Source: an uncultured Pseudomonadales bacterium (GTDB taxonomy: Bacteria; Patescibacteriota; Microgenomatia; UBA1400; PJMF01). From it: a DNA stretch of 64,000 bases. Each line of letters opens with the position of its first letter. Within the stretch, counting starts at the first letter, position 1. A program made the position numbers and the translations under genes. The stretch is from NCBI GenBank assembly GCA_964574595.1, contig CAZNOF010000003.1, positions 80,280 to 144,279 of the forward strand, read 5' to 3'. Positions 1 through 64,000 of the stretch are shown here, piece after piece. The notes below the pieces were generated by a model. The model was not told where the DNA came from. It did not search any database and saw only the letters and a list, made by a program, of their open reading frames with translations.

Positions 1-732
1 TTGCCCGATCCATACAGTGTTCATCCAATGACAATTTCCAAAAAGGCAACTTTTAATGCCATGTTTGATAAACAGCAAGAAATAAACTGTGCCAAATTGA
101 TGAAGGCAAATTACACACATACTGGCTGGTTCGTCCGACCACAATTTGAAGAAAAATATGACAAAAACGCAGTTAGAAAAGAATTAGGTTTGCAACCTGA
201 CACACTGACATTTTTAATTGCATCAGGATCTGAAGGCAGCAATTTTGTCAGTACGATTTTCCCATCACTGCTCTCATCCTCAAAAAAAATTCAAATCGTG
301 ATCGCCTGCGGCAACAACAAAAACTTGTTGAAGACCGTTCAAGTACTATCAGAAATTACTGAGAAGTTACGCGACCAAATTGTGCTCATTGGCTTGCCTT
401 TCACGGACAAAATTCATCTTTATATGCAAGCAGCTGATCTGGTTATTGGGAAAGCTGGACCAAATACTATTTTTGAATCAATCGCTACTAGAACACCATT
501 CTTTGCAGTAACTCATATTCCTGGCCAAGAAGATGGCAATTTAACAATTATTAAGAATTATCACTTAGGTTATGTTCAAGAAAATCCATTTAAAGCAGCT
601 CGGCTACTGAAGAAAATTATGGAAGATCCAGCACAGTTAGATGAGTTTGCAGAACCAGTTAATAAATTAGCTGAGTACAATCACAATTCCAGAAAAGTTT
701 TACTTCAAGAAATAGACAAATTACTTAACTGA
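1..732 (+). CDS. Glycosyltransferase, C-terminal part (GT28 / MurG-MGDG-synthase-like C-terminal domain). The 5' end is truncated by the window edge.
   Basis: The ORF runs from base 1 with no proper start. The segment GKAGPNTIFESIATRTPFF...HIPGQEDGN resembles the nucleotide-sugar binding C-terminal half of MurG/UgtP-type transferases. Confidence 0.45.
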   Translation: MPDPYSVHPMTISKKATFNAMFDKQQEINCAKLMKANYTHTGWFVRPQFEEKYDKNAVRKELGLQPDTLTFLIASGSEGSNFVSTIFPSLLSSSKKIQIVIACGNNKNLLKTVQVLSEITEKLRDQIVLIGLPFTDKIHLYMQAADLVIGKAGPNTIFESIATRTPFFAVTHIPGQEDGNLTIIKNYHLGYVQENPFKAARLLKKIMEDPAQLDEFAEPVNKLAEYNHNSRKVLLQEIDKLLN

Positions 733-2504
733 CGAACTTCTTTTAAAGTCGTAGCTTGCTGCCAAGTTTTATCTTCTCTAAATTTCACGAGTCTTGGGAA
801 TCGTAAGGCAACTCCAGCAGAGTGCTGTGGTGAGCGAGTAATTTCGTCAGCGGCTACTTCCACTACCAAGCCCGGTAAGCACCAAACATCTGGGATTAGC
901 AGCTTGCTGACCACATAGTGAGATGGCATCGTCGGCGTGGCTAATTCATCACATTGTTGTTTGGTTTGACGCAAGACTTCATCACTTAAACCCGTCCCTA
1001 TCTTTGCTAATGTAACAACCTTTTCTTGCTTCTCATCTAAAATACCAACCAAGATAGCTCCAATCCCAAACTCTGCCCGTTTACCACGGCCAAAGTAATA
1101 CCCCATGATCACTACATCAATCGTGTCCGCAAGTTTCCCTTTTGTGCCTTCGGCTTCTTTCATCTTCACCCAACTCCAACCTTTTCTGCCACTTTGGTAC
1201 TCGGCAGAAATTTGTTTGACTACCACTCCCTCTAACCCATTTGCCAACTCTTGCTCATGAAAGTTATGGAGCGCTTCTGGATCTTTGGTTTTAAATTCTG
1301 GTGAGTGATAAAGGATATCTGAATCTTTAAAAACCCTGTGAAGTTTCTCTTTTCGCTCACTTAATGGCAAAGACAGTAGGTCTTCTCCATCGAGTTCCAA
1401 CAAATCAAACACGTAAAATCGAATGGGAATTTCTTTGGCGATTTCTGAAATACCGTGCTTTCTCTTTCGTTGGATGGTTTCTTGAAACGGCAACAGGTCG
1501 CCCGTGTGAGGATCATACCCAATTGCTTCCGCATCTAAAATACAGGTCTCACAATCTAGTGAATCGATCGCCTCAGCTAACTCCGGAAATTGATGAGAGT
1601 TCTCTTCCAAACTTCTAGTATAGGTGCGATATCGCCACTCTTTTTTCTCATTCTTACGAACATGGATTTGGACACGCAAGCCATCATACTTTGGCTCGGC
1701 AATCACTTCACTCATCTTCTCAATCATTTCAGCGGCAGAGTTGAGTCGTTGGCACAAGGCTGGCAAGACCGGCACACCCACTTCTACTTTATAATTTTGC
1801 AATCCGAGTAAGCGTTCTTTTTCATCTTTTTGCTGTAAGTAAAAGGCGGCTAATTTGCCAATATCGGTTTTCCGCTGATAGGCCTCTTCCAGATACACTC
1901 GCTCAGCTTTCGTACCGGTCATGGCCCAAGAAAGCGCATCCATCATCGTCATATCGGAAAACCCAAGTCGCAACCGACCTAAGATAATTCTGACCACGAA
2001 CTTGGCTGAAATTGGATGAAGAGATTCAAGCAGCTCTGTTAAGGACAGTAGCTTGCGTTGCTGAGAATCAGAACCGGTATCTTTGGCAAGTTGAAATAAA
2101 CAACTATATACATTTTGAATGGTTTCTTGTTGAGTTGGCTGAATTTCTTGAATAACTTTCTCTGCCACCTCGCCTAAATCACCTAAACGTTGGTACTCTT
2201 TTAAAACTAGTTCTTCTTGATTATCTTTTTCTGATTCACCAAACAAATTTGTATCCTTAAAATCAGACTTTTCAGTTTGATTCACCAGCACTTTTGCTAA
2301 CGCTTTGATAACCGTTTTAACGGCAATTTGTAACTCGAGTTTTTCGTAGGATGGTAACAATTGACCCTGTAAAAGGTAACAGGCTTCTGTGACTTCTTCC
2401 GAATCAAGGTGTTGAAAGAGATCGGCTAAAACAGCCGTAATTTCTAATCGACTAGAGATGCCTTCTAACTTTTCTAAATACCCGGCGAATTCGACAAATG
2501 TCAT
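705..2504 (-). CDS. ATP-dependent DNA ligase (three-domain archaeal/eukaryotic-type Lig)
   Basis: A 599-aa ORF. The adenylation motif I, EPKYDGLRVQIH (KxDG), lies at about 1681-1710. The EGVVVK motif and an OB-domain C-terminus are also present. Confidence 0.85.
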   Translation of the reverse strand: MTFVEFAGYLEKLEGISSRLEITAVLADLFQHLDSEEVTEACYLLQGQLLPSYEKLELQIAVKTVIKALAKVLVNQTEKSDFKDTNLFGESEKDNQEELVLKEYQRLGDLGEVAEKVIQEIQPTQQETIQNVYSCLFQLAKDTGSDSQQRKLLSLTELLESLHPISAKFVVRIILGRLRLGFSDMTMMDALSWAMTGTKAERVYLEEAYQRKTDIGKLAAFYLQQKDEKERLLGLQNYKVEVGVPVLPALCQRLNSAAEMIEKMSEVIAEPKYDGLRVQIHVRKNEKKEWRYRTYTRSLEENSHQFPELAEAIDSLDCETCILDAEAIGYDPHTGDLLPFQETIQRKRKHGISEIAKEIPIRFYVFDLLELDGEDLLSLPLSERKEKLHRVFKDSDILYHSPEFKTKDPEALHNFHEQELANGLEGVVVKQISAEYQSGRKGWSWVKMKEAEGTKGKLADTIDVVIMGYYFGRGKRAEFGIGAILVGILDEKQEKVVTLAKIGTGLSDEVLRQTKQQCDELATPTMPSHYVVSKLLIPDVWCLPGLVVEVAADEITRSPQHSAGVALRFPRLVKFREDKTWQQATTLKEVRQLSNLSIS

Positions 2505-2505
2505 A

Positions 2506-3600
2506 TTACTCTTTCAATCGATAGGTCACGCCTTTGGTGACACCTTTTTTCTCAACCACCCCTTTTTGCAACAAATCTTTAATATCACGCAAGATCGTAT
2601 CGACCGAGACGTTTGGCAAAATTTGTTGAGCATCTTGAGATGATATTTCAGGCTGATTTTGTAGTAATTCTAACAGCACAATTTGTCTTTCCGAAAGAGC
2701 AACTTGATCACCTAACTGCCGCTTTAACTTGAGATCTTTAGACAGTTTTAAAACCTGTTGTTTTACCTTATCAATTTCAATCGCCAGCCCATAGCAAAAA
2801 TACTCTAGCCAATAGGTCAAATCTTGATTGGCTTGTTGCTGAACAGACAATAAAGCGGAGTAGTAACGACTCACATCGTCATCGAAATACTTCTCAATTG
2901 AAAAAAACTTTTTAAAATCGTACCCCGAACTGTATAACACCAAAGTGGCAATTGCTCGAGCCGTTCGACCATTTCCTTCAATAAATGGATGAACAAAAAC
3001 GAGCTGGTAATGAGTAATCGCAGCTCTAAAAATAGGATGCATTTGTTGCGATTCTGCAGAGTTAAACCAGCTGAAAAAATCTTCAATCAAATAGGGAATT
3101 TCGGCAGCAATTGGCGGTCTAAAAGCCACTGCTCCATCTGTGGCACTTCTGACAACTACTTGTTTATCACGGTAGACGCCAATGTACTGCTCTTCAATAA
3201 TTCGATGAGTGGTCAATTGGTGCAATGTTTTCAAAACATCTTCAGAAAGGGACAATGGTTTTGGCAGAAATTTTTCCCATTGATCAATCCAATTCATGAC
3301 GTTTCTGTAATTAATTACTTCCTGAATGTCTCGTTCGCGTGCCACAATACCTGTTTTCTCAGAGATATCTTGAGGATCTTGCGAAGAATTGAGTCGAATA
3401 ACTTGCTCCGCTTGAGCCTGCGTTAAATCATTTCCCTCAATTTTGGTTCCATAGTGAACAGCTCGGACACGGGCATCATCTCGAAATTTTGCTTCCCAAG
3501 CCGGAACTAAGGCGGCATTATCAATCACTTCTTTGGCTGCCTCAATTTTAGAAATATATGTCAGTAAATTTTGGGTAATAGTAAATGTTGGTTGATACAT
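2506..3600 (-). CDS. Fic family protein (AMPylase-type fold) with C-terminal wHTH-like tail
   Basis: The canonical Fic motif HPFIEGNGRTAR (HPFx[DE]GNGR) lies at about 2960-2995. Confidence 0.85.
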   Translation of the reverse strand: MYQPTFTITQNLLTYISKIEAAKEVIDNAALVPAWEAKFRDDARVRAVHYGTKIEGNDLTQAQAEQVIRLNSSQDPQDISEKTGIVARERDIQEVINYRNVMNWIDQWEKFLPKPLSLSEDVLKTLHQLTTHRIIEEQYIGVYRDKQVVVRSATDGAVAFRPPIAAEIPYLIEDFFSWFNSAESQQMHPIFRAAITHYQLVFVHPFIEGNGRTARAIATLVLYSSGYDFKKFFSIEKYFDDDVSRYYSALLSVQQQANQDLTYWLEYFCYGLAIEIDKVKQQVLKLSKDLKLKRQLGDQVALSERQIVLLELLQNQPEISSQDAQQILPNVSVDTILRDIKDLLQKGVVEKKGVTKGVTYRLKE

Positions 3601-3679
3601 TGTGGCTTGATTCTAGCCTATTTCCGCAAGAAATGCAGGGATAAAGTTTCCTTTCAGCATCACCCTGTATAATACTGGT

Positions 3680-4024
3680 ATGGCCGAACTACAATCACCG
3701 GAAACAATTAAAGATTTACCGCTCAGCATCATTAAAAATATGATCGTCTTAAGCACGAGTGGTTTTGGACTCGTGGTGGCATTAGCCTGGAATCAGTTGA
3801 TTCAAAAATTAGTTGATACTTATGTGACTGCCTACTTTGGAAAGAATGGCGGACTCATCTCACTATTTATCTATGCAGTGATAGTGACTTTGATCGCGAT
3901 ACTCGTCATCATGCAGTTGACGCAAATTCAACGCAAACTTGAAGGAATTGAAAGAAGCCGAGAAAAACGCCGCGAGCTCGCAAGATTACGCCGACGAAGG
4001 CAAGACGTCATCCTCCATCAGTGA
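3680..4024 (+). CDS. Small membrane protein with two TM segments and a basic C-terminal tail; function unknown
   Basis: The ORF has hydrophobic helices followed by an RREKRRELARLRRRR tail. Its 3' end overlaps the convergent gene. Confidence 0.35.
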   Translation: MAELQSPETIKDLPLSIIKNMIVLSTSGFGLVVALAWNQLIQKLVDTYVTAYFGKNGGLISLFIYAVIVTLIAILVIMQLTQIQRKLEGIERSREKRRELARLRRRRQDVILHQ

Positions 4025-4666
4025 CTGGATAATCTGTTGTAAGGCTTGAAGTTGCACTAAGTACTCTGCTGCCGGAATCACTTGGACAATATCTGGATTT
4101 CCTCGACCCAGCTCATTTGTGTCCATGCCGTATCCTTCCAGCCAATACTTCCCCATCTGGAATCCAACAAAATCACCATCTAAAGGCACTTTCCTCTGTT
4201 CTTTTTTATCAACTGCGGCTGCGATTTTAATTGATCTTGGCTGGGCGAGCTCTTGAATTTTGGCTTTGAGTTGGGTTAAGGTCAAACCCGTATCAATCAC
4301 GTCCTCAGTAATCAACACATCTTTGCCATGTAAGTGGCGGATCAATTTATCACTTAAGGTGAAGATCAGTTCGCCTGAACTGACGGTACCATTGCCATAA
4401 CTACTGGCAGGTAAATATTCTACAGGCACGTCCAAACCTAAACGAAATAATTCTTTGTGCAGTTGATCAGTAAATGGAGCTGCACCTTTCAGCACACCCA
4501 ACAAGACGAGTTGAGACGCCTCATTTTTATCACCGGTTGGGGCATACGTGGCTTTGATTTCTACAGCCATTTCTTTCACTCTGTTACTAATTTCTGATTC
4601 TGGAATCAGAACTCTTTTCCTCTTACTTAAAAACTCTACTGCGGCAGCTTGTTCAGGGCTAATCAT
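3986..4666 (-). CDS. Phosphoribosyltransferase (hypoxanthine/guanine PRTase-like)
   Basis: The PRPP-binding motif VLITEDVIDTGLTL is present. The protein is 226 aa with an N-terminal extension. Confidence 0.65.
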   Translation of the reverse strand: MISPEQAAAVEFLSKRKRVLIPESEISNRVKEMAVEIKATYAPTGDKNEASQLVLLGVLKGAAPFTDQLHKELFRLGLDVPVEYLPASSYGNGTVSSGELIFTLSDKLIRHLHGKDVLITEDVIDTGLTLTQLKAKIQELAQPRSIKIAAAVDKKEQRKVPLDGDFVGFQMGKYWLEGYGMDTNELGRGNPDIVQVIPAAEYLVQLQALQQIIQSLMEDDVLPSSA

Positions 4667-5639
4667 GTGTTGACTGCTTCTCTCTCCAAATGGTTTTTGG
4701 TATTTGTTCCACTAAATCAGAGGAGTTGAAGTTTGGACCCACTTGGAGGTACAAATCATCTCCAGCCTTCTTATTGAAATAACTTCCTAAAGTTGCAGCG
4801 GTCAATGCATCATTTTTACAGTACAAGGCCGCTATTAAACCAGCCAATACATCACCTGTGCCACCCTTGGTCATGCCACTGTTCCCACCAGCAATTTCTT
4901 CAAAGTGATCTTGCTGCATGACTACATCATGAGGGCCTTTTCGAAGTACCGTCGTCCCATGCAAAATCTCAGAAACTAATTTGAATTGTTTTTCTAATGC
5001 ACTCAAATCTTGTCCGTCTTCTTCTTTCCAAAACCAAGCTGTTTTATGAAGGATGGCGTCATAGTTTAAAGTCCAGTGGTTGCCTGCCAGCTCAACAGTA
5101 ATCACATTGGGATCCTGTGGATTGGTCACTCCATACTGTTCAATTAACATTGCCTCAATTCTAGTAATTAATTGCAGAAACTCCTGCTTATGTGGCGTAA
5201 TAATGCAGTTTTGATTTAAAAGCCGTACATCAACCATTTGCAATGCCCCGGCATCAATTACCCATTTTTTATCAGCATGTTTTTGGAGCAGTTTATTCAC
5301 TAGTTTCTCAGTTTCTGGCACCCGAGTCATTCCTGGACCAATCAGAATACAATCGGCTTCTGACAAATAGGATTCTAAGTCATCTCGTTCCACCACAATC
5401 CCATTCCAAAACTTGCCTTTTGCTTCAAGTACCAGATCATTATTTGACGGAATTGAAGAGTAAAAAACCATATCCACAAACTTACTCGCTACATCCAAAC
5501 TCCACCGGCTCGCGGCATGAAATAAATCTGATCCACCAATAATCAGCAGTTTGCCATTCTGGCCTTTGTGAGAGTTCTCGGCGGGTAACCACATTTCCTG
5601 GAGAAGGTGTTGGATGTCTTGGGATTGAGGCTGTGTCAT
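4659..5639 (-). CDS. YjeF C-terminal domain carbohydrate kinase / ADP-dependent NAD(P)H-hydrate dehydratase
   Basis: The motifs KGQNGKLLIIGGS and GGTGDVLAGLIAAL are typical of the YjeF_C (Nnr dehydratase) family. Confidence 0.65.
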   Translation of the reverse strand: MTQPQSQDIQHLLQEMWLPAENSHKGQNGKLLIIGGSDLFHAASRWSLDVASKFVDMVFYSSIPSNNDLVLEAKGKFWNGIVVERDDLESYLSEADCILIGPGMTRVPETEKLVNKLLQKHADKKWVIDAGALQMVDVRLLNQNCIITPHKQEFLQLITRIEAMLIEQYGVTNPQDPNVITVELAGNHWTLNYDAILHKTAWFWKEEDGQDLSALEKQFKLVSEILHGTTVLRKGPHDVVMQQDHFEEIAGGNSGMTKGGTGDVLAGLIAALYCKNDALTAATLGSYFNKKAGDDLYLQVGPNFNSSDLVEQIPKTIWREKQSTHD

Positions 5640-5642
5640 GAA

Positions 5643-6728
5643 TTACAATCTTACTATATCAAGTTCCGATACGTAGGCTTGAATTTCTTCGGCAATTTTT
5701 TCTTCTGTGGTAGTGACGATCGATTGACCGTGTTGAAGCAAAGACAACACATCATGCCGATGAGCTTCATCTAACTCAGAAAGTATATCATCTAACAATA
5801 ACACGGGAATTTGCTGTGTTTGTTCTGTCAAAAAACTCAGCTCACAAACCTTCAGCCACAAGACCGCCAACCGCTGCTGGCCGCGCGAACCATATTGGGC
5901 AATGTTTCGCATTTGATCACCAAACAAAAGCTCAACGGAAAAGTCATCTTTATGCGGTCCAATTAAGGTGTGCCCTACGGCAATTTCGGCAACCTCGTGT
6001 TCCGCTAAATGCGCCTCACTCATCACCGAAGGTTGATAGCGTAACTCGAACTGCACCGGGAAAGGTACGGAAGCAAATGTGGCGAAGAAATTAAACCGCT
6101 TGTCTTGCACAATTTTCCCATGTTTGAGTAACAGATTTGTCCAGTAACTTAAAACGGTCTTAGGGGCGAAACCTTCTTTGATTTGTTGCAGCAATTTGTT
6201 CCGTCTTTTTAAGCCATCTTCATAGGTTTTCAGTGAAGCGGCATACTCCCGATCGGTAATCGCTAGCACAGTGTCAATGAACTCTCGCCGGCGGCTTGGA
6301 GAGCCTTCCACGAGGCGCATATCTTCGGGTCTGAAAGCTACGGTAAAGAAGTGTCCTACAAAGTCTTTTTTGCGCCGATTCACACCGTTCACCGCATACA
6401 TTCTAGTCTGTACTTTCTTGCCACTCACAAAGCCTCTCGTCAGCGTCATATCTAAATCTACTTCTTCATCTACCCGCTCGTCTTCTTCGGTGACTTTCTG
6501 ATAACTGACCTTCCCTTTTAACCGCCCCAGTTCCTGATCGAACTGAATCATCTCATCAACTTTTTCGGCGCGGAAACTCTCCCCAGTAGAAAGCGCTACG
6601 ATGGCTTCAATAATTGAGGTCTTGCCTTGGGCATTTTGACCAACAATAACCGTGGTCTGTTTGGGAAACAAAAAACTTTTCTGGGTGTAACTTCGAAAAT
6701 ACTGGAGAGAGATACCGGCAAGCTTCAT
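5643..6728 (-). CDS. recF: DNA replication and repair protein RecF
   Basis: Walker A is GQNAQGKTSIIEAI. The signature/Walker B region is LLLDDILSELD. The protein is 361 aa, the canonical RecF size. Confidence 0.9.
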   Translation of the reverse strand: MKLAGISLQYFRSYTQKSFLFPKQTTVIVGQNAQGKTSIIEAIVALSTGESFRAEKVDEMIQFDQELGRLKGKVSYQKVTEEDERVDEEVDLDMTLTRGFVSGKKVQTRMYAVNGVNRRKKDFVGHFFTVAFRPEDMRLVEGSPSRRREFIDTVLAITDREYAASLKTYEDGLKRRNKLLQQIKEGFAPKTVLSYWTNLLLKHGKIVQDKRFNFFATFASVPFPVQFELRYQPSVMSEAHLAEHEVAEIAVGHTLIGPHKDDFSVELLFGDQMRNIAQYGSRGQQRLAVLWLKVCELSFLTEQTQQIPVLLLDDILSELDEAHRHDVLSLLQHGQSIVTTTEEKIAEEIQAYVSELDIVRL

Positions 6729-6752
6729 GCCACAGTTATAACATGAGGAGTG

Positions 6753-8480
6753 TTACTTATGCTCAATATTAAACAAACCACTCTTGAGCGCGATTCTACC
6801 AGGAGCTCGCAAGTTAAAGACTTTATAGAAATCTTTGCCATCAATAGACACAGAACCGTTATTGGTATCAAAAGTGACTTTGGCCGTCACACCATTCGTA
6901 CCGTAACTAACAGACACATTGGTGACTTTGGAGAAACCGTCACCGCCAGCTTTATCACGCAGCTCATTAATAGAATACGGATTTCCTCCCCAGCAGGAAC
7001 CTATCGGCGCCACACGGTCATCACTTTGACTATGCTTTACCAGCACCACCCAAGCATTCAAGATATCGGCCATTTCTTCCGAGGTCAACCAAGGACTACT
7101 CTTGCCACAGCTATCTCCAGAACGAGTTTTGTACCAACCTTTATAAAACCAAGGACTGCCAGCAATTTTTTCATAGGCGTCACTTGTCCAGCCATCTCGG
7201 CCTCGTTTGGTATCCCAAAACGCTGGCGTGGAGTGGCCATTTGATGAGTAGGACTCTTGATAACCTCCTGATGTAGATGCGTATTTAGCAAAGAAGGGCT
7301 TGCCACCGGTTTGGAGCACCCAACCTTTCGTGGCGTTAGCAGCTTCGTCCCATTTGCCACCTTTATTTGACGGTTTATAAACTTGGCAACTTTCTGTGGC
7401 ACAAATGCTGTTGGCACCATTATTAGTACTAGCCAACGCATACGAGCGAGCCGCCACAGCTTGCGCTTTCAAAGCTTCCATCCCACCCTGATCTCCCCAA
7501 GAAGATGGCATTTCGTAAATGCGTTTTACGTATGTTTCAATATCAACTTTGCCATACCCCTGGACATCAATTTGAATATCGGTGGAGTAATCTTTTTTAA
7601 TTTCAATGTCATTCCCGTAATAGGCTTTGAGAATATCCTCAGCAGATTGGCCACTCTGAGCTCGGCCCAGCGCACCATACTGACTCAAACCTTGGAAATG
7701 AGGTGCTCCAAAAGAAAAAGCCGCAAAGGCCGGTGAGAATCCTGGGTTGTATCCAGGCTGACTTGCGGGATCATCTGCTAATGGGACATCTCCCACTGCG
7801 GTTTGGAAAGTGCCTGATTTTTCCGCTAAAATCGACTGCTGACGCGCACTGAGTGCCGCAATTTGACCAGCCAGTTGTTGTTGATAGGCTTTGGCACCTT
7901 GAATTTGTGTCTTAAAGAAGGCTGCTTGCTTGTCTAAATCAGCCGTCAAACTAGCTAATTTTTTCTGTCGTTCCACTAAATCTGTTTTTTGTTTCTGCAA
8001 ATCTTGAATTTGCTGACCGGTCTGATGAATCAAGAGGTTATCTTGATTTTCTGCGGCAGCTCGATACTGTAAATCACGGGTTAAATCAGTGGCGTTATTA
8101 CTATTAAGGAAGATCAACAATGGCGAGTTAAATGACTTGCGCTTGTACCGAGCAGCCACTCGAAATGAAAAAAGTTGATATTGGGAGCTCAAGTTGGCTT
8201 GACTGATATCAATATTTTTAGCAATTTGGGTCGTTTGGAGTTGAGCCGCTTTAATGTCCGATTGCAGTTTATTGATTCTGTTTTGCAAATCCTTAACCGC
8301 ACTTTCTAAGGGCGTGGTGGCCGCAGCAGACAGGTCAAGCAGATGTTGCAGTTCGTTCTTCTGCTTTTCAATATCATCGATCTCATCCGCATGGACCGTA
8401 AAGGCTGGCAATCGAGTAACAACTAGCCCAGCTATCAGGAAAAGCACACTAAAAGTAAGAATCAATTTTCTCTTAAACAT
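6753..8480 (-). CDS. Secreted coiled-coil protein with C-terminal SpoIID/LytB domain (peptidoglycan amidase enhancer / lytic transglycosylase family)
   Basis: An N-terminal signal/TM segment is followed by a long Q-rich coiled coil. The C-terminus carries AQAVAARSYALAS...CATESCQVYKP, the SpoIID/LytB signature. Confidence 0.65.
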   Translation of the reverse strand: MFKRKLILTFSVLFLIAGLVVTRLPAFTVHADEIDDIEKQKNELQHLLDLSAAATTPLESAVKDLQNRINKLQSDIKAAQLQTTQIAKNIDISQANLSSQYQLFSFRVAARYKRKSFNSPLLIFLNSNNATDLTRDLQYRAAAENQDNLLIHQTGQQIQDLQKQKTDLVERQKKLASLTADLDKQAAFFKTQIQGAKAYQQQLAGQIAALSARQQSILAEKSGTFQTAVGDVPLADDPASQPGYNPGFSPAFAAFSFGAPHFQGLSQYGALGRAQSGQSAEDILKAYYGNDIEIKKDYSTDIQIDVQGYGKVDIETYVKRIYEMPSSWGDQGGMEALKAQAVAARSYALASTNNGANSICATESCQVYKPSNKGGKWDEAANATKGWVLQTGGKPFFAKYASTSGGYQESYSSNGHSTPAFWDTKRGRDGWTSDAYEKIAGSPWFYKGWYKTRSGDSCGKSSPWLTSEEMADILNAWVVLVKHSQSDDRVAPIGSCWGGNPYSINELRDKAGGDGFSKVTNVSVSYGTNGVTAKVTFDTNNGSVSIDGKDFYKVFNLRAPGRIALKSGLFNIEHK

Positions 8481-8609
8481 CTATGCGTATTTTAGTCCAT
8501 GAAGGGGGTCCGAGACCAGCGCAAAGAGTGGATAAAAAGATATCAAAAGCCCTCGAACAAACGAGGGCTTTGGTTGATTTATAGTACACAACAAACTTGA
8601 TACACGAGA

Positions 8610-9326
8610 TTAGTTGACTAGCTTGATAGTCGGAATCATCGCTTCAAGAACTGGTTGCAGTTCATTCCAGTGCGTTTTATCTTGAGCACCGATGAAAACC
8701 AGAATGTAGCTATTTGTCTTGACAGAGAAGATAACGATTAGTTCTAACCGGCCATTGAATTCACTTGGGCCAGTCGCAAAATCCATTTCAGCACGGGCTG
8801 CTGGATTGTCACCAATCGTATAAGACAGGATCCCCGTCGCATTTACTGGACCAGACCCAGAGATCATTGCTTCAACAACCTTTGTCGGATCTGTGCCAAT
8901 GCTTTGGACAGTGATCGACCGTTCCTCCCCTTTTACGACTTCAACAAAAAATGAAGTCCCCGAAACAGTACCTGCGTTTGCCGGCTGACCATTTCGTGGC
9001 AAAGCATTTTCTTGCCAGTCGTTTGGATAGGAGAGCGTCAACAAGCCCGGATACGTCAGAGTCTTGGGCAGAGAGACTGTAGTCAGGTTCGCCAAGACAC
9101 CGGGTGGATAAGTGGGTTGAGCAACTGCCGCGGTCTGAGTCGCTTGAATCGCAAGTGAGACTTGGGCATTCATCGTTGCAGTACTCGCCGCAGCTGCTTG
9201 AGTAGCATTGATGGCCTGCTGAATATCTGCCGCCGAGGGTGTAGCCACTGCGGGTGAACAAGCGGTGGAGAAAATTGAAACAAGAGCGAGAACGATCAAT
9301 ACAAATACAGATCGCAATTGGACCAT
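8610..9326 (-). CDS. Secreted protein (signal peptide, possible lipoprotein), unknown function
   Basis: The N-terminus MVQLRSVFVLIVLALVSIFSTAC is followed by an Ala/Thr-rich region. A hairpin lies downstream at about 8549-8568. Confidence 0.4.
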   Translation of the reverse strand: MVQLRSVFVLIVLALVSIFSTACSPAVATPSAADIQQAINATQAAAASTATMNAQVSLAIQATQTAAVAQPTYPPGVLANLTTVSLPKTLTYPGLLTLSYPNDWQENALPRNGQPANAGTVSGTSFFVEVVKGEERSITVQSIGTDPTKVVEAMISGSGPVNATGILSYTIGDNPAARAEMDFATGPSEFNGRLELIVIFSVKTNSYILVFIGAQDKTHWNELQPVLEAMIPTIKLVN

Positions 9327-9430
9327 TTGTCATCTTCCTTTATTAGACTATTAAACTGCTCGTTCAGATTTGAACGAACGCATATAATAACACTTTATAG
9401 GTCCCGTGTCGAGAGAAATTAATTAAGTTA

Positions 9431-9463
9431 ATACAAAAACGCCGAAGTGTGAACTCCGGCGTT
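9431..9463 (-). terminator. Rho-independent terminator downstream of the 65-aa membrane protein gene (minus strand)
   Basis: The 7-bp stem aacgccg/cggcgtt is followed, on the minus strand, by TTTTTGTAT. Confidence 0.55.
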
Positions 9464-9488
9464 GCTAAAAAGGATAAGAAAGAAAAAC

Positions 9489-9686
9489 CTAGTGTTTGCC
9501 GCGGATGACCATAATCACACCGATGACAAACCCAATTGCTGCACCGATTGCTGCTGCGGTACTCCCTAAGATTATTCCCGGGACGATTGCCCAAAGCAGC
9601 GTGAAAGCGGCAATCATAAAGATTGAGCGGAAGAATCCAAAACCATGTCTTGATCCATGTGGCGTGTGACCTGTTCCGTGTGCCAT
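9489..9686 (-). CDS. Small (65 aa) His/Gly-rich two-TM membrane protein
   Basis: An AAAGGAG-type RBS lies 7 nt upstream on the minus strand. A strong intrinsic terminator lies directly downstream at 9431-9463. Confidence 0.4.
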   Translation of the reverse strand: MAHGTGHTPHGSRHGFGFFRSIFMIAAFTLLWAIVPGIILGSTAAAIGAAIGFVIGVIMVIRGKH

Positions 9687-9732
9687 GTTATTGGCTCCTT
9701 TACTTTTGAATTTGCGAAGAGTAATTAAACAA

Positions 9733-10176
9733 TTAGCGTAAACTACGCTTGCCTCGTAGCAAGATGAGTATCACTGCCGCTGGTATTGCCATGATAAGGA
9801 AGAATACTAGGCCAATATCAAGATCAATACTCACTCCAAGAAACAACGTTAGTGCGCCGAGCAGAAATGCTCCAACCATCATAATGACGGCTTGAGTGGT
9901 GGAATAGGCAGTTCGGCCAATAGGCCGCTGACCTTTTATAAACTTTTGAGCTGCTGGCCCCCTTGTAACCAAAGACAGTATTAAAAGAACTACAGTAATG
10001 GCAATTACTTCGGGAGACTTTACAGCATCAAGGAGATTCTGAAAGTGAATTTGACTCAGAAGCTTTCCTACTTGGTCAGCAACTGTAAGAATTATGAGAA
10101 GGATTACCCAAATTCCAAACAGTGGACCGCAGCCAGAAGGAGATTCATCAAAAATGATCACTACAATCTTCCGCAT
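9733..10176 (-). CDS. Polytopic membrane protein, unknown function
   Basis: The 147-aa ORF has about four hydrophobic helices. Confidence 0.4.
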   Translation of the reverse strand: MRKIVVIIFDESPSGCGPLFGIWVILLIILTVADQVGKLLSQIHFQNLLDAVKSPEVIAITVVLLILSLVTRGPAAQKFIKGQRPIGRTAYSTTQAVIMMVGAFLLGALTLFLGVSIDLDIGLVFFLIMAIPAAVILILLRGKRSLR

Positions 10177-10358
10177 GAGGTTTCTAACCTTTCTTTACTT
10201 TTTAAGGACAAATGAGACGAATTTGACTGATTCAGCAAATGAATCACTTCGACATACTTGAGCAAAGTAATTATACCACTTTGAGCTATTTTAATGCATT
10301 TTATACACACAAATGTAAATACTTCTTTATTACTTATAAAAATGATAAAATCACAGCT

Positions 10359-11654
10359 ATGTCAAAACTAGTGAAGCGTATGCGGCAAGCATTTGCGTTG
10401 TTTTTTTCAATGTTTTTTATTGTTGCGCCTACTTTAGCTAGTTCTCAAGCATATGCAGCGGTTTGTGGAGAGCAAACAGCATCTGGTATGCCTACTTTTT
10501 GTTCTATTGGGTACCACACGGAACCCACTGTGAACATGTCTTGTCCCTTCCCATCGGCGTGTTATCAAGGTTCAAACCCCGCACCAGCGGAGTGTTCTTG
10601 GAGTGTGAATTCCAGTGGTAAACCAACCTATTGCTGGTCTTTTAAAGAATCAGATCCCAACATGCCTTTAATTAAGAATAGTCATCTGCGATTTAACTGT
10701 GTTAATCGCGGAAATATTAATGACTGTGGTGGCATTTTGGCCCAGATGGGTATGCAAACCACTGGTTTTAACTACCAAATCGTTGACCCAAATACCCTAC
10801 CTGGAAATACTCAACCTGGAGACTGTGGTCCAAACTGTCACTTTCAATGTGTCAGCATGGATTACAACCAAGCGAACATTCGCGACTTTATGATGGCTCA
10901 AGGAGTAAGACAGTGTTTACAAACAATAAGTGCTGGCGCAGGTGCAGCCGGTGGAATTGTTGCCGGGCTTGGAGCGGGATTTGCTTTAGTTCCTCTAGCG
11001 GCTGGTAATAGTCTCACAATGCTTGGAACGGTAGTTACTGCGAACGCTGCAGAACTTGGCCTTTCAGGGGCGGCTGGGAAAGCTGCACTCGATCAAGCTA
11101 AAACATGCTTAGCTACATTAAATGGTACAAACGGCCAGAGCTTGCTCGACTGGAATGGATCTGTCACCTCAGCCGACGGTACACAAACCTACTGCAACGC
11201 CAAAACCACATTAACAATGAACACAGCATTCAACGTGATTGGAAATACCACTACTCCTCCAACCACCAATCCAGATAGTCCCTTTAGTTTATGTAATCAA
11301 ATTCCAGATGCTACGCAAAAGCAAAGTTGCCAAACCTGCAACTCTTCAAACGGCGGTGATGAGACAAACATAAAAGCCATTTGGACCTCAATCGGTTGTA
11401 TTCCTACTACTAGTGAAGGAATTGTTGGTTCGTTGGTCAAACTTGGTTTAGGAATTGCTGGAACTGCAGCAGTGCTGATGATTCTCGCTGGCGGCTTTAT
11501 GTTGAGTACTTCTCAAGGTGATACCAAACGAGTTGGTGAAGCCAAAGAGCTCGTCACCTCTGCGGTAATCGGCTTACTCTTTATCATCTTCTCTGTTACT
11601 CTGTTACAATTCATTGGAGTAAAACTGTTCCATATTCCAGGATTTGGGTCGTAA
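10359..11654 (+). CDS. Cys-rich secreted protein with C-terminal T4SS-pilin-like (TrbC/VirB2-like) membrane domain
   Basis: The start was chosen at MSKLVKRM, which has a signal-peptide-like N-terminus; the ORF-track start at 10239 is less likely. The mature part has more than 25 Cys. The C-terminus IAGTAAVLMILAGGFMLSTSQGDTKRVGEAKELVTSAVIGLLFI matches the motif shared by the tandem pilin paralogs at 16.7-20.5 kb. Confidence 0.5.
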   Translation: MSKLVKRMRQAFALFFSMFFIVAPTLASSQAYAAVCGEQTASGMPTFCSIGYHTEPTVNMSCPFPSACYQGSNPAPAECSWSVNSSGKPTYCWSFKESDPNMPLIKNSHLRFNCVNRGNINDCGGILAQMGMQTTGFNYQIVDPNTLPGNTQPGDCGPNCHFQCVSMDYNQANIRDFMMAQGVRQCLQTISAGAGAAGGIVAGLGAGFALVPLAAGNSLTMLGTVVTANAAELGLSGAAGKAALDQAKTCLATLNGTNGQSLLDWNGSVTSADGTQTYCNAKTTLTMNTAFNVIGNTTTPPTTNPDSPFSLCNQIPDATQKQSCQTCNSSNGGDETNIKAIWTSIGCIPTTSEGIVGSLVKLGLGIAGTAAVLMILAGGFMLSTSQGDTKRVGEAKELVTSAVIGLLFIIFSVTLLQFIGVKLFHIPGFGS

Positions 11655-11994
11655 TATGATTCACAAATTATTAGCAGGCGGAGCACCAGCCGGACCAGAT
11701 TTTAATAAGTTTAACCCATTGGTTATTGACCAATCTCCAAACGCGAATACATTTAATAGCCCCGGTGGTGTTATTACCAAAGCTCTCGACTACGCCTTCC
11801 CCATTGCCGGCATGATTCTTTTTGTAATGATTTTATGGGGTGGTTTTGAGATGCTGTCTGGCGCTACTTCTGCCAAAGGCAAAGATGCTGGCAAACAACG
11901 AATCACTGCGGCAGTGATTGGTTTTGTCTTACTGTTCGTTTCTTACTGGATGGCTAAGCTGCTTGAGCTCATTTTTGGCATTAAGATTTTTTAA
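11644..11994 (+). CDS. T4SS-pilin-like small membrane protein (paralog)
   Basis: It carries the same motif as the other pilin paralogs: MILWGGFEMLSGATSAKGKDAGKQRITAAVIGFVLL. Its start overlaps the upstream gene; an alternative start exists at 11656. Confidence 0.5.
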   Translation: MGRNMIHKLLAGGAPAGPDFNKFNPLVIDQSPNANTFNSPGGVITKALDYAFPIAGMILFVMILWGGFEMLSGATSAKGKDAGKQRITAAVIGFVLLFVSYWMAKLLELIFGIKIF

Positions 11995-11997
11995 TCG

Positions 11998-12693
11998 TTA
12001 CTTCCCAAAATTTCGTTTTCTGTTGGAATAGTTTGCCAAGGCTTTGTCGAACTCTTTTGGAGTGAAGTCAGGCATGAGTACTGGAGTGTAAAACCATTCC
12101 GCATAGACGGCTTGCCACGGCATAAAGCCAGATGAACGCTCCTCTCCGCCGGTACGAATGATTAAATCGACATCTGGAATTCCCCGTGTATCAAGCAATT
12201 CGCTAAACTCCGCTTCTTGGATAGTTGCCAATTTTTGTGGAGGAATATTGTGAATGGCACGCAAAATTTCGTCTCGGCCGCCATAATTAAGCGCAAAAGT
12301 AACCGTAATCTTGTTATTATCTTTGGAAATTTCTTGCCAGTGCTTAGCACCTTTTTGAATATCTTCGTCAAACTTAGACATATCACCAATAGTTCTTAAA
12401 CGAACGCCCTTTTTATGGAGCGCTTCGCTTTGTTTCTGAAAAGCTTGGCGAAATAAATTCATCAGACCTGTCACTTCTGCTTCATCACGTTTCCAGTTTT
12501 CAGTACTAAATGCCCACAACGTTAAGTACATAATGTTCAGTTCAATGCAGCGATCAACCAATGGTTCAATCACTTTCTCCGTCACATAGGCATGACCTTG
12601 CAATGCAGCCAGCTTATTTTGCTTAGCCCACCTGCGATTGCCATCCATAATAATTCCCACATGAGCTGGGAGATGTTCTATATTATTCGTCAT
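11998..12693 (-). CDS. uppS: Isoprenyl transferase (undecaprenyl-diphosphate synthase)
   Basis: The N-terminus HVGIIMDGNRRWA and the C-terminal RTGGEERSSGFMPWQ motif are UppS hallmarks. Confidence 0.9.
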   Translation of the reverse strand: MTNNIEHLPAHVGIIMDGNRRWAKQNKLAALQGHAYVTEKVIEPLVDRCIELNIMYLTLWAFSTENWKRDEAEVTGLMNLFRQAFQKQSEALHKKGVRLRTIGDMSKFDEDIQKGAKHWQEISKDNNKITVTFALNYGGRDEILRAIHNIPPQKLATIQEAEFSELLDTRGIPDVDLIIRTGGEERSSGFMPWQAVYAEWFYTPVLMPDFTPKEFDKALANYSNRKRNFGK

Positions 12694-13540
12694 AAATCAC
12701 GGTTCCCTTCACTGATTGATTCATTAGAATTTGATATAAACGATCTGGTGCTAAACCAGAAATAATCCGTGATTGGATGCCGAGCTTGGCTAATTTTAGA
12801 GACTCTTCTACTTTCAAACCCATGCCTCCCGTGACATCAAAACCTTTGGTTTCAGTCAGAGCATGCTGTAAGTCTGGCCAATTTTGCGAACTAATATGTG
12901 GCACTACATTTTTATTGACATCATAAAAACCTTCAACTTCTGCCACATGGATGATTTGTTTGACTTGCCACTTTCGTTTGACTAACTCCTGACCTAAAAA
13001 TGCCAAAACTTCTTCTGTTGACCACACCGTACACCCTTTCACTACATCTACTAAAACATCACCATAGGTAATCGGTAATAACTGTTTTTTGAGATACTCT
13101 TCACAGACATCGCCACAAAATGTTTGGGCAATTCGGTTGGAACTGAGCACCATATTACTGGCTGCCAGCGTGACCGCCGGCTGACCCAATTTCAAAAACT
13201 GCTCGACCACAATTCTATTTAGTTGGGCTGCCACATCTTGAACCACAGCCATGCCGTAAACACTTTCACTGTCTTTGAACCCATCCATGGTTTGATATTT
13301 CGCAGCGGGTGGATGGGCAAAACTGCCAGAACCATGACCTACTAAGAATAATTCATCTGGCAGAGCGGTTTTGGCTTTGACGATTTCTGCTACCAGACGC
13401 CTTAACAACTCAGCGCGCAAAGCCATTGGTTTTTCTTTATCAGTGATAATGGAGCCACCTAATTTAATCAAGGTGATGGAAGGCGTAGACATATCGTAGT
13501 AGTAATAGTCGGAAAAAAGAGCGGAAATCACGCACACCAA
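12683..13540 (-). CDS. Amino-acid kinase family protein, most consistent with isopentenyl phosphate kinase (IPK/FomA-like)
   Basis: The LIKLGGSIITDK glycine loop sits at the N-terminus of the kinase fold. The likely true start is the ATG at 13492 (MSTPSITLIKLGGS). It is adjacent to and overlaps uppS, giving an isoprenoid context. Confidence 0.45.
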   Translation of the reverse strand: MVCVISALFSDYYYYDMSTPSITLIKLGGSIITDKEKPMALRAELLRRLVAEIVKAKTALPDELFLVGHGSGSFAHPPAAKYQTMDGFKDSESVYGMAVVQDVAAQLNRIVVEQFLKLGQPAVTLAASNMVLSSNRIAQTFCGDVCEEYLKKQLLPITYGDVLVDVVKGCTVWSTEEVLAFLGQELVKRKWQVKQIIHVAEVEGFYDVNKNVVPHISSQNWPDLQHALTETKGFDVTGGMGLKVEESLKLAKLGIQSRIISGLAPDRLYQILMNQSVKGTVIYDE

Positions 13541-13543
13541 AAA

Positions 13544-13894
13544 TTACTTTTTAGCGGCGTGCCCCAATACAGAAGAAAATCTGAAGAATAAGTACAGCAA
13601 CAAAATTTGCCAGTAAATACAGAAAAAGGTGATCCAATCGGATAAAAACACTAATCCATCACAACCCCAAAAGTTGGACACACTGCAAGAAAAGAAGATT
13701 CTCACCAGTGGCACCACTGCAAATCGCCAACCAACTGTCAAAACTGCCAAGACCAAACTCGGAAACAACGTCATCCAAGAGAAGACTTTTTCTTGCTGCA
13801 AACTCTGCATCGTCTGGTAAGGATGCAGCAACAAGCCCTGTCCAATCTCTCCAACAGAGTACACGAGCGAAGTAGTAAGGTGTTTGTAGTTCAT
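13544..13894 (-). CDS. Membrane protein, unknown function
   Basis: The 116-aa ORF is hydrophobic and Trp/Phe-rich. Confidence 0.3.
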   Translation of the reverse strand: MNYKHLTTSLVYSVGEIGQGLLLHPYQTMQSLQQEKVFSWMTLFPSLVLAVLTVGWRFAVVPLVRIFFSCSVSNFWGCDGLVFLSDWITFFCIYWQILLLYLFFRFSSVLGHAAKK

Positions 13895-14019
13895 CAGACT
13901 AGATTGTACCAGGTGATATAATATGTATCAAATTACTCATTACTTGCTTTACATTGCTGAATCAGATCTAAAGTGATGAGTAATTCATCTTTAATAAGTT
14001 AAGAAAGGTTGTGAATACG

Positions 14020-14778
14020 ATGAAGAAGTTCTGGATCATTTTCGTCCCAGTCCGAGAAAGTGGTGGATTTGGAGGGTGGGTACTTCTTGTTATCCTGATC
14101 ATTATTGGGATTGTAGGTATCGTGAATCAGAGTGGCTCTGGTCGAGGTCCCGCTCGTCAAGTAATTGTTACAGCAACTCCGACCATTTATGTTACTTTAG
14201 ACCCACAGGCTCAGGCAATTGAGGCAACAAAGACATTTATCAGTTCATACTCAGTCGTACAGACAATTACATCAAGAAGGCCACCTGAATGTATTGAAAC
14301 TTCTAAAATGAAGGGAATACTAACTCAGGTCGCATTTAACGCAACTGATAACTATTTTTCATTGGTCACTGAAGACGGTAACAAAACATATCTTCTCAGC
14401 TGGTTTTTCAACTCCAGAACTGGGCTCAACCAAGAGTATCATTGTGGCAATGATGTTCAAGAATTCAATGGCAAAATAACATACGTGCGTTACGGATACT
14501 TCGATCAATCAGGCACAGCAAGCATCCTTCACAAAGTAGTAAGAACCGACAATCAGGGTATCGCAACTTATGATTTCTCTAGCATGACCAACGACAACAG
14601 TCCTGTGACATTGAGGTCAGATGATCAAAGCAAATGGTATAGTGCATCTAACTACCAAGTTACTCAGACAATAAACTGGCTAGGAACCACAAATGGGATT
14701 GCATACGTTTCACCAGAAAAACGATTCCTCGTATACCAAACAACCAATGGGGAAATTAATATTGCCTATCAGCAATAA
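14020..14778 (+). CDS. Membrane-anchored extracytoplasmic protein, paralog A (unknown function)
   Basis: The ATG at 14020 (MKKFWIIF...) follows the RBS AAGAAAGG. The N-terminal TM is similar to the 15805 gene. An extended -10 GTGATATAAT lies at 13914-13922. Confidence 0.45.
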   Translation: MKKFWIIFVPVRESGGFGGWVLLVILIIIGIVGIVNQSGSGRGPARQVIVTATPTIYVTLDPQAQAIEATKTFISSYSVVQTITSRRPPECIETSKMKGILTQVAFNATDNYFSLVTEDGNKTYLLSWFFNSRTGLNQEYHCGNDVQEFNGKITYVRYGYFDQSGTASILHKVVRTDNQGIATYDFSSMTNDNSPVTLRSDDQSKWYSASNYQVTQTINWLGTTNGIAYVSPEKRFLVYQTTNGEINIAYQQ

Positions 14779-14851
14779 ATTTAAACTCGAAGCTTAACTT
14801 AACAAAACGCCAGGTGGTACCCTGGCGTTTTTCATATCTATTCTTAAAAAC

Positions 14852-15049
14852 TTACTTGAGGAAAATTCGCACGATCAATGTTGTAATCCCCGATAAAATC
14901 AGTAATGTCTGCCAAGGATACTTACCTATTAAGGAAGTAATTGGATCAATTTGCTTTGGTAGCCAACGGACGGTATTTAGCGGTGCCTGCAAATTAGCTT
15001 GATGTTGCAACTCATTTAAAAATTGCTGTTGTGATTTGGATTTGGTCAT
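14852..15049 (-). CDS. Putative membrane-anchored anti-sigma factor (small single-TM protein translationally coupled to the ECF sigma gene)
   Basis: It has a 4-nt ATGA overlap with the upstream sigma gene. The C-terminal TM is LLILSGITTLIVRIFL. Confidence 0.4.
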   Translation of the reverse strand: MTKSKSQQQFLNELQHQANLQAPLNTVRWLPKQIDPITSLIGKYPWQTLLILSGITTLIVRIFLK

Positions 15050-15573
15050 GTGCTTTCTACTCCATACAACTCTCTAAACTCATCTCTAGCTCTGAATAAA
15101 ATAGACTCCACTGACTTGACGGAACGACCGGTTTCTTTGGCAATTTGGGCAACTTTCTTCTTATCTAAGTACTTCATTAGCAGAATTTCTTTATATTCTT
15201 GATTCATATGCTGCAGAACTGAAATGACGTGTTGGGAGATTTCTTCTGGATGCTGAACTGGTTCGGTGGTTAAAAACTCAGACAGAGGCAGGGCTAAAAT
15301 AAACTTTTTGGCATACCGCTTCCGGTAATAATCGGCAACTTCATGGTGTGCCACATGCATCATCCAAGTCCAAATACTTGATTCACCACGGAAAAGTGGC
15401 AGCGATTTCAAACAACTTAAGAAAATATCCTGGGTGACTTCTTCTGCATCTGAGGCTGTCACCACTTTTTTGAGAACATGCCGATACATCTTTTGATGAA
15501 ACAGCTCATACCACTCCCGCACCGCTCTAGGAGAAGCCTGCTTTAACTGCTGGAGCAAAAGCTCTTCATTCAT
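15046..15573 (-). CDS. ECF-type RNA polymerase sigma-70 family factor
   Basis: Sigma region 2 reads DIFLSCLKSLPLFRGESSIWTWMMHVAHHEVADYYRKR. Region 4 has an HTH (KKKVAQIAKETGRSVKSVESILFRAR). Confidence 0.85.
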   Translation of the reverse strand: MNEELLLQQLKQASPRAVREWYELFHQKMYRHVLKKVVTASDAEEVTQDIFLSCLKSLPLFRGESSIWTWMMHVAHHEVADYYRKRYAKKFILALPLSEFLTTEPVQHPEEISQHVISVLQHMNQEYKEILLMKYLDKKKVAQIAKETGRSVKSVESILFRARDEFRELYGVEST

Positions 15574-15804
15574 AGGAGTAGTTTACCACTAGGAGGGTAT
15601 TGAAAGCTTCCAAGCCAGATTTTGATGTGTAGGAAATGCTGTTTTTCTAACTTTAGAAGTAAATTCTAATAAGAACTGATACACTGTGATATAATTTAAT
15701 TGCTTGTAGAAACAAAGTAATACCAGATGCGGTATTGAAAACTCAATTCCTGAGTTTATGTTCTACGAGGACCCTTTAACAAGTTAAGAGAGGTTAAAAA
15801 ACTG

Positions 15805-16653
15805 ATGCGTAAGTTTCTGGTAATTCTCATTCCGATCGAAGCTGGACCGCAAGATCCGGGCTGCCTATTAAGAACAATCTTCGGAATCGTGATTTGGGGA
15901 GCATTCTTTGTAATACTGTTTTCAGGGATGTTCAGTGGAAATCAAAATAACAGAAATTCTCAACTGGACAACACCCATCTATCTGTCCCAACATCTATCC
16001 CAACATTAGTTCCATTTGGAGCTCGGATCATTTCAAATCAGGTAAGGACGATAGTTGGAGTACCTGATATCGAAGTGACTGATTTCCAAGGACTACAATA
16101 CAATCTGAAAGAATCAGTAGCCTCAGAAGTTTCTTGGTCTCCAAATGGATCAAAGATATTGTATCGCGGAGAAGAAAACTCAATTCGTGTCGTGAATATA
16201 GATGGAACAGGAGACCATCAAGTTGTACATTCTACGCCAGGAGATATTCTGAGTTTTACCTGGAATGATGACGAACACGTACTCTTCAAGCATTGCCCTT
16301 TCGATCAGCAGCACCAGGTATTTAATTGTGAATTGCAGTACTCAAATAGCGTAAGCTTAGATGGTAGAAGCGTTGCCCCAGACGGTTTTACTAGCAGCGC
16401 TGTAAACTTTAACGACAACAGGGTCTCTTTCAAAAACCATACTCCCCTAAATAACTTCGGAAGAGTAGCTTTTGGACCATATGGCTTTGATTCTGTAGAA
16501 TGTCTATATTGTCACTTCTTGGCTTTTGTTACTTGGAACGAATCTCCTGGACAAACAGGAAATCTGTATGTCGCAAGGGATGTTTATATCAAAGATCCCA
16601 ATCCTAGTACAACTAGCACTGGAACGTATCTATCAATTAACGGAATAAACTAG
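15805..16653 (+). CDS. Membrane-anchored protein with TolB/PD40-like beta-propeller repeats, paralog B of the 14020 gene at its N-terminus
   Basis: SWSPNGSKILYRGEENSIRVVNIDGTGDHQVV is PD40-like. It has an RBS AAGTTAAGAGAGGTT and an extended -10 TGTGATATAAT at 15685-15695. A terminator hairpin follows at 16673-16705. Confidence 0.45.
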   Translation: MRKFLVILIPIEAGPQDPGCLLRTIFGIVIWGAFFVILFSGMFSGNQNNRNSQLDNTHLSVPTSIPTLVPFGARIISNQVRTIVGVPDIEVTDFQGLQYNLKESVASEVSWSPNGSKILYRGEENSIRVVNIDGTGDHQVVHSTPGDILSFTWNDDEHVLFKHCPFDQQHQVFNCELQYSNSVSLDGRSVAPDGFTSSAVNFNDNRVSFKNHTPLNNFGRVAFGPYGFDSVECLYCHFLAFVTWNESPGQTGNLYVARDVYIKDPNPSTTSTGTYLSINGIN

Positions 16654-16672
16654 ATTCTCTTTTCTTGTAGCA

Positions 16673-16705
16673 AAAAATGCCTCTATAAACGAGGCATTTT
16701 TATTA
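16673..16705 (+). terminator. Rho-independent terminator after the 15805 gene, preceding the pilin array
   Basis: The stem aaaatgcctc/gaggcatttt has a tataaac loop and is followed by a T-run. Confidence 0.6.
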
Positions 16706-16757
16706 ACTAATTAGTGCTTCTTGGCATAAAAAAAATAAAATGTAGTATACTAACTAG

Positions 16758-17174
16758 ATGAAGAAATCTGGGATTAGTTTTATTATTATCTCGATTACAG
16801 CAATTTTTCTTGCCCTTTCTTTTTTTGTACCTCAAACAGTATTGGCAGCTAACACAAATTGTGACCCAACCTCAGCAGGCTTGAAGATTGGAGACTGTTT
16901 ACAACTTAGCGAGGGTCAACCAGTTAGTAGTGTTTATGACAAACCAGCTGTTCTCGTTAACCTCCTCACCAGTAATATCTTCATTGCTGGCGGAATTATT
17001 CTCTTAGTGATGATCATTTACGCTGGCTTTCAATTCATTACTGGCGGAGCTAAAGGCATGGAACAGGCCAAAAGTGTGCTTGGTACAGCTTTAATGGGCT
17101 TTATTATTATGTTTATGGCTTACTGGATCTTGAGAATTATCAAAATTATAACTGGAGCAAACATCCTTTTTTAG
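16758..17174 (+). CDS. T4SS-pilin-like (TrbC/VirB2-like) small membrane protein, tandem paralog 1
   Basis: A signal-like N-terminal TM is followed by two TM helices with the family motif AGGIILLVMIIYAGFQFITGGAKGMEQAKSVLGTALMGFII. Confidence 0.6.
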   Translation: MKKSGISFIIISITAIFLALSFFVPQTVLAANTNCDPTSAGLKIGDCLQLSEGQPVSSVYDKPAVLVNLLTSNIFIAGGIILLVMIIYAGFQFITGGAKGMEQAKSVLGTALMGFIIMFMAYWILRIIKIITGANILF

Positions 17175-17192
17175 ATAGTGTAAAATAGTCAT

Positions 17193-17582
17193 ATGATTTT
17201 AACTTTACTAGCAGACAGCGTATTTGGAACAATTAATCCACCGGCCGGTGTAAAAGAATTTGATGCCTCGCCAGGAGCAAATGGTCTTGGAATCATCGTC
17301 TTCTTCTCCAACTTAATCAAAATCGGTACCGTTATTGCCGGAATTTTAGTCTTCGTCAACATTTTGATGGCAGGCTTTACCTACGTGAGTGCTGCTGGAG
17401 ATTCAGGCACGCCAGATAAAGTTAAAGATCAAATTCTGCACAGCGTGATTGGTTTAGCCATTATCGTCTTGTCTTACTTAATCATTGCCTTAATTAGTTT
17501 CGTCCTCTTCAAAGATCCAGGATATATCTTAAATCCAACCATTACCGGGCCAGGAACATCAACTGCGCCAACAGGACCATAA
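17193..17582 (+). CDS. T4SS-pilin-like small membrane protein, tandem paralog 2
   Basis: Motif: MAGFTYVSAAGDSGTPDKVKDQILHSVIGLAIIVLSY. Confidence 0.6.
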   Translation: MILTLLADSVFGTINPPAGVKEFDASPGANGLGIIVFFSNLIKIGTVIAGILVFVNILMAGFTYVSAAGDSGTPDKVKDQILHSVIGLAIIVLSYLIIALISFVLFKDPGYILNPTITGPGTSTAPTGP

Positions 17583-17965
17583 TGACATCAAGATTAATTG
17601 CTGCAGAAACCAAACTCGGCACCTTTGAACCACCATCTACCATTTTAAAATCTTCAGATTTAACATCTGGAGCAGGTGTAACCACCAAGTTAGAAGCCGT
17701 TCTCTCTGAATTCCTAGGTATCGTCACCATCGTGGCCAGTATTGCTTTGATTTTCTACTTTATTATCGGCACTTTAAACTGGATTACCTCAAATGGTGAT
17801 TCCGGTAAAATTCAAAAAGCTCGTGAAGCCATGATTCAATCCGTATCTGGAATGGTCCTCGTTGTCGCTGCCTACGGCTTGATTGGCTTAATTGGCAACT
17901 TCTTAGGTCTTCACATTCTTAACCCAGGCACTGCTCTCTTAAATATCGTGAATGGAACGCCATGA
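17582..17965 (+). CDS. T4SS-pilin-like small membrane protein, tandem paralog 3
   Basis: It is start/stop-coupled to the previous gene (ATGA overlap). Motif: IIGTLNWITSNGDSGKIQKAREAMIQSVSGMVLV. Confidence 0.6.
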   Translation: MTSRLIAAETKLGTFEPPSTILKSSDLTSGAGVTTKLEAVLSEFLGIVTIVASIALIFYFIIGTLNWITSNGDSGKIQKAREAMIQSVSGMVLVVAAYGLIGLIGNFLGLHILNPGTALLNIVNGTP

Positions 17966-18399
17966 AAAAACAGTTTTTAAAAACTCTTACCGTTACAACT
18001 TCTTTTATTGGAAGTTCTGTCATTTTGCCAGCTCAAATCTTTGCAGCCGGTATCACCAACCCAGCCATTGGCTCATTGGGTGATAGTTCAACCAAAGCAG
18101 AAAGTGGTAGTACCTTTACTGGCTACTTCGTCACGATTTGGAGAGCCTTAATTTTTGTGGGCGTTTTAGCCTTACTCTTCAACTTACTCAATGGTGGGCT
18201 TGACTGGATTTTAGCTGGTGGTGAAGCCGCCAAAATTCAAAAAGGCCGTGACAAAATGGTCCAATCAGTTATTGGTATGGTCATTTTAGCCGGATCATTC
18301 GTAATTATTTCTTACGTCAGTAGTCTCTTATTTAACTTTGACTTGCTGAACTTAACTGTTCCTACTGTAGGGAGCGCAGGCCCAACCGGTACTCCATAA
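17962..18399 (+). CDS. T4SS-pilin-like small membrane protein, tandem paralog 4
   Basis: It has an ATGA overlap with paralog 3. Motif: LNGGLDWILAGGEAAKIQKGRDKMVQSVIGMVIL. Confidence 0.6.
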   Translation: MKKQFLKTLTVTTSFIGSSVILPAQIFAAGITNPAIGSLGDSSTKAESGSTFTGYFVTIWRALIFVGVLALLFNLLNGGLDWILAGGEAAKIQKGRDKMVQSVIGMVILAGSFVIISYVSSLLFNFDLLNLTVPTVGSAGPTGTP

Positions 18400-18406
18400 C
18401 ATATCT

Positions 18407-18796
18407 ATGAAACACACTCTCTTAGCTCAAACGCTGAATTTTCGACAAGAAGCCACTACACAGCAACTTCCTAATGCCGATGGCAACTTAGGATCTGCTT
18501 TAAGTACCGTGATTACTGCTGTGATGGCAATTGGTGTTTTAGCCGCCTTCATCTACATCGTGATGGGTGCTTTTGAGTGGATCACATCTGGTGGTGAAAA
18601 AGGCAAAGTTGAGTCAGCCAGAAATAAGATCACTGGGGCAATTATTGGCTTAATCGTCTTAGCATCTGTCTTTGTAATCATTCTATTAGTTCAAAACTTC
18701 TTGGGCGTGCAAGTGTTTACACTTGGTGGCGCAGCTACAACAACTACCAATGGTGGTGGCGGCGGTGGTTCCAGAATGGTACCAACCCAGTTCTAA
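18407..18796 (+). CDS. T4SS-pilin-like small membrane protein, tandem paralog 5
   Basis: Motif: VMGAFEWITSGGEKGKVESARNKITGAIIGLIVL. It has a Gly-rich C-terminus. Confidence 0.6.
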   Translation: MKHTLLAQTLNFRQEATTQQLPNADGNLGSALSTVITAVMAIGVLAAFIYIVMGAFEWITSGGEKGKVESARNKITGAIIGLIVLASVFVIILLVQNFLGVQVFTLGGAATTTTNGGGGGGSRMVPTQF

Positions 18797-18843
18797 GAAT
18801 TTTTATTAATAAAGAATGAATAAATAGTAGATCTCGAGTGGGC

Positions 18844-18871
18844 TTGACAGTTGCTAGAGGACTACTATAAT
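18844..18871 (+). promoter_or_regulatory. Near-consensus sigma70 promoter for pilin paralog 6
   Basis: TTGACA at 18844-18849 is followed by a 16-nt spacer and TATAAT at 18866-18871. The RBS AAGGAG and the GTG at 18902 lie downstream. Confidence 0.6.
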
Positions 18872-18901
18872 TAAATTACAGTAATTCAAAAAGGAGCCTT
18901 T

Positions 18902-19297
18902 GTGCAAATTTCATCCAGTATTCAACGAAAAATCGGTGTCGCCACCGGAGTCGCAGGTGCATTGTTAGCGAGTGTATCACCAGCTTTTGCTGCTACCACC
19001 ACTCAACAAATCAACTTGACCCCAAACACACCAGGCTTCTTCACCAACGCCAATGACTTAATTTCTAAATTACTTTCCATCGTGATGGTGATCGGCGTGA
19101 TCTTAGTGTTCGCCTTCTTAGTACTCGGTGGTATTGAGTACATCACTTCTGGTGGTGAAAAAGGTAAAACAGAAGCAGCTCGTAACAAAATTACTTCCGC
19201 TGTTATTGGTTTGATCATCTTAGCTTCTTCATATGCTATCTTGACTATCGTCTTAGGATTCTTAGGTACCAACACTACAGATATCTTGAAATTCTAA
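18902..19297 (+). CDS. T4SS-pilin-like small membrane protein, tandem paralog 6; candidate major pilin because it has its own promoter and terminator
   Basis: A GTG start is preceded by AAGGAG (18891-18896). Motif: VLGGIEYITSGGEKGKTEAARNKITSAVIGLIIL. A near-consensus sigma70 promoter sits at 18844-18871 and a perfect 12-bp-arm terminator at 19317-19350. Confidence 0.6.
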   Translation: MQISSSIQRKIGVATGVAGALLASVSPAFAATTTQQINLTPNTPGFFTNANDLISKLLSIVMVIGVILVFAFLVLGGIEYITSGGEKGKTEAARNKITSAVIGLIILASSYAILTIVLGFLGTNTTDILKF

Positions 19298-19316
19298 AAA
19301 TTAAATGAATATGTTA

Positions 19317-19350
19317 CCCCCTCCGAGGCTCCTCGGAGGGGGTTTTTGTT
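19317..19350 (+). terminator. Strong rho-independent terminator after pilin paralog 6
   Basis: A perfect 12-nt inverted repeat, ccccctccgagg/cctcggaggggg, is followed by TTTTTGTTT. Confidence 0.75.
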
Positions 19351-19391
19351 TCTGATCACTGTCTGGTATAATTTCTGATTATTGAGCCTTT

Positions 19392-19994
19392 ATGAAATCA
19401 ACGTTTCTCGCCTTCTGTTTACTTGTTCTTACTTTTTTAGGTAGCGCTCATCTTGTTAATCAAGTTCAAGCAGCCGGCGATGTGGTCATTGCTACACAGT
19501 CAGGCGCGACTTACTTAACCACAACGACCACAACCACCACAGTAGAGACTGTTACCACGACACCAACACCGATCGCTACTCTGTCTGGCACGCCAATTCC
19601 AATTGCTCAGGGACACGTTTTCTTGCCACCTGGATTTTTCCCAAGTGCTAATGCCTTAGTAAATGATCTATTTAAAGTGATCATGATCATTGCTGTAATT
19701 TTGGTGTTTGCGTATTTGGTGCTTGGTGGCTTCCAGTACATTACTTCCGGAGGAGAAAAAGGCAAAACGGAAGCAGCTAGAAATAAAATGATTTCTGCAA
19801 TCGTAGGATTAATCATTGTGGCTTCTTCATATGCCATTTTAACAATTGTCCTTAACTTTATTGGTTACAGAGACGTAACTGGCTTTTTACAAGTTGGCCC
19901 AACTGTTACCCCAACACCAGTCGCCCCGCTCGTCTCACCATCACCTCTGGTTACACCTACGCCTAGTTCCTTACTCAAACAACTGATAAAATAG
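19392..19994 (+). CDS. T4SS-pilin-like membrane protein, tandem paralog 7, with poly-Thr insert and Pro/Thr-rich C-terminal extension
   Basis: Motif: VLGGFQYITSGGEKGKTEAARNKMISAIVGLIIV. It has a TTTTTTTVETVTTTPTP linker and a PTVTPTPVAPLVSPSP tail. Confidence 0.6.
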   Translation: MKSTFLAFCLLVLTFLGSAHLVNQVQAAGDVVIATQSGATYLTTTTTTTTVETVTTTPTPIATLSGTPIPIAQGHVFLPPGFFPSANALVNDLFKVIMIIAVILVFAYLVLGGFQYITSGGEKGKTEAARNKMISAIVGLIIVASSYAILTIVLNFIGYRDVTGFLQVGPTVTPTPVAPLVSPSPLVTPTPSSLLKQLIK

Positions 19995-20004
19995 AAAAGC
20001 ACCC

Positions 20005-20466
20005 ATGAAAAAGCTCATTTTAGACACAGTCCGTATCTCCACTTTGCTTTTACCTCTCTTGATCTTGATTTTTGCCCCAACCGTCTCTGCGCAAACAGTA
20101 CAGTGGACTGGTGTATGTGTAGGCAAATCAATGACATCAGGTACTTCTGGCGGAAATGTAGATGCTGGCGATGTAGCTACAATACAAGGCTTTCAATGTT
20201 TAATTGGTAATGTCTTAATGATCTCAATTACCGGAATTGGTTTAATTGGCTTTGTGATGTTTATTGTCGGCGCCTTTCATTACATGTTGTCTGGTGGCAA
20301 TGCCAAAGGCACTGAGCAAGCCAAGAACACGATTACCTATGCCGTGATCGGTCTAGTTGTAGCGTTATCTGCGTTCATTATTTTGAACTTGGTTTCTAGC
20401 TTCACAGGCGTGAAGAGTATCTTGAACTTCACCATCTCACCTCCAAGTACCACCCCACTGAACTAA
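20005..20466 (+). CDS. T4SS-pilin-like small membrane protein, tandem paralog 8
   Basis: Motif: IVGAFHYMLSGGNAKGTEQAKNTITYAVIGLVVA. Confidence 0.6.
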   Translation: MKKLILDTVRISTLLLPLLILIFAPTVSAQTVQWTGVCVGKSMTSGTSGGNVDAGDVATIQGFQCLIGNVLMISITGIGLIGFVMFIVGAFHYMLSGGNAKGTEQAKNTITYAVIGLVVALSAFIILNLVSSFTGVKSILNFTISPPSTTPLN

Positions 20467-20510
20467 TTCTCCAAAACAAAGTCGTCTCGACTCGCGATAT
20501 AATACGGATC

Positions 20511-23500
20511 ATGATGTTTTATCGCCAGAGACGCTTCGTCATCTTTAGCTTGGTTTTGTTTCTGTCTGTGCTCTTGCTGGCCAAATTTGCTTCCCCTTTA
20601 TATTTAAAAGCTCAATCTTCTGCGACATCAGCGTTGGCGGCCTTAGCAGATCCTGGTGGCGACGGTGGCAGCAATGTGGGTACCAATATCGGTGTGGGAG
20701 ATGTTACCGCACAAGTAGACATCATTGATAACGTCATCGCTCGAAACGGGGCGGGAGCAGGCTTTCCAGTTACGGTGTTACTCTATGAAAACAGTATGCC
20801 AGATGACGTGAAGAAAATTGCTGATGCCATGAAGAGACACAGCTTTTTCCCGATTGTGCGTATCGACCATATTTGTGACCACTCCGTTTCAGATTCACAG
20901 CAAATCGTGAGCATCGTCAGACAAGAATTTGGAGCTGACACGGTCATCGCTTTTGGCAATGAGATCAACAACCAAGAAATTGAGTGTAAAGATTGGGCAA
21001 AGTATGAGCAAAATTACCGCGCCGTTCAAAGCGGCATCACTGCCCCATCTGCTATCGACTTCTACAATGGAAATCCGGCATTTAAGTTTGATAAATTGCC
21101 TGGTAGCTTACAAGGTTTGATTAATGGCTCAAGCATCAGAGCTGCCAACGCCTACGGCTGTGTGGGTACGAAAGCAGCAGGTTGTAATGATGGTGCTATG
21201 GGCACATACACCACTGGTTTAACTGGCACAGATGGCAAGAAACTCTATGTCACTGAGTTCAGTCTTTCTCCAGAAGGAAGAGTGGCCGATGCACCAGATA
21301 CCGATCTCACCAAAGTACTCTACTTCATTAAAAAATTTGCTCCTCAAGTTCGAGCAGAGAAAATCACTCCTTTAATTAGAAACGTGTGTAATGGCGACGG
21401 TGAGTGGCTGATTTACGTCAAAGGCCAAGTTTTCACCATGCACGGCCAAAACGTCACCAAGAGTTGTGCCGGCACCAAAGTTCCTTTCTACGAATTCAAC
21501 ATTCAGCGCGAAACAAGTCAAAATGTGGTCAATAATTTTTACGATGAGTACTCTGTGGCCTGCTTACCAAAAGAGGAATACACGCTTGGCTTTGAAAACG
21601 ATCCAGCCAAATGTGGTGATCCAAATTCTGGCTTGATCTGTCCGATTGATTGGAAAAGCTGGAATATCCCTGGCAAATTAAAAATGACGGCAGATGGGAA
21701 GACCTATGGTCTTTTCAGAAACCAATCGGCTGTAGAAGCACGATCAGGCGGAAACACGCCTGCAAAAAGAGGTGAATCTGTAGAGGCGTTAATTTCTCAA
21801 CCTAACCCAGACGCGCCGACATCTACTGCAGTTCCAACCACCACGACTTCAGATAAATCAAATGCCTCTCTCAAACAAGCACCTATGTATAATCTGACCA
21901 CTTTGTCACAGCAGTGCAGCTTTGTGGTGGATAAATTAAAAGCTGTCCACGAACTATGTAAGCCTGAAAATCGAGTTGAAACATATAAAACTGCAGGAGA
22001 AGTCTCACCTCAGGACTCCACTGAAGATTGTGGTCTGAACACCAATATTCCAAGTACCAGCAAACCGTATGATCAGGAAAGCATGCTTGCGGCTTTCCAA
22101 AGTAAAAATATGACCTGCGAAGATTTAGCAGATTCACAAAAACCAGAAGATAGATCATTTCTGTCAGACTTACTTAAAGTGAATGTCTCAATGGAAACAG
22201 CCTACCGTCCGGCCTTTATCGTAGCGGTTACTACATTTGATGCTCCAAATAGTACGGACAACGTCACGACCCACACATCAGATGACGCCGGCGTAGAACC
22301 AGTCACTGGTCAAAAATTCCAAGTCATTGACTATCTAGAAGTGAAAGTACCGGCACTTGCTTCTGACTTCTTGCCAACCAAGAGTCCAGAACACAGCTCT
22401 TCTCTCATCAATCCAGACAGAAATAATTACCGCGACCCAATGCAACTGACGGCGGACGTGCTGAGAACCAGTGAAGACCAATCAGATGTGTTCCAACAGG
22501 AAATAGATCAACGAAAGGTCCTCCGTGAATTTGAAAAGCGCGGTTCAATAAATGGCAGCATTATTGGCGACAACGGGAACATGCCGATCTTCTGTAATGT
22601 AGGCGGCAAGCTGTATGCCAACTGTGACATCCCAGCCCAAACGGGAGACAATTATGTAGACCAGGTCCCACCAGCACTCGTTAAGTTCATCAACGCCAGC
22701 GCGACCGTTCAAAACCTAGGAGATTGGGATTCTTTGCCCTGCAACGCCCGAGAAGTTGACATTTATGGTGAAGAAAAAAACAAAGCTCGAATTGCAGAAC
22801 AAGGAAAAACAATCTTAGCCCAACTTAAAGCCCAACCAATTGGTCCATATCAAAAAAGAACTGAAATATCCACAAATATCTCAGTTAAGGTCAAAGATAT
22901 TACTAAAGGTGGCAATATCACCACTCACACCGAGCTATACTTCGTAACGCCACAACGTTACGCAATGCAGTACGCGCAAAATAGCTTCTTATCTTTCTTA
23001 ACCACAGGTGTGAAACAAGGCTTCATTGATCCTCAAGTCAAAGCTGACGTGTATAACCCAACCAAATTTAGTCCATTATTAAAGAGTGAATTGGCTAAAA
23101 CCTTAACTGGCCGTGAAGTGAAAACTGGCGCCTACAGACTTGAAGCTGGCACTCTGGCTCCCACTGCTCCAGGAGCCACCCCAGTACCAACCACCAACAA
23201 GAAAATGGTTGATTTATTTGGCTTAATTAATGACACCAGTGACTTTGCCTACACTCAAAGCATTTTCTGGCGAGTAGCTGGCCAAGTAGCTAGCTTACCA
23301 AGTCGAATGCTAGCCTTAGTTAACTTACGCGATGGCTCACCGATGTATGACTACACCCGCGGATGTACTGGAAATTACGCCACAGATGACTGGTTTACTG
23401 GCAACTGTCTGAGAGCACCAGACAACGCTCAGGCAGCTTCTCCATCTGCCGGAACAACGGGCAACGTCTGTATTGAAACAAAGATTGATGACCCCGCGGT

Positions 23501-24014
23501 GCTGGCCGATTATGCTGCCAAGTTAAAGGACTATTTGGGCCAAGCCTCTACTCTAGACTTATGGACCAGATACTTTGCTGGATACCTGCCAGGAGCAACG
23601 CCTTACTTGTTTAGTGTGAATGATGCTCGTTGTGACGCTTCACAACCCTGCTATGACAAAGTCATTGATACAGCAGTGGCGCACAAGATCAATCCATACT
23701 TAGCAATTGCGATTGCCCTAAACGAAACTGGTGGTTTCCGCAGTAACCAGGCTGACGCTTCCGGGCCTCACTTTGGCTGTGGTGTGAACTTAGATCCAAA
23801 TGGCCCAACTATTGGCTTTGGCACTATTCCAAGCAAGTTAAACTGTATGGTCGGGGCGTTTGATAACTATGAAAACACCGGCTTAGATGCCAATGCCGCA
23901 CTGACTAAATATGGATATGCCAATGGATTTAAGAACCAGAACCTCACCAAAATTATAGGCATTATCAGCCATCAAACATACGCAGGAAACTGTACTGGAT
24001 CAGTTGAAAACTAA
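20511..24014 (+). CDS. Large secreted protein (1167 aa) with C-terminal lysozyme-like / lytic-transglycosylase-like domain (VirB1-analogous cell-wall hydrolase candidate)
   Basis: It has an N-terminal signal/TM. The C-terminal segment at about 23650-23830, VIDTAVAHKINPYLAIAIALNETGGFRSNQ, resembles the catalytic Glu-containing helix of lysozyme-like transglycosylases. The rest of the protein is unassigned. Confidence 0.5.
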   Translation: MMFYRQRRFVIFSLVLFLSVLLLAKFASPLYLKAQSSATSALAALADPGGDGGSNVGTNIGVGDVTAQVDIIDNVIARNGAGAGFPVTVLLYENSMPDDVKKIADAMKRHSFFPIVRIDHICDHSVSDSQQIVSIVRQEFGADTVIAFGNEINNQEIECKDWAKYEQNYRAVQSGITAPSAIDFYNGNPAFKFDKLPGSLQGLINGSSIRAANAYGCVGTKAAGCNDGAMGTYTTGLTGTDGKKLYVTEFSLSPEGRVADAPDTDLTKVLYFIKKFAPQVRAEKITPLIRNVCNGDGEWLIYVKGQVFTMHGQNVTKSCAGTKVPFYEFNIQRETSQNVVNNFYDEYSVACLPKEEYTLGFENDPAKCGDPNSGLICPIDWKSWNIPGKLKMTADGKTYGLFRNQSAVEARSGGNTPAKRGESVEALISQPNPDAPTSTAVPTTTTSDKSNASLKQAPMYNLTTLSQQCSFVVDKLKAVHELCKPENRVETYKTAGEVSPQDSTEDCGLNTNIPSTSKPYDQESMLAAFQSKNMTCEDLADSQKPEDRSFLSDLLKVNVSMETAYRPAFIVAVTTFDAPNSTDNVTTHTSDDAGVEPVTGQKFQVIDYLEVKVPALASDFLPTKSPEHSSSLINPDRNNYRDPMQLTADVLRTSEDQSDVFQQEIDQRKVLREFEKRGSINGSIIGDNGNMPIFCNVGGKLYANCDIPAQTGDNYVDQVPPALVKFINASATVQNLGDWDSLPCNAREVDIYGEEKNKARIAEQGKTILAQLKAQPIGPYQKRTEISTNISVKVKDITKGGNITTHTELYFVTPQRYAMQYAQNSFLSFLTTGVKQGFIDPQVKADVYNPTKFSPLLKSELAKTLTGREVKTGAYRLEAGTLAPTAPGATPVPTTNKKMVDLFGLINDTSDFAYTQSIFWRVAGQVASLPSRMLALVNLRDGSPMYDYTRGCTGNYATDDWFTGNCLRAPDNAQAASPSAGTTGNVCIETKIDDPAVLADYAAKLKDYLGQASTLDLWTRYFAGYLPGATPYLFSVNDARCDASQPCYDKVIDTAVAHKINPYLAIAIALNETGGFRSNQADASGPHFGCGVNLDPNGPTIGFGTIPSKLNCMVGAFDNYENTGLDANAALTKYGYANGFKNQNLTKIIGIISHQTYAGNCTGSVEN

Positions 24015-24020
24015 CTGAAA

Positions 24021-24914
24021 TTAACTTCGGGAACCTTCAGCGGGCGTGTATTCTTGAGGCACTTTTTTTGATTCTACTTTTTTGACTTCATTTTTTACTG
24101 GTTTATTTATGACGGATTGATGGGCTAAATTTGCAGCAGTGAGCATACTCTTAGATCGAGAAACTCGCCGACCACCAGCACGAAGCAGTTTTGAGACGAT
24201 TTCAAATGTATCAGCGGTTGTTGCCAATGATTGCATTTTATCCGTTGCCATCTCAATGCCGGTAATTAAGTTGGTGGCAATATCCCCCGTTATTTCCACG
24301 CCTAGTTCTTGCAACAGGTAGGCCATCACTTCTGATGTTGAAGCAGCTCCCATGGTACTGACTTTAATCGAGCCAAAGGGTGTTTCGTAACTATTCACAC
24401 TAATCGTGATTGAGTCCTCGTAAAGCTGCTCATAACCTTCGTAAAGCGCGTTCAACGAGTCCAAACTGGACACGCCAACTAAGAAAATAGCGTCGGCAGA
24501 GGCACCTGAGTAAGAAAACTCTACGGTTTTTGAATCAAGTGGTTTTGAGTCTTTGCGTGGTTGAATAATTAAGCGAAATTTCTTGGCTTCTTCGTCAATG
24601 TTATAACTGACTTTATCGACCATATCTTCTTGATAATCAAAAGAAATTTCTAAGTTCTTATTGCCCATTTCTTTGGATGTTTTTTCTACTCCGGAAATTT
24701 GAGAAAACTCATGAGAAGGCTTGGTGGGACAAAGCAAAAGACTACTCTTTCCTAATGACAACAGCCCGTCGTGTAAAGCCACTGCCGAGGCAACTTGATC
24801 AACGCTGGCTTGATTGGAATAAATGACTAAAATAGATTTGGCCTCAGAAACGGTATGTTGGATGGTTTGGACTTGATCAGGTGTAAGCATATGGATTCTG
24901 TCTACTATAACCAA
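24021..24914 (-). CDS. Hypothetical cytoplasmic protein; weak, unverified resemblance to a DHH-family phosphoesterase fold lacking catalytic residues
   Basis: This is a convergent 297-aa ORF. Only a loose architecture similarity to NrnA-like proteins is visible, and no DHH or GGGH motifs are present. Confidence 0.3.
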   Translation of the reverse strand: MVIVDRIHMLTPDQVQTIQHTVSEAKSILVIYSNQASVDQVASAVALHDGLLSLGKSSLLLCPTKPSHEFSQISGVEKTSKEMGNKNLEISFDYQEDMVDKVSYNIDEEAKKFRLIIQPRKDSKPLDSKTVEFSYSGASADAIFLVGVSSLDSLNALYEGYEQLYEDSITISVNSYETPFGSIKVSTMGAASTSEVMAYLLQELGVEITGDIATNLITGIEMATDKMQSLATTADTFEIVSKLLRAGGRRVSRSKSMLTAANLAHQSVINKPVKNEVKKVESKKVPQEYTPAEGSRS

Positions 24915-24999
24915 CTCTATCTCACTAATTCAAGGGGGAAGGAGTATGTAGCAAATTACTCCTTTGACCAGACATAAAATAGACTGTAGAATATGAGTT

Positions 25000-26655
25000 G
25001 TGAAAAAATGGTTCTCGATACTTTTTCTATCCCTCTTTGTGCTCATTTCTTTTGCTCGCCCAGTTAGTACGTTTGCTCAAGTAACGTGTCCAGTAGGAAC
25101 ACCTCCCGGTCAAATTGGTCAGAATCCAACTTGTTCCGGTTGTGCACCAGGATTAATTGTCGGTGCTGCTAGTAAATGTATGACTCCGGCGCAACTTCAA
25201 ACAAGTCAATGGACCATCCCAGTCATGCAACAAATTGACAAGGGCCGAGACGATCAAGAAGCAAACAACCCAAACTTGCGTGGAACTGGTTTCGATATCT
25301 TATCAACAGTGGTCGGTGGTTTAGGACAAATTGTTTTAACGGGCTCAGATAAAAAAGGTACTTTAACCGGTGACTCTGGTGTAACCAGTGCTGCCAAAAT
25401 GATTGGTATGCTCTACGTTCCTCCAGCCACTTCTCAAGAGTACATTGCCGATGTTTTGAAAGACGCCGGCGTGGCAACCCCAGCCTATGCGCAAGGATTA
25501 GGATTTTCAGCATTAGCTCCAGTACTTGAGACCTGGAAAATTTTCCGAACAGTCGCCTACTTCTTCTATGTGGTCATCTTCTTAATTATTGGATTCATGA
25601 TTATGTTCCGCCAAAAAATTGGGAGTCAAACCGTCGTAACTGTTCAACAGGCATTACCAAAACTCTTAATCTCTTTGATCGCCGTGACTTTCTCATACGC
25701 TATTGCTGGTTTCATGATTGAGGTGATGTATTTGGCGATGTCATTCATCGTCAACGTATTTGCCTCTGGCACATTGGGTGCAGAAAAAATTAATGGCCAA
25801 ACCATTCAGCAGTTCGGATCAAACAGTAATATCTTCAACATCGCTGGCATTATTATCAGTGGTGGCTTCCAGAACACGGTCAGTAATTCCGTGGGCAACA
25901 TGGTGAACGGTGTCTTAGGCATTCAACCAGATCAAGCGGGCGCTATCTTAGGCAGTATCACCGGCTTAGCAGCTGTGGTGGTCTTTGCCATTGCCCTCCT
26001 CTTCAGTCTCTTTAGATTATTCTTTGAACTTTTGAAAACCTACATCACGCTCATCATTATGATCGTGACCGCACCAGTTGCTTTGATGCTTGGCGCTTTA
26101 CCAGGCAACAACGCTTTTTCAAGTTGGTTGAAAGGGTTGTTCTTTAACTTAGCCGTCTTCCCAACTGTGTTATTAACTATCGTGATGGCCTTCTTGCTCC
26201 AAACCAGTATTTCAAATAACGGTGGCTTCTTACCTCCATACATTGGTGGCGTAGGAACAGCCGGATCAGTCGCCCCTCTCTTAGGATTGGGTGTCTTACT
26301 CGTTATTCCAGATATCGTCACTAAAGTGAAAAAGATGGCTCCAGCAGGACCATTTGATGAGTTTGCCAATAAAGCTGCAGCCGCTGTCAAACAAGGTTGG
26401 AAAGGTGGAGAGCTGGTTCCAGGACTTGGCTTTACAGACACCAGAAAACTTCCACTCGGTGGCTTAAGTGGTCAAAACGTTGTAACCAAACCATTTACAT
26501 CTGGATACGGTTTAGCCAAGGATTTGACTGGCAAAGTGGCGGCTGGTGGAGTTGGCAATGTCTTGCCATTTACTAGACGTGTTACACCTCCTCAAAAGAC
26601 AACTATTGATGAGAATAAGAATATGCCTGATCCAAGTCGAAGAAATAGAGTCTAA
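25000..26655 (+). CDS. Polytopic membrane protein, VirB6/TrbL-like T4SS channel component candidate
   Basis: It has a signal peptide, a Cys-containing extracytoplasmic N-domain, then at least six hydrophobic helices (FFYVVIFLIIGFMIMF, LISLIAVTFSYAIAGFMIEVMYLAMSFIV, and others). The topology is typical of VirB6/TrbL. Confidence 0.5.
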   Translation: MKKWFSILFLSLFVLISFARPVSTFAQVTCPVGTPPGQIGQNPTCSGCAPGLIVGAASKCMTPAQLQTSQWTIPVMQQIDKGRDDQEANNPNLRGTGFDILSTVVGGLGQIVLTGSDKKGTLTGDSGVTSAAKMIGMLYVPPATSQEYIADVLKDAGVATPAYAQGLGFSALAPVLETWKIFRTVAYFFYVVIFLIIGFMIMFRQKIGSQTVVTVQQALPKLLISLIAVTFSYAIAGFMIEVMYLAMSFIVNVFASGTLGAEKINGQTIQQFGSNSNIFNIAGIIISGGFQNTVSNSVGNMVNGVLGIQPDQAGAILGSITGLAAVVVFAIALLFSLFRLFFELLKTYITLIIMIVTAPVALMLGALPGNNAFSSWLKGLFFNLAVFPTVLLTIVMAFLLQTSISNNGGFLPPYIGGVGTAGSVAPLLGLGVLLVIPDIVTKVKKMAPAGPFDEFANKAAAAVKQGWKGGELVPGLGFTDTRKLPLGGLSGQNVVTKPFTSGYGLAKDLTGKVAAGGVGNVLPFTRRVTPPQKTTIDENKNMPDPSRRNRV

Positions 26656-26678
26656 TTTAAATTTCTAGTAGGACTGCC

Positions 26679-26867
26679 ATGACTGACAAGACCAAACAAA
26701 AAATCTCCGAAATAATCAGAAGAAAATTTACGTTTTCTAAAGCCGTTGCACGTCAATCACAAGAAGCTGATGATTCTGAGGAGTTTGGTTACGGAGAACT
26801 CATTGAGAAACCCCAACCATCCCCATTTGGTGAATTCCCTGAATTAACGCGGGCAAATTCTCTTTAA
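26679..26867 (+). CDS. Small acidic hypothetical protein (62 aa)
   Basis: This ORF is unsupported by any other evidence. Confidence 0.2.
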   Translation: MTDKTKQKISEIIRRKFTFSKAVARQSQEADDSEEFGYGELIEKPQPSPFGEFPELTRANSL

Positions 26868-26954
26868 AGTACATTGTTTTTCAACAAAAACCTAAATTCA
26901 GATGTTTTTTTGTGAGTTTTTTTGCGTCAAGAGAAATCAATCGTATTTTAGTGA

Positions 26955-29900
26955 TTACTTCTTCTTCTGTTCAAACTTGCGGTAGTTCATCAATCCAGCA
27001 GCCACCAGCAAGTCATTTACACGACGCTCAGAAAGCAATCCAAAACCAGTATACTTACCTTCAGGAATCTCTTGACCGGTAATCCTTCCCATGACATCAG
27101 TTCTCGGTAATGTTGATTGATTATAGTAGACTTGTCTCCAGCCACCACGATAATTGAGGTATGCTTCATGACTTAACATTTCCTTAATTGCCTTAATGTT
27201 CTTTTCTGGGTTTTCTCGCCACTTGTTAAACTTGGCACCATCTTTACGAATTTCCATTAATTCGGCTATGAAAATAATTTCCATTTGATATTGAATTAAG
27301 GCCGTACACTGATCGTCAACTTTATCATCCATGACTCTAGCTAAACCACCTGATAAGAAGTCATATTGCTGTTTGTTTATTTCATTATGTTTCAGTAGAT
27401 GACCCAAAGCGTGATCCGCTTGATTGCCCATTAAACACATTTTTGGTGTAAACATTTCAACGTACTCAATGGCTCTAGGATCTGGGATCGAAGTATCTCC
27501 AGCTTTAATTCTATGAATCAGGTCCTCCTCAATCGCATTTCCGGCAGCATCTAAATAATGACCATCGTGATCTCTTTTAAATGTTCTTAATGGTAAGCCT
27601 CTAGTAATGCGCTCATCTGCTCTGGCAGGATTAGTCCAAATTTTCATTAACTCGTCGTACTCAGTCTTGCTTTTTAATGGCCATTTATAGTCGTTATTCC
27701 AGTAGTAGAAAGCAGCTCGCTCTAAACCCGTCAATTTCTCTGCTTGATGTTTATTAAATGTGACAAAAGTAGATTTATCCATTCTTGGTACTTCTGAAGC
27801 AACAGATAACCAGTCCAAGCCAGTTCCCTTGGTAATTGCCTCAAGCATCTTTTCTGAGTGGCCTACAGCCTCTTCTTCTTTCTTAGCAATACCTTCTGGA
27901 AAACCATTGGTTGGGATGGCATCAGATGGGACATTCCCGTCAAGCAACCAACGCAAGAATGTCCGTCTTTGCCCATCTAGCGCAGCCATGGCTTGTGGAT
28001 GCTTCGTGGCATCGTAGGCAAATTTTTGAGGATATCTTTGTAATGGTGGTTTGTACAGTTCGTGGAAGAAAGGAATGGTCAACTCTAAGCCTGGAGAACC
28101 AGAGTTTCTACCTTCTTCTTTGACGTACTTGGCACGGGTATCACCGGTGTTTACCAAATAACTCAATTGATAGAAGTCTCGACGCACTTTCTCGTCAAAG
28201 ATACCTCTTTGCATAGCACCTTCAATATAAATACCTGAGAACTTAGCAATTGCGTCAAAGAAGGTACTATTTGGATTTGCACCACGTAAGTGATCACTAA
28301 TTTTTTTAATAGCCTCTGTAGGATTAAATAAAATATCGTACTTACTGTCTGGATTATCAGCTAGAATTGTTTTGTTATAGACCGCCAAAACAGCTTCTCG
28401 TGTGTAATCACCAATTGTCTTTAACTGGGCATGATAAAAGGTTCCTGGTCGCTCTGGGATAACATCCGGGATAGCCGGAAAACCAGCCGTCGGCTTCTCA
28501 CGGATTCCTGGAATTGGAATAACTTTATCTTTAATTTTGAATGGTTCAAGCGCAATTACTCCTGTATATACAGCTTCAGGGGTACTGACAGCTCCAGTGA
28601 ATTCAGCTTTTCGCTGACGATACTCATACATTCTTTTTGAGGCCAGAAATACTTGAGCCATCGTGTAAAGATCGTCGTTAAGAATAGCACCTTCAGGCAT
28701 GTTTCCGACAATAGCCGTGAAGTCCACTGGCGTATTTGCCACACCTGGGAATGACATTTTTCTAGGATCAAAACCAGACTCTTGATATAAGTGTCCCGGT
28801 CCCACGTCATTATCCATTTGGCGGAAGTACCAGCCCCACATTAATTGTTTCAGCTCTTCATTGCCAAGAGCCGCAATTTGATCTTCTCTAAAGCCAACTT
28901 CTGGAGAACTCAAGAAACGTCTCATTAATCCATTTGGAATACGACTGGCTTCTTTATCTTCAGGAATACCTGGAGTTCTTGGTGGACCACCAACTCCACC
29001 AGGAGGTACTGTAGCACCGGAATATTTATTCAATCGCTTCAACCATTCCAGGTACTGATTCATGTACAGAGTAAATTCATCTAAATATTTTTGATTATCA
29101 GAGTCTTTCAAATCAAAAGATTCTTGAAGTTGTAGGAGTTGTCGATTAAAAAATTGACTAAACCGATCTTTGAAATCTCTCAAAAACTCACGGTCTTCAT
29201 CACGCAGACTGCCAGGCATGTCAGTACCAGCATCTTTAGCCGCAGCCATGATACGACCCAGGACTTCTGCTTCTTGAATTTCCTGGTCATAACTCCCGAT
29301 CATCATTTGAATAAGGCCATCCATGTCTGCTGGGAAGTCATCATCTAGCAAACTTGGTCTCAAAAAGTCTCGGCGACGAGCATCTTGGCTGCCACCTAAG
29401 CGTGCCACGTTATTTTCATGAAGAAGTTCTCGAATCAAGTGCTCTAATTTTTGAGCTTCTGCAAAGAGTGGCGACTTACTGTCAGCATCTTCTCGCTGAA
29501 TGGTAGCGTATCGCAAAATCTCATTTACACGCTCTTCTTCACCTTGATCAAGTGGTTTTCGACCACCTTTAGTAGAGACTTTTTTGGCGTATGCTCGCAA
29601 CTCGTTTGTAATAGAGTCTGCTTTGTTTGGTTCTTTAAATAAAGTTGTATCAATTCTATCTATTGCCGGTTCCAAGTCATGTTCGCCATCCTCATAAGGA
29701 TTTTTCAACGGATCGATATCTTCTAACCCGCTTCGATTATAGGCATCAGTAGCACCTTGAATAATTCCGTCAATTCTATTTCTTTCGGCTGGGATTGATT
29801 GAGCTAAAATGTGCCCTTCATCAGTGATCTGGCGTAGGGCTTGTTGAGCAGCTTTTTTTTGAGGTTCGGCATACTCCACTTTTGGACTATTAATTGCTCT

Positions 29901-30248
29901 AGATAATCGGATTTGAGCCTCAGTAAACATGATCAGGGAGTTTTTTTGATCTTGAGAAAGGCCTACAATTTTGTCGATAGTCTTCTCCAAGGAATCCATC
30001 ACCCGTTCTTGAAGACCAAAAATCTGAATGTCATCATCAAGAGTTGGTGTTTTAGAGGCTTTTTCGTAGGCTTTATCAAAATCTGGCTTAAATCGAGTTA
30101 TAAGCGTCAAAACGTCATCAACCGTTTTAATATTGGCTGGATCAATTGCTTCGGTCTCGAACGAATGGACAGCATTTGTTAAAGCCACTATCTTATCAGC
30201 AAGCTCAACTTGTTCTGCATCGTCTCTAACTTCGTGGTCAAATCGCAT
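26955..30248 (-). CDS. Large (1097 aa) hypothetical soluble protein in the T4SS-like locus
   Basis: The long uninterrupted ORF has no recognisable catalytic or NTP-binding motif and is D/E-rich. Confidence 0.5.
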   Translation of the reverse strand: MRFDHEVRDDAEQVELADKIVALTNAVHSFETEAIDPANIKTVDDVLTLITRFKPDFDKAYEKASKTPTLDDDIQIFGLQERVMDSLEKTIDKIVGLSQDQKNSLIMFTEAQIRLSRAINSPKVEYAEPQKKAAQQALRQITDEGHILAQSIPAERNRIDGIIQGATDAYNRSGLEDIDPLKNPYEDGEHDLEPAIDRIDTTLFKEPNKADSITNELRAYAKKVSTKGGRKPLDQGEEERVNEILRYATIQREDADSKSPLFAEAQKLEHLIRELLHENNVARLGGSQDARRRDFLRPSLLDDDFPADMDGLIQMMIGSYDQEIQEAEVLGRIMAAAKDAGTDMPGSLRDEDREFLRDFKDRFSQFFNRQLLQLQESFDLKDSDNQKYLDEFTLYMNQYLEWLKRLNKYSGATVPPGGVGGPPRTPGIPEDKEASRIPNGLMRRFLSSPEVGFREDQIAALGNEELKQLMWGWYFRQMDNDVGPGHLYQESGFDPRKMSFPGVANTPVDFTAIVGNMPEGAILNDDLYTMAQVFLASKRMYEYRQRKAEFTGAVSTPEAVYTGVIALEPFKIKDKVIPIPGIREKPTAGFPAIPDVIPERPGTFYHAQLKTIGDYTREAVLAVYNKTILADNPDSKYDILFNPTEAIKKISDHLRGANPNSTFFDAIAKFSGIYIEGAMQRGIFDEKVRRDFYQLSYLVNTGDTRAKYVKEEGRNSGSPGLELTIPFFHELYKPPLQRYPQKFAYDATKHPQAMAALDGQRRTFLRWLLDGNVPSDAIPTNGFPEGIAKKEEEAVGHSEKMLEAITKGTGLDWLSVASEVPRMDKSTFVTFNKHQAEKLTGLERAAFYYWNNDYKWPLKSKTEYDELMKIWTNPARADERITRGLPLRTFKRDHDGHYLDAAGNAIEEDLIHRIKAGDTSIPDPRAIEYVEMFTPKMCLMGNQADHALGHLLKHNEINKQQYDFLSGGLARVMDDKVDDQCTALIQYQMEIIFIAELMEIRKDGAKFNKWRENPEKNIKAIKEMLSHEAYLNYRGGWRQVYYNQSTLPRTDVMGRITGQEIPEGKYTGFGLLSERRVNDLLVAAGLMNYRKFEQKKK

Positions 30249-30264
30249 ATGAGTCTAACTTAAT

Positions 30265-32262
30265 CTATTTTATGGTGGCTATTTTCTGATTGTACTTAAG
30301 CACAATCGGTTTTAAATCATCCACTTCTTCTGGATTATATAACATTCTGTTCAGGATTTTAGCTACATTCCCTTTTTGGCTTGCCAACACACCTGGGGAA
30401 GCAGAATCAATTAAGTGATCTAGGGTCATTTTTAAGAGGTCAACACTAAATGTTTTAGAGGTTTTTACGACATCCATCGTCAGACCAGCAGCAGTTGCCC
30501 ACTCAGCAATTTGCTCTTCATGAGTAAGCTCCTTTTCTTTGACAGGATCTTGTGGATTTACCTCTTCAGCATTTGCTGCTGGTGTTGAGGTCTCATCACT
30601 AGTTTCTGAGGTCGCTTTTTGTTCTGGTGGCTGTGAAGCAGCCTTTTCTTGTGGCCGCTTTGGTTTAAATGTCTCATTCACGGGTTCTTGCACAGGAGCA
30701 GCTTTGGCGGCAGCATCTGGAGCCGATTGGTTGACTTGATCTGTGGTTGGAGCAGCTTGAGCTTTAGGATCTTCTCTTCTCACCCAATCTTTAGCTCTTC
30801 TCACAAAGCCGTCAAATGGACTGCCACTGTTTTTACTTTTTTCTGAGTCTGGTTGGTCTGCTTGAGGTGTCTTGGCTTGAGGTTCTGGAGCGGCTTTTGT
30901 CGGCTGTGCTTGTGGTTCAGCAACCGGAGCTTTTTTCTCGGCATTCGGCTGGACATTCGCAGGTTGAGGCTGACCGCCAGATTGGCGAGAACGCTTAATT
31001 TTCAGAACCATCTGTTCAGCGCCTCTTTTTCGAGTGGCAACGGGACTGTAATCTGCAATCGCTTGCCAAGCTTTTTCGTTATTTGGATCATCTTTGGTAA
31101 CTTCTTCAGCTAAGAGCAGAACTTGCTCTAGATCATTTCGTTCAATTGCCATTTTTAATGATTTAAGCAACGCTCCCACTTCTGCATTAATTGGAGTTTC
31201 TTCAACTTCTGGAGCTGCGGCTTTAGCATCCTGTTTTGCTGGCTCAGCTGCTGATGGGACTGACTCAGCCTTTGGGGCTGTTGGAATGAACGTGAGTCCA
31301 TAACCATCAAGCAGTTTAATAATATCTGGATTTGGTGGGGTTGATGGATTTACTTCACCAGATTTATACAATGGAAGAATTTGCTTTAAATAATTGTGTC
31401 TTTGACCTGGATCCTCAGCAGAAAGACCTAAGTCAGCGAGAATCTGTGGGTTCTTTTTGTAATCAGGAACGGCTAATAAAGACTGCTCGATACGCTTCTT
31501 TTCGGCATACGCAGCTTTTTTGACATCAGGATCTGATTCTTTATCAGTAGCAATTTCATGAAGATCAGTTAGGATTGCCCAACGTGCTTTGACATCGTTG
31601 GTTGCAGCCAATCGCTCACTACTTTTCGCAATTTGGGCTATCAGAGGACTTTCCGCTTGTGCATTGGCTGGAGGTTCTTGGTCTTGAGCCGGGACCTTGG
31701 CAGCTGAAGCTGGTTCTGCAACAGGTGGAGCTGATTTTAATTTATCAAGCTGTTCTTTTAATTCTCGATTTTCATCTTCAAGCTTCTGTTTTTCTTGTTC
31801 TAGTTGCTGGATTTTTTCTTTTTGCTCAGTAACTTCTTGTTGTAGTTCTTGCGTGGCGGCAGTCACAGCCTCAGTGGTTAACTCTTCAATCTGTTTTGGA
31901 TCTAAGGCAGCCTTCAGAAGGATTGATTCGATGACTTTACGAACGACCAATAACTCATTGATCTTTCTCTCACTCGCCTTTTCAATAATCTTGACTGATA
32001 TTTCAAGTTCAGGGGTTTTTTCTGCCTTTGCTTTATTGGCGATTTCAGTCACTTGAGCAATCAGCTGGTTTACCTCTTTGAGCGTTTTGGTTAGTTCTGA
32101 ATTATAGACATCATCTGATTTATTTTCCCTTTGTGGAAGCTCTGGTGAGGCAATTCGGACTATTTTAGACCAGTCTGGAGTGTAGGAAAGGTCTAGTTCA
32201 ACGACTTCTCGAGCAATTACTTCTGGAGTGGGGATATACTGTTGTTGTTCTGGTAACACCAT
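30265..32262 (-). CDS. Coiled-coil protein with P/A/Q-rich low-complexity central region (665 aa)
   Basis: It contains the heptad coiled coil QELQQEVTEQKEKIQQLEQEKQKLEDENRELKEQLDKLKS and long PEPQAKTPQADQP-type tracts. The overlapping plus-strand small ORFs are shadows. Confidence 0.5.
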   Translation of the reverse strand: MVLPEQQQYIPTPEVIAREVVELDLSYTPDWSKIVRIASPELPQRENKSDDVYNSELTKTLKEVNQLIAQVTEIANKAKAEKTPELEISVKIIEKASERKINELLVVRKVIESILLKAALDPKQIEELTTEAVTAATQELQQEVTEQKEKIQQLEQEKQKLEDENRELKEQLDKLKSAPPVAEPASAAKVPAQDQEPPANAQAESPLIAQIAKSSERLAATNDVKARWAILTDLHEIATDKESDPDVKKAAYAEKKRIEQSLLAVPDYKKNPQILADLGLSAEDPGQRHNYLKQILPLYKSGEVNPSTPPNPDIIKLLDGYGLTFIPTAPKAESVPSAAEPAKQDAKAAAPEVEETPINAEVGALLKSLKMAIERNDLEQVLLLAEEVTKDDPNNEKAWQAIADYSPVATRKRGAEQMVLKIKRSRQSGGQPQPANVQPNAEKKAPVAEPQAQPTKAAPEPQAKTPQADQPDSEKSKNSGSPFDGFVRRAKDWVRREDPKAQAAPTTDQVNQSAPDAAAKAAPVQEPVNETFKPKRPQEKAASQPPEQKATSETSDETSTPAANAEEVNPQDPVKEKELTHEEQIAEWATAAGLTMDVVKTSKTFSVDLLKMTLDHLIDSASPGVLASQKGNVAKILNRMLYNPEEVDDLKPIVLKYNQKIATIK

Positions 32263-32402
32263 AAATTCCTTGAATCTTCTCTGGCTTATTTTACATCTTC
32301 AGGTCATAGAAAAAAACAGACCAATTGTCTCTCATTATTATACGGTGATAACGAGTGAAGTTACAAGGAGTTATCAGGTGTTTTTATAGCACACGGACAC
32401 CA

Positions 32403-33734
32403 TTATGCTGCGTTAGGGAGCTCTTGATCGTTCTCTGTCTGTGATGGCGGCTGAGATGGTCGTTGAGCTTCTGGTTGAGGTTTGGATTCGGATGGAGTTG
32501 GAACAGAAGCAGCAGGCTCTGTAAAGTATTGGTCAAAAACATCCTCATCATTCTTTAAGTCCTCAAAGAAATTCCCAATCTCTTGACTAAACATCTTGCC
32601 ATATTGACCGGTAAACTCTTCAGAAACTTTTGTCCGAATAATGTGCCAACGAGCATTCACTTTATCCTCACCGTTAAATAACTCGTGCAAGAAAAGCTCC
32701 ATAAACTTCCTCATGGATTCAGGATCACCCTCTTTTGCCTTGGCAAATTGAGCTTCCATATCAGGGCTTCTCATCAGGCTTTTAAGTGCACCGTCAGAGG
32801 CATCATAAACTTTATAGAGCGCTTTAATAAAATCTTTTTGGCCATCTGGGCGCTTCAGCATACCTTGAAAATCTGATAAATCAATCACTTTTTCACCTTG
32901 TTCTTTACTTGACTCAAATTTGCCGCCAGAGGATCTTCCGTAACTTGTCGGGTTCATTAAGAAATCTAAAACGGTACCAAGGTCAACATCCTTGAAAGTC
33001 TCAAGATAGCCGACAGCCCATTGCATGCCTGCCTTCTTAAATGAGTCCAACCATGTTTTCTTTTTCTCTTCAAACCGAGGACTGCCTTTTTCTTCACCAG
33101 AAATTACAGCAAAGGCATCATCCAGATTTGTGGTCTTCAAAGATTCCGTTTCTTCAGCTACTTTCTCTTCTGCAAGTTTTTCGATATCCGCTTTAATCTG
33201 CTCGTCGTTTCTTGCCATGTAATCTTCAATAAACTCGGCAATAAACTCTTCTCTATTTGTCTCAGGTGGCTCGTTTAATAAGGCTGCTTCGGCTGCTGCC
33301 AGCGCATCCTTTTGATACTTTTCTGTCACCTGCCGCATCATCTCAGGATGAATTTTTGCCCGAACCACAGCGCTAATCTTTCCATCTTGTCCCCAATACT
33401 CATCGTATTTTGCTTGAACTGCTGCAATTTCCTTTTGCTCGGCTTGGTTCATTTCCGCCGTTTTCTTAATTGTGGCAATTTGTTCTTCGGTAAAGGCGCC
33501 AGAGGCAATTAAGTCATCAATAGGGACACTGTCCTTTTGCTGCGGGATGGCAAGGCCTTTTTCTTGATCATTAGGAGCAACTTGGGCGAGATCTTTTGAC
33601 CCAGTTGTTGTCAAGGTAGTGGTTTGTGCATCAGGAAGATTGATATCTGGACCAGTGGTCGCATTTGGATCAACCGGCGCTGGCTCTGGACTAGGTATTT
33701 CTGTAAATTCGCCTTCTGAAATTTCTTCATTCAT
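32403..33734 (-). CDS. Acidic hypothetical protein (443 aa)
   Basis: This E/D-rich ORF has no recognisable motif. Confidence 0.45.
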   Translation of the reverse strand: MNEEISEGEFTEIPSPEPAPVDPNATTGPDINLPDAQTTTLTTTGSKDLAQVAPNDQEKGLAIPQQKDSVPIDDLIASGAFTEEQIATIKKTAEMNQAEQKEIAAVQAKYDEYWGQDGKISAVVRAKIHPEMMRQVTEKYQKDALAAAEAALLNEPPETNREEFIAEFIEDYMARNDEQIKADIEKLAEEKVAEETESLKTTNLDDAFAVISGEEKGSPRFEEKKKTWLDSFKKAGMQWAVGYLETFKDVDLGTVLDFLMNPTSYGRSSGGKFESSKEQGEKVIDLSDFQGMLKRPDGQKDFIKALYKVYDASDGALKSLMRSPDMEAQFAKAKEGDPESMRKFMELFLHELFNGEDKVNARWHIIRTKVSEEFTGQYGKMFSQEIGNFFEDLKNDEDVFDQYFTEPAASVPTPSESKPQPEAQRPSQPPSQTENDQELPNAA

Positions 33735-33951
33735 ACCATCACTATACCAGTAAAGCTTTTTTGGTCAAAACAGGAAAATGCGATTCTTGAAATGGCTTTT
33801 CAATAGTGATAGGTTGGTGATAGTTTTAAACATTCCTTCGGAAGCTGGTGAAAATCCAGCACTGTGCCGCAACGGTGAGAGCAAATGCTTAAGTCCGATC
33901 TGAAGGAACTTCTTTACCAGGCTACTGGCTAAAGAATGGACGAGCATCCAT

Positions 33952-35793
33952 ATGTCAAAAGAGACCCCCTTCTACTCAGAAGCGGCTGACTTTCAGCCCT
34001 CAAAAGAACGTTTTAACCCAGAAGTAACTTCACAGGAGTCATTGTGGCGAATTGATTTTATTTTAAAACGATATTCTCAGGGTGACTTAACTCACCCTCG
34101 GGAAGCGCTCAGAACAGATTTTCAGGCTTTAGCCCATGAAGAACTCCTAGCTCAGCGGAAAATGTCGTGGAGTCGAGAGCTGCATGACTATGGCACAACT
34201 GGTGGAGGCTACGATGATCCTCTTCAAAGAATGACCCAAAACTACGTCTCCTATATCGGCCGAGAAAATGGCGATATCAGTCGGGCGATTCTAGAAAACT
34301 TGATGTTAAAAGAGACAGAGACTATCGCCGCCGAAACAGCGGAAGAACCAGGCACATTCATGGTTTGGATTAGTCCACCTGGTCCAGTAGAACAAGGCTA
34401 TCAAGGTATTACCTCAGCTCAAGACTGGACTGCTCCGGAAAAATTCCCTTCCAAAATCTACATTATGTGGTCTGAGGGCGCCGAAATGAAAACGGTTCAG
34501 TTAACTGGTTGGCCAAATGTGGATCAGCTCGTTTCCTTCTGGGAGAAGCTCAATGGCAAACCGTTTCCTCATGGCGATAAAGAAAATATTTTGCTGGAAC
34601 TCATTGCCAACTTGACAGTGAAAAAGGACTTTGCGGGAACACCTGAAGAGTTCGTGAATCAGGTTTCGCAAGATTTCTTTGCTTCTCAGGAAAGCTGGAG
34701 CAATGCCGTAGAGATGCCCAGCGTGAATCCGGAGAAATTTGATCAAGAAGTTGAAAAAGGCTGGCAAGAATTTTATTGGCCAGAAGTTCAAAAGTTGTTA
34801 AGCGTCATTCCGAAAGATTTAACCGACAACGATCCATTCTGGAGCTCTGAAGAATACCGGCAAGTAGTTCAAGAACTTGACTTGGCTTTTGCTTATTACT
34901 TCAGAACACTTAGTCTCTTTGTTTCTCAAGGTGATAAAGCAAAAATGATTCCCTGGCCAAAAGTCAGAAAATCATTTCATTTTGACTGTGATGTAAAGGT
35001 GTATGGCAAAAAAGCATCTGTTCGAGAGATGAAAAATCACACTGCCGTCTTGAGGACATTCATGGACATCGGGAACAAAGGATTTAGTGTCTCGCAATGT
35101 GGACTACTCGCACCATTCCCAACAGCGCTAAACGCAATGAAAAGCGCCGGGAACTTTAATGGTGTGCTAGGACTGAACGGGAATTTTAAGAAAGAATTTT
35201 CCCCAGCATATGCTGAAAAACTACAGTCGGAGGAGTATCAGTTAAAACTCGCCGAGTATCAACGAATTCAAACAGGTAATTACCAAGAGCTCACATTGAC
35301 CGTGAATGGTGAAGATGTTCACTACATGGTTCCGGCAGACTTTTTGACTGGCAAGGGATGTTTTGTGGCTGAAGTTGATGGCCAAGAGGTTGCCATGGGA
35401 CCGTGTGATATTCCGCTAGACACCATCTTTAAAGACCCAAATGAAAATCTTGTCTACAAAATGTCTGCTTTAGAATTTGCCGAACATGCGAGGCAACTCT
35501 ACAACTTTCTATTTGCTGATGAGCTAGAAACAGCGGCCAATAGTATTGACAAGAACCCACAGCTTTCACAAACAGAGAAACAAAAGGCGAAGCAACTACT
35601 TGCTGAGCTCGAAACAATTATTTTTAAGCCAACTATCGGTCTAAGTGAGTTGGTCGCTGGCGTGACACCATTCAATGAAGATGCTGGTCTGTACTTGCCT
35701 GGACAGATTACCCAACAACTTCATCAGTCAAAGAATCCTATAAAATTGCTGGAAGAAATGGTCTTTTCCACGTCTGTGTTTAGTAGCTCTTGA
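33952..35793 (+). CDS. Hypothetical protein (613 aa), translationally coupled to the downstream giant protein
   Basis: Its stop overlaps the 35790 start (ATGA). Confidence 0.5.
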   Translation: MSKETPFYSEAADFQPSKERFNPEVTSQESLWRIDFILKRYSQGDLTHPREALRTDFQALAHEELLAQRKMSWSRELHDYGTTGGGYDDPLQRMTQNYVSYIGRENGDISRAILENLMLKETETIAAETAEEPGTFMVWISPPGPVEQGYQGITSAQDWTAPEKFPSKIYIMWSEGAEMKTVQLTGWPNVDQLVSFWEKLNGKPFPHGDKENILLELIANLTVKKDFAGTPEEFVNQVSQDFFASQESWSNAVEMPSVNPEKFDQEVEKGWQEFYWPEVQKLLSVIPKDLTDNDPFWSSEEYRQVVQELDLAFAYYFRTLSLFVSQGDKAKMIPWPKVRKSFHFDCDVKVYGKKASVREMKNHTAVLRTFMDIGNKGFSVSQCGLLAPFPTALNAMKSAGNFNGVLGLNGNFKKEFSPAYAEKLQSEEYQLKLAEYQRIQTGNYQELTLTVNGEDVHYMVPADFLTGKGCFVAEVDGQEVAMGPCDIPLDTIFKDPNENLVYKMSALEFAEHARQLYNFLFADELETAANSIDKNPQLSQTEKQKAKQLLAELETIIFKPTIGLSELVAGVTPFNEDAGLYLPGQITQQLHQSKNPIKLLEEMVFSTSVFSSS

Positions 35794-38700
35794 GCGCTAT
35801 AATTACAGAACACGTTATGTCTCTTCGCATTAATCAGCAACTTCGGAACCCAGAAGGAATAGCCAGACTTCTTGAGAGAATCAAGGATGGGTTAAGCGTT
35901 CGGTCCCCCGACTATATTAGTGCTAATACTATCTTTTATCTTGATAAAGATTTCACAATTGAGGGAACAGCTCCCTTTCAAGCCGATCAACCAATTATCA
36001 TTAATCCAAATGCCAAGAAATCGGGAGAAATTGCCGACAAAGGTGGCGCTCCACAAAGTTTAACGTTATTTGACGTCTTTTTACTTTTGAATCAGGCTTA
36101 CGCCGAACTATACGACCCCGATTTCAACAAAAAATACGTTTCAAATCAGCCAAATGGCCGACAACTTGCTTTTTTTGAACATCTAAAAGAAACAAAAGAT
36201 AATTACCTAGCGACAAAGGCTCATGAGATTGAATCTGGTAATGTCACTATTCCAAATAAAGAAGAGTTACTCACGGAGATTGTTGAAAGTTTGGCAGAAG
36301 CCATAGAAGCACTTTTTGCTGAGGGACAAGGGGCTGAAGAAAAAAAGGAAGATAATCGAACGGAAGAAATTCCAGAGTGGCTTAAGGCTGCCTTGGAAGA
36401 ACCTTTGCGGGATAAAAAGCACTGGAAACTCATTGCTGAAATAATCAAACCCAAAGAAGACAAAAAAGGCTTTTTAGAAATTGCTATTGACCGATATCGG
36501 AATATTCAGTCGCAAAATCGAGCAGATTTCCCGGGTATACAACTCAAAACAAAAGAAGAATTGATCTCGATTGTAGCCCTCAGAAAATTCCTCAACGAAT
36601 GGGCTGAAAAAATTCTAGAAGAAGATACTCATGACCCTTTCAGACATTTCAGATTTACATCTGAAGCTGATAAAAACTTGATCTTTTTCCCAGTAGTTGA
36701 TAAAGGAACAGCGGTTAATGATCTCGAGCTCGTTCAAGACTTGGATGTCCAGGCCGTTCGATCATTTAAAGAATGGCTGCTTCTTCCACTTGAAGAGTAT
36801 GAAGACAAAGAAGATGGCGAACACGTAAATGGAACCGAGCATGAAGATGGTGGTGGAGATGAAGGTGATGACAAAACTGAGAAGAAAAAAGCCGACCTTC
36901 CTAAGACAGATCAAGAAAAAGAAGAACTCATCAAGAACCTCAATGAGCATCAAGCGTTTGTGCGACAGGAAACGCTTCGTCTGCAAACCATTGCTACGAA
37001 CTTTGTTCTTTCTTTTAATAACCTTCCAACCTCACTAGGTAACGACTTACTTGGCACTGATAAGCACATCTTCTTTGAATATTTTGAACGAGAAATTAAC
37101 TCTGAAATCATGGAGATGCTGAGTCGAAATGGTGATGCTCTAAATGATGAGAATCGCCGTGCTCAGATAACAAGACAGTTCTTGTTTAGGTTAATGGCCA
37201 ATCCTAAGTTCCAAGCTCACTTAGCACTACTGAGAGAAAAGTACATTGACGTTCAAATTGATAAACAGAACCCAGATATTCCGGCAGAAGAACGCGCCGA
37301 ACTCAAGAAGCAACTCCTTGAAGACCTTATTCAACATCCTAAAGCAGACGTTAATCAACTTTTAACTGAAGTCTACTCAGCCATGAAGGTCTCTGCTCTG
37401 GCTGGTCTTACAGAGACACAAGAAAAGCAGATTCGCGAAGAACTCGTCAAGAAACTTAATTCAAACCCACGTTTGAATGTTGATGCTTTCTTAACTGATA
37501 CCTTTGCCGCCGTGAAAGTAGCTTCTGGTGTTGGTGGCTTGTCAGCCGGACAACAAGTTGAATTAACAACCCGTCTCAAAGCCGGCCTCGCCAAAAATCC
37601 AAAAGCTTCAATTGATGATCTTCTTAAACAGTTGTATGCAGAGATGCAGGCATCCGCTTCTCCACTCACAGACGCACAACAAGCTGAGTTAAGGAAACAG
37701 TTTCAAGGAAGGTTTAGTACGAACCCACTTGATCGTATTGAGCTCATTTTAAATGAGATTTATGCCTCAGTTCCTAATTTATCGGATGCACAAAAAAATA
37801 CTCTCAGACAACAACTCACAGCAGGTCTTTCCAGAAATGCGGCCGTTAATATTGATGAGATTATTAAAGGTCTTTCAAAGGAATTACCAGCATCGGATCC
37901 AAATAAAGCTGTTTTCAACACAGGCGCACTGACTAAAGATCATTTTCTTGAACTTTTGAAGTATTACGACCTAACTCCTGAACAACAAAATGCACTGTTT
38001 GAAGGCGTGGACTTACTCATGTTCATGAGAGTCTCACCAGAGAGAATCTCTCGATTCACGTCAGCCCAGCTCATTGAAATTTTTGGCGTAGATATCTCAC
38101 AGCTCCCTAAAAATCACGGTGATGAGTTCGTAAATATTCTCACTTCATATTTCATGCTGCGTCGACAATGGTTTGAGAAAGAATATAACTCCGCATCCGT
38201 CAGCCAAGCTCAAGACATTATCTACAATGACCGGGCACTCACAGATGAAGAGTTAAAACTCTTGTTAGAGCAGAAAGCAATGATTAAGAAAAGTGGTTTG
38301 GGTGCCAAACACTTTGTTCGTGCATCAGTTCTGACGAAAGCTCAAGTAGCTAACTTTAAATCTTCCGGACATGCAGAAGCCGAGGAAACAGAAGTTGCCG
38401 CCAATCTCCTCCAAGAAAATCGCAAACGCCTGTATATTGAGCTCGCTAAACAGTTCGCTGAGCAAGATGAAGAGTACCGAAAATACTTAATGAACCAGGT
38501 AGGTGTTCATTTTAATGATGCCAATTTCTTAAATTTAATTGAGACAAGCATGGACATGTCGCCCTTTGAATATCAAAGTGGCGTGGTTACAAATGAAGAT
38601 CAGCAAGTTATTCATAGTGCGGCGCAAGCAGAGCAAAACTATGCTGAAGGAAAGAAAGCTGGCTTTTCTAATACAGCATTAAGTGCGGTAGCAGACGAGG

Positions 38701-40184
38701 GCGCCGCATTACTAGGAAGCGCCGCCGCAAACGCTGTTTTGCCAGGTGTGGGCTTCTTCATTCCTAAATCAGCAAAGAAAACAATTGGTAAAGCCGTAGC
38801 CATAGGTGGCGCTGTTGTAGGTGGCGGTGCTGTTTTAGCTCTTGGCCAGTTGGTCAGTCAATTTGGCGCTGTTGGTGGGAGTGCCATCTTTTTTGGAGCC
38901 GTGGGTGGAGTCTTTGGTGGAGTCTTCGGAGCCATTGGCGGTGCCATTGCAGGAGCTGGTTTTGGTGCAGCCTTGCAGAGTAGTGGAATTGGACTCAGTA
39001 ATTTAACTGGTGGGGCTGGCGGTGCCGTTGCTAGTACCGCAGCAACTCCTGCCGCAACTGCGGCTGCTCCATCTTTAGCAGCCAAGGCCGCTGGGGCAAT
39101 CAGATCAGTAGTTTCAAGTCCAGCCGGTGTAGCAGTCACTGGATTTGTGGGTGTGAGTACAGTGGGTTCAGTCCTCGTGTACACCCAACTCACGACCGCC
39201 TTTTTACCACCGATTGTTCAAACCACGACTGAGTATGCCTCTGTCACTAAGACAGCTACTCCCTCAAAAGCAGCTCAGCCGACAACGGTGAATTACACAG
39301 TGAACATTTCCGCAAATCCAACCTATAAAATTGAAATTACTGACATAACAGACACAATTGTAGCAATTTCTAAAGATCCTAATAACCATCCAGCAACTCC
39401 ACCACCAGTAGATTTAAGTAAATATAAGACCACTCTTGATTCTGCTGGAACTGCTTCTACAAATATCACCTACTCAGTTCCTTTTGATAGTAGCTACGTG
39501 GATAGTTTAGTCACCAACACCTTTACGATTAAGTACACTGTTACAGACGCAGGCGTTACCTCAGATCAAGTTACATCTGCTACCGCAACCACTTGCTTTG
39601 GTGATTGTCCTGCTCCAAAGGTGGGCTGTTGGCCAGCTTCTGGATTGATTTGGGAAGGTCCATATGAATCGCCACAATCAACTCATAATCATCCCAGTAA
39701 GGGATCATCTGTTTGGGTTTTCCTTGATGCTGTCGATATCTCAAACGGCACGCCACAGCCAGTACCCATCTATACACCTTTTGATGGCACCGCATCCTTT
39801 TATACATACAATCAGACAACTGGCGAAGGGGCTGGCGGCAATTACGGAAATCGTGTTGCGGTGAGAACCAGTACAGGAGCTGTCCTTTTATTTGCTCACT
39901 TTGAACGATTCATGCCAACATTCCAGCCAGGACAGTCCTATCCCGTTCATGCGGGAGACCAACTTGGGTTTATGGGCACAACGGGAAATGCTGGACCGGG
40001 CGTCTACGGAAAGCACTTGCACTATGAGTACCGTCCCGCCAAAACTGGAGCTCAGGGTGGCGCACCTTCTATCAGTAATCTCTCCTTGTTGCTGCCAGAG
40101 CCAGTTCAGTACACGTCAAAGTGGCAAGTTACGCGTAAACAACGTGTTGTGACAACATGTAATGGGACAGCAGCTACACCATAA
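35790..40184 (+). CDS. Giant (1464 aa) multi-domain protein: N-terminal soluble region with four to five tandem ~42-aa helical repeats, a Gly/Ala-rich multi-TM (GxxxG zipper) block, and a C-terminal M23 (LytM-type) metallopeptidase domain
   Basis: The repeats lie at about 37341-37908 (NVDAFLTDTFAAVKV..., SIDDLLKQLYAEMQ..., RIELILNEIYASV..., NIDEIIKGLSKEL). The hydrophobic Gly-zipper block lies at about 38690-39190 (GAVGGVFGGVFGAIGGAIAGAGFGAAL). The M23 motifs are HNHPSKGSSVWVFLDAVD, GTTGNAGPGVYGKHLHYEY and HxH, at about 39640-40050. Confidence 0.7.
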   Translation: MSAIITEHVMSLRINQQLRNPEGIARLLERIKDGLSVRSPDYISANTIFYLDKDFTIEGTAPFQADQPIIINPNAKKSGEIADKGGAPQSLTLFDVFLLLNQAYAELYDPDFNKKYVSNQPNGRQLAFFEHLKETKDNYLATKAHEIESGNVTIPNKEELLTEIVESLAEAIEALFAEGQGAEEKKEDNRTEEIPEWLKAALEEPLRDKKHWKLIAEIIKPKEDKKGFLEIAIDRYRNIQSQNRADFPGIQLKTKEELISIVALRKFLNEWAEKILEEDTHDPFRHFRFTSEADKNLIFFPVVDKGTAVNDLELVQDLDVQAVRSFKEWLLLPLEEYEDKEDGEHVNGTEHEDGGGDEGDDKTEKKKADLPKTDQEKEELIKNLNEHQAFVRQETLRLQTIATNFVLSFNNLPTSLGNDLLGTDKHIFFEYFEREINSEIMEMLSRNGDALNDENRRAQITRQFLFRLMANPKFQAHLALLREKYIDVQIDKQNPDIPAEERAELKKQLLEDLIQHPKADVNQLLTEVYSAMKVSALAGLTETQEKQIREELVKKLNSNPRLNVDAFLTDTFAAVKVASGVGGLSAGQQVELTTRLKAGLAKNPKASIDDLLKQLYAEMQASASPLTDAQQAELRKQFQGRFSTNPLDRIELILNEIYASVPNLSDAQKNTLRQQLTAGLSRNAAVNIDEIIKGLSKELPASDPNKAVFNTGALTKDHFLELLKYYDLTPEQQNALFEGVDLLMFMRVSPERISRFTSAQLIEIFGVDISQLPKNHGDEFVNILTSYFMLRRQWFEKEYNSASVSQAQDIIYNDRALTDEELKLLLEQKAMIKKSGLGAKHFVRASVLTKAQVANFKSSGHAEAEETEVAANLLQENRKRLYIELAKQFAEQDEEYRKYLMNQVGVHFNDANFLNLIETSMDMSPFEYQSGVVTNEDQQVIHSAAQAEQNYAEGKKAGFSNTALSAVADEGAALLGSAAANAVLPGVGFFIPKSAKKTIGKAVAIGGAVVGGGAVLALGQLVSQFGAVGGSAIFFGAVGGVFGGVFGAIGGAIAGAGFGAALQSSGIGLSNLTGGAGGAVASTAATPAATAAAPSLAAKAAGAIRSVVSSPAGVAVTGFVGVSTVGSVLVYTQLTTAFLPPIVQTTTEYASVTKTATPSKAAQPTTVNYTVNISANPTYKIEITDITDTIVAISKDPNNHPATPPPVDLSKYKTTLDSAGTASTNITYSVPFDSSYVDSLVTNTFTIKYTVTDAGVTSDQVTSATATTCFGDCPAPKVGCWPASGLIWEGPYESPQSTHNHPSKGSSVWVFLDAVDISNGTPQPVPIYTPFDGTASFYTYNQTTGEGAGGNYGNRVAVRTSTGAVLLFAHFERFMPTFQPGQSYPVHAGDQLGFMGTTGNAGPGVYGKHLHYEYRPAKTGAQGGAPSISNLSLLLPEPVQYTSKWQVTRKQRVVTTCNGTAATP

Positions 40185-40210
40185 GTGTTACACTTAAAAA
40201 GAGAAACGAT

Positions 40211-41191
40211 ATGCAAGCGTTAAAGAGAAACTGGAAACTCATTTTTGGCATCACCATGGTTGTGCTATTTGTGGTGGGTACAATTTTAAAACTCATTACG
40301 CCAGCAACGGCTCCAGTCTTAAACGCCGTTTCCACGGCGCAAGCTCCAACCATCAAAAAACAAACAAGTTTCACTGGCGCAGTTATTAACTTACCTAAAA
40401 CGGCACCGACTGTTGCGACAACCCAGTCAATTTATTACGTGACAAACGCGCCCGTCTCATTAACCATTCTAGGAGCTAAACTCAATCTTCAATCAGCTGA
40501 TCAAGGCGTGACTTGGTATTCTGATAGTGGAGAAACACTGAGCCAGGATCCTTACTCGAATCGAATTGGCTACTCAAACTTAGGTACCGAGGAGGCAACA
40601 GATTCTGCAAAATTGCCACCTGTAAATGTGGAAACAGCTACATCCGTTGCTACTGCATATCTGGCCAACAAACTCCAAATTACTACATTGGTGGCAGACG
40701 CCCCAAACATCACATTAAAACAAACTGGTTATGAGGATGACTACTACGATGTGGGTAAAGCCGACATTGCTGTCATCCCGTTTGTCTATCAAGTTGGTGG
40801 CCAACCCGTCTTTACTGATTCAGATCTCTTTCCTCAAATGACCGTTCAAGTAAACAGCTTAGGGAAAATTTTAAATTTCACCATGGCTCCCAATCTTATA
40901 ACCGCAGTTACACAAGAAGTGAAAGTGAAAACCCTGCCGTTTGAGCAGATAAAGAATCAAATTTTGGCAAATAAAGTTGGCGTGTTGCAAATTAGCAGTG
41001 AATCACCAGACGGTTTTACGATACAAAAACTCAAGCAACTTGATATTACGTCTGCAACAGTTGAATATCGATTAAATACGGCCAGTAGTCAGGTTCTCCC
41101 CTACTATCGACTTTTCAGCACTGCAACGCTCTTATCTGGCACTGTTTCCCAACTCCAACTTATCACCCCAGCCGTGGTAACAACTCCATAA
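40211..41191 (+). CDS. Membrane-anchored extracytoplasmic protein (326 aa), unknown function
   Basis: A single N-terminal TM (LIFGITMVVLFVVGTIL) is followed by a Thr/Val-rich beta-like domain. Its size and topology are compatible with a VirB8/TcpC-like assembly factor, but this is speculative. Confidence 0.4.
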   Translation: MQALKRNWKLIFGITMVVLFVVGTILKLITPATAPVLNAVSTAQAPTIKKQTSFTGAVINLPKTAPTVATTQSIYYVTNAPVSLTILGAKLNLQSADQGVTWYSDSGETLSQDPYSNRIGYSNLGTEEATDSAKLPPVNVETATSVATAYLANKLQITTLVADAPNITLKQTGYEDDYYDVGKADIAVIPFVYQVGGQPVFTDSDLFPQMTVQVNSLGKILNFTMAPNLITAVTQEVKVKTLPFEQIKNQILANKVGVLQISSESPDGFTIQKLKQLDITSATVEYRLNTASSQVLPYYRLFSTATLLSGTVSQLQLITPAVVTTP

Positions 41192-41212
41192 TTTTGATAG
41201 GATATAGGTTGC

Positions 41213-42571
41213 ATGAAAGATCACGCCTTGCCCCAAGACGTTACCGGATATAAGTTTCATATCATCGGTAACATGACGCTTAAACAGTTTGCAGAAGTTG
41301 CAGCTGGCGTTGGCGTAGGTTTTTTAATTTACTTCACCAATTTACCGGATCTTATCAAGTGGCCGCTTATTTTGACCTTTGCTGGAGTGGGTGCGTTAGC
41401 TGCTTTTGTGCCATTTGAGGAACGACCTTTAGATCACTGGATCATGTCTCTTTTCAAAGCGCTTTACAGACCAACCCAATTTTATTGGAAAAGGATGTCA
41501 AAGATTCCAGAATCTTTGCTATATGAATCAAAAACAGAATTACATACGTTGGTAAAAGAAGTTGATTTAACTCCAGCCAGACGACAGCGCGTAAAAGAGT
41601 ACCTCCACTCCGTCGTTCCAACAGAAGAGAATGACTCGATTCAGGATTACACAAACCAAAGATTAAACGAAGTGATGACTGTCTTCGATCAAGTGGTGTA
41701 CCAGCCACAGCCAGAACTTCAAATTCAACCTGACCAACTAGCTCAACCAGAATATGCACCAATGCAGCCATCATTTGCGACTGAACCAGCAATCGCGGAA
41801 ATTCCTCAACCTGAACCAATGGCTGCTCAAATGACCGAGCCAATTGCTCAACCCATGCCAGTAGCTCAAGCTGCCGAACCAGCTCAAGCTCAGGCAGCCC
41901 CAAATTGGCCAGACGCTCAACCCACCTCAATACCAGCCAATGAACAAGCAAATTCTGTTTCATTTAAGCAGACACAAAAACAAGTTGATCCAAATGCCAA
42001 CGTGCCGTTATCTATTTCACAAGGGTTTGTCTCTGGGGTAGAAATTAAAACTAAGCAAAGTAACTCGACATCAGTGAATGACATTGCCACTGCGGCAAAT
42101 TTATTAAACCAGGGTGTCTCTGTGCCACAAGCTCAAGGAATTTCAGTAGCCAGAACGCAACTAGATGATTTTGGACCAAGAACATCACCACAAAATGAGA
42201 ATCAAGTGGGTGACACCTACATTACCAGTCAAAATTTAAATACCAACCAAGGTCCACAGGCCACACAGATGGCGGTTCAAGATAAGACGCTCCCCTTCCC
42301 TGCCAAGCCAACTCAACCAAATAAAATTGTTGGCATGTCTATAGATAGTAATAATGTGCCGCTAAGCAACGTGATTATTGAAATCTTAACGCCAGAAGGT
42401 ATTCCAGCCAGAGCTGTTAAGACGAATATTTTAGGTCAATTTTTTATCACTACCCCATTAGGAAATGGAACATATACAATATCTGCAGAAAAAGCAGGCT
42501 ATACTTTTCCACCCCAGAGCCTAGAATTAACAGGGCAGGTACTAGATCCTATTGAAGTGAGAAGCCAATAA
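41213..42571 (+). CDS. PrgI-family (VirB3-like) T4SS membrane protein with Q/P-rich linker and C-terminal carboxypeptidase-regulatory-like beta domain
   Basis: The N-terminus, KQFAEVAAGVGVGFLIYF...LILTFAGVGALAAFVPFEERPLDHWIMSLFKALYRP, resembles PrgI/VirB3 (two TM). The C-terminus, IIEILTPEGIPARAVKTNILGQFFITTPLGNGTYTISAEKAGY, is CarbopepD_reg-like. Confidence 0.5.
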   Translation: MKDHALPQDVTGYKFHIIGNMTLKQFAEVAAGVGVGFLIYFTNLPDLIKWPLILTFAGVGALAAFVPFEERPLDHWIMSLFKALYRPTQFYWKRMSKIPESLLYESKTELHTLVKEVDLTPARRQRVKEYLHSVVPTEENDSIQDYTNQRLNEVMTVFDQVVYQPQPELQIQPDQLAQPEYAPMQPSFATEPAIAEIPQPEPMAAQMTEPIAQPMPVAQAAEPAQAQAAPNWPDAQPTSIPANEQANSVSFKQTQKQVDPNANVPLSISQGFVSGVEIKTKQSNSTSVNDIATAANLLNQGVSVPQAQGISVARTQLDDFGPRTSPQNENQVGDTYITSQNLNTNQGPQATQMAVQDKTLPFPAKPTQPNKIVGMSIDSNNVPLSNVIIEILTPEGIPARAVKTNILGQFFITTPLGNGTYTISAEKAGYTFPPQSLELTGQVLDPIEVRSQ

Positions 42572-42573
42572 CC

Positions 42574-43542
42574 ATGCAAAATCAAAACGCCATCACCTCC
42601 ACCACTCAGCAATATATTGAAATTTACGATATTACCAATGATTTAGTCATTCAAAAGTCTGGTGGAGTTTCACTCGTTTTAAGTGTTACCGCCATGAACT
42701 TTGGTTTATTAGCAGAGGAAGAGCAAGACGCCATTATTTATGGGTACGCTGGTTTACTCAACTCACTCAATTATCCAATTCAAATCGTGATTCGATCTCA
42801 GACAAAAGACGTGACGAGTTATTTAAATAGTTTGAAGTTAAAAGAAGACGAGACAATCAACCGTGTCCGTAAGGATCAAATTCGAAAATATCGCGAGTTT
42901 GTGGCCGATCTCGTTCAAGAACGAAATGTTTTGGATAAAAAGTTTTATGTGGTCATCCCTGCCACAGCGCTTGAGTTGGGCTTAGTTACCACCCAAAGTG
43001 TTTTGCCCGGTGTGAAAAGTCCAGACATCTCTTCGTTTGACAGAAGTGTGATTATTGAGAGAGCAACCCAATTACTCGAGCCAAAACGGGACCACTTGAT
43101 GGCTCAATTTTCACGAATTGGCTTGTCTTCTAAGCAATTAAAAACTCAAGAACTGATTCAGTTGTTCTACACGATTTATAACCCAGAAGCATCTGAAGGT
43201 CAGAAGATGACGGATAGTAGTAGTTACACGACAGCATTAGTCGAAGGCAATTTAGAGGAAGAGGTATTTGGTGCCACCCGTTCTCAAACTCCAGACAACC
43301 TGAAACATCCGGCACCAGTCGTTCAGGAAGAAACTGTCACACAACCTATTCAGCCAGCTCCTCAGATGGAACAACCAGCTCAAGTTGCCACAGAAGTTTC
43401 AGTTGATGAATTGCCAATGGCTCCCGCCATTCAACAAACGCCAGAAGAACAAGTTGCGGCTCAATCGGCAGCCATCGCTACAGACGCTCCCATTATCAAT
43501 ACTCAGGACGCACCACTTCCGCCACCAGTGGAGATTGTTTAA
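42574..43542 (+). CDS. Hypothetical protein between the PrgI-like and VirB4 genes; possible detached VirB4 N-terminal domain
   Basis: The 322-aa ORF has no NTP motif and a Q/P-rich tail. Its position matches where the VirB4 N-terminal domain would be encoded. Confidence 0.4.
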   Translation: MQNQNAITSTTQQYIEIYDITNDLVIQKSGGVSLVLSVTAMNFGLLAEEEQDAIIYGYAGLLNSLNYPIQIVIRSQTKDVTSYLNSLKLKEDETINRVRKDQIRKYREFVADLVQERNVLDKKFYVVIPATALELGLVTTQSVLPGVKSPDISSFDRSVIIERATQLLEPKRDHLMAQFSRIGLSSKQLKTQELIQLFYTIYNPEASEGQKMTDSSSYTTALVEGNLEEEVFGATRSQTPDNLKHPAPVVQEETVTQPIQPAPQMEQPAQVATEVSVDELPMAPAIQQTPEEQVAAQSAAIATDAPIINTQDAPLPPPVEIV

Positions 43543-43553
43543 AATAGGAACTA

Positions 43554-45704
43554 ATGCCCTCTTTTTCTTTACCAAACCTTCCATTTTTACCTAAGAAACC
43601 TGTTGCCGCAGAAGACGAAGCACAGCAAATGAAGGATCATAACGAGAAAATTCTCAAAGAGTTTTCTCAGGGCCTAGTCACTATTCAGGATATTATCGCT
43701 CCTGAAGCTATTGAGGTGGACTTTACCTTTCAAAAAATTAACTCTACCTACACCAGAACATTATTTGTAGCCGGCTACCCGAGAACCGTCCCATCAAACT
43801 GGTTATCTCCGTTGATTAACTTTCCACATCAGCTCGATATTGCCATGTACATCTATCCTGTAGACGTTCGTGAAGTGCTTGATAACTTAAAGCGCAAGAT
43901 TACAGAAATGGAAGCTGAAATTACCTCTGACTTGAGAAATGGTCGAATTAGTAACATTGATACCGAAGTAAAACTTGAAGACGCCAGAATTATTCGTGAG
44001 CAGTTAGCAAAAGGAGCTGAGCGTTTCTATCAGTTCGGTTTGTACATCACTATTCAAGCCAAAGACAAAGATGAGTTGGAACGAGTCACAAAGAGTGTCC
44101 AGTCCACATTGGGTTCATTGTTAATTGTTTCCAAAAAAGCCACATTACAAATGGATGAAGGTTTTAAAACGACTTTGCCATCTGGCAGCGATAAATTAAT
44201 GATCACGAGAAACATGGATACCACGTCCCTAGCGACCACATTTCCATTCACTTCTTCAGAACTGACCATGGAAACCGGTATTGTGTACGGAATTAATGAG
44301 CATAATGATTCGTTGGTGGTCTTCGACCGATTTAAAATGGAAAACTTTAATATGGTTATCTTCGCCAAATCTGGTGCAGGAAAATCATTCACCGTTAAAT
44401 TGGAAATTTTGCGCCAGTTAATGTTCGATACAGAAGTCTTAGTTCTCGACCCAGAACACGAGTACGAAGAGCTGACCAAGTCGGTTGGCGGCGAGTATAT
44501 TAACTTCACTTTTAATTCTCAGGCAAAGATTAATCCTTTTGACTTATCAAACGTTTATGAAGAAGGCGAAAATGAACTCGGTCAAAAGATTATTCACTTA
44601 CACGCTCTCTTAAAAGTCATGCTTGGTGAGATGACGCCAACTCAAGACGCTATTCTCGATAGAACTTTGGTGGCAGCATATAAAGCCAAAGGCATTACCC
44701 CTGATCCAGCTACTCAAACCAATGAACCACCTTTAATGGAAGATCTCTACAAAGCCTTAATTGGTATGGAAAATGAAGATGCTGCCAATATTGCGGCTCG
44801 CTTAGAGAAGTTTATTACTGGATCTTTCAGAGGTATTTTTGACCAGAAATCGAACATTAACATTAAAAACCAATTGACCGTCTTCTCTGTCCGTGAAATG
44901 GAAGAAGAAATGCGACCAATTGCCATGTTTGTGATTCTGGACTTTATGTGGACCAGAATTCGTAAAAAATTGAAAAAGCGATTACTCGTTGTTGATGAAG
45001 CCTGGTACTTCATGAGATATCCAGATTCAGCCTTCTTCTTACAGTCAATTGCCAAGCGTGCTCGTAAATACTATCTCGCCGTTACCACTGTCACCCAGGA
45101 CGTAGAAGACTTTATGGCGAACGACTTTGGGAAAGCAATTGTTACAAACGCTTCTATTAAATTCTTAATGAAGCAGTCCTCTGCCTCAGTGCCCATTTTG
45201 GCAGAAACATTCTACTTATCTGAAGGTGAGAAGCAGTTGCTCGTCTCCTCAGATGTAGGAGAAGGTATCTTCTTTGCCGGACAAAATCACGTGGCTTTGC
45301 GGGTCGTCGCCAGTCCAGATGAATACGGTTTGATTACCACCAACCCAGAAGAAATCTTAAAACAACGGAACAGCGCCCAGATTGCTGATCAAGGTGGCAG
45401 TCCCATTACCCAATCAGTTAGAGCTGGATTAACTGCCGGTATTCCATTACAAGGCAATATGGGTGGAGGCGCACCAATGCGACCACCTCAATTCCAAAGT
45501 CAGGCACAAAATTTACCGCTGGCTCCTCAGCCAGGGAATCCACTAAATACTGTTCAAACGAGAAGAGTCCAAATTCCAACGACTCAAGCAGCCGCCCCAG
45601 CACCACAACCGATCCAAACGGCTACAGCGAACGGTTCGGGTATTCCTGAACCAAAACAGTACGCTGGTACATTTACCATTGACGATTATCAACCGCCCAA
45701 GTAA
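43554..45704 (+). CDS. VirB4/TrbE/PrgJ-family T4SS ATPase
   Basis: Walker A, VIFAKSGAGKSFTV, lies at about 44361-44390. Walker B, RLLVVDEAWYFM, lies at about 44985-45010. A C-terminal Q/P-rich tail is present. Confidence 0.85.
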   Translation: MPSFSLPNLPFLPKKPVAAEDEAQQMKDHNEKILKEFSQGLVTIQDIIAPEAIEVDFTFQKINSTYTRTLFVAGYPRTVPSNWLSPLINFPHQLDIAMYIYPVDVREVLDNLKRKITEMEAEITSDLRNGRISNIDTEVKLEDARIIREQLAKGAERFYQFGLYITIQAKDKDELERVTKSVQSTLGSLLIVSKKATLQMDEGFKTTLPSGSDKLMITRNMDTTSLATTFPFTSSELTMETGIVYGINEHNDSLVVFDRFKMENFNMVIFAKSGAGKSFTVKLEILRQLMFDTEVLVLDPEHEYEELTKSVGGEYINFTFNSQAKINPFDLSNVYEEGENELGQKIIHLHALLKVMLGEMTPTQDAILDRTLVAAYKAKGITPDPATQTNEPPLMEDLYKALIGMENEDAANIAARLEKFITGSFRGIFDQKSNINIKNQLTVFSVREMEEEMRPIAMFVILDFMWTRIRKKLKKRLLVVDEAWYFMRYPDSAFFLQSIAKRARKYYLAVTTVTQDVEDFMANDFGKAIVTNASIKFLMKQSSASVPILAETFYLSEGEKQLLVSSDVGEGIFFAGQNHVALRVVASPDEYGLITTNPEEILKQRNSAQIADQGGSPITQSVRAGLTAGIPLQGNMGGGAPMRPPQFQSQAQNLPLAPQPGNPLNTVQTRRVQIPTTQAAAPAPQPIQTATANGSGIPEPKQYAGTFTIDDYQPPK

Positions 45705-45757
45705 GTTTTTCCACTTTTTCAACTACGGATAAAAAACCGAAACTCCCACTTGCGCAA

Positions 45758-45778
45758 TGTGAATAACTTTGTGTATAA
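45758..45778 (+). promoter_or_regulatory. Pair of near-consensus DnaA boxes (TGTGAATAA at 45758-45766 and TGTGTATAA at 45770-45778) upstream of dnaA
   Basis: Each 9-mer is one mismatch from TGTGGATAA. The two are direct repeats 12 bp apart. Confidence 0.55.
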
Positions 45779-45851
45779 GTAGACAAGTTTCTGCCCTCAA
45801 AAGAAACAGAGTTCTTCATTTTTCTCTGGTATTTATATTTTTAAAGCGTCT

Positions 45852-47558
45852 ATGGAAAACCCTTCTGTCTCAACAATTTGGTCGCATGTTTGCTCCGTTT
45901 TACAAGCAAATTTAAGTCCATCAGCCTACAACACATGGATTGTCTCCAATCCATTAACCGATTTCCGCTTAATTGGCGATGACAGAGCCATTGGCGTTAT
46001 CACTAGCCCCACAGCCTTCCACTCAACCAACATTGAAAAGAACTTTTATGCCCAAATCAAAGAGGTCCTAGATCAAGTAACCGGCCGAAACTCTGAATTA
46101 CAGTTTCGGGTTGGGGTCATCTCTGCCCAACCGGCTTCCCCCATAAACCAGCCGTCTCAGCAACCGATGCAGCCAACAACTCTGCAACAACCAGCCGCTT
46201 CTCCATTCCAGCCTCCGACTTTTGGCTCACAACCGGCAGATACCATTCAAGATCAATTTCAGTCATTTTCTTCACCAAATCTTTCCGAGGGAGAAACGGC
46301 TTCTGCTGAGTATCATGCGGCACCAGCTAAAACAGACTCCCCTCTTAGTCAATCAATTAGCTCAGTGCAAGAACGATTACGGGCGATGGCAGAGCGACCA
46401 CAACCAAGGCAAGAGTCGCCAGCCAATTTAAAAATGGTCGGTCAGAACAGCTCACCAGGTGACCTCTTCTCCCCTGCTACGATTCAGACAATGTCTATAG
46501 ATCGAGCAAGAAGCCAGGCTCAACGAGCAGGTTTACGACTCGATTACACTTTTGACACCTTTGCTGTTTCGACTACGAATGAAATGGCTCATGCCGCAGC
46601 TATGGCTGTTTCAACCCAGCCTGGAACTGCCTATAATCCCCTCTTTATTTATGGAGGCGTCGGAGTGGGAAAAACGCACTTAATGCACGCAGTGGGAAAC
46701 AATATTCTTAAAAATAATCCTGATGTAAAGCTCCTTTACTGCACCGGAGAAGATTTCACCAATGAAATTGTCAATGCCATTCAAACCAAGCGAGCCATGC
46801 TCTTTAAGGAAAAGTTCCGGACAGTGGACATTCTCTTAATTGACGATGTTCAGTTCATTGCCGGTAAAAATACGGTTCAGGAAGAGTTCTTTCACACATT
46901 TAACACCGTCACCAAACGCTTTGGCCAGGTCATTTTAACGTCAGATCGCCCACCTCAAGAGATTGCTTTACTTGAGGACCGAATCAGATCCCGTTTTGAG
47001 GCGGGATTAATGGTCGATATTCAACAACCGTCCTTTGAATTACGAACAGCCATCGTGTTAATTAAAGCAAATTCCTATCAATTTACGATTCCGATGAACT
47101 TAGCACAAATTATTGCCTCAAAGGTAGATAGTGCTCGGAAAATTGAGGGCTTAATGAAGAGTATTAAGTCAGAAGTGGAACTAAAACATCGCGAGATTTC
47201 TCTCGAGTTAATTGAAGACGTTCTTAAGATTGATAATGACACGAAGACTACAAAACGGTTACGCGTCAAACCCTACGATTTAATTAAGACAGTGGCTGAC
47301 TATTACCACATTAAGCAGGTAGCAATCAGAGGTAAGCAACGAGTCAAGGCGATTGTCCGAGCCAGGCATGTAGCCATGTATTTTATGAAAGAGGAACTCA
47401 ATCTACCGTATATGGAAATTGGACGCTGGTTCTCTAATAGAGATCATACGAGTGCCATGCACGCCCTCAAAAAGATCCACGAAGAGGTCACCCAAGACGA
47501 CGACTTGAGACGAGAAGTAAACGAGATACGGGACATGTTATTAAAGATCTCGAGGTAA
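45852..47558 (+). CDS. dnaA: Chromosomal replication initiator protein DnaA, with a ~110-aa Q/P-rich linker insertion
   Basis: The AAA+ Walker A is GGVGVGKTHLMHAVGN and Walker B is LLIDDVQFIAGK. Domain IV, RARHVAMYFMKEELNLPYMEIGRWFSNRDHTSAMHA, is the DnaA signature. Confidence 0.9.
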   Translation: MENPSVSTIWSHVCSVLQANLSPSAYNTWIVSNPLTDFRLIGDDRAIGVITSPTAFHSTNIEKNFYAQIKEVLDQVTGRNSELQFRVGVISAQPASPINQPSQQPMQPTTLQQPAASPFQPPTFGSQPADTIQDQFQSFSSPNLSEGETASAEYHAAPAKTDSPLSQSISSVQERLRAMAERPQPRQESPANLKMVGQNSSPGDLFSPATIQTMSIDRARSQAQRAGLRLDYTFDTFAVSTTNEMAHAAAMAVSTQPGTAYNPLFIYGGVGVGKTHLMHAVGNNILKNNPDVKLLYCTGEDFTNEIVNAIQTKRAMLFKEKFRTVDILLIDDVQFIAGKNTVQEEFFHTFNTVTKRFGQVILTSDRPPQEIALLEDRIRSRFEAGLMVDIQQPSFELRTAIVLIKANSYQFTIPMNLAQIIASKVDSARKIEGLMKSIKSEVELKHREISLELIEDVLKIDNDTKTTKRLRVKPYDLIKTVADYYHIKQVAIRGKQRVKAIVRARHVAMYFMKEELNLPYMEIGRWFSNRDHTSAMHALKKIHEEVTQDDDLRREVNEIRDMLLKISR

Positions 47559-47587
47559 ATTACTAGTTTGTAACAGTTATGCACAAT

Positions 47588-47596
47588 TGTGGATAA
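47588..47596 (+). promoter_or_regulatory. Perfect DnaA box TGTGGATAA immediately downstream of dnaA (oriC candidate region 47559-47869)
   Basis: It is an exact consensus 9-mer. It sits in an AT-rich 311-bp dnaA-dnaN intergenic region with additional degenerate boxes (47633-47641 aGTGTATAA; 47778-47786 TTATACACc) and an AT-rich tract at about 47795-47840. Confidence 0.6.
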
Positions 47597-47869
47597 CTTT
47601 GTTGAAAAGTATGAGCGTTATATTTGCAGAAAAGTGTATAAGTAAGCTACTTTCAAAAACAACGTGACTTTATTCACTTTTCAACACTGTTATTAACAAG
47701 TTAGGCAGAAGTTTTAAGTCACTCGTTAACGCAAAAAAGAACCGAAAATGCTTGAGTAGTTTTAAAAGTTATTCAACTTATACACCGCCTAATACTACTG
47801 TTACTATTTTTATTATCTATCTATATACAGTAATATTAGTCAAAGAGAATTCTCTTTAGTTAGGCAGCT

Positions 47870-48979
47870 ATGAACATCACTATCCTTCATGAGAATTTGC
47901 AGAGAGTAATTCAAGATTTACAGAAAAGTATTCCCTCTCGTCCTAGTTTACCAATCCTTTCCTGCATATTAATCCAAGCTGAACAATCAGGGAAAATTCT
48001 CTTTTCTGCAACGGATTTAAGTGTTGGTATCACCGCTTCTATTCAAGGTGAAGTAACTCAAGAAGGTAAAGTTGCCGTTCCGGCTAAAGTATTTATTGAT
48101 TTTATTAATTCTTTGCCAGCCGGAAAAATCACTCTTCAAGTAGAAAATCAGACTATGAAGATTCTTTCTGAAGGAGCGACTGCCGAAATTCAATGTCTTT
48201 CCGCAGCAGATTACCCATCCTTTCCAGCAAAAGAAGGTTTTGATCTGGAACTTCCTTTAGAAACATTTACTACCGCTATTCAAAATACGGCTTTTGCGGC
48301 CTCTCTTGATGAAGCTCGACCTATTTTTACGGCCGTGTTGTTAACTGCTAAAGAGAAACAAGACTTGCAAGTCATTGCGACTGATGGTTACCGATTAGCC
48401 ACATTAGAAATCCCCTACTCTGCTCAACCCTTCAACTTGCTTATTCCTTCAAAAGGGTTGCAAGAAGTGGTTCGTGTGGCATTGAGAAAGAAAGAAGAGA
48501 AAATCCTTTTTACGGTCTCTGAGAAGCTTAAGCAAGCCTTTTTTTCCTTTGGTGAGGTTGAGATTTTGGTCCGTGTCATGGAAGGTGAGTTCCCACCCTA
48601 TCAGAAAATTATTCCGGCTGGTTTTACCACTCAACTGACTTTTGACGGCAATGAGTTTAGTCAAAAGTTAAAGACAGCTCTTATTTTTGCTAGAGAGTCT
48701 GCTGGTATTGTCCGTTTGAAAATTGAACAAGATCAATTAAAACTCATTTCAGCTTCCTCCTCTATAGGTCATCAAGAGAGCTCTGTCAGAATTCAATTAA
48801 TTGCTGGTGGAGATCAAGAAATTGCTTTTAACGCCAAATACTTAAGTGAGTTTTTATCTGTTGTGAAACCAGATCAAGTCTGGTTCGGTATGAATGAATC
48901 ACTCAAGCCGGCACTGTTTAGGCCCGCTGGGATGGAAAATTATCGGTATATTGTTATGCCATTTAGAGTGAATCAATAA
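47870..48979 (+). CDS. dnaN: DNA polymerase III beta subunit (sliding clamp)
   Basis: The ORF is 369 aa with the MNITILHENLQRVIQDL N-terminus and a three-domain clamp architecture. It is located directly after dnaA. Confidence 0.85.
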   Translation: MNITILHENLQRVIQDLQKSIPSRPSLPILSCILIQAEQSGKILFSATDLSVGITASIQGEVTQEGKVAVPAKVFIDFINSLPAGKITLQVENQTMKILSEGATAEIQCLSAADYPSFPAKEGFDLELPLETFTTAIQNTAFAASLDEARPIFTAVLLTAKEKQDLQVIATDGYRLATLEIPYSAQPFNLLIPSKGLQEVVRVALRKKEEKILFTVSEKLKQAFFSFGEVEILVRVMEGEFPPYQKIIPAGFTTQLTFDGNEFSQKLKTALIFARESAGIVRLKIEQDQLKLISASSSIGHQESSVRIQLIAGGDQEIAFNAKYLSEFLSVVKPDQVWFGMNESLKPALFRPAGMENYRYIVMPFRVNQ

Positions 48980-49063
48980 ATGACTCTGATACATCTGCTA
49001 GATTAATCCCCAAACATTGTGTACAATACACTCCTTCAACTGAAGTAGTAATTCGGAGTATTT

Positions 49064-49216
49064 ATGACCAAAGGTACCTGGCAACCAAAAAAATTAAAAC
49101 GCATGCGCAAACATGGATTCTTAAAAAGAATGATGACTCGTGCAGGCAAATTAGTTTTAAAAAGACGTCGAGCAAAGGGTCGTGCCCGCTTGACAGTATT
49201 GCGTAAAGCAGTCTAA
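49064..49216 (+). CDS. rpmH: 50S ribosomal protein L34
   Basis: This 50-aa ORF is not in the ORF track. It translates to [50 protein letters not shown], matching the L34 consensus (TFQPS.LKR.R.HGFR.RM.T..G..VL.RRRAKGR.RLTV). Confidence 0.85.
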
Positions 49217-49225
49217 AGTCGGATC

Positions 49226-49546
49226 ATGCTGCCACTAAAGCATCGCTTGATGCTCCGTCACTTTCCTACGTTTTTTTCTCATTCAAAAAAGCTGTACTCC
49301 CCTCTTTATACCGTCTTTTATCAGAAAACTGATCAAGCTGTGAGTACTGGAGCTGTGGTTGTGCCCAAGAAAGTTGTCGCCAAGTCAGCATATCGAAATA
49401 AACTTAAGAGACAAACCCTTGAGGTCCTCTACTCTTTTCTGAAAGCTTCTCCCCATATTCGCATTGCTATCCGTGTTAAAAAACCGCTGACAAAAGAAGA
49501 ACTTAGTATCCTTGCAACTGATTTGCGTGGAATTCAAATTGATTAG
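49226..49546 (+). CDS. rnpA: Ribonuclease P protein component
   Basis: The basic 106-aa protein lies directly after rpmH. The YRNKLKRQ motif is RNR(L/I)KR-like. Confidence 0.75.
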   Translation: MLPLKHRLMLRHFPTFFSHSKKLYSPLYTVFYQKTDQAVSTGAVVVPKKVVAKSAYRNKLKRQTLEVLYSFLKASPHIRIAIRVKKPLTKEELSILATDLRGIQID

Positions 49547-49564
49547 CTGATTAGCAAGACTCTT

Positions 49565-49771
49565 ATGAAATGGCTGACTGTTTTACTCATTAGGTTTTAT
49601 CAAGTTATATTAAGTCCGATTATTCGCGTGGTGATTGTTTCTATTTTTGGGGTTCAAATGACTTGTAAATCGGTTCCTACATGCAGCGAATATACGGTTC
49701 TCCAGGTACAAAAGCATGGTACAATCATCGGACTGAAAAAAGGTTTGACTCGCATCCTTGCTTGTCATTAA
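49565..49771 (+). CDS. yidD: Membrane protein insertion efficiency factor YidD (short form)
   Basis: The CKSVPTCSEY motif (CxxxPTCSxY) is present. It lies between rnpA and yidC. Confidence 0.7.
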   Translation: MKWLTVLLIRFYQVILSPIIRVVIVSIFGVQMTCKSVPTCSEYTVLQVQKHGTIIGLKKGLTRILACH

Positions 49772-49779
49772 AAGAACGT

Positions 49780-50559
49780 ATGCAACTATTCACCCAAGCT
49801 CTATTAACCGTACTTGTTCAGTTTCATAACCTTACCGGTAATCTGGGATTTGCAATTTTACTGTTCACTTTTGTGGTTAGATCATTGCTACTCCCCCTCT
49901 CTCTTCCGTCAATTAAAGCTCAAAAGAAAATTAAAGAGCTAAAACCTCATTTAGATGCGCTTAAATCGAAACACGGCTCAGATAAAAAAGCCCTTCAGGT
50001 CGCACAAATGGAGCTTTATAAAAAACATAATGTCAATCCTCTGAATGGCTGTTTGCCTCAAATTGTCCAGATTGGATTACTCTTTCTGCTCTACCCCATC
50101 TTAAGTAATTTCGTCACTCAAGGACAAGTGAACGGCGTTTTAATTAATGCCAAGTTTTTCTGGTTGGATTTAAGTAAGCCAGATCCAATCTACATCCTCC
50201 CTATCCTAGCTGTCGTAACTCAGTTAATTATGTCTGTCATGATCTTGCCTGGTGGCGAAACACCAGACATCATTCCAAATGATAGTAAGAAAAAAGCCAT
50301 TAAAGAAGCAAATAAAAAAGAAGAAGATATGGCTGATATGGCAGCTACGATGCAGAAGCAAATGTTGTTCTTAATGCCTCTGACAACAGGATTCATTGCT
50401 TTGAAACTTTCCTCTGGATTAGCACTATATTGGGTTGCTACAACCGTCTTTAGTATCTTTCAACAGTATTTCTTATCTGGACCGGGCGGATTAACCATCT
50501 ATACAACCAGAATTAAAGACTACATTAGTTCTAGAATATTGCACCCGAAGACAAAATGA
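49780..50559 (+). CDS. yidC: Membrane protein insertase YidC/Oxa1 (short Gram-positive-type)
   Basis: The start was chosen at the ATG at 49780 (MQLFTQALL...); the ORF-track start at 49681 overlaps yidD. The conserved TM cores are present (LPLSLPSIKAQKKIKELKP; GCLPQIVQIGLLFLLY). Confidence 0.8.
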   Translation: MQLFTQALLTVLVQFHNLTGNLGFAILLFTFVVRSLLLPLSLPSIKAQKKIKELKPHLDALKSKHGSDKKALQVAQMELYKKHNVNPLNGCLPQIVQIGLLFLLYPILSNFVTQGQVNGVLINAKFFWLDLSKPDPIYILPILAVVTQLIMSVMILPGGETPDIIPNDSKKKAIKEANKKEEDMADMAATMQKQMLFLMPLTTGFIALKLSSGLALYWVATTVFSIFQQYFLSGPGGLTIYTTRIKDYISSRILHPKTK

Positions 50560-50687
50560 AATCTTTATGAACTTGCATGTGAATCCGGTATTTAGATTGA
50601 TACACTTTATACACACTTTTGATACACGATTTGTGTATTAGATCGAGAAAATAAAAAAATACTTTTTAAAGAAAAAGGAACAAAATT

Positions 50688-51221
50688 ATGAACGTTACCG
50701 ACTTTATAACCCGAATGTTAGCTCACTTAGGTGTGGAAAACTCCGAGGTAAATGTGACCGAGGATGACCAATATATTCAAATCCAGATTAAGGTCTCAGA
50801 AGAGGAGTCTGGTTTGCTGATTGGATACCATGGCGAAACATTAGCAGCCTTACAACGATTAACTCAGCTATCCCAGAGAGAATCAACAGAGAAGAAGATT
50901 GTTTTAAATATCAATGACTACAAGCAACACCGAGAAGAACAACTCAAAGAGATGACTATTCGAATTGCTGAAAGAGTTCTCGAGACAAAACAATCCTACG
51001 TCTTTCCATTTTTGCCAGCCAATGAGCGATTAGTTGTGCACAGTACCTTGTCTGAAATGCCAGAATTTTCCGAATTGGAAAGTATCTCAACAGGCGAGGG
51101 GAGTAGTCGCCGATTAGAAATCAGAGTAAAAAGTGGTGACGCCGCTGAAGTTGCTGAAGAGGTCATGAATCAAGAAGAAGTTGAGCCAGAAGCTTCTGAA
51201 ACTGAAGCAGAAAACGCGTAA
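50688..51221 (+). CDS. jag: Jag/KhpB-like RNA-binding protein (KH + R3H domains)
   Basis: The N-domain and KH region (GLLIGYHGETLAALQRL) are followed by an R3H-like FPFLPANERLVVHSTL. It lies after yidC as in the canonical rpmH-rnpA-yidC-jag cluster. Confidence 0.7.
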   Translation: MNVTDFITRMLAHLGVENSEVNVTEDDQYIQIQIKVSEEESGLLIGYHGETLAALQRLTQLSQRESTEKKIVLNINDYKQHREEQLKEMTIRIAERVLETKQSYVFPFLPANERLVVHSTLSEMPEFSELESISTGEGSSRRLEIRVKSGDAAEVAEEVMNQEEVEPEASETEAENA

Positions 51222-51224
51222 TTT

Positions 51225-51653
51225 ATGCACTTGGTCATTCATACAGATGGTGGTGCTCGTGGAAATCCAGGTCCAGCCGGAATTGGGATCGTTTTCTTAG
51301 CAGACGGAAAAGATGACGTTGTCTTGTACGAAGAAGGTCAGTTTATTGGCGATGGCAAGACCAACAATGAGGCAGAGTACACTGCTTTTTATACCTCAGC
51401 TCAAGTATTACAAAAGAATATTTCCACCTGGAATCCAACATCAATCGAGTGGCAACTGGATTCAAAGTTAGTGGTAGAGCAGCTGAATCGAAAATGGAAA
51501 ATTAAAGAACCAAGAATGCAGCAATTTGCTAAAGACATTTGGCAAGTATTAGCTACTCTACAAGTGCCTTATAAAATTGCTCATATTCCTCGAGAACTGA
51601 ACTCCGCTGCTGATGCGCTTTACAACCAAGCTCTAGATGCTCAACTGAGTTAA
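51225..51653 (+). CDS. RNase H-like family protein (RNase HI-like / reverse-transcriptase-like RNase H fold)
   Basis: HTDGGARGNPGPAGIGIV and the spacing of a later D/E match the small bacterial RNase H family. Confidence 0.6.
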   Translation: MHLVIHTDGGARGNPGPAGIGIVFLADGKDDVVLYEEGQFIGDGKTNNEAEYTAFYTSAQVLQKNISTWNPTSIEWQLDSKLVVEQLNRKWKIKEPRMQQFAKDIWQVLATLQVPYKIAHIPRELNSAADALYNQALDAQLS

Positions 51654-51681
51654 TTCATGATACGATTATTGGCAACTGCCA

Positions 51682-54600
51682 ATGACTGCCTATTTTACCG
51701 AGACTACCGACGAAAAGCCTCAAGTTTTGTTGATTACCCAACAAGGCAGTTTTCCTACCGCATTTACCGCTGAAGTTCATAAAAAGAAAATGGACGTGGT
51801 CTTTGTCGATGCCAATTCGTTTGGTGCTCCAGATCAGTCAGAACTCCTAAGGAAGTTAGATTCCGCTTATTTTTACAAAATTTTCTGGTGGTGGGGAGAA
51901 CTAGGAGAAGCACCTCAAGCAGCTTCTCAAATAATCGAGTTTTTACTCAAGAGAATTGAACCTGTTACTGTAGGTGCGTCATCCCTTCAGCCATTCACAG
52001 CCAATCAAACAGAATTTTCACATTGGCAGCGCATATTTGAGCTCCAGAGAAGAAATTTTTCGTATTTACAGCAGTATTTGCCGAACGCCAATCTCTTACT
52101 AACTGGCAGTTTAGTGGGGGAGAGGGAAGACTTTGTGACTCGGTTAATCTATGCGCAGCTGACTGAACCACAGCCAATTTTTCCAGCCACGCTCTTTTCT
52201 GTTTCGACTCGAACAGAGGCTATTACCAAGATTGTGCCCTTCCTATTTCAGCCTGCGAGAGAAAAACTCGAGATTTTCCTGCAGGGAACGCTTATCCCAT
52301 CAAGTAAAGTATTAGAGTCATTCCAAGTTAAAAATGCGATTCCGGTTCAAGTCTTAGACGTTGTTAGACAAACTGATTTCTTAGAAGAAATGACGGTCAT
52401 TCGTTTGGATACGCCAGCAGGGGAGAAAGAGCTGCTAAATGAGGTGAAGCAGTGGAAAATTGAAGTCCCAGTTGTTAAACCTCAAGAGCCTGCACCACAG
52501 CGCAATCAAGAAGTAGCTCAGCCGGCCGAAGTTTTTGCCAAGGTTGAACAAGTTGCTCAAGCCCCGGCTAAAAAAGAAGCTGAGAAAAAGAATATTCCTC
52601 GTACCCCTAAATCTGATTTATTGAAGAATCCGCTGAAGAGAAAACCCAAGGCAAAAGTGCCAATCGTGCCAATTTCACCACCTGTGCCACCAGTTTGGTA
52701 CCCAGAACTTGATCAACAATTAGAAATTTTGATCAAGAAACAAAAGCCGAGAGTCGTAGCCATCTTTCCACCCGTAATTGAAAATCGTTTAAAACGATAC
52801 GAGCTACTCGTTAAACAAAAGTTTGAACAGCAGAAATTAAAGGCTTACTTGCCCAAGAATGGGGCGCAAATTACTGTTTCTCAAGACTCTTATGAAGTTT
52901 CTGTACAAGATAAAGCAGCTCACTCTGAGAAATCGGTAAAGGAGCTAGATTCACAAATTGTTCGAATTTTTGGAGAGCAGCGTCAAGCCATACGCCAATC
53001 ATCTCAAACAGTCACTGTTCAGCAGGTTGAAAAAGTGGCTACCAAGACGCATCGTCAAACAAAATTTATTTTCCTACTCGGTATTAGCATGAGCGTACTG
53101 ATTTTTGCGGGGTTGTTGTCTGGCGGGTTTTTTGTCAATAAATATCTCCTAGAAAACTCACTCTACTCATTGATCTCAAACAAGACTTACTCGGCAAGTG
53201 AAAAACAGAATCGAGCATTGCGTTTGAATGCGTTTGCGAGTGCTTTTTCGCTGCAAACTGATGTCTGGCAGTCCATTTTAGGCAAAGATCGTCTGAAATA
53301 CTCAGCTACCCTGGCTGAAGTTGGTAAAGAGGCGGCCAGTAGTATTTCTCTAGATACGGATATTTTGCAGCTCAGTAAAGAACTTTGGCAGCAGACCATG
53401 GTGGCGAATGGCTCCAGCTCTGGCAACCCATTGCCTACTGTTGTTACTTTGGCAGGCAAAACTGAAGAAGCTTACAAAAAATTGTCTTTAATTCAAGCCA
53501 AGATTCAGAATCTTGAAGAAGATGGCAGTGTAGACACCAATAAACAGCTCGTCCAGTTTAACGACCAAATTCAGGAGCGTAGGAAGGTCTTAGCGGTAAG
53601 TCAACAGTTTGAGCAGATGTTGCCGTTTTTAATGGGTCAAGGAGCCCGGAGAACGTATTTAGTTGTCCTACAGAACAACCTAGAATTAAGAGCTACTGGG
53701 GGAGTCGTTCAGGCGGCTGCTTTAATCACTTTTGATAATGGCGTTTTAACGAATACTCAAGTCATCAACGTGCCTGAAATTGACCAAAAATTCCCTGGAC
53801 AAGTGGCTCCACCAGCTGATCTTCAGTCGCTCCTTGGTCAAAAGAAGTGGTCAATGCGCGATGCTAACTGGAGTGCCAACTTCCCAACTGCGGCTCAACA
53901 AATGACTACTTTCGTCGAGAAAAGCTTAGGAAAACAGGTGGATGGTGTGATTGGGCTAAACTTGATTAGTTTGCGGGAACTGATTAAAGCAACGGGTCCA
54001 ATTAGCTTGCCAGAATATCAAGAAGTGGTGACGGATAAAAACGTTTTTGAGAAGGTTGAGTTTCACTCTGAGCTGGCCGTCGTTCCAACCGCCAATCCAG
54101 ACTACTTGACCGTGTTACTGAACAAACAACTGTCTCAACTTTCACAACTCCCAGCCGAGAAAACACCACAATTGATTGACGCTTTGTATAACTCGTTGAA
54201 AGCTGATCAGATTAATATCTGGTCGACTGATCAAGGTGTTGCATCTACGCTGGATAGCGTGGGGTGGAGTGGAGCAGTGTTAACGCCGAATTGTCCAACA
54301 CAGTTCACTGACGATAATGAAAAATGTGTGGTCGACTCCGTCTTCCAAGTAGATTCAAATATTGGCATTAATCGAGCCAACTTCTTCATTGATCGATCTA
54401 TCCAACATCAAGTGCAAGTTTCTCCGGCCAAGGCTACTCACCTGCGTTTAATTACTTATAAAAACACCGCTCAGTCTAATTCTTGGCCAGCCGGGGCGTA
54501 TAAAAATTACGTTCGATTCTATTTGCCAACTAAAGCTGACAATTTTACGGTAGCGATTAATGATGAGGCTTTAAACCCAACTCAGATCATGCAATTCGCT

Positions 54601-54888
54601 GAGGGAAACAAAAAAGTAGTGGGCTTTATGATTGATGTGCCAATTCAGCAAACAGTGACCGTGAAGTTCCAATACGATGAGCCAGTGGCGTTAACCGCCC
54701 CATTTGCCTACACCTTCTTTGATCAAAAACAATCTGGTACAGAAGCAGATCCTGTCCAAATTGACGTCATTCCTGACACGAATTTGAAACCGGTGTATAT
54801 CGCGCCTCAAGCCACTATTAACGATGGGTTAATTCGATTTAGTAACACCCAAGACAAGCATCTTTTCGTTGGCATCAAGTTACGTTGA
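51682..54888 (+). CDS. Large (1068 aa) single-TM envelope protein with DUF4012-like C-terminal region
   Basis: It has an N-terminal cytoplasmic domain, a Q/P-rich linker and a central TM (FIFLLGISMSVLIFAGLL). The extracytoplasmic domain contains YLVVLQNNLELRATGGVVQAA, which resembles the DUF4012 signature. Confidence 0.45.
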   Translation: MTAYFTETTDEKPQVLLITQQGSFPTAFTAEVHKKKMDVVFVDANSFGAPDQSELLRKLDSAYFYKIFWWWGELGEAPQAASQIIEFLLKRIEPVTVGASSLQPFTANQTEFSHWQRIFELQRRNFSYLQQYLPNANLLLTGSLVGEREDFVTRLIYAQLTEPQPIFPATLFSVSTRTEAITKIVPFLFQPAREKLEIFLQGTLIPSSKVLESFQVKNAIPVQVLDVVRQTDFLEEMTVIRLDTPAGEKELLNEVKQWKIEVPVVKPQEPAPQRNQEVAQPAEVFAKVEQVAQAPAKKEAEKKNIPRTPKSDLLKNPLKRKPKAKVPIVPISPPVPPVWYPELDQQLEILIKKQKPRVVAIFPPVIENRLKRYELLVKQKFEQQKLKAYLPKNGAQITVSQDSYEVSVQDKAAHSEKSVKELDSQIVRIFGEQRQAIRQSSQTVTVQQVEKVATKTHRQTKFIFLLGISMSVLIFAGLLSGGFFVNKYLLENSLYSLISNKTYSASEKQNRALRLNAFASAFSLQTDVWQSILGKDRLKYSATLAEVGKEAASSISLDTDILQLSKELWQQTMVANGSSSGNPLPTVVTLAGKTEEAYKKLSLIQAKIQNLEEDGSVDTNKQLVQFNDQIQERRKVLAVSQQFEQMLPFLMGQGARRTYLVVLQNNLELRATGGVVQAAALITFDNGVLTNTQVINVPEIDQKFPGQVAPPADLQSLLGQKKWSMRDANWSANFPTAAQQMTTFVEKSLGKQVDGVIGLNLISLRELIKATGPISLPEYQEVVTDKNVFEKVEFHSELAVVPTANPDYLTVLLNKQLSQLSQLPAEKTPQLIDALYNSLKADQINIWSTDQGVASTLDSVGWSGAVLTPNCPTQFTDDNEKCVVDSVFQVDSNIGINRANFFIDRSIQHQVQVSPAKATHLRLITYKNTAQSNSWPAGAYKNYVRFYLPTKADNFTVAINDEALNPTQIMQFAEGNKKVVGFMIDVPIQQTVTVKFQYDEPVALTAPFAYTFFDQKQSGTEADPVQIDVIPDTNLKPVYIAPQATINDGLIRFSNTQDKHLFVGIKLR

Positions 54889-54948
54889 AATTTCATGGTA
54901 CAATACTCAGATTCGTTTAACTAATGTATTAGAGGAGTGTTATTACCT

Positions 54949-55641
54949 ATGCCAGAAAAAATTTCTTTTTCAGCAACCCCACGAACTATCCTTGGCAAAA
55001 AGAGCCATCAGTTACGTGCCACCAATCAAATTCCAGCCAACATCTCTGGTGACCTGGATAAACCAGTACCAATTGCCGTTGATAAAACAGCTTTTACCAA
55101 GCTGTACGCTAAAGTCGGTGACACGGGTCTCGTCTACTTAAAAGTAGAAGGCGAGAAAGTTGCCCGACCAGTTTTGATCAACGAAGTTCAAATCGACCCA
55201 ATCATTGCTACCATTCTTCACGTTTCTTTCCGTCAAGTAGACTTAACAGAAAAAGTGAATGCTGAAGTACCAGTTGAGTTAGTCGGTGAATTAAATGTGG
55301 ATAATGCTTTAGTTGTGACTGTGCAAGACGCTATCAAAGTTTCCGCATTACCTCAAGACTTACCAGAGAAATTTGAAATTGATATTTCACAATTTACTGA
55401 ATTCGGTCAATCAGTCACCTTTGCCCAATTGTCATACGACAAGAGTAAAGTTGAGCTCGATATCGATGAAGAGCAATTGGATACTCCAGTTGTCTTAGTC
55501 CAAGAAGTGAAAGAGCAAGTTGAAGAAGAACCAGCCGCTGAAGCCGTCGAAGGTGAAGCAGCTCCTGCAGAAGGTGCTACTCCAGCTGAAGGTGCCGATG
55601 CTGAGAAGAAACCTGCTGAAGAAGAGAAAAAAGCAGAGTAA
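54949..55641 (+). CDS. rplY: 50S ribosomal protein L25 / general stress protein Ctc, with acidic C-terminal tail
   Basis: The ATG at 54949 follows the RBS AGAGGAG (54931-54937). The L25 beta-barrel (LGKKSHQLRATNQIPANI...VYLKVEGEKVARPVLINEVQIDPI) is followed by an E/A-rich tail. Confidence 0.8.
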   Translation: MPEKISFSATPRTILGKKSHQLRATNQIPANISGDLDKPVPIAVDKTAFTKLYAKVGDTGLVYLKVEGEKVARPVLINEVQIDPIIATILHVSFRQVDLTEKVNAEVPVELVGELNVDNALVVTVQDAIKVSALPQDLPEKFEIDISQFTEFGQSVTFAQLSYDKSKVELDIDEEQLDTPVVLVQEVKEQVEEEPAAEAVEGEAAPAEGATPAEGADAEKKPAEEEKKAE

Positions 55642-55668
55642 CTGCTCTCAACCCATATTTGAAATAAG

Positions 55669-55697
55669 AAACCGCTTCCACCAGGAGGCGGTTTTTC
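55669..55697. terminator. Bidirectional rho-independent terminator between convergent rplY and the 55726 gene
   Basis: The 9-bp stem accgcttcc/ggaggcggt has an acca loop, followed by TTTTT on the plus strand and a T-rich run on the minus strand. Confidence 0.6.
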
Positions 55698-55725
55698 GTT
55701 TAAGTCAGGAGTAGAGAAGCACTCA

Positions 55726-56286
55726 TTACAAACGAACGTGGACAATTGCTCTGAGCGCTGCTCGTTTTTCTTTGGGATTTTTAAACTGATAGTGAAACTC
55801 AGCATCGCCTTGGGTAAAGTGGCTTAGGTCATATACTGCAAAACAGCTTGTTGCCATATCTTCCGAACTGCTGGTTAAGTAGTCGACTAACGAGTACTCG
55901 TCAGCCACAATATTTTGACCATCTGCTGAAAGCAAACATAACCACATCTGGTTGGGATCGATGTTTTTGTCATTTTGATCGTAATAAGTGCCTGTCTTTA
56001 AAGTGGTTTCTGCTAAAAAAGTGGGAAAGGCGGTGTAGCCAAACTCTCTGCCAAAAAGATGTTTTTTTGTTAACTCCTGCTGCAAAACTTGTTCATCAGT
56101 AGAGTTGTATCCGTCTGTTTTTGACAAATCAATTTTTAAAATAATCGGTGAATGGGTGTGTTCTGGTTTTTTCGTGACTTCCTGAGCGAATAACGCCAAG
56201 GCTGCTTGGGAAAGCAGTTTAAGCCGATACTTGATTAGTTCGGCCTTTGGGCCAAGGTATTTGGGAGCATGTTCGATAGTTGTCAT
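55726..56286 (-). CDS. Hypothetical protein (186 aa)
   Basis: The ORF has no recognisable motif. Confidence 0.4.
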   Translation of the reverse strand: MTTIEHAPKYLGPKAELIKYRLKLLSQAALALFAQEVTKKPEHTHSPIILKIDLSKTDGYNSTDEQVLQQELTKKHLFGREFGYTAFPTFLAETTLKTGTYYDQNDKNIDPNQMWLCLLSADGQNIVADEYSLVDYLTSSSEDMATSCFAVYDLSHFTQGDAEFHYQFKNPKEKRAALRAIVHVRL

Positions 56287-56321
56287 TAGGCGTGTTGTAT
56301 CACGCGAGCCATATACGTCAA

Positions 56322-56717
56322 CTAGTTTTCACGTAAGTTCTGATGATTGGGATCAATTAGGACAGCTTTTTCCCGATATGCTTTCGCAAGTTTTAAATCA
56401 CCTTTGGATTGATAAATCAAGCTAATATTTATAAGTATATCTCTGCTGGTTGGCTGTTTCTTTAAGGCATTAAGCCAAAAGGCAAGTTGTTGATCCTGTT
56501 TTGTTTGGGCAGCAGTCTGGTTTGCTATGGCCGTATTGGCAGCAGAAACGCTCAATTTCTGGGTTTCTAGGTGAGACAGACCAATCAGCAACAACAGACA
56601 AATGACGGCTAAAAAAACTGCATAAAATGACAAGAATAGGATGAACATTCTCACCAGAGAAGTGAGCTGCTTTAAAATCAAGTTCGCAAAGAAATAAAGG
56701 TTTTTGAAAATCTGCAC
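56322..56717 (-). CDS. Small membrane protein with TPR-like C-terminal helix pair
   Basis: An N-terminal TM is followed by a C-terminus, ISLIYQSKGDLKLAKAYREKAVLIDPNH, that is TPR-like. Confidence 0.35.
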   Translation of the reverse strand: MQIFKNLYFFANLILKQLTSLVRMFILFLSFYAVFLAVICLLLLIGLSHLETQKLSVSAANTAIANQTAAQTKQDQQLAFWLNALKKQPTSRDILINISLIYQSKGDLKLAKAYREKAVLIDPNHQNLREN

Positions 56718-56725
56718 GTTGGTTA

Positions 56726-58978
56726 TTATGCGGCAACCGTGGTTGGCCAGCTAGCAGTGATTAATTGAGGCTCGGTGACATCTTTAAGATCTTGCCAGAT
56801 AGCTTCAGTCACAAATGGCATGAATGGATGGAAGAGTTTTAACCAGATCTTTAATCCCGCCAAGAGAGCTTCTTTAGATACTTTGCCAGATTTGGCTTGT
56901 TCAATTGCTTCATCACAGTACCAATGCCAAAACTCGTTGTATGCCGTATCTGCTGCCATGCCCAATTTATAGTCGTTCAGTTGTTGCGTGACATCGGTAA
57001 TTACTTGGTTCAACTTGGTATAGAAAGCCGTGTCGTCTGCCTGGCTATCGTCAGTTTCCATCATTTGAACATATCTAGCCGCGTTCCAAATTTTATTGGT
57101 TAAGTTACGCATGGCTTTAAAGTCGCCTTCACCCACAGATTTATCTAATCCGGCGGTGGAGCGAATCACCATGGCCATACGTAATGCATCGGCGCCAAAC
57201 TTCTCGATAATCTCAAGTGGATTGATGACATTGCCTTTACTTTTACTCATTTTTTTGCCATTTTGATCGCGGACCAAACCATGCATGTACACGTTGGTGA
57301 AAGGAACGTTGCCCGTTTTAAACAAGCCCATCATTAACATACGCATTACCCAAAAGGGGAGAATGTCGTACCCAGTTTCCATGACTTGAGTTGGATAGAA
57401 CCTCTTGAAGTCTGCGTCGCTGTTGGCGAGCAGTGTTACAAACGGCCATTGAGATGAACTAAACCAAGTGTCAAAAGTATCTGTTTCTTGAATGAAATGC
57501 TCCCCAGGAGATGAAGTGGAAACCTCATACTTGGCGGAAATTGGAGCACTTAACTGCTGGAGGTTCTGGGCAATGAAATCGAGCTTGTAGGTCTTTAAAA
57601 GTTCGCCCACTTTGCCAGTCACGCGCTGTTTTTCTTCATTTAAGAAGGTGACTTCTAGTTCTGGACTGACCTTGGTGTCATACCAAATTGGCATGCGAAT
57701 ACCCCAAACAATTTGTCTGGAAATATTCCAATCCTTCAAGTTTTCTAGCCAATGTTTCAAAATTTTGTCATGACCCGCGCCAATGACGGTGACTTCACCT
57801 TTGTCTAAGGCAGCTAAGGCCTTTTCAGTAAGTGGTTTTACCTTGATAAAGAACTGAGGCATTGGAAGTGGTTCAATCGTAGTGCCACATCTGTAACAAA
57901 CGGAGATGGTGTGGTTATACTTCTCGTCAACTTTGACCAAGATGCCATCTTCCTTCATGTCTTCAATCATTAATTTTCTGGCTTCTAGAACTTTTTTGCC
58001 ATGATACTTCTTGGCGCGGTCTTGGAATTTTTGTGGTTTCTTCTCAAAATCAGGATCATTAAGGAACCAGCTAAAGTCCATCTTGCCCATGAAATCAATA
58101 ATAGGGGTGACTGGCAAGTGATAGCGTTGACCAAGTTCAAAGTCATGTGCGTCATGAGCTGGAGTGACCTTCATGATGCCCGTTCCAAAAGCTGGATCTA
58201 CGCCTTCATCAGCCACGACTTTAAGGGTGATTTTGCCAATCAAGCCATCAACATCTAAGGTTTTCCCAATCCAGTCTTTATATCTTGGGTCTGTCGGATT
58301 TACTGCGAGAGCGGTGTCTCTGAATTTGGTTTCTGGGCGGACAGTCGCAATCGTAAATGGCCCGTACTTTAAGTAGTACATGGGGTCGATTTGTTCTTTG
58401 TGATCAATCTCCAGATCTGAATAGGCGGTTCCACACTTGGTGCAGTAGTTTACTAATCGATAGTCTCGATACACTAACTCTTTTTTATGGAGTTCGCCGA
58501 ATGTTTCTAAAACAATTTTGACAACTTTAGGATCGAGTGTGAAGGTAAACCGACTCCAATCTGCACTTGAACCCATTTTTTTCAATTGATTAACGGCAGT
58601 GTCTGAGTTCTCTTGCACGTAATCCCAGATCATTTTGTACAGGGTTTCGCGGTCAAAGTTAAAGCGACTTTTGTCTTGTTTCTTGAGTTTTCGTTCAAAA
58701 ACAAACTGAGTCTCAATACCGGCATGATCGGTTCCTGGAATCCATAAGGCGTCATCACCCAACATGCGGTGGTAACGGATCATGATGTCTTCAAGAGAGA
58801 CAAACATGGCGTGACCAATGTGCAGCGGGTCGTTGGCATTTGGTGGTGGCATCACAATTGTGAATGGCTTACCAGTTGGCTGTTTGTGTAGTTTAGAGTC
58901 AGGATTGAAGGCGCCGCTTTTTTCCCAAGCAGCGTAAATCTGATTTTCGTATTCGGCTGAGTTATATGTCTTGTCCAT
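56726..58978 (-). CDS. valS: Valine--tRNA ligase (short form lacking C-terminal coiled-coil domain)
   Basis: The class I HIGH motif PPPNANDPLHIGHAM and the KMSKSKGN motif are present. WNISRQIVWGIRMPIW resembles the ValRS WCISRQ region. At 750 aa it is short for a ValRS. Confidence 0.7.
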   Translation of the reverse strand: MDKTYNSAEYENQIYAAWEKSGAFNPDSKLHKQPTGKPFTIVMPPPNANDPLHIGHAMFVSLEDIMIRYHRMLGDDALWIPGTDHAGIETQFVFERKLKKQDKSRFNFDRETLYKMIWDYVQENSDTAVNQLKKMGSSADWSRFTFTLDPKVVKIVLETFGELHKKELVYRDYRLVNYCTKCGTAYSDLEIDHKEQIDPMYYLKYGPFTIATVRPETKFRDTALAVNPTDPRYKDWIGKTLDVDGLIGKITLKVVADEGVDPAFGTGIMKVTPAHDAHDFELGQRYHLPVTPIIDFMGKMDFSWFLNDPDFEKKPQKFQDRAKKYHGKKVLEARKLMIEDMKEDGILVKVDEKYNHTISVCYRCGTTIEPLPMPQFFIKVKPLTEKALAALDKGEVTVIGAGHDKILKHWLENLKDWNISRQIVWGIRMPIWYDTKVSPELEVTFLNEEKQRVTGKVGELLKTYKLDFIAQNLQQLSAPISAKYEVSTSSPGEHFIQETDTFDTWFSSSQWPFVTLLANSDADFKRFYPTQVMETGYDILPFWVMRMLMMGLFKTGNVPFTNVYMHGLVRDQNGKKMSKSKGNVINPLEIIEKFGADALRMAMVIRSTAGLDKSVGEGDFKAMRNLTNKIWNAARYVQMMETDDSQADDTAFYTKLNQVITDVTQQLNDYKLGMAADTAYNEFWHWYCDEAIEQAKSGKVSKEALLAGLKIWLKLFHPFMPFVTEAIWQDLKDVTEPQLITASWPTTVAA

Positions 58979-59002
58979 ATCGAGAAATTATACCAGAGAA
59001 AG

Positions 59003-60793
59003 TTATTCGTAGTTACGTCTGTCACCATAACGAGAAATTTGCAAATCAAGCCCACCAGTCTCATCGTAGATGGCGGTCACTTTAGGGACTCCATACTCTT
59101 TGTTTTGTTTAATGACTTCGTTTAAGAAACGTGCTCTTTTCTCTTCAGGCACAAAACTGTAGATAATTGCTTGGCCGAGACTAATTCCCCATTGTGGCAG
59201 CACCAGATTAAAATCGACTCCTGGTTCTCTCAATCCTAGTTCCTGAGTTAACCCAATGAGTTTATCACCGCAGAGGTTCGCTAAGGAAAAATTCGGATCT
59301 GGTTCAAGTAAGTAATAGGTATTCTTGACACTCAAGTCTTGGCCAACTTCTTCTGATTTCACTTCTTTGACTGTGCAGCCAATGAGTTGTCCCAACTTCT
59401 CTAGCTGCTCTTTGTTCACAATCATTCGGTGGAAGAAATGCTTGCCATTTGGGCTGTCATAGATCATTTTGGCTTTTTGAGGCGTGACGCCTTTTTCAGT
59501 CAGTCTCTTTTCAAGACGAGATGCCAAGTCTGCATATACTCCATAAGATGGGTCTGGGTAGTCAATCAACCAGGTTTTTACGGTCCCCATCATCTGGGAA
59601 AGTGCCACCAACAGTTTCTCTTGAGAGTTAGCATGGGGAAGTGACCGACCTAGACAAATTCCAATATCTTGATCTGGGATGCTAAGTGAGGTGAGCTCGT
59701 CCCAGCGGCCTTGGATGGCAGTGGCTCGATCTTTAAAAGTCTCTTTCAATTTTGACAGAATTTCAAATAAAGCTGGTTGTGGCTCAACAGAGGTAACATG
59801 ACCACAGTCAGCTTCAAGGAGTGCTTTTGAGACCCGACCAAAGCCGGCGGCTAACTCCAAGACTTTCGCGTCTTTTAAATCTATGTTCAACTCTTCTTTT
59901 AAGATCTTGGCAACCAAGTTGACTTCGTTCTTTGTTACTTCAGATTCATAATGTTTTAAGAAATCCTCAAGCGATTTATTGTAAACTTCATCGAGTTCTG
60001 CCATTACTTCCATGACCTCTTGGCCACTAAACTCTTCAAATAACTGTTTGATCTTGGTATTGTCTCTAGCTAATGGGGAAAGAACCTCAATAAACTGAAT
60101 GTACCCAAAAGCATTGATATATTGAACGGCATAGTCGTTTAACTCCTTAGGAGTTAATGTCTCTTCAAGAAAAATCTGATTTGCGATGCGTGCCTCGTTT
60201 GACGAGAGGAGGTAGTGAAGCGTCTGCTGTAGATACTGGGCGTTTCCATCTTTGAGTGCACAAAAAATTCCTGTTTCAATTACCGGTGATTGTTGTTCAG
60301 AAAGAGCATCATATCGTTCCTGATTTAATTGAGTTCTTTCGGGAATTTGTACCTCAATATTGATAGCTTCTGTCCAAAGCTGATATGCCAAGAACTCCGT
60401 CAGGAGGTACTTCTCTTTAAAGTTACTATTCCCCAGAAGTTCTTCAACAAGTTTGGGTTGTCTGAGGATTTTTTTTAGTCTTTGGTGAATAAGATCTTTC
60501 TTACTATCCCAAAATTTGTTGTATGCGGGATCCACCTGGTTTGGATTCTTGCTGCCTTCTTCTTGTGCGTTTGCGAATTTCCAGCAACTGAGTACTATTC
60601 CCAGTGAATCGAGCTCTGATTGGGTCCACATCTCTCTAGAGAAGACCGCATTTTGCAATTCGTGTTCTGCCTGAGCGTAGACAGCTTGGTATTTTTGCCA
60701 AAGATCTGGAGATAGAGTGTTTGGACGTTTGTCTTCCTGATTGCTTTGGGGGATTGTCAGAACTTCGAGATTTTCACCTGTTTGCATAAGCAA
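59003..60793 (-). CDS. Hypothetical protein with C-terminal class I SAM-dependent methyltransferase-like domain
   Basis: Motif I, VLELAAGFGRVSKAL, lies in the C-terminal third. The N-terminal ~300 aa are unassigned. Confidence 0.45.
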   Translation of the reverse strand: MLMQTGENLEVLTIPQSNQEDKRPNTLSPDLWQKYQAVYAQAEHELQNAVFSREMWTQSELDSLGIVLSCWKFANAQEEGSKNPNQVDPAYNKFWDSKKDLIHQRLKKILRQPKLVEELLGNSNFKEKYLLTEFLAYQLWTEAINIEVQIPERTQLNQERYDALSEQQSPVIETGIFCALKDGNAQYLQQTLHYLLSSNEARIANQIFLEETLTPKELNDYAVQYINAFGYIQFIEVLSPLARDNTKIKQLFEEFSGQEVMEVMAELDEVYNKSLEDFLKHYESEVTKNEVNLVAKILKEELNIDLKDAKVLELAAGFGRVSKALLEADCGHVTSVEPQPALFEILSKLKETFKDRATAIQGRWDELTSLSIPDQDIGICLGRSLPHANSQEKLLVALSQMMGTVKTWLIDYPDPSYGVYADLASRLEKRLTEKGVTPQKAKMIYDSPNGKHFFHRMIVNKEQLEKLGQLIGCTVKEVKSEEVGQDLSVKNTYYLLEPDPNFSLANLCGDKLIGLTQELGLREPGVDFNLVLPQWGISLGQAIIYSFVPEEKRARFLNEVIKQNKEYGVPKVTAIYDETGGLDLQISRYGDRRNYE

Positions 60794-60809
60794 ATCTAGT
60801 ATTGCACAG

Positions 60810-61580
60810 TTAGGAAAGTTTTTGCCAAGTTAATTCAAACCAAGATCGAAATGTGTTGGCAATTACTGAGTTATTAATAATAATGCCCACGAGTTGGGTG
60901 CCTTTTCGATGATTGATAATCGAAACTTTTGAGCCATAAATATTGATTTCGTTCTGAAATGGGAACTTGTCTTTATCAATCACTTTCGTCTCACGAAGCT
61001 CCTTTTCATTTAACTCAACATATTTTTCTGTTTTTGAACCGGAAGCCACAATAGAGCGAACAGATAATCCATGTTTAACGCGCTCAATCGCGTAATTCTT
61101 GGTTACCCACTCATAAATCTCTTGATCTACAGCAGATGTTTCAACCAGGGCTAAAATTGGCTGATTTTCCCTCAAGGTGTCCAGGTACACCTTCTTTATG
61201 CCTTCTACGCCCTCATAGTAGGTAACTACCGGTTTGTTCTCGAGTAGAGAGTACTTTGAGGCGAGGGTGGGTAAGAGAGCCTCCAGGCTGGATTCAGCAG
61301 CCTCTGCCTGTTCTTTTTTTGCCTGCGCCAAGCGCATGAGTCTTTCTGGAGATTCGGTAATAAAAACAGTGGCTTTTCCACGCTTTTCCGCCTGGATTAA
61401 GCCTAGTTTGATGAGCTCTGCGGTGAGGGTATAGACATAGGTTCTCTTGACCTTCGTGCTTTTGGCCAGATCAGAGGCAGATTGAGCACCATTTTCGAGT
61501 AAAGACTCATAAATATCGATTTGATCTGGAGAAAGACCAAGAGAGATGAGCAGATTTCTAAACATACCTCCAGTATGCAC
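60810..61580 (-). CDS. TrmB-family transcriptional regulator (N-terminal wHTH + C-terminal TrmB domain)
   Basis: The N-terminus reads LGLSPDQIDIYESLLENGAQSASDLAKSTKVKRTYVYTLTAELIKLGLI. The alternative ATG start at 61565 is more likely than the GTG at 61580. Confidence 0.6.
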   Translation of the reverse strand: MHTGGMFRNLLISLGLSPDQIDIYESLLENGAQSASDLAKSTKVKRTYVYTLTAELIKLGLIQAEKRGKATVFITESPERLMRLAQAKKEQAEAAESSLEALLPTLASKYSLLENKPVVTYYEGVEGIKKVYLDTLRENQPILALVETSAVDQEIYEWVTKNYAIERVKHGLSVRSIVASGSKTEKYVELNEKELRETKVIDKDKFPFQNEINIYGSKVSIINHRKGTQLVGIIINNSVIANTFRSWFELTWQKLS

Positions 61581-61592
61581 GATTTATAACTC

Positions 61593-61612
61593 CTGTCAAT
61601 TATCACTGACAG
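61593..61612. promoter_or_regulatory. 20-bp palindrome CTGTCAATTATCACTGACAG directly upstream of the TrmB-like regulator gene; candidate autoregulatory operator
   Basis: The 8-bp arms ctgtcaat/actgacag have one mismatch and are separated by tatc. Confidence 0.4.
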
Positions 61613-61703
61613 TATTTTAGTATCGGTGTAAGTAAAATTTGCGTTGTCAAATATTATTAACAGCAATGGTTATTACTAGATATAAATCAGGTGTCTATAA
61701 CTA

Positions 61704-61732
61704 TTGACAATCCTATAATAATATACTATACT
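61704..61732 (+). promoter_or_regulatory. Sigma70-like promoter (TTGACA-17-TATACT) pointing toward the structured leader and the 62087 gene
   Basis: The exact -35 hexamer lies at 61704-61709, with a 17-nt spacer and a -10 TATACT at 61727-61732. Confidence 0.45.
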
Positions 61733-62086
61733 ACCCTCATTCTGATACGAAAGTGTCAGAGAACTTTAACAACTTGGTCATAACACTGCTTTTTAAAAAA
61801 TGCAGTAAATAGTAACTAAGTAGAAACGTACAGATCTGTCGGACATTTGTCGGAACAGACGAGTAAGTCTCTGCTTCTCTATAAACAAGACATGTTTCCT
61901 AAAGAAACATTTCCACTTATTTGTCTAACAAGACTTCTAGGTGGGGAAAAGCATTCCGCGGAATTTTTTTCCCCACTTCTTAGAACGTAAATGGCAGTGT
62001 TATGACCAAGGGATCTTTAAAAATTAAACACGAACAAATTTCAAACTCTGAGTTGGTGGCTACTTTTGGTTTCTTGAGAAAAGAAA

Positions 62087-63382
62087 TTGAAAGTGGCTGC
62101 CAACTCTGGTAGTCAAGGATTATTCCTACTCATATATCTAAATGGAGAAGACAAAGTGAAGAAGCTCGTGAACCTGACCCCGCATGTGCTTAATGTTTGC
62201 AATGCAGACGGACAATTAGTTACGTCGATTGCACCAACAGCCCCCGCCGCGCGATGCACGACCAAAACCTCGCAAATTGGTGAGCAAGATGGCATTCCAT
62301 TTTTTGCCACGACATTTGGTGAAATTTTGGACCTCCCTCCGGAAACCGAAAACACTGTTTTCATTGTCTCGTTGGTTGTGCGCCAAGCTGCCCCTGATCG
62401 TCTGGATCTGGCAAGTCCCGGTGAACTCATCCGCGATGATAATGGCCAGCCGAAAGGCTGCAAGGGACTGGCGATGAATGTGCCGGTCTCCGATGTAAAG
62501 CCAACAGTGGCTAACTTCCCGGTTACATTGGAAGAAGTGAAACGGCTCATGGAGCTGGTTGCATACGCAGATAATACTGCGTGCTACTTTTCTTACCCAG
62601 CTTTGGGCGGGGAGGATATCCAGCTTCTGGTAGAACTCCAGCGTCGGTTAGGGTATTCGTTAAAGGTTCATCCTAATGTTGGATCCTACGAAAAGGCGCT
62701 TGAGCGTTTGAAACTCGAAGTTCCGGCATCCCCGATTATCAGACCGTACGTTAGCCCGGAAGAAGCCATTCGCCTAATGAATTTGGTGGCGCTCGGTGAG
62801 GACTACGCCACATTCAGTGGTGTGCCGATGTTGACTGGGGAAGATGTTGGGTTCTTGGCCGAACTTCAGAGTCGTTTGGGTGTGGAAAGCCTGAAAGGGT
62901 ATTCACGCACCAAGACGTACACTCAAGAAGCAGTTCCTGCACCTAACTCATTACCGCAAGTTTCCATCCCAGAAGTCATTCGTTTGATGAACTTGGTAGC
63001 CTTTGCCGACTCGACAGCTGCCAATTACTCATCTTATGCGCTGGGCAACGGCAAGAGCAAGGATGTTCAATTTATGGCAGAGCTGCAACAGCGGCTCGGA
63101 GTATCCACGCTGAACGGTCTTCGCGATCTCTCCTACGTCGATATGGTGAAGGAAGAAGGAATCGAAGTTCCCCCTCGCCAACCGGCGCAATTTATCTCTC
63201 AGGCCGAAGTCCGTAAGCTTCTGATGATCCTGTACTCGGTTGAAAATCAGGCCTTGAATCAAATGACCACCCCGGTCTTGTCCCAAAAGGACGTAGAACT
63301 GCTGGCTAAAATTGAGGAAATGGCCGGCATTGCCTCAGAAATTCGTGTTTATGCCAAACGGGCCTCAAAACCCGCTCAGTAA
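62087..63382 (+). CDS. Hypothetical protein built of four ~70-aa tandem repeats (motif hRLMNLVAxxDxxA...G.ED..FLAELQxRLGV)
   Basis: The repeats begin at VKRLMELVAYADNTA, AIRLMNLVALGEDYA, VIRLMNLVAFADSTA and VRKLLMILYSVENQA. The likely true start is the GTG at about 62155, after GGAGAAGACAAA. Confidence 0.5.
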   Translation: MKVAANSGSQGLFLLIYLNGEDKVKKLVNLTPHVLNVCNADGQLVTSIAPTAPAARCTTKTSQIGEQDGIPFFATTFGEILDLPPETENTVFIVSLVVRQAAPDRLDLASPGELIRDDNGQPKGCKGLAMNVPVSDVKPTVANFPVTLEEVKRLMELVAYADNTACYFSYPALGGEDIQLLVELQRRLGYSLKVHPNVGSYEKALERLKLEVPASPIIRPYVSPEEAIRLMNLVALGEDYATFSGVPMLTGEDVGFLAELQSRLGVESLKGYSRTKTYTQEAVPAPNSLPQVSIPEVIRLMNLVAFADSTAANYSSYALGNGKSKDVQFMAELQQRLGVSTLNGLRDLSYVDMVKEEGIEVPPRQPAQFISQAEVRKLLMILYSVENQALNQMTTPVLSQKDVELLAKIEEMAGIASEIRVYAKRASKPAQ

Positions 63383-63534
63383 AGATCCTGCTTGCTTCAG
63401 CCGAGAGTCTGAGGCAAGAGTAATTGAAACTCTCGTCTTGTTTGAATAAAAATTCCGGAAGTGTACTACATGTCTTGTTAGTGCCTTCCGGTTTTTTTTG
63501 CCAATTTTGAGGTTGTTTTGGAGATATTGATCAA

Positions 63535-63978
63535 CTACCCAGTTCCCACTAAGAAAACCGCTTGCCAAGCTTTGTAGTTAGAAAAGTAGGTGTCGCGGCG
63601 GAGTTCTTTACCATCTTTATCTTTAATGACGTTGGTGAAGCTGGACTTAATCCCGCCGGCAGCGAAGTCCACTTGCTTAGTAGTGCCTTTAGGAAGCGTT
63701 GGATCTTCTTGATATCGTGGAGCGGGAGCGGAAACTGCATCCCAAGTTTTATGATCGACAATTTGGGTGGTTCGGCCATCAGATGTGCCAAAGATCTCTA
63801 CCGCTAAATACAACGCTTTGGGGTTGTTCTCAGTGTGAATCAGAATGTCGTGACCAGTGTCATTAATAAATCGCAAATCTACCTCTCCCGCGTAGACAGT
63901 GGCATCAATTCCTGGTTTGGAGTTAAGTTCGTAGTAACTGACACGATAACTATGGGGAATTCTTTTGGTGACTTTCAA
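63535..63978 (-). CDS. Hypothetical protein, probably N-terminally incomplete because the window ends
   Basis: The reading frame stays open upstream to the window edge at 64000. No motif is recognised. Confidence 0.3.
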   Translation of the reverse strand: MKVTKRIPHSYRVSYYELNSKPGIDATVYAGEVDLRFINDTGHDILIHTENNPKALYLAVEIFGTSDGRTTQIVDHKTWDAVSAPAPRYQEDPTLPKGTTKQVDFAAGGIKSSFTNVIKDKDGKELRRDTYFSNYKAWQAVFLVGTG

Positions 63979-64000
63979 ACCAGCATTTAGGACTGCTCGG

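Follow-up and report, generated by a model that had tools for sequence, protein, structure and literature searches.

The stretch of DNA analysed here (the window; 64,000 nucleotides) carries an intact chromosomal, apparently non-conjugative, many-pilin type IV secretion system (T4SS) of Patescibacteria (CPR), which adjoins dnaA in a member of Microgenomatia (Pacebacteria/Woesebacteria group). We consider it very probable that this is a vertically inherited Patescibacteria T4SS acting as an epibiotic contact or conduit organelle rather than as a conjugation machine. A preliminary description of the window had likewise proposed a domesticated, non-conjugative T4SS of Gram-positive type and not an ICE; that reading is upheld by the VirB4 family, the fixed position at dnaA, the uniform G+C and the absence of mobility genes, but it is not new, as the same reading has been published (PMC10633639, PMC12102498, PMC12857230). 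The kind of system, the missing relaxase and coupling protein and the origin-side position all appeared in print in 2023-2025.

The T4SS genes, all on the plus strand, form three groups (10359-11994, 16758-26655 and 33952-45704) instead of the single ~35-kb locus described before. Other genes break up the locus, among them uppS, isopentenyl phosphate kinase and an ECF sigma factor, and so does a stretch that codes for fast-evolving proteins lacking membrane segments. G+C is uniform across the locus and all of its ORFs are intact. The features are as follows.

10359-11994, plus strand: T4SS group 1, two pilin genes
10359-11654 (ORF start 10239), plus strand: pilin-domain protein 1 (PF18895 E 1.2e-4, residues 394-459; BLASTP matches to other pilins)
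11644-11994, plus strand: pilin 2, 116 aa (PF18895 39.4 bits, above gathering score)
14852-15049, minus strand: 65-aa single-pass membrane ORF, overlapping the stop of the ECF sigma gene
15046-15573, minus strand: ECF-type sigma-70 factor (Pfam Sigma70_r2/r4_2; TIGR02937 74.6 bits)
16758-26655, plus strand: T4SS group 2, eight pilins, large exported wall-associated protein, VirB6-like protein
16758-17174, 17193-17582, 17582-17965, 17962-18399 and 18407-18796, plus strand: pilins 3-7 (PF18895 matches)
18844-18871, plus strand: sigma-70 consensus promoter 5' of pilin 8 (perfect TTGACA-16-TATAAT)
18902-19297, plus strand: pilin 8, candidate major pilin with its own promoter and terminator (PF18895 39.0 bits)
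19316-19343, plus strand: intrinsic terminator 3' of pilin 8 (12-bp stem, 9 G-C pairs, then a T run)
19392-19994, plus strand: pilin 9 (PF18895 36.8 bits)
20005-20466, plus strand: pilin 10 (PF18895 32.7 bits)
20511-24014, plus strand: 1167-aa exported protein with N-terminal TM/signal segment, orthologs at the same place
24021-24914, minus strand: 297-aa protein without predicted TM segments
25000-26655, plus strand: VirB6-like polytopic membrane protein, 551 aa (from a structure model)
26955-30248, minus strand: 1097-aa protein without predicted TM or signal segment
30265-32262, minus strand: 665-aa protein without predicted TM or signal segment
32403-33734, minus strand: 443-aa protein without predicted TM or signal segment
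33952-45704, plus strand: T4SS group 3, the core operon (613-aa protein, M23 hydrolase, YycI-like bitopic protein, PrgI/VirB3, TrsD, VirB4)
33952-35793, plus strand: 613-aa protein without predicted TM segments, first gene of the core operon
35790-40184, plus strand: 1464-aa M23 protein (PF01551 E 2e-9 at residues 1321-1417)
40211-41191, plus strand: 326-aa bitopic membrane protein with YycI-like two-domain ectodomain
41213-42571, plus strand: PrgI/VirB3-like membrane protein (PF12666 31.6 bits; gathering score 27)
42574-43542, plus strand: TrsD-like protein (NCBIfam VirB4_plasma E 4.5e-11; TrsD E 2.5e-5)
43554-45704, plus strand: VirB4 ATPase (Pfam P-loop_TraG 88 bits; CagE_TrbE_VirB)
45705-45851: virB4-dnaA spacer with two one-mismatch DnaA boxes (45758-45766, 45770-45778)
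45852-47558, plus strand: dnaA, context outside the T4SS (Pfam Bac_DnaA 217.8 bits)
47559-47869: dnaA-dnaN spacer with a perfect DnaA box (47588-47596), more near-consensus boxes and an AT-rich stretch

The components named in the preliminary description, i.e., ten VirB2-like pilin paralogs, a VirB6-like polytopic protein, a PrgI/VirB3-like protein and a VirB4 ATPase as the only Walker A/B protein, were all recovered. All ten pilin ORFs match Pfam PF18895 (T4SS_pilin; E-values 6.6e-10 to 3.8e-3), six of them above the gathering score; they also match one another by BLASTP (20-72% identity) and share a hairpin pattern of a TM helix, a GG(E/D)xGKxExAK loop and a second TM helix. Weak matches to the Mycoplasma ICE "pilin-like" family NF045849 were obtained from eight of the ten. 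Pilin-domain protein 1 has a Sec-type leader from Met41 of the ORF starting at 10239 and a Cys-rich N-terminal ectodomain of ~340 aa, followed by a C-terminal VirB2-like pilin hairpin (TM pair at residues 404-461). The five genes for pilins 3-7 are tightly packed (16758-18796) and have orthologs in the relatives L081 and L083 (59-81% identity). Pilin 8, which is apparently monocistronic, shows the highest identity of the array to its L081 ortholog (85%); its promoter is kept 5' of the orthologous pilin in L081, L083, L084 and L086, and its terminator (hairpin and T run) in five genomes.

The ECF sigma gene is divergent from the pilin array and adjoins it in all five relatives examined, and its product is a possible regulator. 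The neighbouring 65-aa membrane ORF, which would be a candidate anti-sigma factor, has a conserved 62-aa ortholog in L081, and genes of 59-67 aa occupy the equivalent site in L083 and L086. The whole upstream module (ECF sigma, pilin array, large exported protein, ~300-aa gene and VirB6-like gene) was found again in 5/5 relatives examined.

VirB4 scores 376 bits against the NCBIfam CD1110-family VirB4 (cut-off 325) and carries Walker A (AKSGAGKS, residue 271) and Walker B (LLVVDEAW) motifs; it is the one real P-loop protein of the locus. This family membership supports an apparatus of Gram-positive (MPF-FATA) type, and the system probably descends from the MPF-FATA lineage of monoderm T4SS. 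As VirB4 covers only positions 177-735 of the CD1110 profile, its N-terminal domain is apparently supplied by the TrsD-like gene; the TrsD-like protein covers positions 1-118 and is, judged from this coverage, the detached counterpart of that domain. The TrsD-like gene is present in 72-73 of the 80 related loci compared, and PrgI, which here ends in a CarboxypepD_reg-like domain, in 69/80, two genes from virB4. The 326-aa bitopic protein is encoded in the usual slot of VirB8/PrgL-type genes. It resembles YycI instead, and the locus yielded no component of VirB8 or VirB5 type.

Two cell-wall hydrolase domains, M23 and lysozyme-like, had been proposed, of which the first is well supported and the second weakly. 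The M23 domain of the 1464-aa protein also has PDB M23 matches at 1e-5; it follows a variable N-terminal part of ~960 aa without TM segments and a membrane region (TM segments at 973-1130), and conservation over 52 loci is confined to the C-terminal ~450 aa. The domain content suggests a VirB1/PrgK-type cell-wall hydrolase. The 613-aa ORF overlaps that of the M23 gene by 4 nt and has homologs directly 5' of the M23 gene in 7 of 80 loci as well as in L083, L084 and L086 (23-61% identity), with no match in Pfam, NCBIfam or PDB. In the 1167-aa protein, whose orthologs at the same position are 65-66% identical, the C-terminal domain (residues ~1050-1160) is possibly GH73/lysozyme-like: the ortholog alignment shows an invariant E1072 within this region, and Pfam Glucosaminidase matches at E 1.2e-3, which is below threshold, and in 2/6 orthologs. 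A PDB sequence search for a lysozyme-like domain in this protein gave no match.

The slot between the 1167-aa and VirB6-like genes is conserved, with a minus-strand gene for 288-305 aa in five of five relatives (70-82% identity to the 297-aa protein); the 297-aa protein matched no Pfam or NCBIfam family profile, and whether it is part of the T4SS is uncertain. The model of the 551-aa polytopic protein has DotA and TrwI/VirB6 as its best matches, which points to a VirB6-like fold for a previously unannotated family, an incremental addition to what is published. Some 12 kb of the locus consists of fast-evolving genes whose products lack TM segments. The 1097-, 665- and 443-aa proteins (26955-33734) are 32-41% identical to their counterparts in relatives or undetectable there, as compared to 64-91% for neighbouring genes, and the 1097-aa protein has just 19 relatives in 1.84 billion representatives; the position of the three genes is nevertheless conserved. 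They match nothing in Pfam, NCBIfam or PDB. The earlier statement that ~40% of the locus lacks homology holds for these databases, but not for related genomes, which have positional homologs. The 1097-, 665- and 443-aa proteins may be accessory factors or substrates.

The locus ends beside dnaA, as noted before: the virB4 stop lies 147 bp from the dnaA start, with DnaA boxes in the spacer. Counted over 67 relatives, this spacer has 10.4 boxes per kb where the background is 0.48 per kb; the dnaA-dnaN spacer of relatives has 8.7 per kb. The cumulative GC-skew minimum is broad, at 47-51 kb, and the dnaA-dnaN spacer is probably the oriC unwinding region.

The best 80 VirB4 relatives (65-81% identity) all come from Patescibacteria MAGs (named Pacebacteria, Woesebacteria or Microgenomates). 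Comparison of these 80 related Microgenomatia genomes, which are species-level relatives, found the order M23, bitopic protein, PrgI, TrsD, VirB4, dnaA, dnaN, yidC in nearly all loci that reach far enough, one of them in an 853-kb record that is given as a complete genome. Median identity in the same genomes was 75% for VirB4 as compared to 51% for DnaA, 40% for DnaN and 54% for YidC, a pattern that suggests purifying selection on VirB4. The recurrent core order and the conservation of VirB4 above DnaA point to vertical inheritance and not to an ICE. In agreement with the preliminary description, none of the ORFs in the 64-kb window matched a T4CP (VirD4-type ATPase), relaxase or recombinase family, and a search for att-like terminal repeats in the window gave none; nor does the window contain tRNA genes. 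The T4CP and relaxase result applies to these 64 kb, and many Patescibacteria genomes have VirD4-like genes far from virB4 (2025 survey, PMC12102498). In an Embleya plasmid used as positive control, the gene for VirB4 (35% identity) is followed directly by a T4CP gene and a replication-relaxation gene.

ComB-type systems have neither T4CP nor relaxase. An import machine like Helicobacter ComB or archaeal Ced, which would need neither for the uptake of DNA or other host-derived molecules, is conceivable here but unlikely. VirB4 does match CedB (E 1.3e-15), although far more weakly than it matches conjugative VirB4; Patescibacteria lack nucleotide and amino-acid synthesis, and a review speculates on pilus uptake of host molecules (PMC12857230). 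However, the window contains no ComEC/ComEA-like protein or DNA-binding receptor, and in Southlakia epibionticum deletion of comEC abolished competence while viability was kept (PMC10633639), so that ComEC-dependent DNA uptake does not account for the T4SS requirement of that organism. Quite unlikely is a purely adhesive filament, in which ten pilins and VirB4 would serve host attachment with nothing translocated: the large pilin repertoire, in which one pilin domain is joined to a Cys-rich ectodomain of 340 aa, the strong expression signals on one pilin and the lack of a coupling protein in the window would fit, but adhesion in Saccharibacteria is already served by type IV pili (PMC12102498; PMC10633639), and a pure adhesin leaves unexplained the large signal-less proteins conserved in position inside the locus. 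An ICE or its decaying remnant, with relaxase, coupling protein and integrase outside the window or diverged beyond recognition, is very improbable and largely refuted, since the naming of the CD1110 family for conjugative elements, the plasmid location of the closest non-Patescibacteria VirB4s and the ~12 kb without recognisable family are set against the dnaA-side gene order shared by almost all 80 relatives, VirB4 conservation above DnaA, intact ORFs, uniform G+C, the lack of mobility genes, tRNA target and terminal repeats in the window, and the interleaved housekeeping genes uppS and isopentenyl phosphate kinase.

The preferred reading, a vertically inherited contact or conduit organelle, also agrees with known systems. 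Southlakia epibionticum ML1 (SEML1_0006-0019) has a chromosomal T4SS with a Gram-positive conjugative-type subunit set, an array of VirB2-like pilins, peptidase and lysozyme homologues in the cluster and nothing recognizable as a coupling protein or relaxase; its T4SS genes and pilin array are essential (Wang et al. 2023, PMC10633639), which for the window is only inferred, and its low locus-tag numbers suggest that its T4SS, too, comes early in the chromosome record. ML1 belongs to Saccharimonadia and has six pilins, with hydrolases 3' of virB4, whereas the window, from Microgenomatia, has ten, with the M23 protein 5' of virB4 and dnaA directly 3'. In the 2025 survey, the Patescibacteria VirB4 clade is nested in MPF-FATA and, as in the window, TrsD and PrgI adjoin virB4, PF18895 pilin genes stand in arrays of 2-11, most notably in Microgenomatia, few relaxases occur, and dnaA, dnaN and rnpA lie close to virB4 in Microgenomatia and Paceibacteria (Quinonero-Coronel et al. 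2025, PMC12102498). VirB6 homologues were few in that survey, and VirB3 of Microgenomatia was rarely linked to virB4, whereas here a VirB6-like protein was recognised by fold and PrgI is two genes from virB4; these differences are of detection, not of kind.

Conjugative MPF-FATA T4SS (pCF10 Prg/Pcf, Clostridioides CD1110 family, Mycoplasma ICE Mbov_0395/0397) have in common with the window the VirB4 family, PrgI, a large membrane-anchored M23/LytM-type wall hydrolase and the lack of outer-membrane components, but they possess relaxase, coupling protein and mobility, while the 64-kb window shows none of these and its T4SS keeps a constant place beside dnaA. Bordetella Ptl, Brucella VirB and Helicobacter ComB are working T4SS with VirB2-type pilins and without coupling protein and relaxase; unlike the window they are diderm systems with a VirB7/9/10 outer-membrane core and a different VirB4 class, located away from the origin and not growth-essential. 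The closest non-Patescibacteria VirB4 in PLSDB (36.6% identity) belongs to Pontibacillus sp. ALD_SL1 (NZ_CP062975.1, an 898-kb non-mobilizable replicon), where the same set of pilin, VirB6-like, PrgI, TrsD, VirB4 and M23 genes occurs without relaxase or T4CP within 15 kb either side (33-45% identity in the pilin hairpin; TrsD-like gene 31%, E 9e-27). That cluster differs in being compact (~10 kb), with two pilin-like genes and the M23 gene 3' of virB4; its neighbours, in a Bacillota genome, are flagellar genes and not dnaA. A decayed copy of a Pontibacillus-type cluster is present in Priestia megaterium.

By analogy with homologous T4SS, we infer each functional step for this organism as follows. 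The pilins would be inserted into the membrane as two-helix hairpins, with pilin 8 as the candidate major subunit, given its own conserved consensus promoter and terminator, and the other nine as minor or variant subunits. VirB4, its N-terminal domain provided in trans by the TrsD-like protein, would dock on a membrane platform of the VirB6-like, PrgI-like and bitopic proteins and spend ATP on extracting pilins and polymerising them on VirB6, while the M23 domain, perhaps together with the GH73-like one, would open peptidoglycan locally. Beyond the VirB6-like fold, the window adds incrementally to what is published a sigma factor adjoining the pilin array, a pilin with conserved consensus promoter and terminator, and pilin-bearing relatives in Bacillota. 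Gene content and the essentiality in Southlakia suggest that the structure would serve epibiotic host-cell association through exchange of proteins or small molecules.

The T4SS genes of this small-genome bacterium, as identified from the ORF listing and family searches, form a run that ends at dnaA. The preliminary description had treated them as one locus of approx. 35 kb; the T4SS genes it named are present, but they fall into three groups rather than a single element and are split by uppS, an isopentenyl phosphate kinase gene, genes for small membrane proteins, an ECF sigma factor gene, the gene for a 297-aa protein and a 6.8-kb minus-strand block. The features are as follows:

10359-11994, plus strand: genes for pilins 1 and 2
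14852-15573, minus strand: ECF sigma gene with small membrane ORF, beside the pilin array
16758-20466, plus strand: genes for pilins 3 to 10
18844-19343, plus strand: pilin 8 transcription unit (promoter, gene 18902-19297, terminator)
20511-24014, plus strand: gene for the 1167-aa exported protein
24021-24914, minus strand: gene for the 297-aa protein
25000-26655, plus strand: gene for the 551-aa protein with a modelled VirB6-like fold
26955-33734, minus strand: fast-evolving genes for 1097-, 665- and 443-aa proteins
33952-45704, plus strand: core operon (613-aa gene, M23 gene, 326-aa bitopic protein, PrgI/VirB3-like, TrsD-like, VirB4)

VirB4 (43554-45704) scored 376 bits against the NCBIfam family "VirB4-like conjugal transfer ATPase, CD1110 family" (curated cut-off 325), matched the Pfam families P-loop_TraG, AAA_10, DUF87 and CagE_TrbE_VirB, and has intact Walker A and Walker B motifs (Walker B read from the translation); at the sequence level it is thus an ATPase of the MPF-FATA type. 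A weak match to CedB was also obtained (E = 1.3e-15), and family searches found no ComEC/ComEA-like genes within the 64-kb window. The VirB4 match to the CD1110 profile begins at position 177 (spanning 177-735), while profile positions 1-118 are covered by the TrsD-like 322-aa gene directly before virB4, which also matches TrsD and the Mycoplasma ICE VirB4 N-terminus in NCBIfam. As the two genes match complementary parts of the profile, VirB4 is encoded in two pieces, one being a TrsD-like N-domain protein and the other the ATPase (42574-45704). The PrgI/VirB3-like protein named together with VirB4 in the preliminary description was likewise recovered (31.6 bits against a Pfam gathering score of 27). 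The TrsD-like and PrgI/VirB3-like genes lie immediately upstream of virB4, where they are kept in 69-73 of 80 loci (the best 80 of 134 VirB4 relatives), and this predicted gene set adjacent to virB4 is that of the Patescibacteria-clade T4SS.

Two cell-wall hydrolase domains had been proposed. One of these stands, as the C-terminus of the 1464-aa protein is an M23 peptidase with significant Pfam and PDB matches, which provides the predicted cell-wall hydrolase of a Patescibacteria-clade T4SS; the other, a possible lysozyme/GH73-like domain in the 1167-aa protein, gave a Pfam match below the threshold (E = 1.2e-3). In the M23 protein, conservation is restricted to approx. 450 residues at the C-terminus, with the N-terminal part of approx. 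960 residues being variable and free of TM segments. The preceding 613-aa gene overlaps the ORF of the M23 gene by 4 nt and recurs upstream of the M23 gene at 23-61% identity. The 326-aa protein encoded between the M23 and PrgI genes is YycI-like in its predicted structure, in a model that is based on a 7-sequence alignment, as word-based homolog searches returned only 3 and 7 proteins. Assignment of this bitopic protein to the VirB8/PrgL/TcpC family was considered and rejected, since the NTF2-like VirB8 fold was not the best structural match. No internal terminator comparable to that of pilin 8 was found in the 11.7-kb core operon, nor was one found between virB4 and dnaA.

The polytopic membrane protein that had been described as VirB6-like is represented by the 551-aa family, for which modelling predicts a VirB6-like fold. 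Sequence and profile searches gave no meaningful PDB match for this protein, for the 1167-aa protein or for the 297-aa protein, the last of which has no predicted TM segments.

All ten ORFs that had been named as TrbC/VirB2-like pilins match the Pfam family PF18895 (T4SS_pilin; E = 6.6e-10 to 3.8e-3), six of them above the gathering score, and they cross-match at 20-72% identity (BLASTP). Their alignment shows a hydrophobic helix, a basic GG(E/D)xGKxExAK loop and a second hydrophobic helix, i.e., the VirB2 hairpin pattern, and the locus thus contains a predicted VirB2-like pilin array. Moreover, weak matches to the Mycoplasma ICE "pilin-like" family NF045849 were obtained for eight of the ten. 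Position 10359, at which the locus had been taken to start, corresponds to Met41 of the first ORF and marks the beginning of a Sec-type leader. Pilin 1 (10359-11654) carries a Cys-rich N-terminal ectodomain of approx. 340 aa fused to the pilin hairpin and may be a tip or adhesin subunit. Pilins 2, 4, 5 and 7 (11644-11994, 17193-17965, 18407-18796) have only a short M..LLA-type leader and no signal-peptide hydrophobic core; the hydrophobic core is also missing from the pilin 5 and 7 orthologs in all relatives checked, while the pilin 4 orthologs of more distant relatives retain a full signal peptide.

Pilin 8 has a perfect sigma-70 consensus promoter (TTGACA-16-TATAAT) just upstream and a strong intrinsic terminator just downstream, and both elements are conserved around its orthologs in four related loci (L081, L083, L084 and L086). 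It is also the best-conserved pilin (85% identity to the L081 ortholog). From these features, pilin 8 is probably a separately transcribed major subunit among nine minor pilins. An ECF sigma factor is encoded divergently next to the pilin array in all five relatives examined (L081 and L083-L086, found via the VirB6-like protein), and a membrane ORF of 59-67 aa follows the sigma gene in the window, L081, L083 and L086, overlapping the sigma stop codon in the window. The two genes may represent a sigma/anti-sigma pair that controls the pilin array. Two extra membrane-protein genes (14011-14778 and 15805-16653), inserted in the window only, flank the ECF sigma gene on either side. A visual comparison of N-termini had suggested that the 147-, 255- and 282-aa membrane proteins are similar, but BLASTP found no similarity among them.

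The placement of the locus beside oriC was assessed from DnaA boxes and GC skew. The virB4 stop and the dnaA start are separated by 147 bp, a spacer that contains two one-mismatch DnaA boxes, and the dnaA-dnaN spacer contains one perfect DnaA box, together with several boxes close to the consensus and an AT-rich stretch. Among 67 related loci, DnaA-box density was 10.4 per kb between virB4 and dnaA and 8.7 per kb between dnaA and dnaN, as compared to a background of 0.48 per kb (approx. 20-fold enrichment). Cumulative GC skew showed a broad minimum at 47-51 kb and, at 1-kb resolution, was too noisy to place the origin more finely than this interval. Overall, the boxes in both spacers, the AT-rich stretch and the skew minimum make a position beside oriC reasonable. 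The T4SS structural genes and dnaA (10239-47558) are all on the plus strand, whereas the interspersed non-T4SS genes (uppS, kinase, sigma factor, 297-aa protein and island) are mostly on the minus strand, with 14011-14778 and 15805-16653 as exceptions. If the origin is in the dnaA-dnaN spacer, the plus-strand T4SS genes would be head-on to replication, a tentative reading given the broad skew minimum.

Among the neighbours, an archaeal-type isopentenyl phosphate kinase (NF040647, 187 bits) adjoins uppS (11998-13540), and HMG-CoA reductase is encoded nearby in the relative L085 (1-340); together, these point to a modified mevalonate pathway in the lineage. The left end of the window (705-3600) encodes an ATP-dependent DNA ligase of archaeal/eukaryotic type and a Fic-domain protein with an HTH.

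If the locus were an ICE or a conjugative MPF-FATA system, a relaxase and a coupling protein (T4CP) would be expected, and an ICE would also be expected to carry a recombinase and att sites. No ORF of the 64-kb window matched a coupling-protein, relaxase, integrase or transposase family; neither a MOB relaxase nor a VirD4/TcpA-type coupling protein was found in the window, and VirB4 is the sole genuine P-loop protein between 10 and 46 kb. The window also yielded no recombinase and no tRNA genes (Rfam and tRNA scans were both empty), and terminal direct or inverted att-like repeats were limited to short imperfect chance matches. An actinobacterial plasmid (Embleya, L088), with a VirB4 35% identical to that of the window, served as a positive control; there, virB4 is directly followed by a T4CP gene and a replication-relaxation gene. 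Within the 64 kb, the system is thus chromosomal, with no relaxase or T4CP near virB4 and with dnaA adjacent. G+C is uniform across the locus.

To place the locus among its relatives, one genome per species was scanned for VirB4; 134 relatives were found, and the loci of the best 80 (L001-L080) were fetched. These best 80 VirB4s show 65-81% identity and all come from Patescibacteria MAGs named Pacebacteria, Woesebacteria or Microgenomates. In nearly every sufficiently long locus the gene order was M23, bitopic protein, PrgI, TrsD, VirB4, dnaA, dnaN, (rnpA), yidC, khpB, RNase H, DUF4012 and L25, and the conserved core order was also found in one record described as a complete 853-kb genome. In L078, L079 and L080, the dnaA-dnaN pair alone is inverted relative to virB4 and rnpA-yidC, which indicates a local inversion at the origin. 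Of the proteins encoded in the neighbourhood, VirB4 shows the highest conservation (median identity in L001-L080 of 75%, as compared to 54% for YidC, 51% for DnaA and 40% for DnaN). The upstream module of the five relatives found via the VirB6-like protein comprises the divergent ECF sigma gene, 7-8 pilins, an exported protein of 900-1240 aa, a minus-strand gene for approx. 300 aa and the VirB6-like gene, followed by two to four large unannotated genes, a gene for approx. 615 aa and the M23 gene. The position of the locus was fixed in the related genomes examined, i.e., the variable presence typical of an ICE was not seen. The conserved order, module and VirB4 identity argue that this chromosomal arrangement is inherited vertically and is under strong purifying selection, and that it is not an ICE. 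The earlier reading of a non-conjugative chromosomal apparatus is therefore supported by the lack of mobility genes in the window, the conserved order by dnaA, the conservation of VirB4 and the uniform G+C.

The closest non-Patescibacteria VirB4s (L087-L089) show 35-37% identity. The closest in PLSDB (36.6%) is on a non-mobilizable Pontibacillus replicon (L087, NZ_CP062975.1), where a compact cluster combines the gene set seen in the window (two pilin-like genes and genes for a polytopic protein, PrgI-like, TrsD-like, VirB4 and M23 proteins); neither a relaxase nor a T4CP was found nearby. Priestia megaterium pFDU301A (L089) carries a decayed copy of this cluster, while the Embleya plasmid, unlike the Bacillota clusters, has a full conjugative set. 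As the Bacillota clusters carry VirB2-like pilins, pilins are not unique to the Patescibacteria version of the machine; these relatives are relevant to the question of whether the pilins and the MPF-FATA core were acquired jointly.

A fast-evolving island (approx. 12 kb; 26955-38700) is situated between the VirB6-like gene and the core operon. It encodes the 1097-, 665-, 443- and 613-aa proteins, for which neither membrane nor signal segments are predicted, and also the variable N-terminal 960 aa of the M23 protein; the first three of these proteins account for the 6.8-kb minus-strand portion. The island keeps the same place in different genera, while its sequences change much more quickly than those of the adjacent genes. 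The genes flanking the island are 64-91% identical in the two closest genomes, where the 1097-aa protein shows 32-41% identity over the first approx. 420 residues only; for the 665- and 443-aa proteins no match could be detected there, although similar-sized genes occupy the same places. Only 19 relatives of the 1097-aa protein were found among 1.84 billion representative proteins, and the island genes of more distant relatives can be grouped by position into loose families. No island protein matched a family in Pfam or NCBIfam or, for the 613- and 1097-aa families, a solved structure in the PDB, and NCBIfam gave no match for any protein of unknown family in the locus. The estimate that approx. 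40% of the locus has no recognizable homology thus holds for families and structures, but not for related genomes, where positional relatives exist. The island of L085 contains a DnaJ-domain protein.

A comparison with the literature showed the same headline features. In Southlakia epibionticum, Wang et al. 2023 identified an apparent T4SS (SEML1_0006-0019) without which epibiotic growth is not possible; it is similar to the conjugative systems of Gram-positive bacteria, its series of pilins is essential as well, and no coupling or relaxase proteins are recognizable in it (PMC10633639). Quinonero-Coronel et al. 2025, surveying 3,035 genomes, described a Patescibacteria clade of VirB4 that is monophyletic and lies within MPF-FATA. 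Components of these systems are TrsD, PrgI, VirB6 and hydrolases with M23 domains, and 441 arrays of 2-11 pilin genes were counted, above all in Microgenomatia; relaxases were rare, T4CP was rarely near virB4, and dnaA, dnaN and rnpA were abundant near virB4 in Microgenomatia and Paceibacteria, for which a gene-dosage explanation was offered (PMC12102498). A 2025 review regards the system as a new T4SS subtype, which may build a pilus that is a conduit to the host and is reportedly the first T4SS needed by its own bacterium for survival, with cargo and mechanism unknown (PMC12857230). As every headline feature had already been published, the preliminary interpretation is right but not new; the locus is no new kind of system, but a clean and complete Microgenomatia example that confirms the published picture. 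Relative to these papers, the apparent additions are a VirB6-like fold modelled for the 551-aa family, a YycI-like protein encoded between M23 and PrgI, a pilin that is a candidate for the major subunit, an ECF sigma factor and a small membrane ORF conserved by the array, the fast-evolving island, the Bacillota relatives and the pilin matches to NF045849.

These additions offer testable details, i.e., a named equivalent of VirB6, which had been reported to be scarce in this class, a probable major pilin among ten, a candidate regulator pair, and fast-evolving proteins without signal peptides as possible substrates. It is tempting to hypothesize, even if we consider it rather unlikely, that the island supplies T4SS substrates (effectors delivered to the host bacterium) or else a recruiting platform in place of the VirD4 coupling protein. 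If this were true, the island, together with the dedicated ECF sigma/anti-sigma pair and the separate major pilin, would represent the first concrete candidates for the cargo and control of the Patescibacteria T4SS.

Follow-up and report, generated by a model that had tools for sequence, protein, structure and literature searches.

The window, by which we mean the whole 64,000-nt stretch of DNA that was analysed, contains exactly ten ORFs of one family, eight in tandem (16758-20466, here P1 to P8) and two upstream (10359-11994, here U1 and U2). An earlier note on this DNA had listed eight tandem paralogues and two more at 11644-11994 and in the C-terminus of the 10359-11654 protein; this ten-member family is confirmed, with the eight array ORFs on the plus strand at the coordinates it gave.

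10359..11654, plus strand: U1, signal peptide, Cys-rich ectodomain of ~270 aa and C-terminal pilin-anchor module
11644..11994, plus strand: U2, small leaderless pilin; PF18895 39.4 bits
16758..17174, plus strand: P1, pilin paralogue with signal peptide and two Cys in its N-terminal part; PF18895 18.9 bits
17193..17582, plus strand: P2, leaderless pilin paralogue; PF18895 23.1 bits
17582..17965, plus strand: P3, leaderless pilin paralogue; PF18895 29.8 bits
17962..18399, plus strand: P4, pilin paralogue with signal peptide; PF18895 17.7 bits
18407..18796, plus strand: P5, leaderless pilin paralogue with Gly-rich C-terminal tail; PF18895 32.5 bits
18844..18871, plus strand: P6 promoter, consensus sigma-70, TTGACA-16-TATAAT, 12/12 positions
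18902..19297, plus strand: P6, candidate major pilin; PF18895 39 bits
19316..19343, plus strand: P6 intrinsic terminator, 12-bp stem with 9 G-C pairs, then a T run
19392..19994, plus strand: P7, P6-derived paralogue with Thr-rich N-terminal and Pro/Thr-rich C-terminal extensions
20005..20466, plus strand: P8, pilin paralogue with signal peptide and two Cys in its N-terminal part; PF18895 32.7 bits

T4SS_pilin (PF18895) is the top Pfam match of all ten copies, six of which score above its gathering score and four below (E 8e-5 to 4e-3); in U1 the match covers residues 354-419. An HMM built from the ten copies recovers exactly those ten among the 637 six-frame ORFs (next best E 1.8), and in leave-one-out tests every copy is found again at E 1e-10 to 9e-36 (P1, 1.4e-14; P2, 2e-21; P4, 1.1e-19), the best unrelated ORF having E > 1. 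Among 55 close homologues, 53 match NCBIfam NF045849, "pilin-like conjugal transfer protein" (best E 2.9e-10), 21 also match TrbC/VirB2 (PF04956, best E 2.8e-8), and one matches CagC. At the sequence level, the pilin identity proposed earlier thus holds.

The core GG-x-hhTSGG(D/E)KGK-x3-ARNKI-x3-VIGL, previously described as conserved throughout, stands as a consensus but not as a core common to the ten: only P6 and P7 have it exactly, P5 agrees with it at 22 of 29 positions and the remaining seven copies at 6-16, and the sole invariant column in the alignment of all ten is the G of VIGL. Mean identity is 24.6% among the array paralogues and 27% in the core of the ten copies. Likewise, a signal-like TM segment had been attributed to all eight tandem copies, but only six of the ten copies have an N-terminal signal-like hydrophobic segment (P1, P4, P6, P7, P8 and U1); P2, P3, P5 and U2 lack it and carry a short M-x(2-3)-[ST]-L-[LI]-A motif at their start. 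The Thr and Pro-Thr extensions reported for P7 are real; identity between this copy and P6 is 54% overall and 72% within the core, P5 is 48% identical to P6, and relative L004 has no counterpart of P7. From P1 to P8, the intergenic distances are 18, -1, -4, 7, 105, 94 and 10 nt, the starts of P3 and P4 overlapping the stops of P2 and P3, so that the description "coupled or closely spaced" is apt for five junctions.

The ten copies sit in a chromosomal T4SS locus of the Patescibacteria type, beside dnaA.

14852-15049, minus strand: 65-aa protein with one TM segment
15046-15573, minus strand: ECF-type sigma factor (Sigma70_r2/r4_2 matches)
20511..24014, plus strand: 1167-aa secreted or membrane-anchored protein with one N-terminal TM segment
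25000..26655, plus strand: 551-aa protein with signal peptide and six TM segments (hydropathy only)
35790..40184, plus strand: 1464-aa membrane protein, a peptidoglycan hydrolase with C-terminal Peptidase_M23 (E 2e-9) and four TM segments
41213..42571, plus strand: PrgI/VirB3-like protein (PF12666 PrgI 31.6 bits, above gathering score)
42574..43542, plus strand: TrsD-like protein related to the N-terminal part of VirB4 (NF041427 TrsD, E 2.5e-5)
43554..45704, plus strand: VirB4 ATPase (TraG P-loop E 5.9e-25; CagE_TrbE_VirB E 1.4e-6)
45852-47558: dnaA, directly downstream of VirB4

The PrgI/VirB3-like, TrsD-like and VirB4 genes lie downstream of the array on its strand; no T4CP or relaxase was seen within the window. 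The TrsD-like protein also matches the N-terminal region of Mollicutes VirB4 (E 4.5e-11), this match and that to NF041427 both being under curated cut-offs, and VirB4 aligns over 587 aa with a Bacillota CD1110-family VirB4 at 37% identity. A similar gene order is found in Pontibacillus sp. ALD_SL1 (NZ_CP062975.1), with two tandem pilin-like genes, PrgI-like, TrsD, VirB4 and an M23 peptidase; its TrsD and VirB4 are 30% (E 4e-27) and 37% (E 1e-132) identical to those of the window. The T4SS of the window is related to monoderm MPF-FATA conjugation systems. Directly after the array, the 1167-aa protein has a 1169-1250-aa gene at its position in relatives L001, L002 and L004; with a C-terminal Glucosaminidase match below threshold (E 0.0012) as its sole match, it is a candidate cell-wall hydrolase in a VirB1-like role. 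The 551-aa protein gave no match in family searches and may be a VirB6-like channel subunit. Divergent from the array (14852..15573), the sigma factor and the 65-aa protein, whose genes also lie upstream of P1 in L001, L002 and L004, could form a regulator pair.

Within the array, P6 alone combines a perfect sigma-70 promoter with a strong terminator; upstream of P7, at ~19365, the sequence reads TGgTATAAT. In L001, L002 and L004, the P6 orthologue has the very same 12/12 promoter, and hairpins rich in G+C stand at the orthologous post-P6 positions in all three, with differing stem sequences. In consensus scans of 85 phylogenetically related loci, a promoter matching at least 11 of 12 positions precedes 10/24 P6-type genes and 1/301 others, a terminator follows 14/24 and 11/301, and both occur together in 8/24 and 0/301 (Fisher p 3e-10). 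P6 has the SD sequence AAAGGAG; its signal peptide ends in AFA|A, which leaves ~101 aa of mature protein, and the GGIEYITSGGEKGKTEAARNKITSAVIGL motif is complete. The AF2 model of P6 (pLDDT 82.6) has a confident hairpin of helices 50-82 and 87-120, with basic residues adjoining the loop. Proteins whose names refer to Pacebacteria, Parcubacteria and other Patescibacteria MAGs share 50-70% identity with P6, and its pS against L001, 0.42, is the lowest of the ten (the other nine, 0.60-0.76). The expression signals of P6 and their retention in relatives support the division into major and minor pilins suggested earlier, with P6 likely the major one.

U1 ends in an anchor module (residues ~306-431, the C-terminal 125 aa) that reads LCxQIP..CxxC..WTAxGCIPT, followed by a TM hairpin and an IPGFG end. 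The ORF is open from 10239, and the orthologue alignment begins at 10359; mean pLDDT of the AF2 model is 70.6, and structure comparison found no PDB match for the ectodomain. The fusion of a pilin to a Cys-rich ectodomain had been called unusual, yet a pattern scan of species-representative genomes finds 191 stretches encoding relatives of it, and 264 protein clusters (50% identity) contain a match to the module at E <= 1e-30. Scoring at least 100 bits in 86 ORFs, against at most 60 bits for ordinary pilins, it is, judged by sequence, a sharply separate, widespread module bearing unrelated ectodomains. In 65 of the 86 cases the U1-type gene lies directly 5' of a pilin-domain ORF, which makes U2 (alternative ATG at 11656) a conserved partner.

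We consider it probable that the products of the ten genes are the VirB2-like subunits of the chromosomal T4SS encoded downstream and work as an extracellular tube or conduit. As to topology, polymerisation into a filament, contact with the host and the split between major and minor subunits, we infer the following. Each pilin would insert as a two-helix membrane hairpin with both ends outside and its short basic loop (GG(D/E)KGK..ARNK) facing inside. A VirB4-driven machine with PrgI/VirB3, the TrsD-like protein, the polytopic VirB6-like protein and wall hydrolases would extract the subunits, whose stacking would build a tube or short conduit outside the cell, touching the host cell of a probably epibiotic bacterium. 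P6 would be the abundant major subunit, and P1-P5, P7, P8 and U2 would be scarce and specialised, serving for instance in initiation, at the tip or in surface decoration; the highly conserved pilin-type anchor of U1 would display a Cys-rich ectodomain that varies, probably at a single special site, for instance the tip. To our knowledge, a filament built from PF18895-type array proteins has never been observed in any organism, and a pilus is normally absent from monoderm T4SSs. Cryo-ET of another patescibacterium revealed an 8.6-nm tube joining parasite and host, which the available part of that report does not assign to a T4SS (PMC11880426).

A less likely alternative is that the proteins are membrane-resident channel or stalk parts of the T4SS rather than filament subunits, on the model of TraB of pIP501 and its orthologues, small two-helix proteins that are essential for transfer without any pilus. 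The layout of TraB_pIP501 is the same, with a cleaved signal, two antiparallel TM helices and a short loop (PMC9083827). The machinery is of monoderm type (PrgI, TrsD-like, CD1110-like VirB4), and fold searches fit a channel part and a filament subunit alike. Moreover, the pilins match a family of Mollicutes ICEs, and we know of no conjugative pili in the wall-less mycoplasmas. However, ten conserved paralogues with diversified extracellular ends (Thr/Pro-rich in P7, Cys-rich in U1) fit such a role poorly, the presence of a consensus promoter and a separate terminator at just one paralogue suits a many-copy polymer, and many relatives match TrbC/VirB2 directly.

The gene order U1-U2...P1-P8 is collinear in 20 other genomes (21 loci), and the best cross-genome match of every copy is the gene at the same position. 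Positional orthologues are in the main 53-85% identical (P1, 53-63%; P2, 59-82%; P3, 49-79%; P8, 64-74%), as against 25% for paralogues. The dN/dS analysis across relatives that the earlier note had suggested finds pN far below pS in all ten copies, the dN/dS values being rough because dS is saturated. The ten copies are thus distinct, ancient orthogroups in fixed order under purifying selection. Nothing better than 80 nt at 70% identity was found as a DNA repeat; long repeats, inverted repeats and silent cassettes that could drive switching are all absent. Together, the fixed order in 20 genomes, the purifying selection and the lack of repeats argue against recent duplication, in favour of the functional diversification that had been preferred to it, and against cassette-type antigenic variation, which had been offered as one form of that diversification.

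Switching of multiple VirB2 paralogues has been proposed for Anaplasma and Bartonella. A reservoir for antigenic or host-range variation, with variants switched or recombined and one displayed at once, is raised for Patescibacteria arrays in the available text of PMC12102498, and the exposed N-terminal parts are indeed the most divergent sequence. We nevertheless regard this reading as very improbable here, since each copy is a complete gene that has a start of its own and an orthologue at a fixed place in the order, substrates for switching are absent, and the five junctions that are translationally coupled or nearly so point to co-expression of the array genes. Least probable of all is that these are generic small two-TM proteins (holin-like or bacteriocin-immunity) resembling pilins by composition only: short, hydrophobic proteins do match many membrane families weakly, and four copies fall under the Pfam threshold, but no holin or immunity family is among the Pfam matches of the ten copies at E <= 1, the PF18895 and NF045849 matches are consistent over 55 relatives, and linkage to VirB4, PrgI and TrsD is kept both here and in the Bacillota replicon.

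Set beside known systems, a VirB2-like subunit set, the reading that we favour and that supports the overall interpretation in the earlier note, shares with the diderm pilins VirB2/TrbC/TraA (PF04956) a signal peptide, two hydrophobic helices with a short basic loop, encoding with VirB4 and VirB3, and weak, repeated profile matches. It differs in its longer mature proteins (~100 aa) with a disordered N-terminal extension, in having four copies without a signal peptide and ten paralogues rather than one, and in that neither a VirB5 tip protein nor an outer-membrane complex nor a cyclase was found for the window; the organism is monoderm, and polymerisation is putative. The Mbov_0395 family of Mollicutes ICEs (NF045849), pilin-like conjugal transfer proteins, is matched by relatives of the window's genes, all window copies scoring below its curated cut-off of 40 bits (P6, 27.4 bits). 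The Mollicutes ICE and Pontibacillus loci lie on mobile elements or a megaplasmid, whereas the window locus lies beside the chromosomal origin, with ten pilin copies to the two of Pontibacillus. Type IV pili and type II pseudopili follow the same logic of one abundant major subunit with conserved, low-abundance, co-encoded paralogues, and there a minor pilin sometimes bears a large adhesive domain; this likeness is analogy only, as protein family and machine are unrelated and the window has no class III (G|F) leader or PilB/PilC.

The names of the window's relatives (Woesebacteria, Pacebacteria) suggest Microgenomatia. Arrays of this kind have already been published (Wang 2023, PMC10633639; Quinonero-Coronel 2025, PMC12102498). 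As far as the available text of PMC12102498 goes, VirB2 arrays in Patescibacteria number 441, with 2-11 pilin genes at a mean identity of 25% and a maximum of 54%, and are especially abundant in Microgenomatia; in Saccharibacteria, epibiotic growth requires a series of pilins (PMC10633639, in its available part; PMC12857230). By the portions available of PMC10633639 and PMC12102498, those arrays resemble the window in PF18895 family, divergent tandem genes, virB4 neighbourhood, proximity to dnaA and lack of a relaxase nearby, with no essential difference, and the window is one more instance. What it adds to those portions is the fixed, ordered orthogroups, the promoter and terminator of P6, and the anchor module common to the Cys-rich proteins.

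Eight open reading frames follow one another on the + strand between positions 16758 and 20466 of the window, each encoding 127-200 aa, and two further copies stand upstream (U1 and U2; the array genes are P1-P8):

10359-11654, U1, Cys-rich fusion protein with the pilin-like domain at its C-terminus
11644-11994, U2, leaderless, start MIHKLLA at 11656-11676
16758-17174, + strand, P1
17193-17582, + strand, P2, leaderless, start MILTLLA at 17193-17215
17582-17965, + strand, P3, leaderless, start MTSRLIA at 17582-17608
17962-18399, + strand, P4
18407-18796, + strand, P5, leaderless, start MKHTLLA at 18407-18430
18902-19297, + strand, P6
19392-19994, + strand, P7
20005-20466, + strand, P8

The Pfam family PF18895 (T4SS_pilin), which covers a hairpin of about 70 residues and has a gathering threshold of 26.6 bits, is the top match of P1-P8, U2 and the C-terminus of U1. 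Six of the ten copies score above the threshold (29.8-39.4 bits), and the four below it (17.7-23.1 bits, E 8e-5 to 4e-3) still have PF18895 as their best match. An HMM of all ten, run against 637 six-frame ORFs of at least 40 aa, recovered exactly these ten, the next best having an E of 1.8. When each copy in turn was left out of the model, it was regained at E 1e-10 to 9e-36 (1e-10 to 2e-21 for the four sub-threshold copies), with unrelated ORFs above E 1. The family is genuine and numbers exactly ten members, which bears out the earlier note's eight tandem and two upstream copies. Its conserved core motif fared less well, being complete in P6 and P7 only and largely present in P5; the other seven match 6-16 of its 29 positions, and the alignment of the ten has a single invariant column. 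The signal-like N-terminal segment that had been ascribed to the family holds for six copies, whose hydrophobic N-termini end in AxA and are putative signal peptides, and fails for P2, P3, P5 and U2. These four and their orthologues share the start M-x(2-3)-[ST]-L-[LI]-A, which may be a very short leader or the remnant of one. The U2 orthologue of the related assembly L004 has a full signal peptide ending AFA|Q in place of the short start motif.

The wider family was characterized with a set of 55 relatives (P6, 47 database homologues and seven other window copies). PF18895 was matched by all 55, NCBIfam NF045849 ("Mbov_0395 family pilin-like conjugal transfer protein") by 53, PF04956 (TrbC/VirB2) by 21 (E <= 0.01; best 2.8e-8) and CagC by one, while among the window copies themselves PF04956 was matched below its cut-off of 27.9 bits only (P6 16.7 bits, U2 16.6 bits). 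Named relatives come from Woesebacteria, Pacebacteria, Microgenomates and the "Patescibacteria group". A type IV pilus/T2SS class III pilin leader (G|F(T/S)LIE) with its N-terminal hydrophobic helix occurs in none of the ten, nor are T4P families among their significant Pfam matches. The T4SS-pilin-like assignment thus stands after the Pfam/HMM check, and the profile matches support a VirB2-like identity for these predicted proteins.

The window comes from the chromosome of a bacterium with a small genome, and downstream of the array, on the same strand, the following candidate T4SS components and neighbors are encoded:

1167-aa exported protein, + strand, weak C-terminal glucosaminidase match
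551-aa protein, + strand, signal peptide and six TM segments
1464-aa membrane protein, + strand, M23 peptidase at its end
41213-42571, + strand, PrgI/VirB3 protein, PF12666 above threshold
TrsD-like protein, + strand, TrsD model E 2.5e-5, below its cut-off
43554-45704, + strand, VirB4, VirB4 domains

VirB4 is followed immediately by dnaA, dnaN, rnpA and yidC; the nearest VirB4 in the plasmid set is of the CD1110 family (37% identity). VirB4 with PrgI/VirB3-like and TrsD-like partners is the trait set of an MPF-FATA-related (monoderm) T4SS. Neither relaxase nor coupling protein (T4CP) domains were found in the 49 of the window's larger ORFs that were scanned, and on those 49 the locus does not classify as a DNA-transfer (conjugative) T4SS. 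Pfam (E <= 1) and NCBIfam searches with the large neighbors (20511-35793 and 40211-41191) returned nothing usable beyond the weak glucosaminidase and TrsD-like matches. The PrgI/VirB3-like protein is unusually long (452 aa) and weakly matches CarboxypepD_reg-like (Ig-like) at its C-terminus (E 6e-4). Midway through the locus, 26955-33734 (- strand) and 33952-35793 encode four large soluble proteins of 1097, 665, 443 and 613 aa, all without TM segments or a family match and the 665-aa one with a coiled-coil stretch; they may act as effectors or belong to the cytoplasmic side of the machine.

The same arrangement is described by Quinonero-Coronel et al. 2025 (PMC12102498) as a Patescibacteria-specific T4SS, kin of the monoderm MPF-FATA class, with VirB4, TrsD, PrgI/VirB3 and VirB6 as components, often adjoining dnaA and, as reported there, usually without a relaxase. 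The arrays in that account are commonest in Microgenomatia and Saccharimonadia and have a mean identity of 25% and a maximum of 54%; the window array is alike, with a mean of 24.6% and a maximum of 54% (P6-P7). By the array definition given there (2-11 pilin genes, in tandem or one non-pilin gene apart), the window holds eight contiguous genes, with gaps of 18, -1, -4, 7, 105, 94 and 10 nt, and a separate pair. P8 lies 12 ORFs and P1 19 ORFs upstream of VirB4, within the distance of about 20 CDS from a Patescibacteria-clade virB4 used in that work, our VirB4 being recognized by its domains. Wang et al. 2023 (PMC10633639) report the pilin series of Southlakia epibionticum to be essential for epibiotic growth. 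Since such arrays are already described in these two papers, the window locus is a further instance of a published kind. This analysis refines the picture by showing the orthogroups to be fixed, naming a candidate major pilin and defining an anchor module.

To begin with the orthogroups, three related assemblies (L001, L002/L003 and L004) have the same layout: U1-U2 adjoin uppS, an ECF sigma gene of divergent orientation comes next, and the array is followed by a gene for a ~1170-1250-aa protein. The best cross-genome match of every window copy is the gene at the same position, with identities of 53-85% between orthologues versus about 25% among paralogues; the exceptions, both in L004, are a missing P7 and a more diverged U1 ectodomain (34%). 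In all ten genes pN is far below pS, and only this qualitative result is used because of saturation at synonymous sites (dS from 0.6 to above 2, with two values undefined), which makes the nominal dN/dS of 0.04-0.22 rough. A wider set of loci was assembled from the best 80 of 191 stretches found in a scan of GTDB species-representative genomes, the earlier relatives and the window. All 21 loci in it with at least six pilin ORFs share one order: U1, U2, P1, P2 (often doubled), P3, P4, P5, P6 (sometimes doubled or with P7) and P8. U2 abuts P1 in three of the 21, and in 18 they are 1.7-5.8 kb apart. The shared order places U1-U2 in the same ancestral set as P1-P8. The functional diversification that had been proposed over recent duplication is upheld by the ordered orthogroups, the identities and the low pN, and the pattern fits distinct, non-redundant roles for the predicted subunits.

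Isoprenoid and sigma-factor genes lie between U2 and P1 both in the window and in the three close relatives. At 11998-15573 (- strand) we find an undecaprenyl-diphosphate synthase, an amino-acid-kinase-family gene, an ECF sigma factor and a small single-TM gene; L001, L002 and L004 are alike, L004 adding mevalonate-pathway genes, and the interval is absent from L018, L019 and L051, three of the scanned loci. A link of these genes to pilin glycosylation or regulation is speculation. Two membrane-anchored proteins (14011-14778 and 15805-16653; N-termini MKKFWIIFVPV and MRKFLVILIPI), one of them encoded between the sigma factor and P1, were considered as paralogues and rejected, the similarity being confined to the first ~29 residues (BLAST E 0.009); both genes are missing at the matching positions of L001 and L002.

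P6 is set apart by its expression signals. In a consensus scan, it alone of the ten has the full set of a perfect promoter, a strong Shine-Dalgarno sequence and an intrinsic terminator:

18844-18871, P6 promoter, TTGACA-16-TATAAT, perfect
19316-19343, P6 terminator, directly downstream, 12-bp stem with 9 G-C pairs

The P6 orthologues of L001, L002 and L004 have the same 12/12 promoter and a G+C hairpin of different stem sequence. We typed 325 pilin-domain ORFs from 85 loci (including the best 80 of the scan) by best match to the ten, with the following result.

Expression signals by pilin type (Fisher p-values overstate independence because the 85 loci are related)
Promoter, at least 11/12 positions: P6-type 10/24, others 1/301, p 7e-12
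Hairpin and T-run terminator: P6-type 14/24, others 11/301, p 5e-12
Promoter and terminator together: P6-type 8/24, others 0/301, p 3e-10

P6 also has the lowest synonymous divergence of the set against the nearest relative, L001, and is 50-70% identical to proteins of MAGs named Pacebacteria, Parcubacteria and other Patescibacteria. We infer that P6 is probably made in bulk as the main structural subunit. An extended -10 element (TGgTATAAT, 19365-19373) lies between the P6 terminator and P7. P1-P5, as a coupled operon, and P7-P8, as a third unit behind the extended -10, would be the sources of minor subunits, and the layout suggests that this third transcription unit comprises P7, P8 and the 1167-aa gene.

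The U1 ORF opens at 10239, and its orthologues align from the Met at 10359, where a signal peptide begins; the public annotation (471 aa, P0001) starts 40 codons upstream of that orthologue-supported position. The C-terminal ~125 residues of U1 recur, at 50-68% identity, at the C-terminal end of more than 100 proteins of 250-514 aa that differ in their N-terminal parts. In this anchor module, LCxQIP..CxxC..WTAxGCIPT with its four invariant Cys precedes the hairpin, and IPGFG closes the sequence. The module's HMM divides the pilin ORFs cleanly: 86 score 100-194 bits, the others reach 60 bits at most, and the range between is empty. The species-representative pattern scan found 191 stretches encoding a relative of the fusion, and a search of 1.84 billion cluster representatives gave 264 matches at E <= 1e-30 (at E <= 1e-3 the 11,797 matches are the wider pilin family). 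The Cys-rich fusion, earlier called unusual, is thus a common, conserved component of the lineage's system. A U2-type pilin-domain gene (82-543 aa) directly follows the U1-type gene in 65 of the 86 cases. Among 83 such proteins from species-representative genomes with ectodomains of at least 80 aa, the anchors are all mutually alignable (median identity 52%), and the ectodomains fall into 22 BLAST groups (46, 6 and 6 members, six pairs and 13 singletons), one of the groups of six including the window's U1. Foldseek with the U1 model (pLDDT 70.6), in which the ectodomain is of moderate confidence, gave no PDB match at E <= 0.001. Among the scanned genomes with the module (L005-L084), many bear the title "uncultured Pseudomonadales bacterium", and "Methylococcaceae" and "candidate division TM6" occur once each; as the gene content is patescibacterial, these records are apparently mislabelled MAGs.

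U1 is a reasonable candidate for a tip or adhesin. More tentatively, U1-type proteins might be the host-recognition element of a T4SS filament, either a VirB5 analogue or a tip adhesin. On this reading, the machine would have a single fixed docking site for the near-invariant anchor, and host range would depend on the interchangeable Cys-rich ectodomains, of which the 83 proteins represent at least 22 unrelated sequence groups. With U1 and a fixed set of one major and about eight minor VirB2-like subunits, the T4SS would then build a filament of several pilins, composite in the manner of T2SS/T4P systems. To our knowledge, such an architecture has not been described for any T4SS.

The structure prediction for P6 is of limited help here. 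In the AlphaFold model (pLDDT 82.6), a signal helix and a disordered stretch precede a helical hairpin (residues 50-82 and 87-120) with a core above pLDDT 90, so the expected hairpin is predicted, and the check does not discriminate among folds. No Foldseek match to this model reached E <= 0.001, and 8dfu, the Aeropyrum conjugation pilin, ranked only 12th and 17th in the list; searching PDB sequences with a profile made from the P6 alignment yielded no pilin, just two chance matches (E > 0.2). Because helical hairpins are too generic to discriminate, a pilin fold is compatible with the model, which is not evidence for it.

We consider it likely that the T4SS builds an extracellular tube or short conduit from the ten proteins, with P6 as the major subunit, eight others as minor ones and U1 as an anchored ectodomain. 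A tube 8.6 nm across would have about the width of a conjugative-type pilus. Cryo-ET shows an 8.6-nm tube running from another patescibacterium to its host, described in PMC11880426 and not tied to these proteins. The main rival is that the pilins remain membrane-bound components of a channel or stalk, for which the two-helix TraB of pIP501 is a model; we hold this to be unlikely, because so many paralogues are conserved, their external parts have diversified and P6 has its expression signals. Antigenic variation, which the earlier note and the literature both raise, is poorly supported, in that the cassette type does not fit a fixed order of orthogroups across 21 loci and the array has no DNA repeats or gene-conversion tracts beyond 80 nt at 70% identity, a result on which we rejected cassette switching. 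A generic two-TM protein is likewise a poorly supported reading of the ten copies. Overall, the original observation is confirmed and its interpretation was largely right.

As to where the pilins came from, the best match of the window's TrsD-like protein and VirB4 in the plasmid collection is an 898-kb replicon of Pontibacillus (Bacillota), with 30% identity (E 4e-27) and 37% identity (E 1e-132), respectively:

NZ_CP062975.1, 11782-21335 (L085), Pontibacillus sp. ALD_SL1 locus: two pilin-like genes, 779-aa membrane protein, small PrgI-like protein, TrsD, VirB4, M23 peptidase

The two tandem pilin-like genes match the window HMM at E 7e-18 and 1e-15, which shows predicted pilin-like genes in a monoderm T4SS outside Patescibacteria; a tblastn search of plasmids with P6 gave one record. 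This locus and the NF045849 matches together suggest that part of the monoderm T4SS family has pilin-like genes of its own. The link to Mollicutes ICEs and Bacillota points to a pilin that arrived together with the monoderm T4SS, the alternative in the literature being that it was borrowed from a diderm system, a co-option that the discussion of PMC12102498 leaves open.

Patescibacteria make up a large share of uncultured bacterial diversity. Genetic tests exist for one patescibacterial species, in which both the T4SS and the pilin series are reported as essential to life on the host (PMC10633639). The window locus adds no new kind of system. On the cargo and product of the patescibacterial T4SS, the comparative analysis leads to testable statements: the arrays would be a fixed, ordered kit of about ten different subunits and not a variable reservoir, the P6-type orthogroup should be the bulk component of any filament, and a sharply defined anchor module carries variable ectodomains that are obvious candidates for host recognition.

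Follow-up and report, generated by a model that had tools for sequence, protein, structure and literature searches.

A candidate major subunit within a VirB2/TrbC-like pilin array of a Patescibacteria type IV secretion system

The 64-kb window, by which we mean the whole stretch of DNA analyzed, contains a tandem array of eight pilin paralogs on the forward strand (16758–20466), and two more pilin-domain genes lie at 10239–11994. The gene at issue in the original prediction is the sixth paralog, P6 (18902–19297, forward strand, 131 aa), and the number of tandem members is eight, not six. Its description of the five upstream genes as a tight operon was borne out: paralogs 1–5 (16758–17174, 17193–17582, 17582–17965, 17962–18399, and 18407–18796) are separated by +18, −1, −4, and +7 nt, have weak or absent Shine–Dalgarno (SD) sites, and carry no signals comparable to those of P6. 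Downstream of P6, paralog 7 (19392–19994) encodes 200 aa with Thr/Pro-rich extensions and a core 72% identical to the P6 core, and paralog 8 (20005–20466) encodes 153 aa; a large hydrolase-like gene follows these two. The members of the array are 16–28% identical to paralog 1. No long direct or inverted repeats occur across the array, which led us to reject gene conversion, a cassette system, and an invertible promoter. Scans of the window for Rfam families and tRNAs gave no hits.

[quoted passage not shown] They comprise a PrgI/VirB3-like gene (41213–42571; PF12666), an open reading frame (42574–43542), and a VirB4 ATPase gene (43554–45704; PF19044, E = 5.9e-25; PF03135), all on the forward strand and followed directly by dnaA and dnaN (Bac_DnaA and DNA_pol3_beta). 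No relaxase or coupling protein was recognized within the window. The placement of VirB4 and PrgI/VirB3 beside dnaA is a layout described for Patescibacteria (Quinonero-Coronel et al. 2025, PMC12102498), and the passages of that paper dealing with VirB2-like arrays in this group give them 2–11 genes with about 25% mean identity and describe them as especially common in Microgenomatia. Our comparison set consisted of 86–87 loci from related species; individual loci are labeled L001 and L003–L006. The identity of P6 to its counterpart was 84% in L001, 74% in L003, and 65% in L004, the highest of any array member in the first two loci and the second highest in the third.

The signals that the original prediction had placed around P6, a near-consensus promoter (18844–18871), an AAGGAG ribosome-binding site (18891–18896), and a perfect 12-bp hairpin with a T-run (19316–19352), were all confirmed. 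The promoter, on the forward strand, combines a −35 TTGACA (18844–18849), a 16-nt spacer, and a −10 TATAAT (18866–18871), and it ends 30 nt upstream of the start codon; transcription would begin near position 18878. On both strands of the window it is the sole perfect match (12/12) to TTGACA-N16-18-TATAAT, the runners-up reaching 11/12 (one site) and then 10/12, and dinucleotide shuffles contained on average 0.02 perfect matches, with at least one in 2 of 100 shuffles. The hexamers are unchanged in L001, L003, and L004, the last with a divergent spacer. Promoters scoring at least 10/12 precede the P6 ortholog in 63/87 loci, with the consensus TTGAC(T/G/A)-N18-TATAAT; when array positions were compared in equal windows over the 86–87 loci, the share was 76% for P6 orthologs and 0–17% elsewhere. 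Its hexamers, spacing, placement, and conservation are those of a sigma-70-type promoter, and we predict that it functions as one.

The claim that P6 is the only array member with a promoter of its own holds for the 12/12 match and does not extend to weaker elements, as paralogs 1 and 7 also have conserved −10 elements. Paralog 1 is preceded by TATACT (16746–16751) only 6 nt before its ATG, and its relatives have a conserved GTATAAT 6–7 nt before theirs; a −10 box so near the start codon suggests a leaderless transcript. An extended −10-like element, TGGTATAAT (19364–19372, forward strand), is found just past the P6 terminator and ahead of paralog 7. CTGnTATAAT occurs at this place in all four close loci (with TATACT in L003) and TGATATAAT in L006, and about 38% of the loci have TGnTAnnAT ahead of the paralog 7 ortholog.

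The SD sequence of P6 lies 5 nt upstream of a GTG start at 18902. With −7.9 kcal/mol, its duplex with the anti-SD is the second strongest among the 49 genes of the window (median −2.9), and AAAAAGGA at this site is unchanged in four loci. Over the 86–87 loci, the mean SD energy was −6.8 kcal/mol for P6 orthologs and −0.8 to −3.1 kcal/mol at other array positions. The start codon is ATG in 73/87 orthologs; a GTG start, as found here, is usually weaker and counts against high expression of P6.

Codon usage also sets P6 apart. The fraction C/(C+T) at NNY codons is 0.71, the highest among the 49 genes (mean 0.37, sd 0.09), while GC3 is ordinary. Where P6 and paralog 7 have identical residues, C in P6 is matched by T in paralog 7 13 times and the reverse holds 4 times; at shared residues GGT and CGT in P6 also stand against GGA, GGC, or AGA in paralog 7. 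The preference for C-ending codons and GGT recurs among the P6 orthologs, with a bias of 0.48 versus 0.35 that is higher in 74/86 loci (Wilcoxon p ~1e-12) at equal GC3. Taking codon bias as a proxy for expression presumes translational selection in the slow-growing Patescibacteria.

The predicted intrinsic terminator (19316–19352, forward strand) begins 18 nt past the stop codon. Its hairpin, ACCCCCTCCGAG-GCTC-CTCGGAGGGGGT (19316–19343), has 12 perfect pairs, 9 of them G–C, around a 4-nt loop and is followed by the T-run TTTTTGTTT; the stem is the longest and most G+C-rich of all terminator-like sites in the window, among which this one is the strongest. The RNA folds at −27.7 kcal/mol (z = −5.3), a value equaled in none of 200 shuffles. 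In L001 and L003–L006 the hairpin is kept despite changes in stem and loop sequences, and in 4 of 10 consensus pairs both sides have changed across six loci. A strict hairpin-plus-T-run detector was positive in 36/87 loci, with 32 distinct hairpin sequences among those 36. On inspection, most of its misses proved to be genuine terminators that contained bulges or whose A/T tracts had been taken into the stem; we therefore also used the folding energy of the 80 nt downstream. By that measure, 90% of 86 loci fold at −15 kcal/mol or below after the P6 ortholog, compared with 8–37% at other positions, and the mean is −23.0 kcal/mol at P6 orthologs versus −8 to −13 kcal/mol elsewhere in the array. 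Hairpin, T-run, and conserved structure together argue for a Rho-independent terminator. The terminator scan of the region found none between paralog 5 and P6; transcripts from upstream should therefore run through P6 and end at its terminator. The expectation of a monocistronic P6 mRNA accordingly applies to initiation at the internal promoter and not to the transcripts of paralogs 1–5, which should read in.

Might these promoter and terminator matches go unused, being chance occurrences or foreign to an RNA polymerase with other preferences, so that P6 is expressed like its neighbors in a long operon? In the region, generic searches for promoters and terminators gave no more sites than shuffled sequence, and we scored the sigma-70 consensus, from which the sigma-factor preference of Patescibacteria may differ. 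A perfect promoter match is nevertheless expected only 0.02 times per window, the signals recur at the P6 ortholog in 76–90% of 86 loci while spacers and hairpin sequences vary, and SD strength and codon bias mark the same gene independently. We consider it very improbable that the signals are idle.

Among the 87 loci, a near-consensus promoter, a strong SD, a stable downstream hairpin, and codon bias occur regularly only at the P6 ortholog. Because all four single out the same ortholog, high expression of P6 is well supported, although its transcript and protein levels are deduced from sequence. The original prediction of a strongly expressed candidate major pilin therefore stands as far as expression is concerned, on four proxies that are extreme in the window and specific to the ortholog over 86–87 loci. 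The expression would be largely, not wholly, independent of the neighbors, and the filament part we can only infer. At the level of the family, the five signal-peptide genes with the highest expression in Minisyncoccaceae MAGs include T4SS pilin genes (PMC10936435).

The P6 protein has the plan of a conjugative pilin precursor, with a Sec leader, two hydrophobic helices, and a short basic/polar loop. Residues 1–30 resemble a Sec signal peptide in that they contain R9, K10, and a hydrophobic stretch, and residues 28–30 read AFA; cleavage is predicted after residue 30 (nt 18991), and the AxA-type site is conserved in the ortholog alignment (A4). Helix 1 spans residues 50–82 (19049–19147) and helix 2 residues 87–120 (19160–19261), joined by the loop TSGG and a basic stretch, EKGKTEAARNK. 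The AF2 model is a helical hairpin with a mean pLDDT of 76.6, reaching 82–95 over residues 51–120 and exceeding 90 for 61–110. Among the 30 orthologs of the alignment the hairpin core is nearly invariant, with the motif GGIE[WY]ITSGG[DE]KGKTE[SA]ARNKIT.

P6 matches the T4SS_pilin family PF18895 with 39.0 bits (cut-off 26.6, E = 8.9e-10, profile positions 5–70 of 71), the best score in the array, and all 30 orthologs match as well; paralogs 3, 5, 7, and 8 also pass the cut-off, and paralogs 1, 2, and 4 fall below it. The match to TrbC/VirB2 (PF04956) is nearly full length but remains below the cut-off (16.7 versus 27.9 bits, E = 0.0087), and 10/30 orthologs match this model at E ≤ 0.01, the best at 3.7e-8. 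The label of pilin was thus upheld in the sense of a VirB2/TrbC-like type IV secretion pilin and not in that of a type IV pilus pilin. The latter was rejected, as P6 has no class III signal peptide and no G-F/M-xxx-E motif; its N-terminus reads MQISSSIQRKIGVATGVAGALLASVSPAFA/ATTT, and the one match related to type IV pili, PilE_C at E = 0.024, is far below the cut-off. An ATP-synthase c-subunit-like proteolipid, suggested by weak fold matches, was likewise rejected, since a mid-membrane carboxylate is missing from helix 2 and Pfam gave no support.

The papers on TM7x label six small signal-peptide proteins beside the T4SS as "putative effector genes" (McLean et al. 2020, PMC7427843), and the signal peptide of P6 is of Sec type too. 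The array proteins could on this basis be secreted effectors or factors inserting into host membranes, with no structural role. Two long hydrophobic helices dominate the mature P6, however, and would hold it in the membrane of the producer once Sec had inserted it; variability is usual in effectors, whereas the P6 core is almost invariant among the 30 orthologs, and these orthologs match pilin models. We give an effector role little credence.

A stronger contender is that P6 is abundant but does not form filaments, being a two-helix envelope protein, such as a channel or stalk spanning the membrane or wall in a monoderm-type T4SS, for which "pilin" would be a label of remote similarity. As a rule, the T4SSs of Gram-positive bacteria have neither VirB2 nor a pilus (PMC12102498, PMC12857230), and the passages on Patescibacteria in these sources treat a T4SS pilus only as a possibility and report no observed one. 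All the expression evidence for P6 fits this reading equally well, and structure searches tie P6 to no solved pilin in particular: the ortholog profile gave only nonsignificant CD20 matches among all PDB chains (E > 2) and no solved pilin chain, and a Foldseek search of the PDB with the AF2 model gave nothing at E ≤ 0.001, the top matches being unrelated generic helical hairpins. The Foldseek outcome is expected, because with a fold this simple the search does not tell pilins apart from other proteins of two helices. On the other side stand the matches of a third of the orthologs (10/30) to the TrbC/VirB2 model, the shared plan of signal peptide, hydrophobic helices, and basic loop, and the expression pattern itself, as a polymer needs one subunit in very large excess, here over seven paralogs, and a channel of fixed stoichiometry would not obviously need it. 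We regard the nonfilamentous role as unlikely, though it carries more weight than the other alternatives.

We therefore favor P6 as probably the principal, highly expressed pilin in a VirB2/TrbC-like array belonging to a chromosomal monoderm-type T4SS of Patescibacteria, probably Microgenomatia. To call it the "major pilin" would be a good inference, P6 being the leading candidate for the subunit made in abundance. Under this reading, a weak promoter would produce a probably leaderless mRNA of paralogs 1–5, with poor or no ribosome-binding sites and with read-through into P6, to which the near-consensus housekeeping promoter would add a large excess of an approximately 470-nt P6 mRNA with a strong SD and preferred codons. 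The strong terminator would end both transcripts and insulate paralogs 7 and 8 and the large hydrolase-like gene, which would restart from −10 elements of their own. The outcome would be a large stoichiometric excess of P6 over the paralogs. After Sec export and a signal-peptidase cut following AFA, an approximately 100-aa two-helix membrane hairpin with a basic loop would form the membrane pool from which the T4SS polymerizes a filament or conduit, and the low-abundance paralogs may be minor, initiating, tip, or host-specificity subunits. Generalized, monoderm Patescibacteria of the Microgenomatia type would build a VirB2-type pilus or conduit made in bulk of the P6 ortholog group, its stoichiometry set by a conserved plan of transcription in three parts, in which paralogs 1–5 share an operon that is weakly translated and probably leaderless, P6 has a strong promoter–SD–terminator cassette, and paralogs 7 and 8 and the hydrolase-like gene restart separately. 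We offer this wider proposal tentatively, as a serious possibility that falls a little short of being probable.

Patescibacteria depend on host cells, and in Southlakia epibionticum, the one genetically tractable species, both the T4SS and the series of pilins are essential (Wang et al. 2023, PMC10633639). Whether their Gram-positive-like T4SS makes a pilus is a question raised in recent reviews (PMC12857230). Naming the abundant one of up to eleven paralogs tells which protein to seek in sheared filaments, proteomes, and cryo-EM maps, or to tag, and the P6 promoter is a candidate strong native expression element for bacteria that are hard to engineer. The comparative result amounts to a falsifiable prediction for a whole class of uncultivated bacteria, with one marked ortholog across about 86 species. 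If a pilus is indeed built from P6, P6 would be the building block of the first pilus from a monoderm-type T4SS, a structure thought to underlie the obligate epibiotic lifestyle.

Compared with the conjugative pilins VirB2 (Agrobacterium T-pilin), TrbC (RP4), and TraA (F) of PF04956, P6 is alike in its small precursor bearing a long signal peptide of Sec type, its hydrophobic two-helix hairpin with a basic region between the helices, and its genome region containing a VirB4 ATPase. Canonical virB2, trbC, and traA genes belong to long operons and have no consensus promoter and terminator dedicated to them, so that the arrangement of P6 as a cassette of its own is no recognized hallmark of T4SS pilins. 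P6 differs further in its monoderm host and its MPF-FATA-like T4SS, a class normally without VirB2 (PMC12102498). It is also not known to form a filament, to have a phospholipid partner, or to be cyclized.

In expression logic, P6 resembles the type IV pilus genes pilA/pilE and the chaperone–usher genes papA/fimA, in which the polymerizing subunit is uncoupled from low-copy accessory or minor subunits. Each of those genes has a strong promoter to itself and an intrinsic terminator right behind it, and this sets subunit stoichiometry. The protein family and assembly machine are unrelated, however; P6 has a signal-peptidase-I-type AxA site and neither a class III motif (G/FTLIE) nor an usher-type Ig fold. 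The VirB2 expansions of Bartonella, Anaplasma, and Rickettsia likewise place several divergent tandem copies beside one T4SS (cited in PMC12102498; PMC2653234) and, according to the summary of them in the first of these papers, have been interpreted as surface variation or host adaptation. Those bacteria are diderm intracellular pathogens, whereas the array described here lacks long repeats or invertible elements and has one strongly conserved copy.

The closest counterparts are the T4SS arrays of other Patescibacteria (PMC12102498, PMC10633639, PMC7427843), which are likewise tandem, chromosomal, and composed of divergent PF18895/VirB2-like genes, with VirB4 and PrgI/VirB3 close to dnaA. Such arrays being already described and the searched literature naming no principal subunit, our finding refines a described system and does not establish a new kind. 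Two differences stand out. Here, about 24 kb separate the pilin array from virB4, instead of the two being neighbors. In addition, the published arrays are presented, in the passages that discuss them, as a variable set of paralogs possibly serving host-range versatility, with no member singled out, whereas here one ortholog is far more conserved and is the sole carrier of the combined strong promoter, SD, terminator, and codon-bias signals.

The tandem array holds eight paralogs (P1-P8), not the six originally counted, and the signals claimed for the sixth (P6, 18902-19297, + strand; 131 codons, GTG start) are present as described. In the + strand sequence, a TTGACA (18844-18849) and a TATAAT (18866-18871) are separated by 16 nt, AAGGAG (18891-18896) lies 5 nt 5' of the GTG at 18902, and a hairpin starting at 19316 (ACCCCCTCCGAG/GCTC/CTCGGAGGGGGT) is followed by TTTTTGTTT. 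These signals exceed chance, as the perfect hexamer pair occurs once on both strands of the 64 kb window (0.02 per window in dinucleotide shuffles) and the hairpin folds better than 200 of 200 shuffles (-27.7 kcal/mol, z = -5.3); its stem is the longest and most G+C-rich among the terminator-like sites of the window. Most window genes lack a strong Shine-Dalgarno (SD) sequence (median duplex -2.9 kcal/mol), and the duplex of P6 (-7.9 kcal/mol) ranks second among 49. The five upstream paralogs (P1-P5, 16758-18796) are, as had been described, tightly packed (gaps of +18, -1, -4, and +7 nt), with weak or absent ribosome-binding sites. About 20 extra A+T-rich nucleotides 5' of the -35 hexamer (18788-18830) have no counterpart in the aligned P5-P6 spacers of three relatives (L001, L003, and L004), and the sequence of this stretch could represent a candidate UP-like element.

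These three loci are syntenic with the window, having the same eight-gene array, large downstream genes, and divergent ECF sigma factor. Their P6 proteins are 86, 77, and 66% identical to that of the window, respectively. When all array members are compared, P6 ranks first in conservation in L001 and L003 and second in L004 (84, 74, and 65% identity), the other members ranging from 27 to 80%. Both hexamers and AAAAAGGA are invariant in the P5-P6 spacer alignment, with the promoter spacer diverging in L004; in the P6-P7 spacer of close relatives the hairpin is retained with differing inner stems and loops, and the adjoining GGGGGTTTTTGTTT is invariant. Two further loci, L005 and L006 (P6 identity 54 and 61%), have TTGACG-18-TACAAT and TTGACG-17-TATAAT, respectively, as well as AAAGGA-type ribosome-binding sites and their own hairpin and T-run each. 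We then added 80 loci from species-representative genomes and scored every pilin gene by position relative to the P6 ortholog. Within equal 180-nt windows, a promoter match of at least 10/12 was found for 76% of P6 orthologs versus 0-17% at other array positions, and of at least 11/12 for 58% versus 0-6%, the consensus being TTGAC(T/G/A)-N18-TATAAT. The 80 nt after the stop folded at -23.0 kcal/mol on average in P6 orthologs versus -8 to -13 in others (at or below -15 kcal/mol in 90% versus 8-37%), and mean SD duplex energies were -6.8 versus -0.8 to -3.1 kcal/mol. The 36 strict terminator matches comprised 32 distinct hairpin sequences; no terminator was found between P5 and P6 in the window or in the broad scan. 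We regard it as highly improbable that the promoter and terminator signals of P6 are nonfunctional.

Codon usage provides an independent line of evidence beside promoter, SD, and terminator. The C-ending share at two-fold NNY sites, 0.71 in P6, is the highest of 49 window genes (mean 0.37, SD 0.09), with ordinary GC3 and a preference for GGT and CGT. At residues identical in P6 and P7, C in P6 faces T in P7 13 times versus 4 reversed. Across 86 loci, the share was 0.48 in P6 orthologs versus 0.35 in other paralogs, and the bias of P6 was higher in 74 (Wilcoxon P about 1e-12); GC3 did not differ, and GGT made up a share of the glycine codons that was 0.19 higher in P6. Selection on genes that are highly translated classically leaves such bias, and may also operate in Patescibacteria.

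The original prediction that P6 is the sole array member with a promoter was too strong. An extended -10-like TGGTATAAT (19364-19372) precedes P7 and is conserved in close relatives and L006, and P1 has a conserved -10: relatives carry GTATAAT 6-7 nt 5' of its ATG (TATACT, 16746-16751, in the window), in the same placement in L001, L003, and L004. About 10 of 49 window genes lack an SD but carry a -10-like hexamer whose last base is 5-9 nt 5' of the start codon; examples lie at 16746-16760, 20493-20513, and 24985-25002 and, on the minus strand, upstream of 32403-33734, 56726-58978, 13544-13894, and 2506-3600. Leaderless mRNAs look common in this genome. P7 (19392-19994, +) has a hairpin core 72% identical to that of P6, nonpreferred codons, and extensions rich in Thr at the N terminus and in Pro/Thr at the C terminus; long forms (about 185-213 aa) share contigs with P6 orthologs. 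P7 could be a decorated subunit coassembling with P6, e.g., at the tip, base, or across the cell wall.

All small ORFs at 16758-20466 match PF18895 (T4SS_pilin), five passing the curated cut-off and P6 scoring best (39 bits). P6 also matches TrbC/VirB2 weakly, over almost the full length; 10 of 30 orthologs match this model (E down to 3.7e-8). Its homologs all come from Patescibacteria metagenome-assembled genomes (MAGs) labeled Pacebacteria, Woesebacteria, or Microgenomates. [quoted passage not shown] Membership in the type IV pilus pilins is ruled out by an AxA signal-peptidase-I site, where we infer cleavage, and by the class III prepilin motif not being found in P6. An AlphaFold2 model built from the 30-sequence ortholog alignment has three helices, the signal-peptide helix, 50-82, and 87-120, the latter two forming a confident hairpin (block-mean pLDDT 82-95) with a TSGG turn; its core is nearly invariant among the orthologs. 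PDB sequence and fold searches neither confirmed nor contradicted a pilin fold. Several array-bearing loci (L043, L048 from CP011212.1, and many among L010-L086) belong to records with the titles "candidate division TM6", "Vitreimonas sp.", or "uncultured Pseudomonadales", probably reflecting mislabeled or misbinned MAGs, not true taxonomic spread. Outside the array, L001 and L003 share with the window a gene pair, one for a 471-aa protein whose PF18895 domain is C-terminal (10239-11654, +), the other an overlapping 116-aa pilin-like ORF (11644-11994, +).

The PrgI/VirB3-like gene (41213-42571) and VirB4 ATPase (43554-45704) of the window, the latter with dnaA and dnaN directly 3', follow the layout described for Patescibacteria in PMC12102498. 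Between array and VirB4 lie a protein of 1167 aa with a weak glucosaminidase match at its C terminus (20511-24014, +), a 551-aa multipass membrane protein without Pfam match, possibly VirB6-like (25000-26655, +), and, at 26955-40184, proteins of 1097, 665, 443, and 613 aa without Pfam matches and one of 1464 aa that contains an M23 peptidase domain; these large genes probably encode T4SS-associated cell-wall and channel components. The ECF-type sigma factor (15046-15573, -) and the small ORFs that follow it (13544-15573, -; two in five of six loci, with a single one called in L006) are divergent from the array in all loci examined (L001 2795-3854; L003 2877-3918; L004 2196-3282; L005 2823-3900; L006 3017-3771), which suggests regulated expression of P1-P5. 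Two membrane-anchored genes without Pfam matches (14011-14778 and 15805-16653, both +) flank the sigma factor, are absent from L001, L003, and L004, and resemble each other only N-terminally (E = 0.009). No other window gene has as strong an SD as the second (-9.5 kcal/mol), which is followed by a hairpin and T-run near 16677-16710.

VirB2-like arrays are already known from Patescibacteria: PMC12102498 counts 441 of them, with 2-11 genes each and in abundance among Microgenomatia, PMC10633639 finds the pilin series of Southlakia to be essential, and PMC7427843 describes an array encoding small proteins with Sec signals from Saccharibacteria. In Minisyncoccaceae, genes of the T4SS pilin family rank among the signal-peptide genes with the highest expression (PMC10936435). 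None of the literature searched on such arrays identifies one subunit as the principal one or describes a promoter and terminator cassette dedicated to a single gene. Our comparison adds a new, testable observation that singles out the paralog predicted to be abundant. High, insulated expression, predicted for P6 alone among the paralogs, is well supported by signals, codon bias, and the 86 loci; the structural half of the original prediction is unproven, with a major structural pilin the best reading of the sequence. P6 might instead be abundant in the membrane as a T4SS or envelope component that forms no filament, a less likely but serious alternative: PMC12102498 and PMC12857230 report no observed T4SS pilus in Patescibacteria and state that Gram-positive-type T4SSs normally lack VirB2. 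A secreted effector, as the equivalent array is labeled in the TM7x literature, appears improbable.

The signals and their conservation are observed, whereas transcript levels and polymerization are inferred; for P6 as a major pilin we propose the following. A weak, probably leaderless promoter would give a P1-P5 transcript reading on into P6, and the consensus promoter an excess of short, well-translated P6 mRNA. The terminator would stop both, transcription restarting at the -10-like element before P7 and, for the 1167-aa gene, from its own GATATAAT 7 nt 5' of the ATG. The outcome would be a stoichiometric excess of one subunit, P6, fitting a polymerizing major pilin, which needs exactly such an excess. 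The same expression logic yields the stoichiometric excess of pilA, papA, and fimA in unrelated pili.
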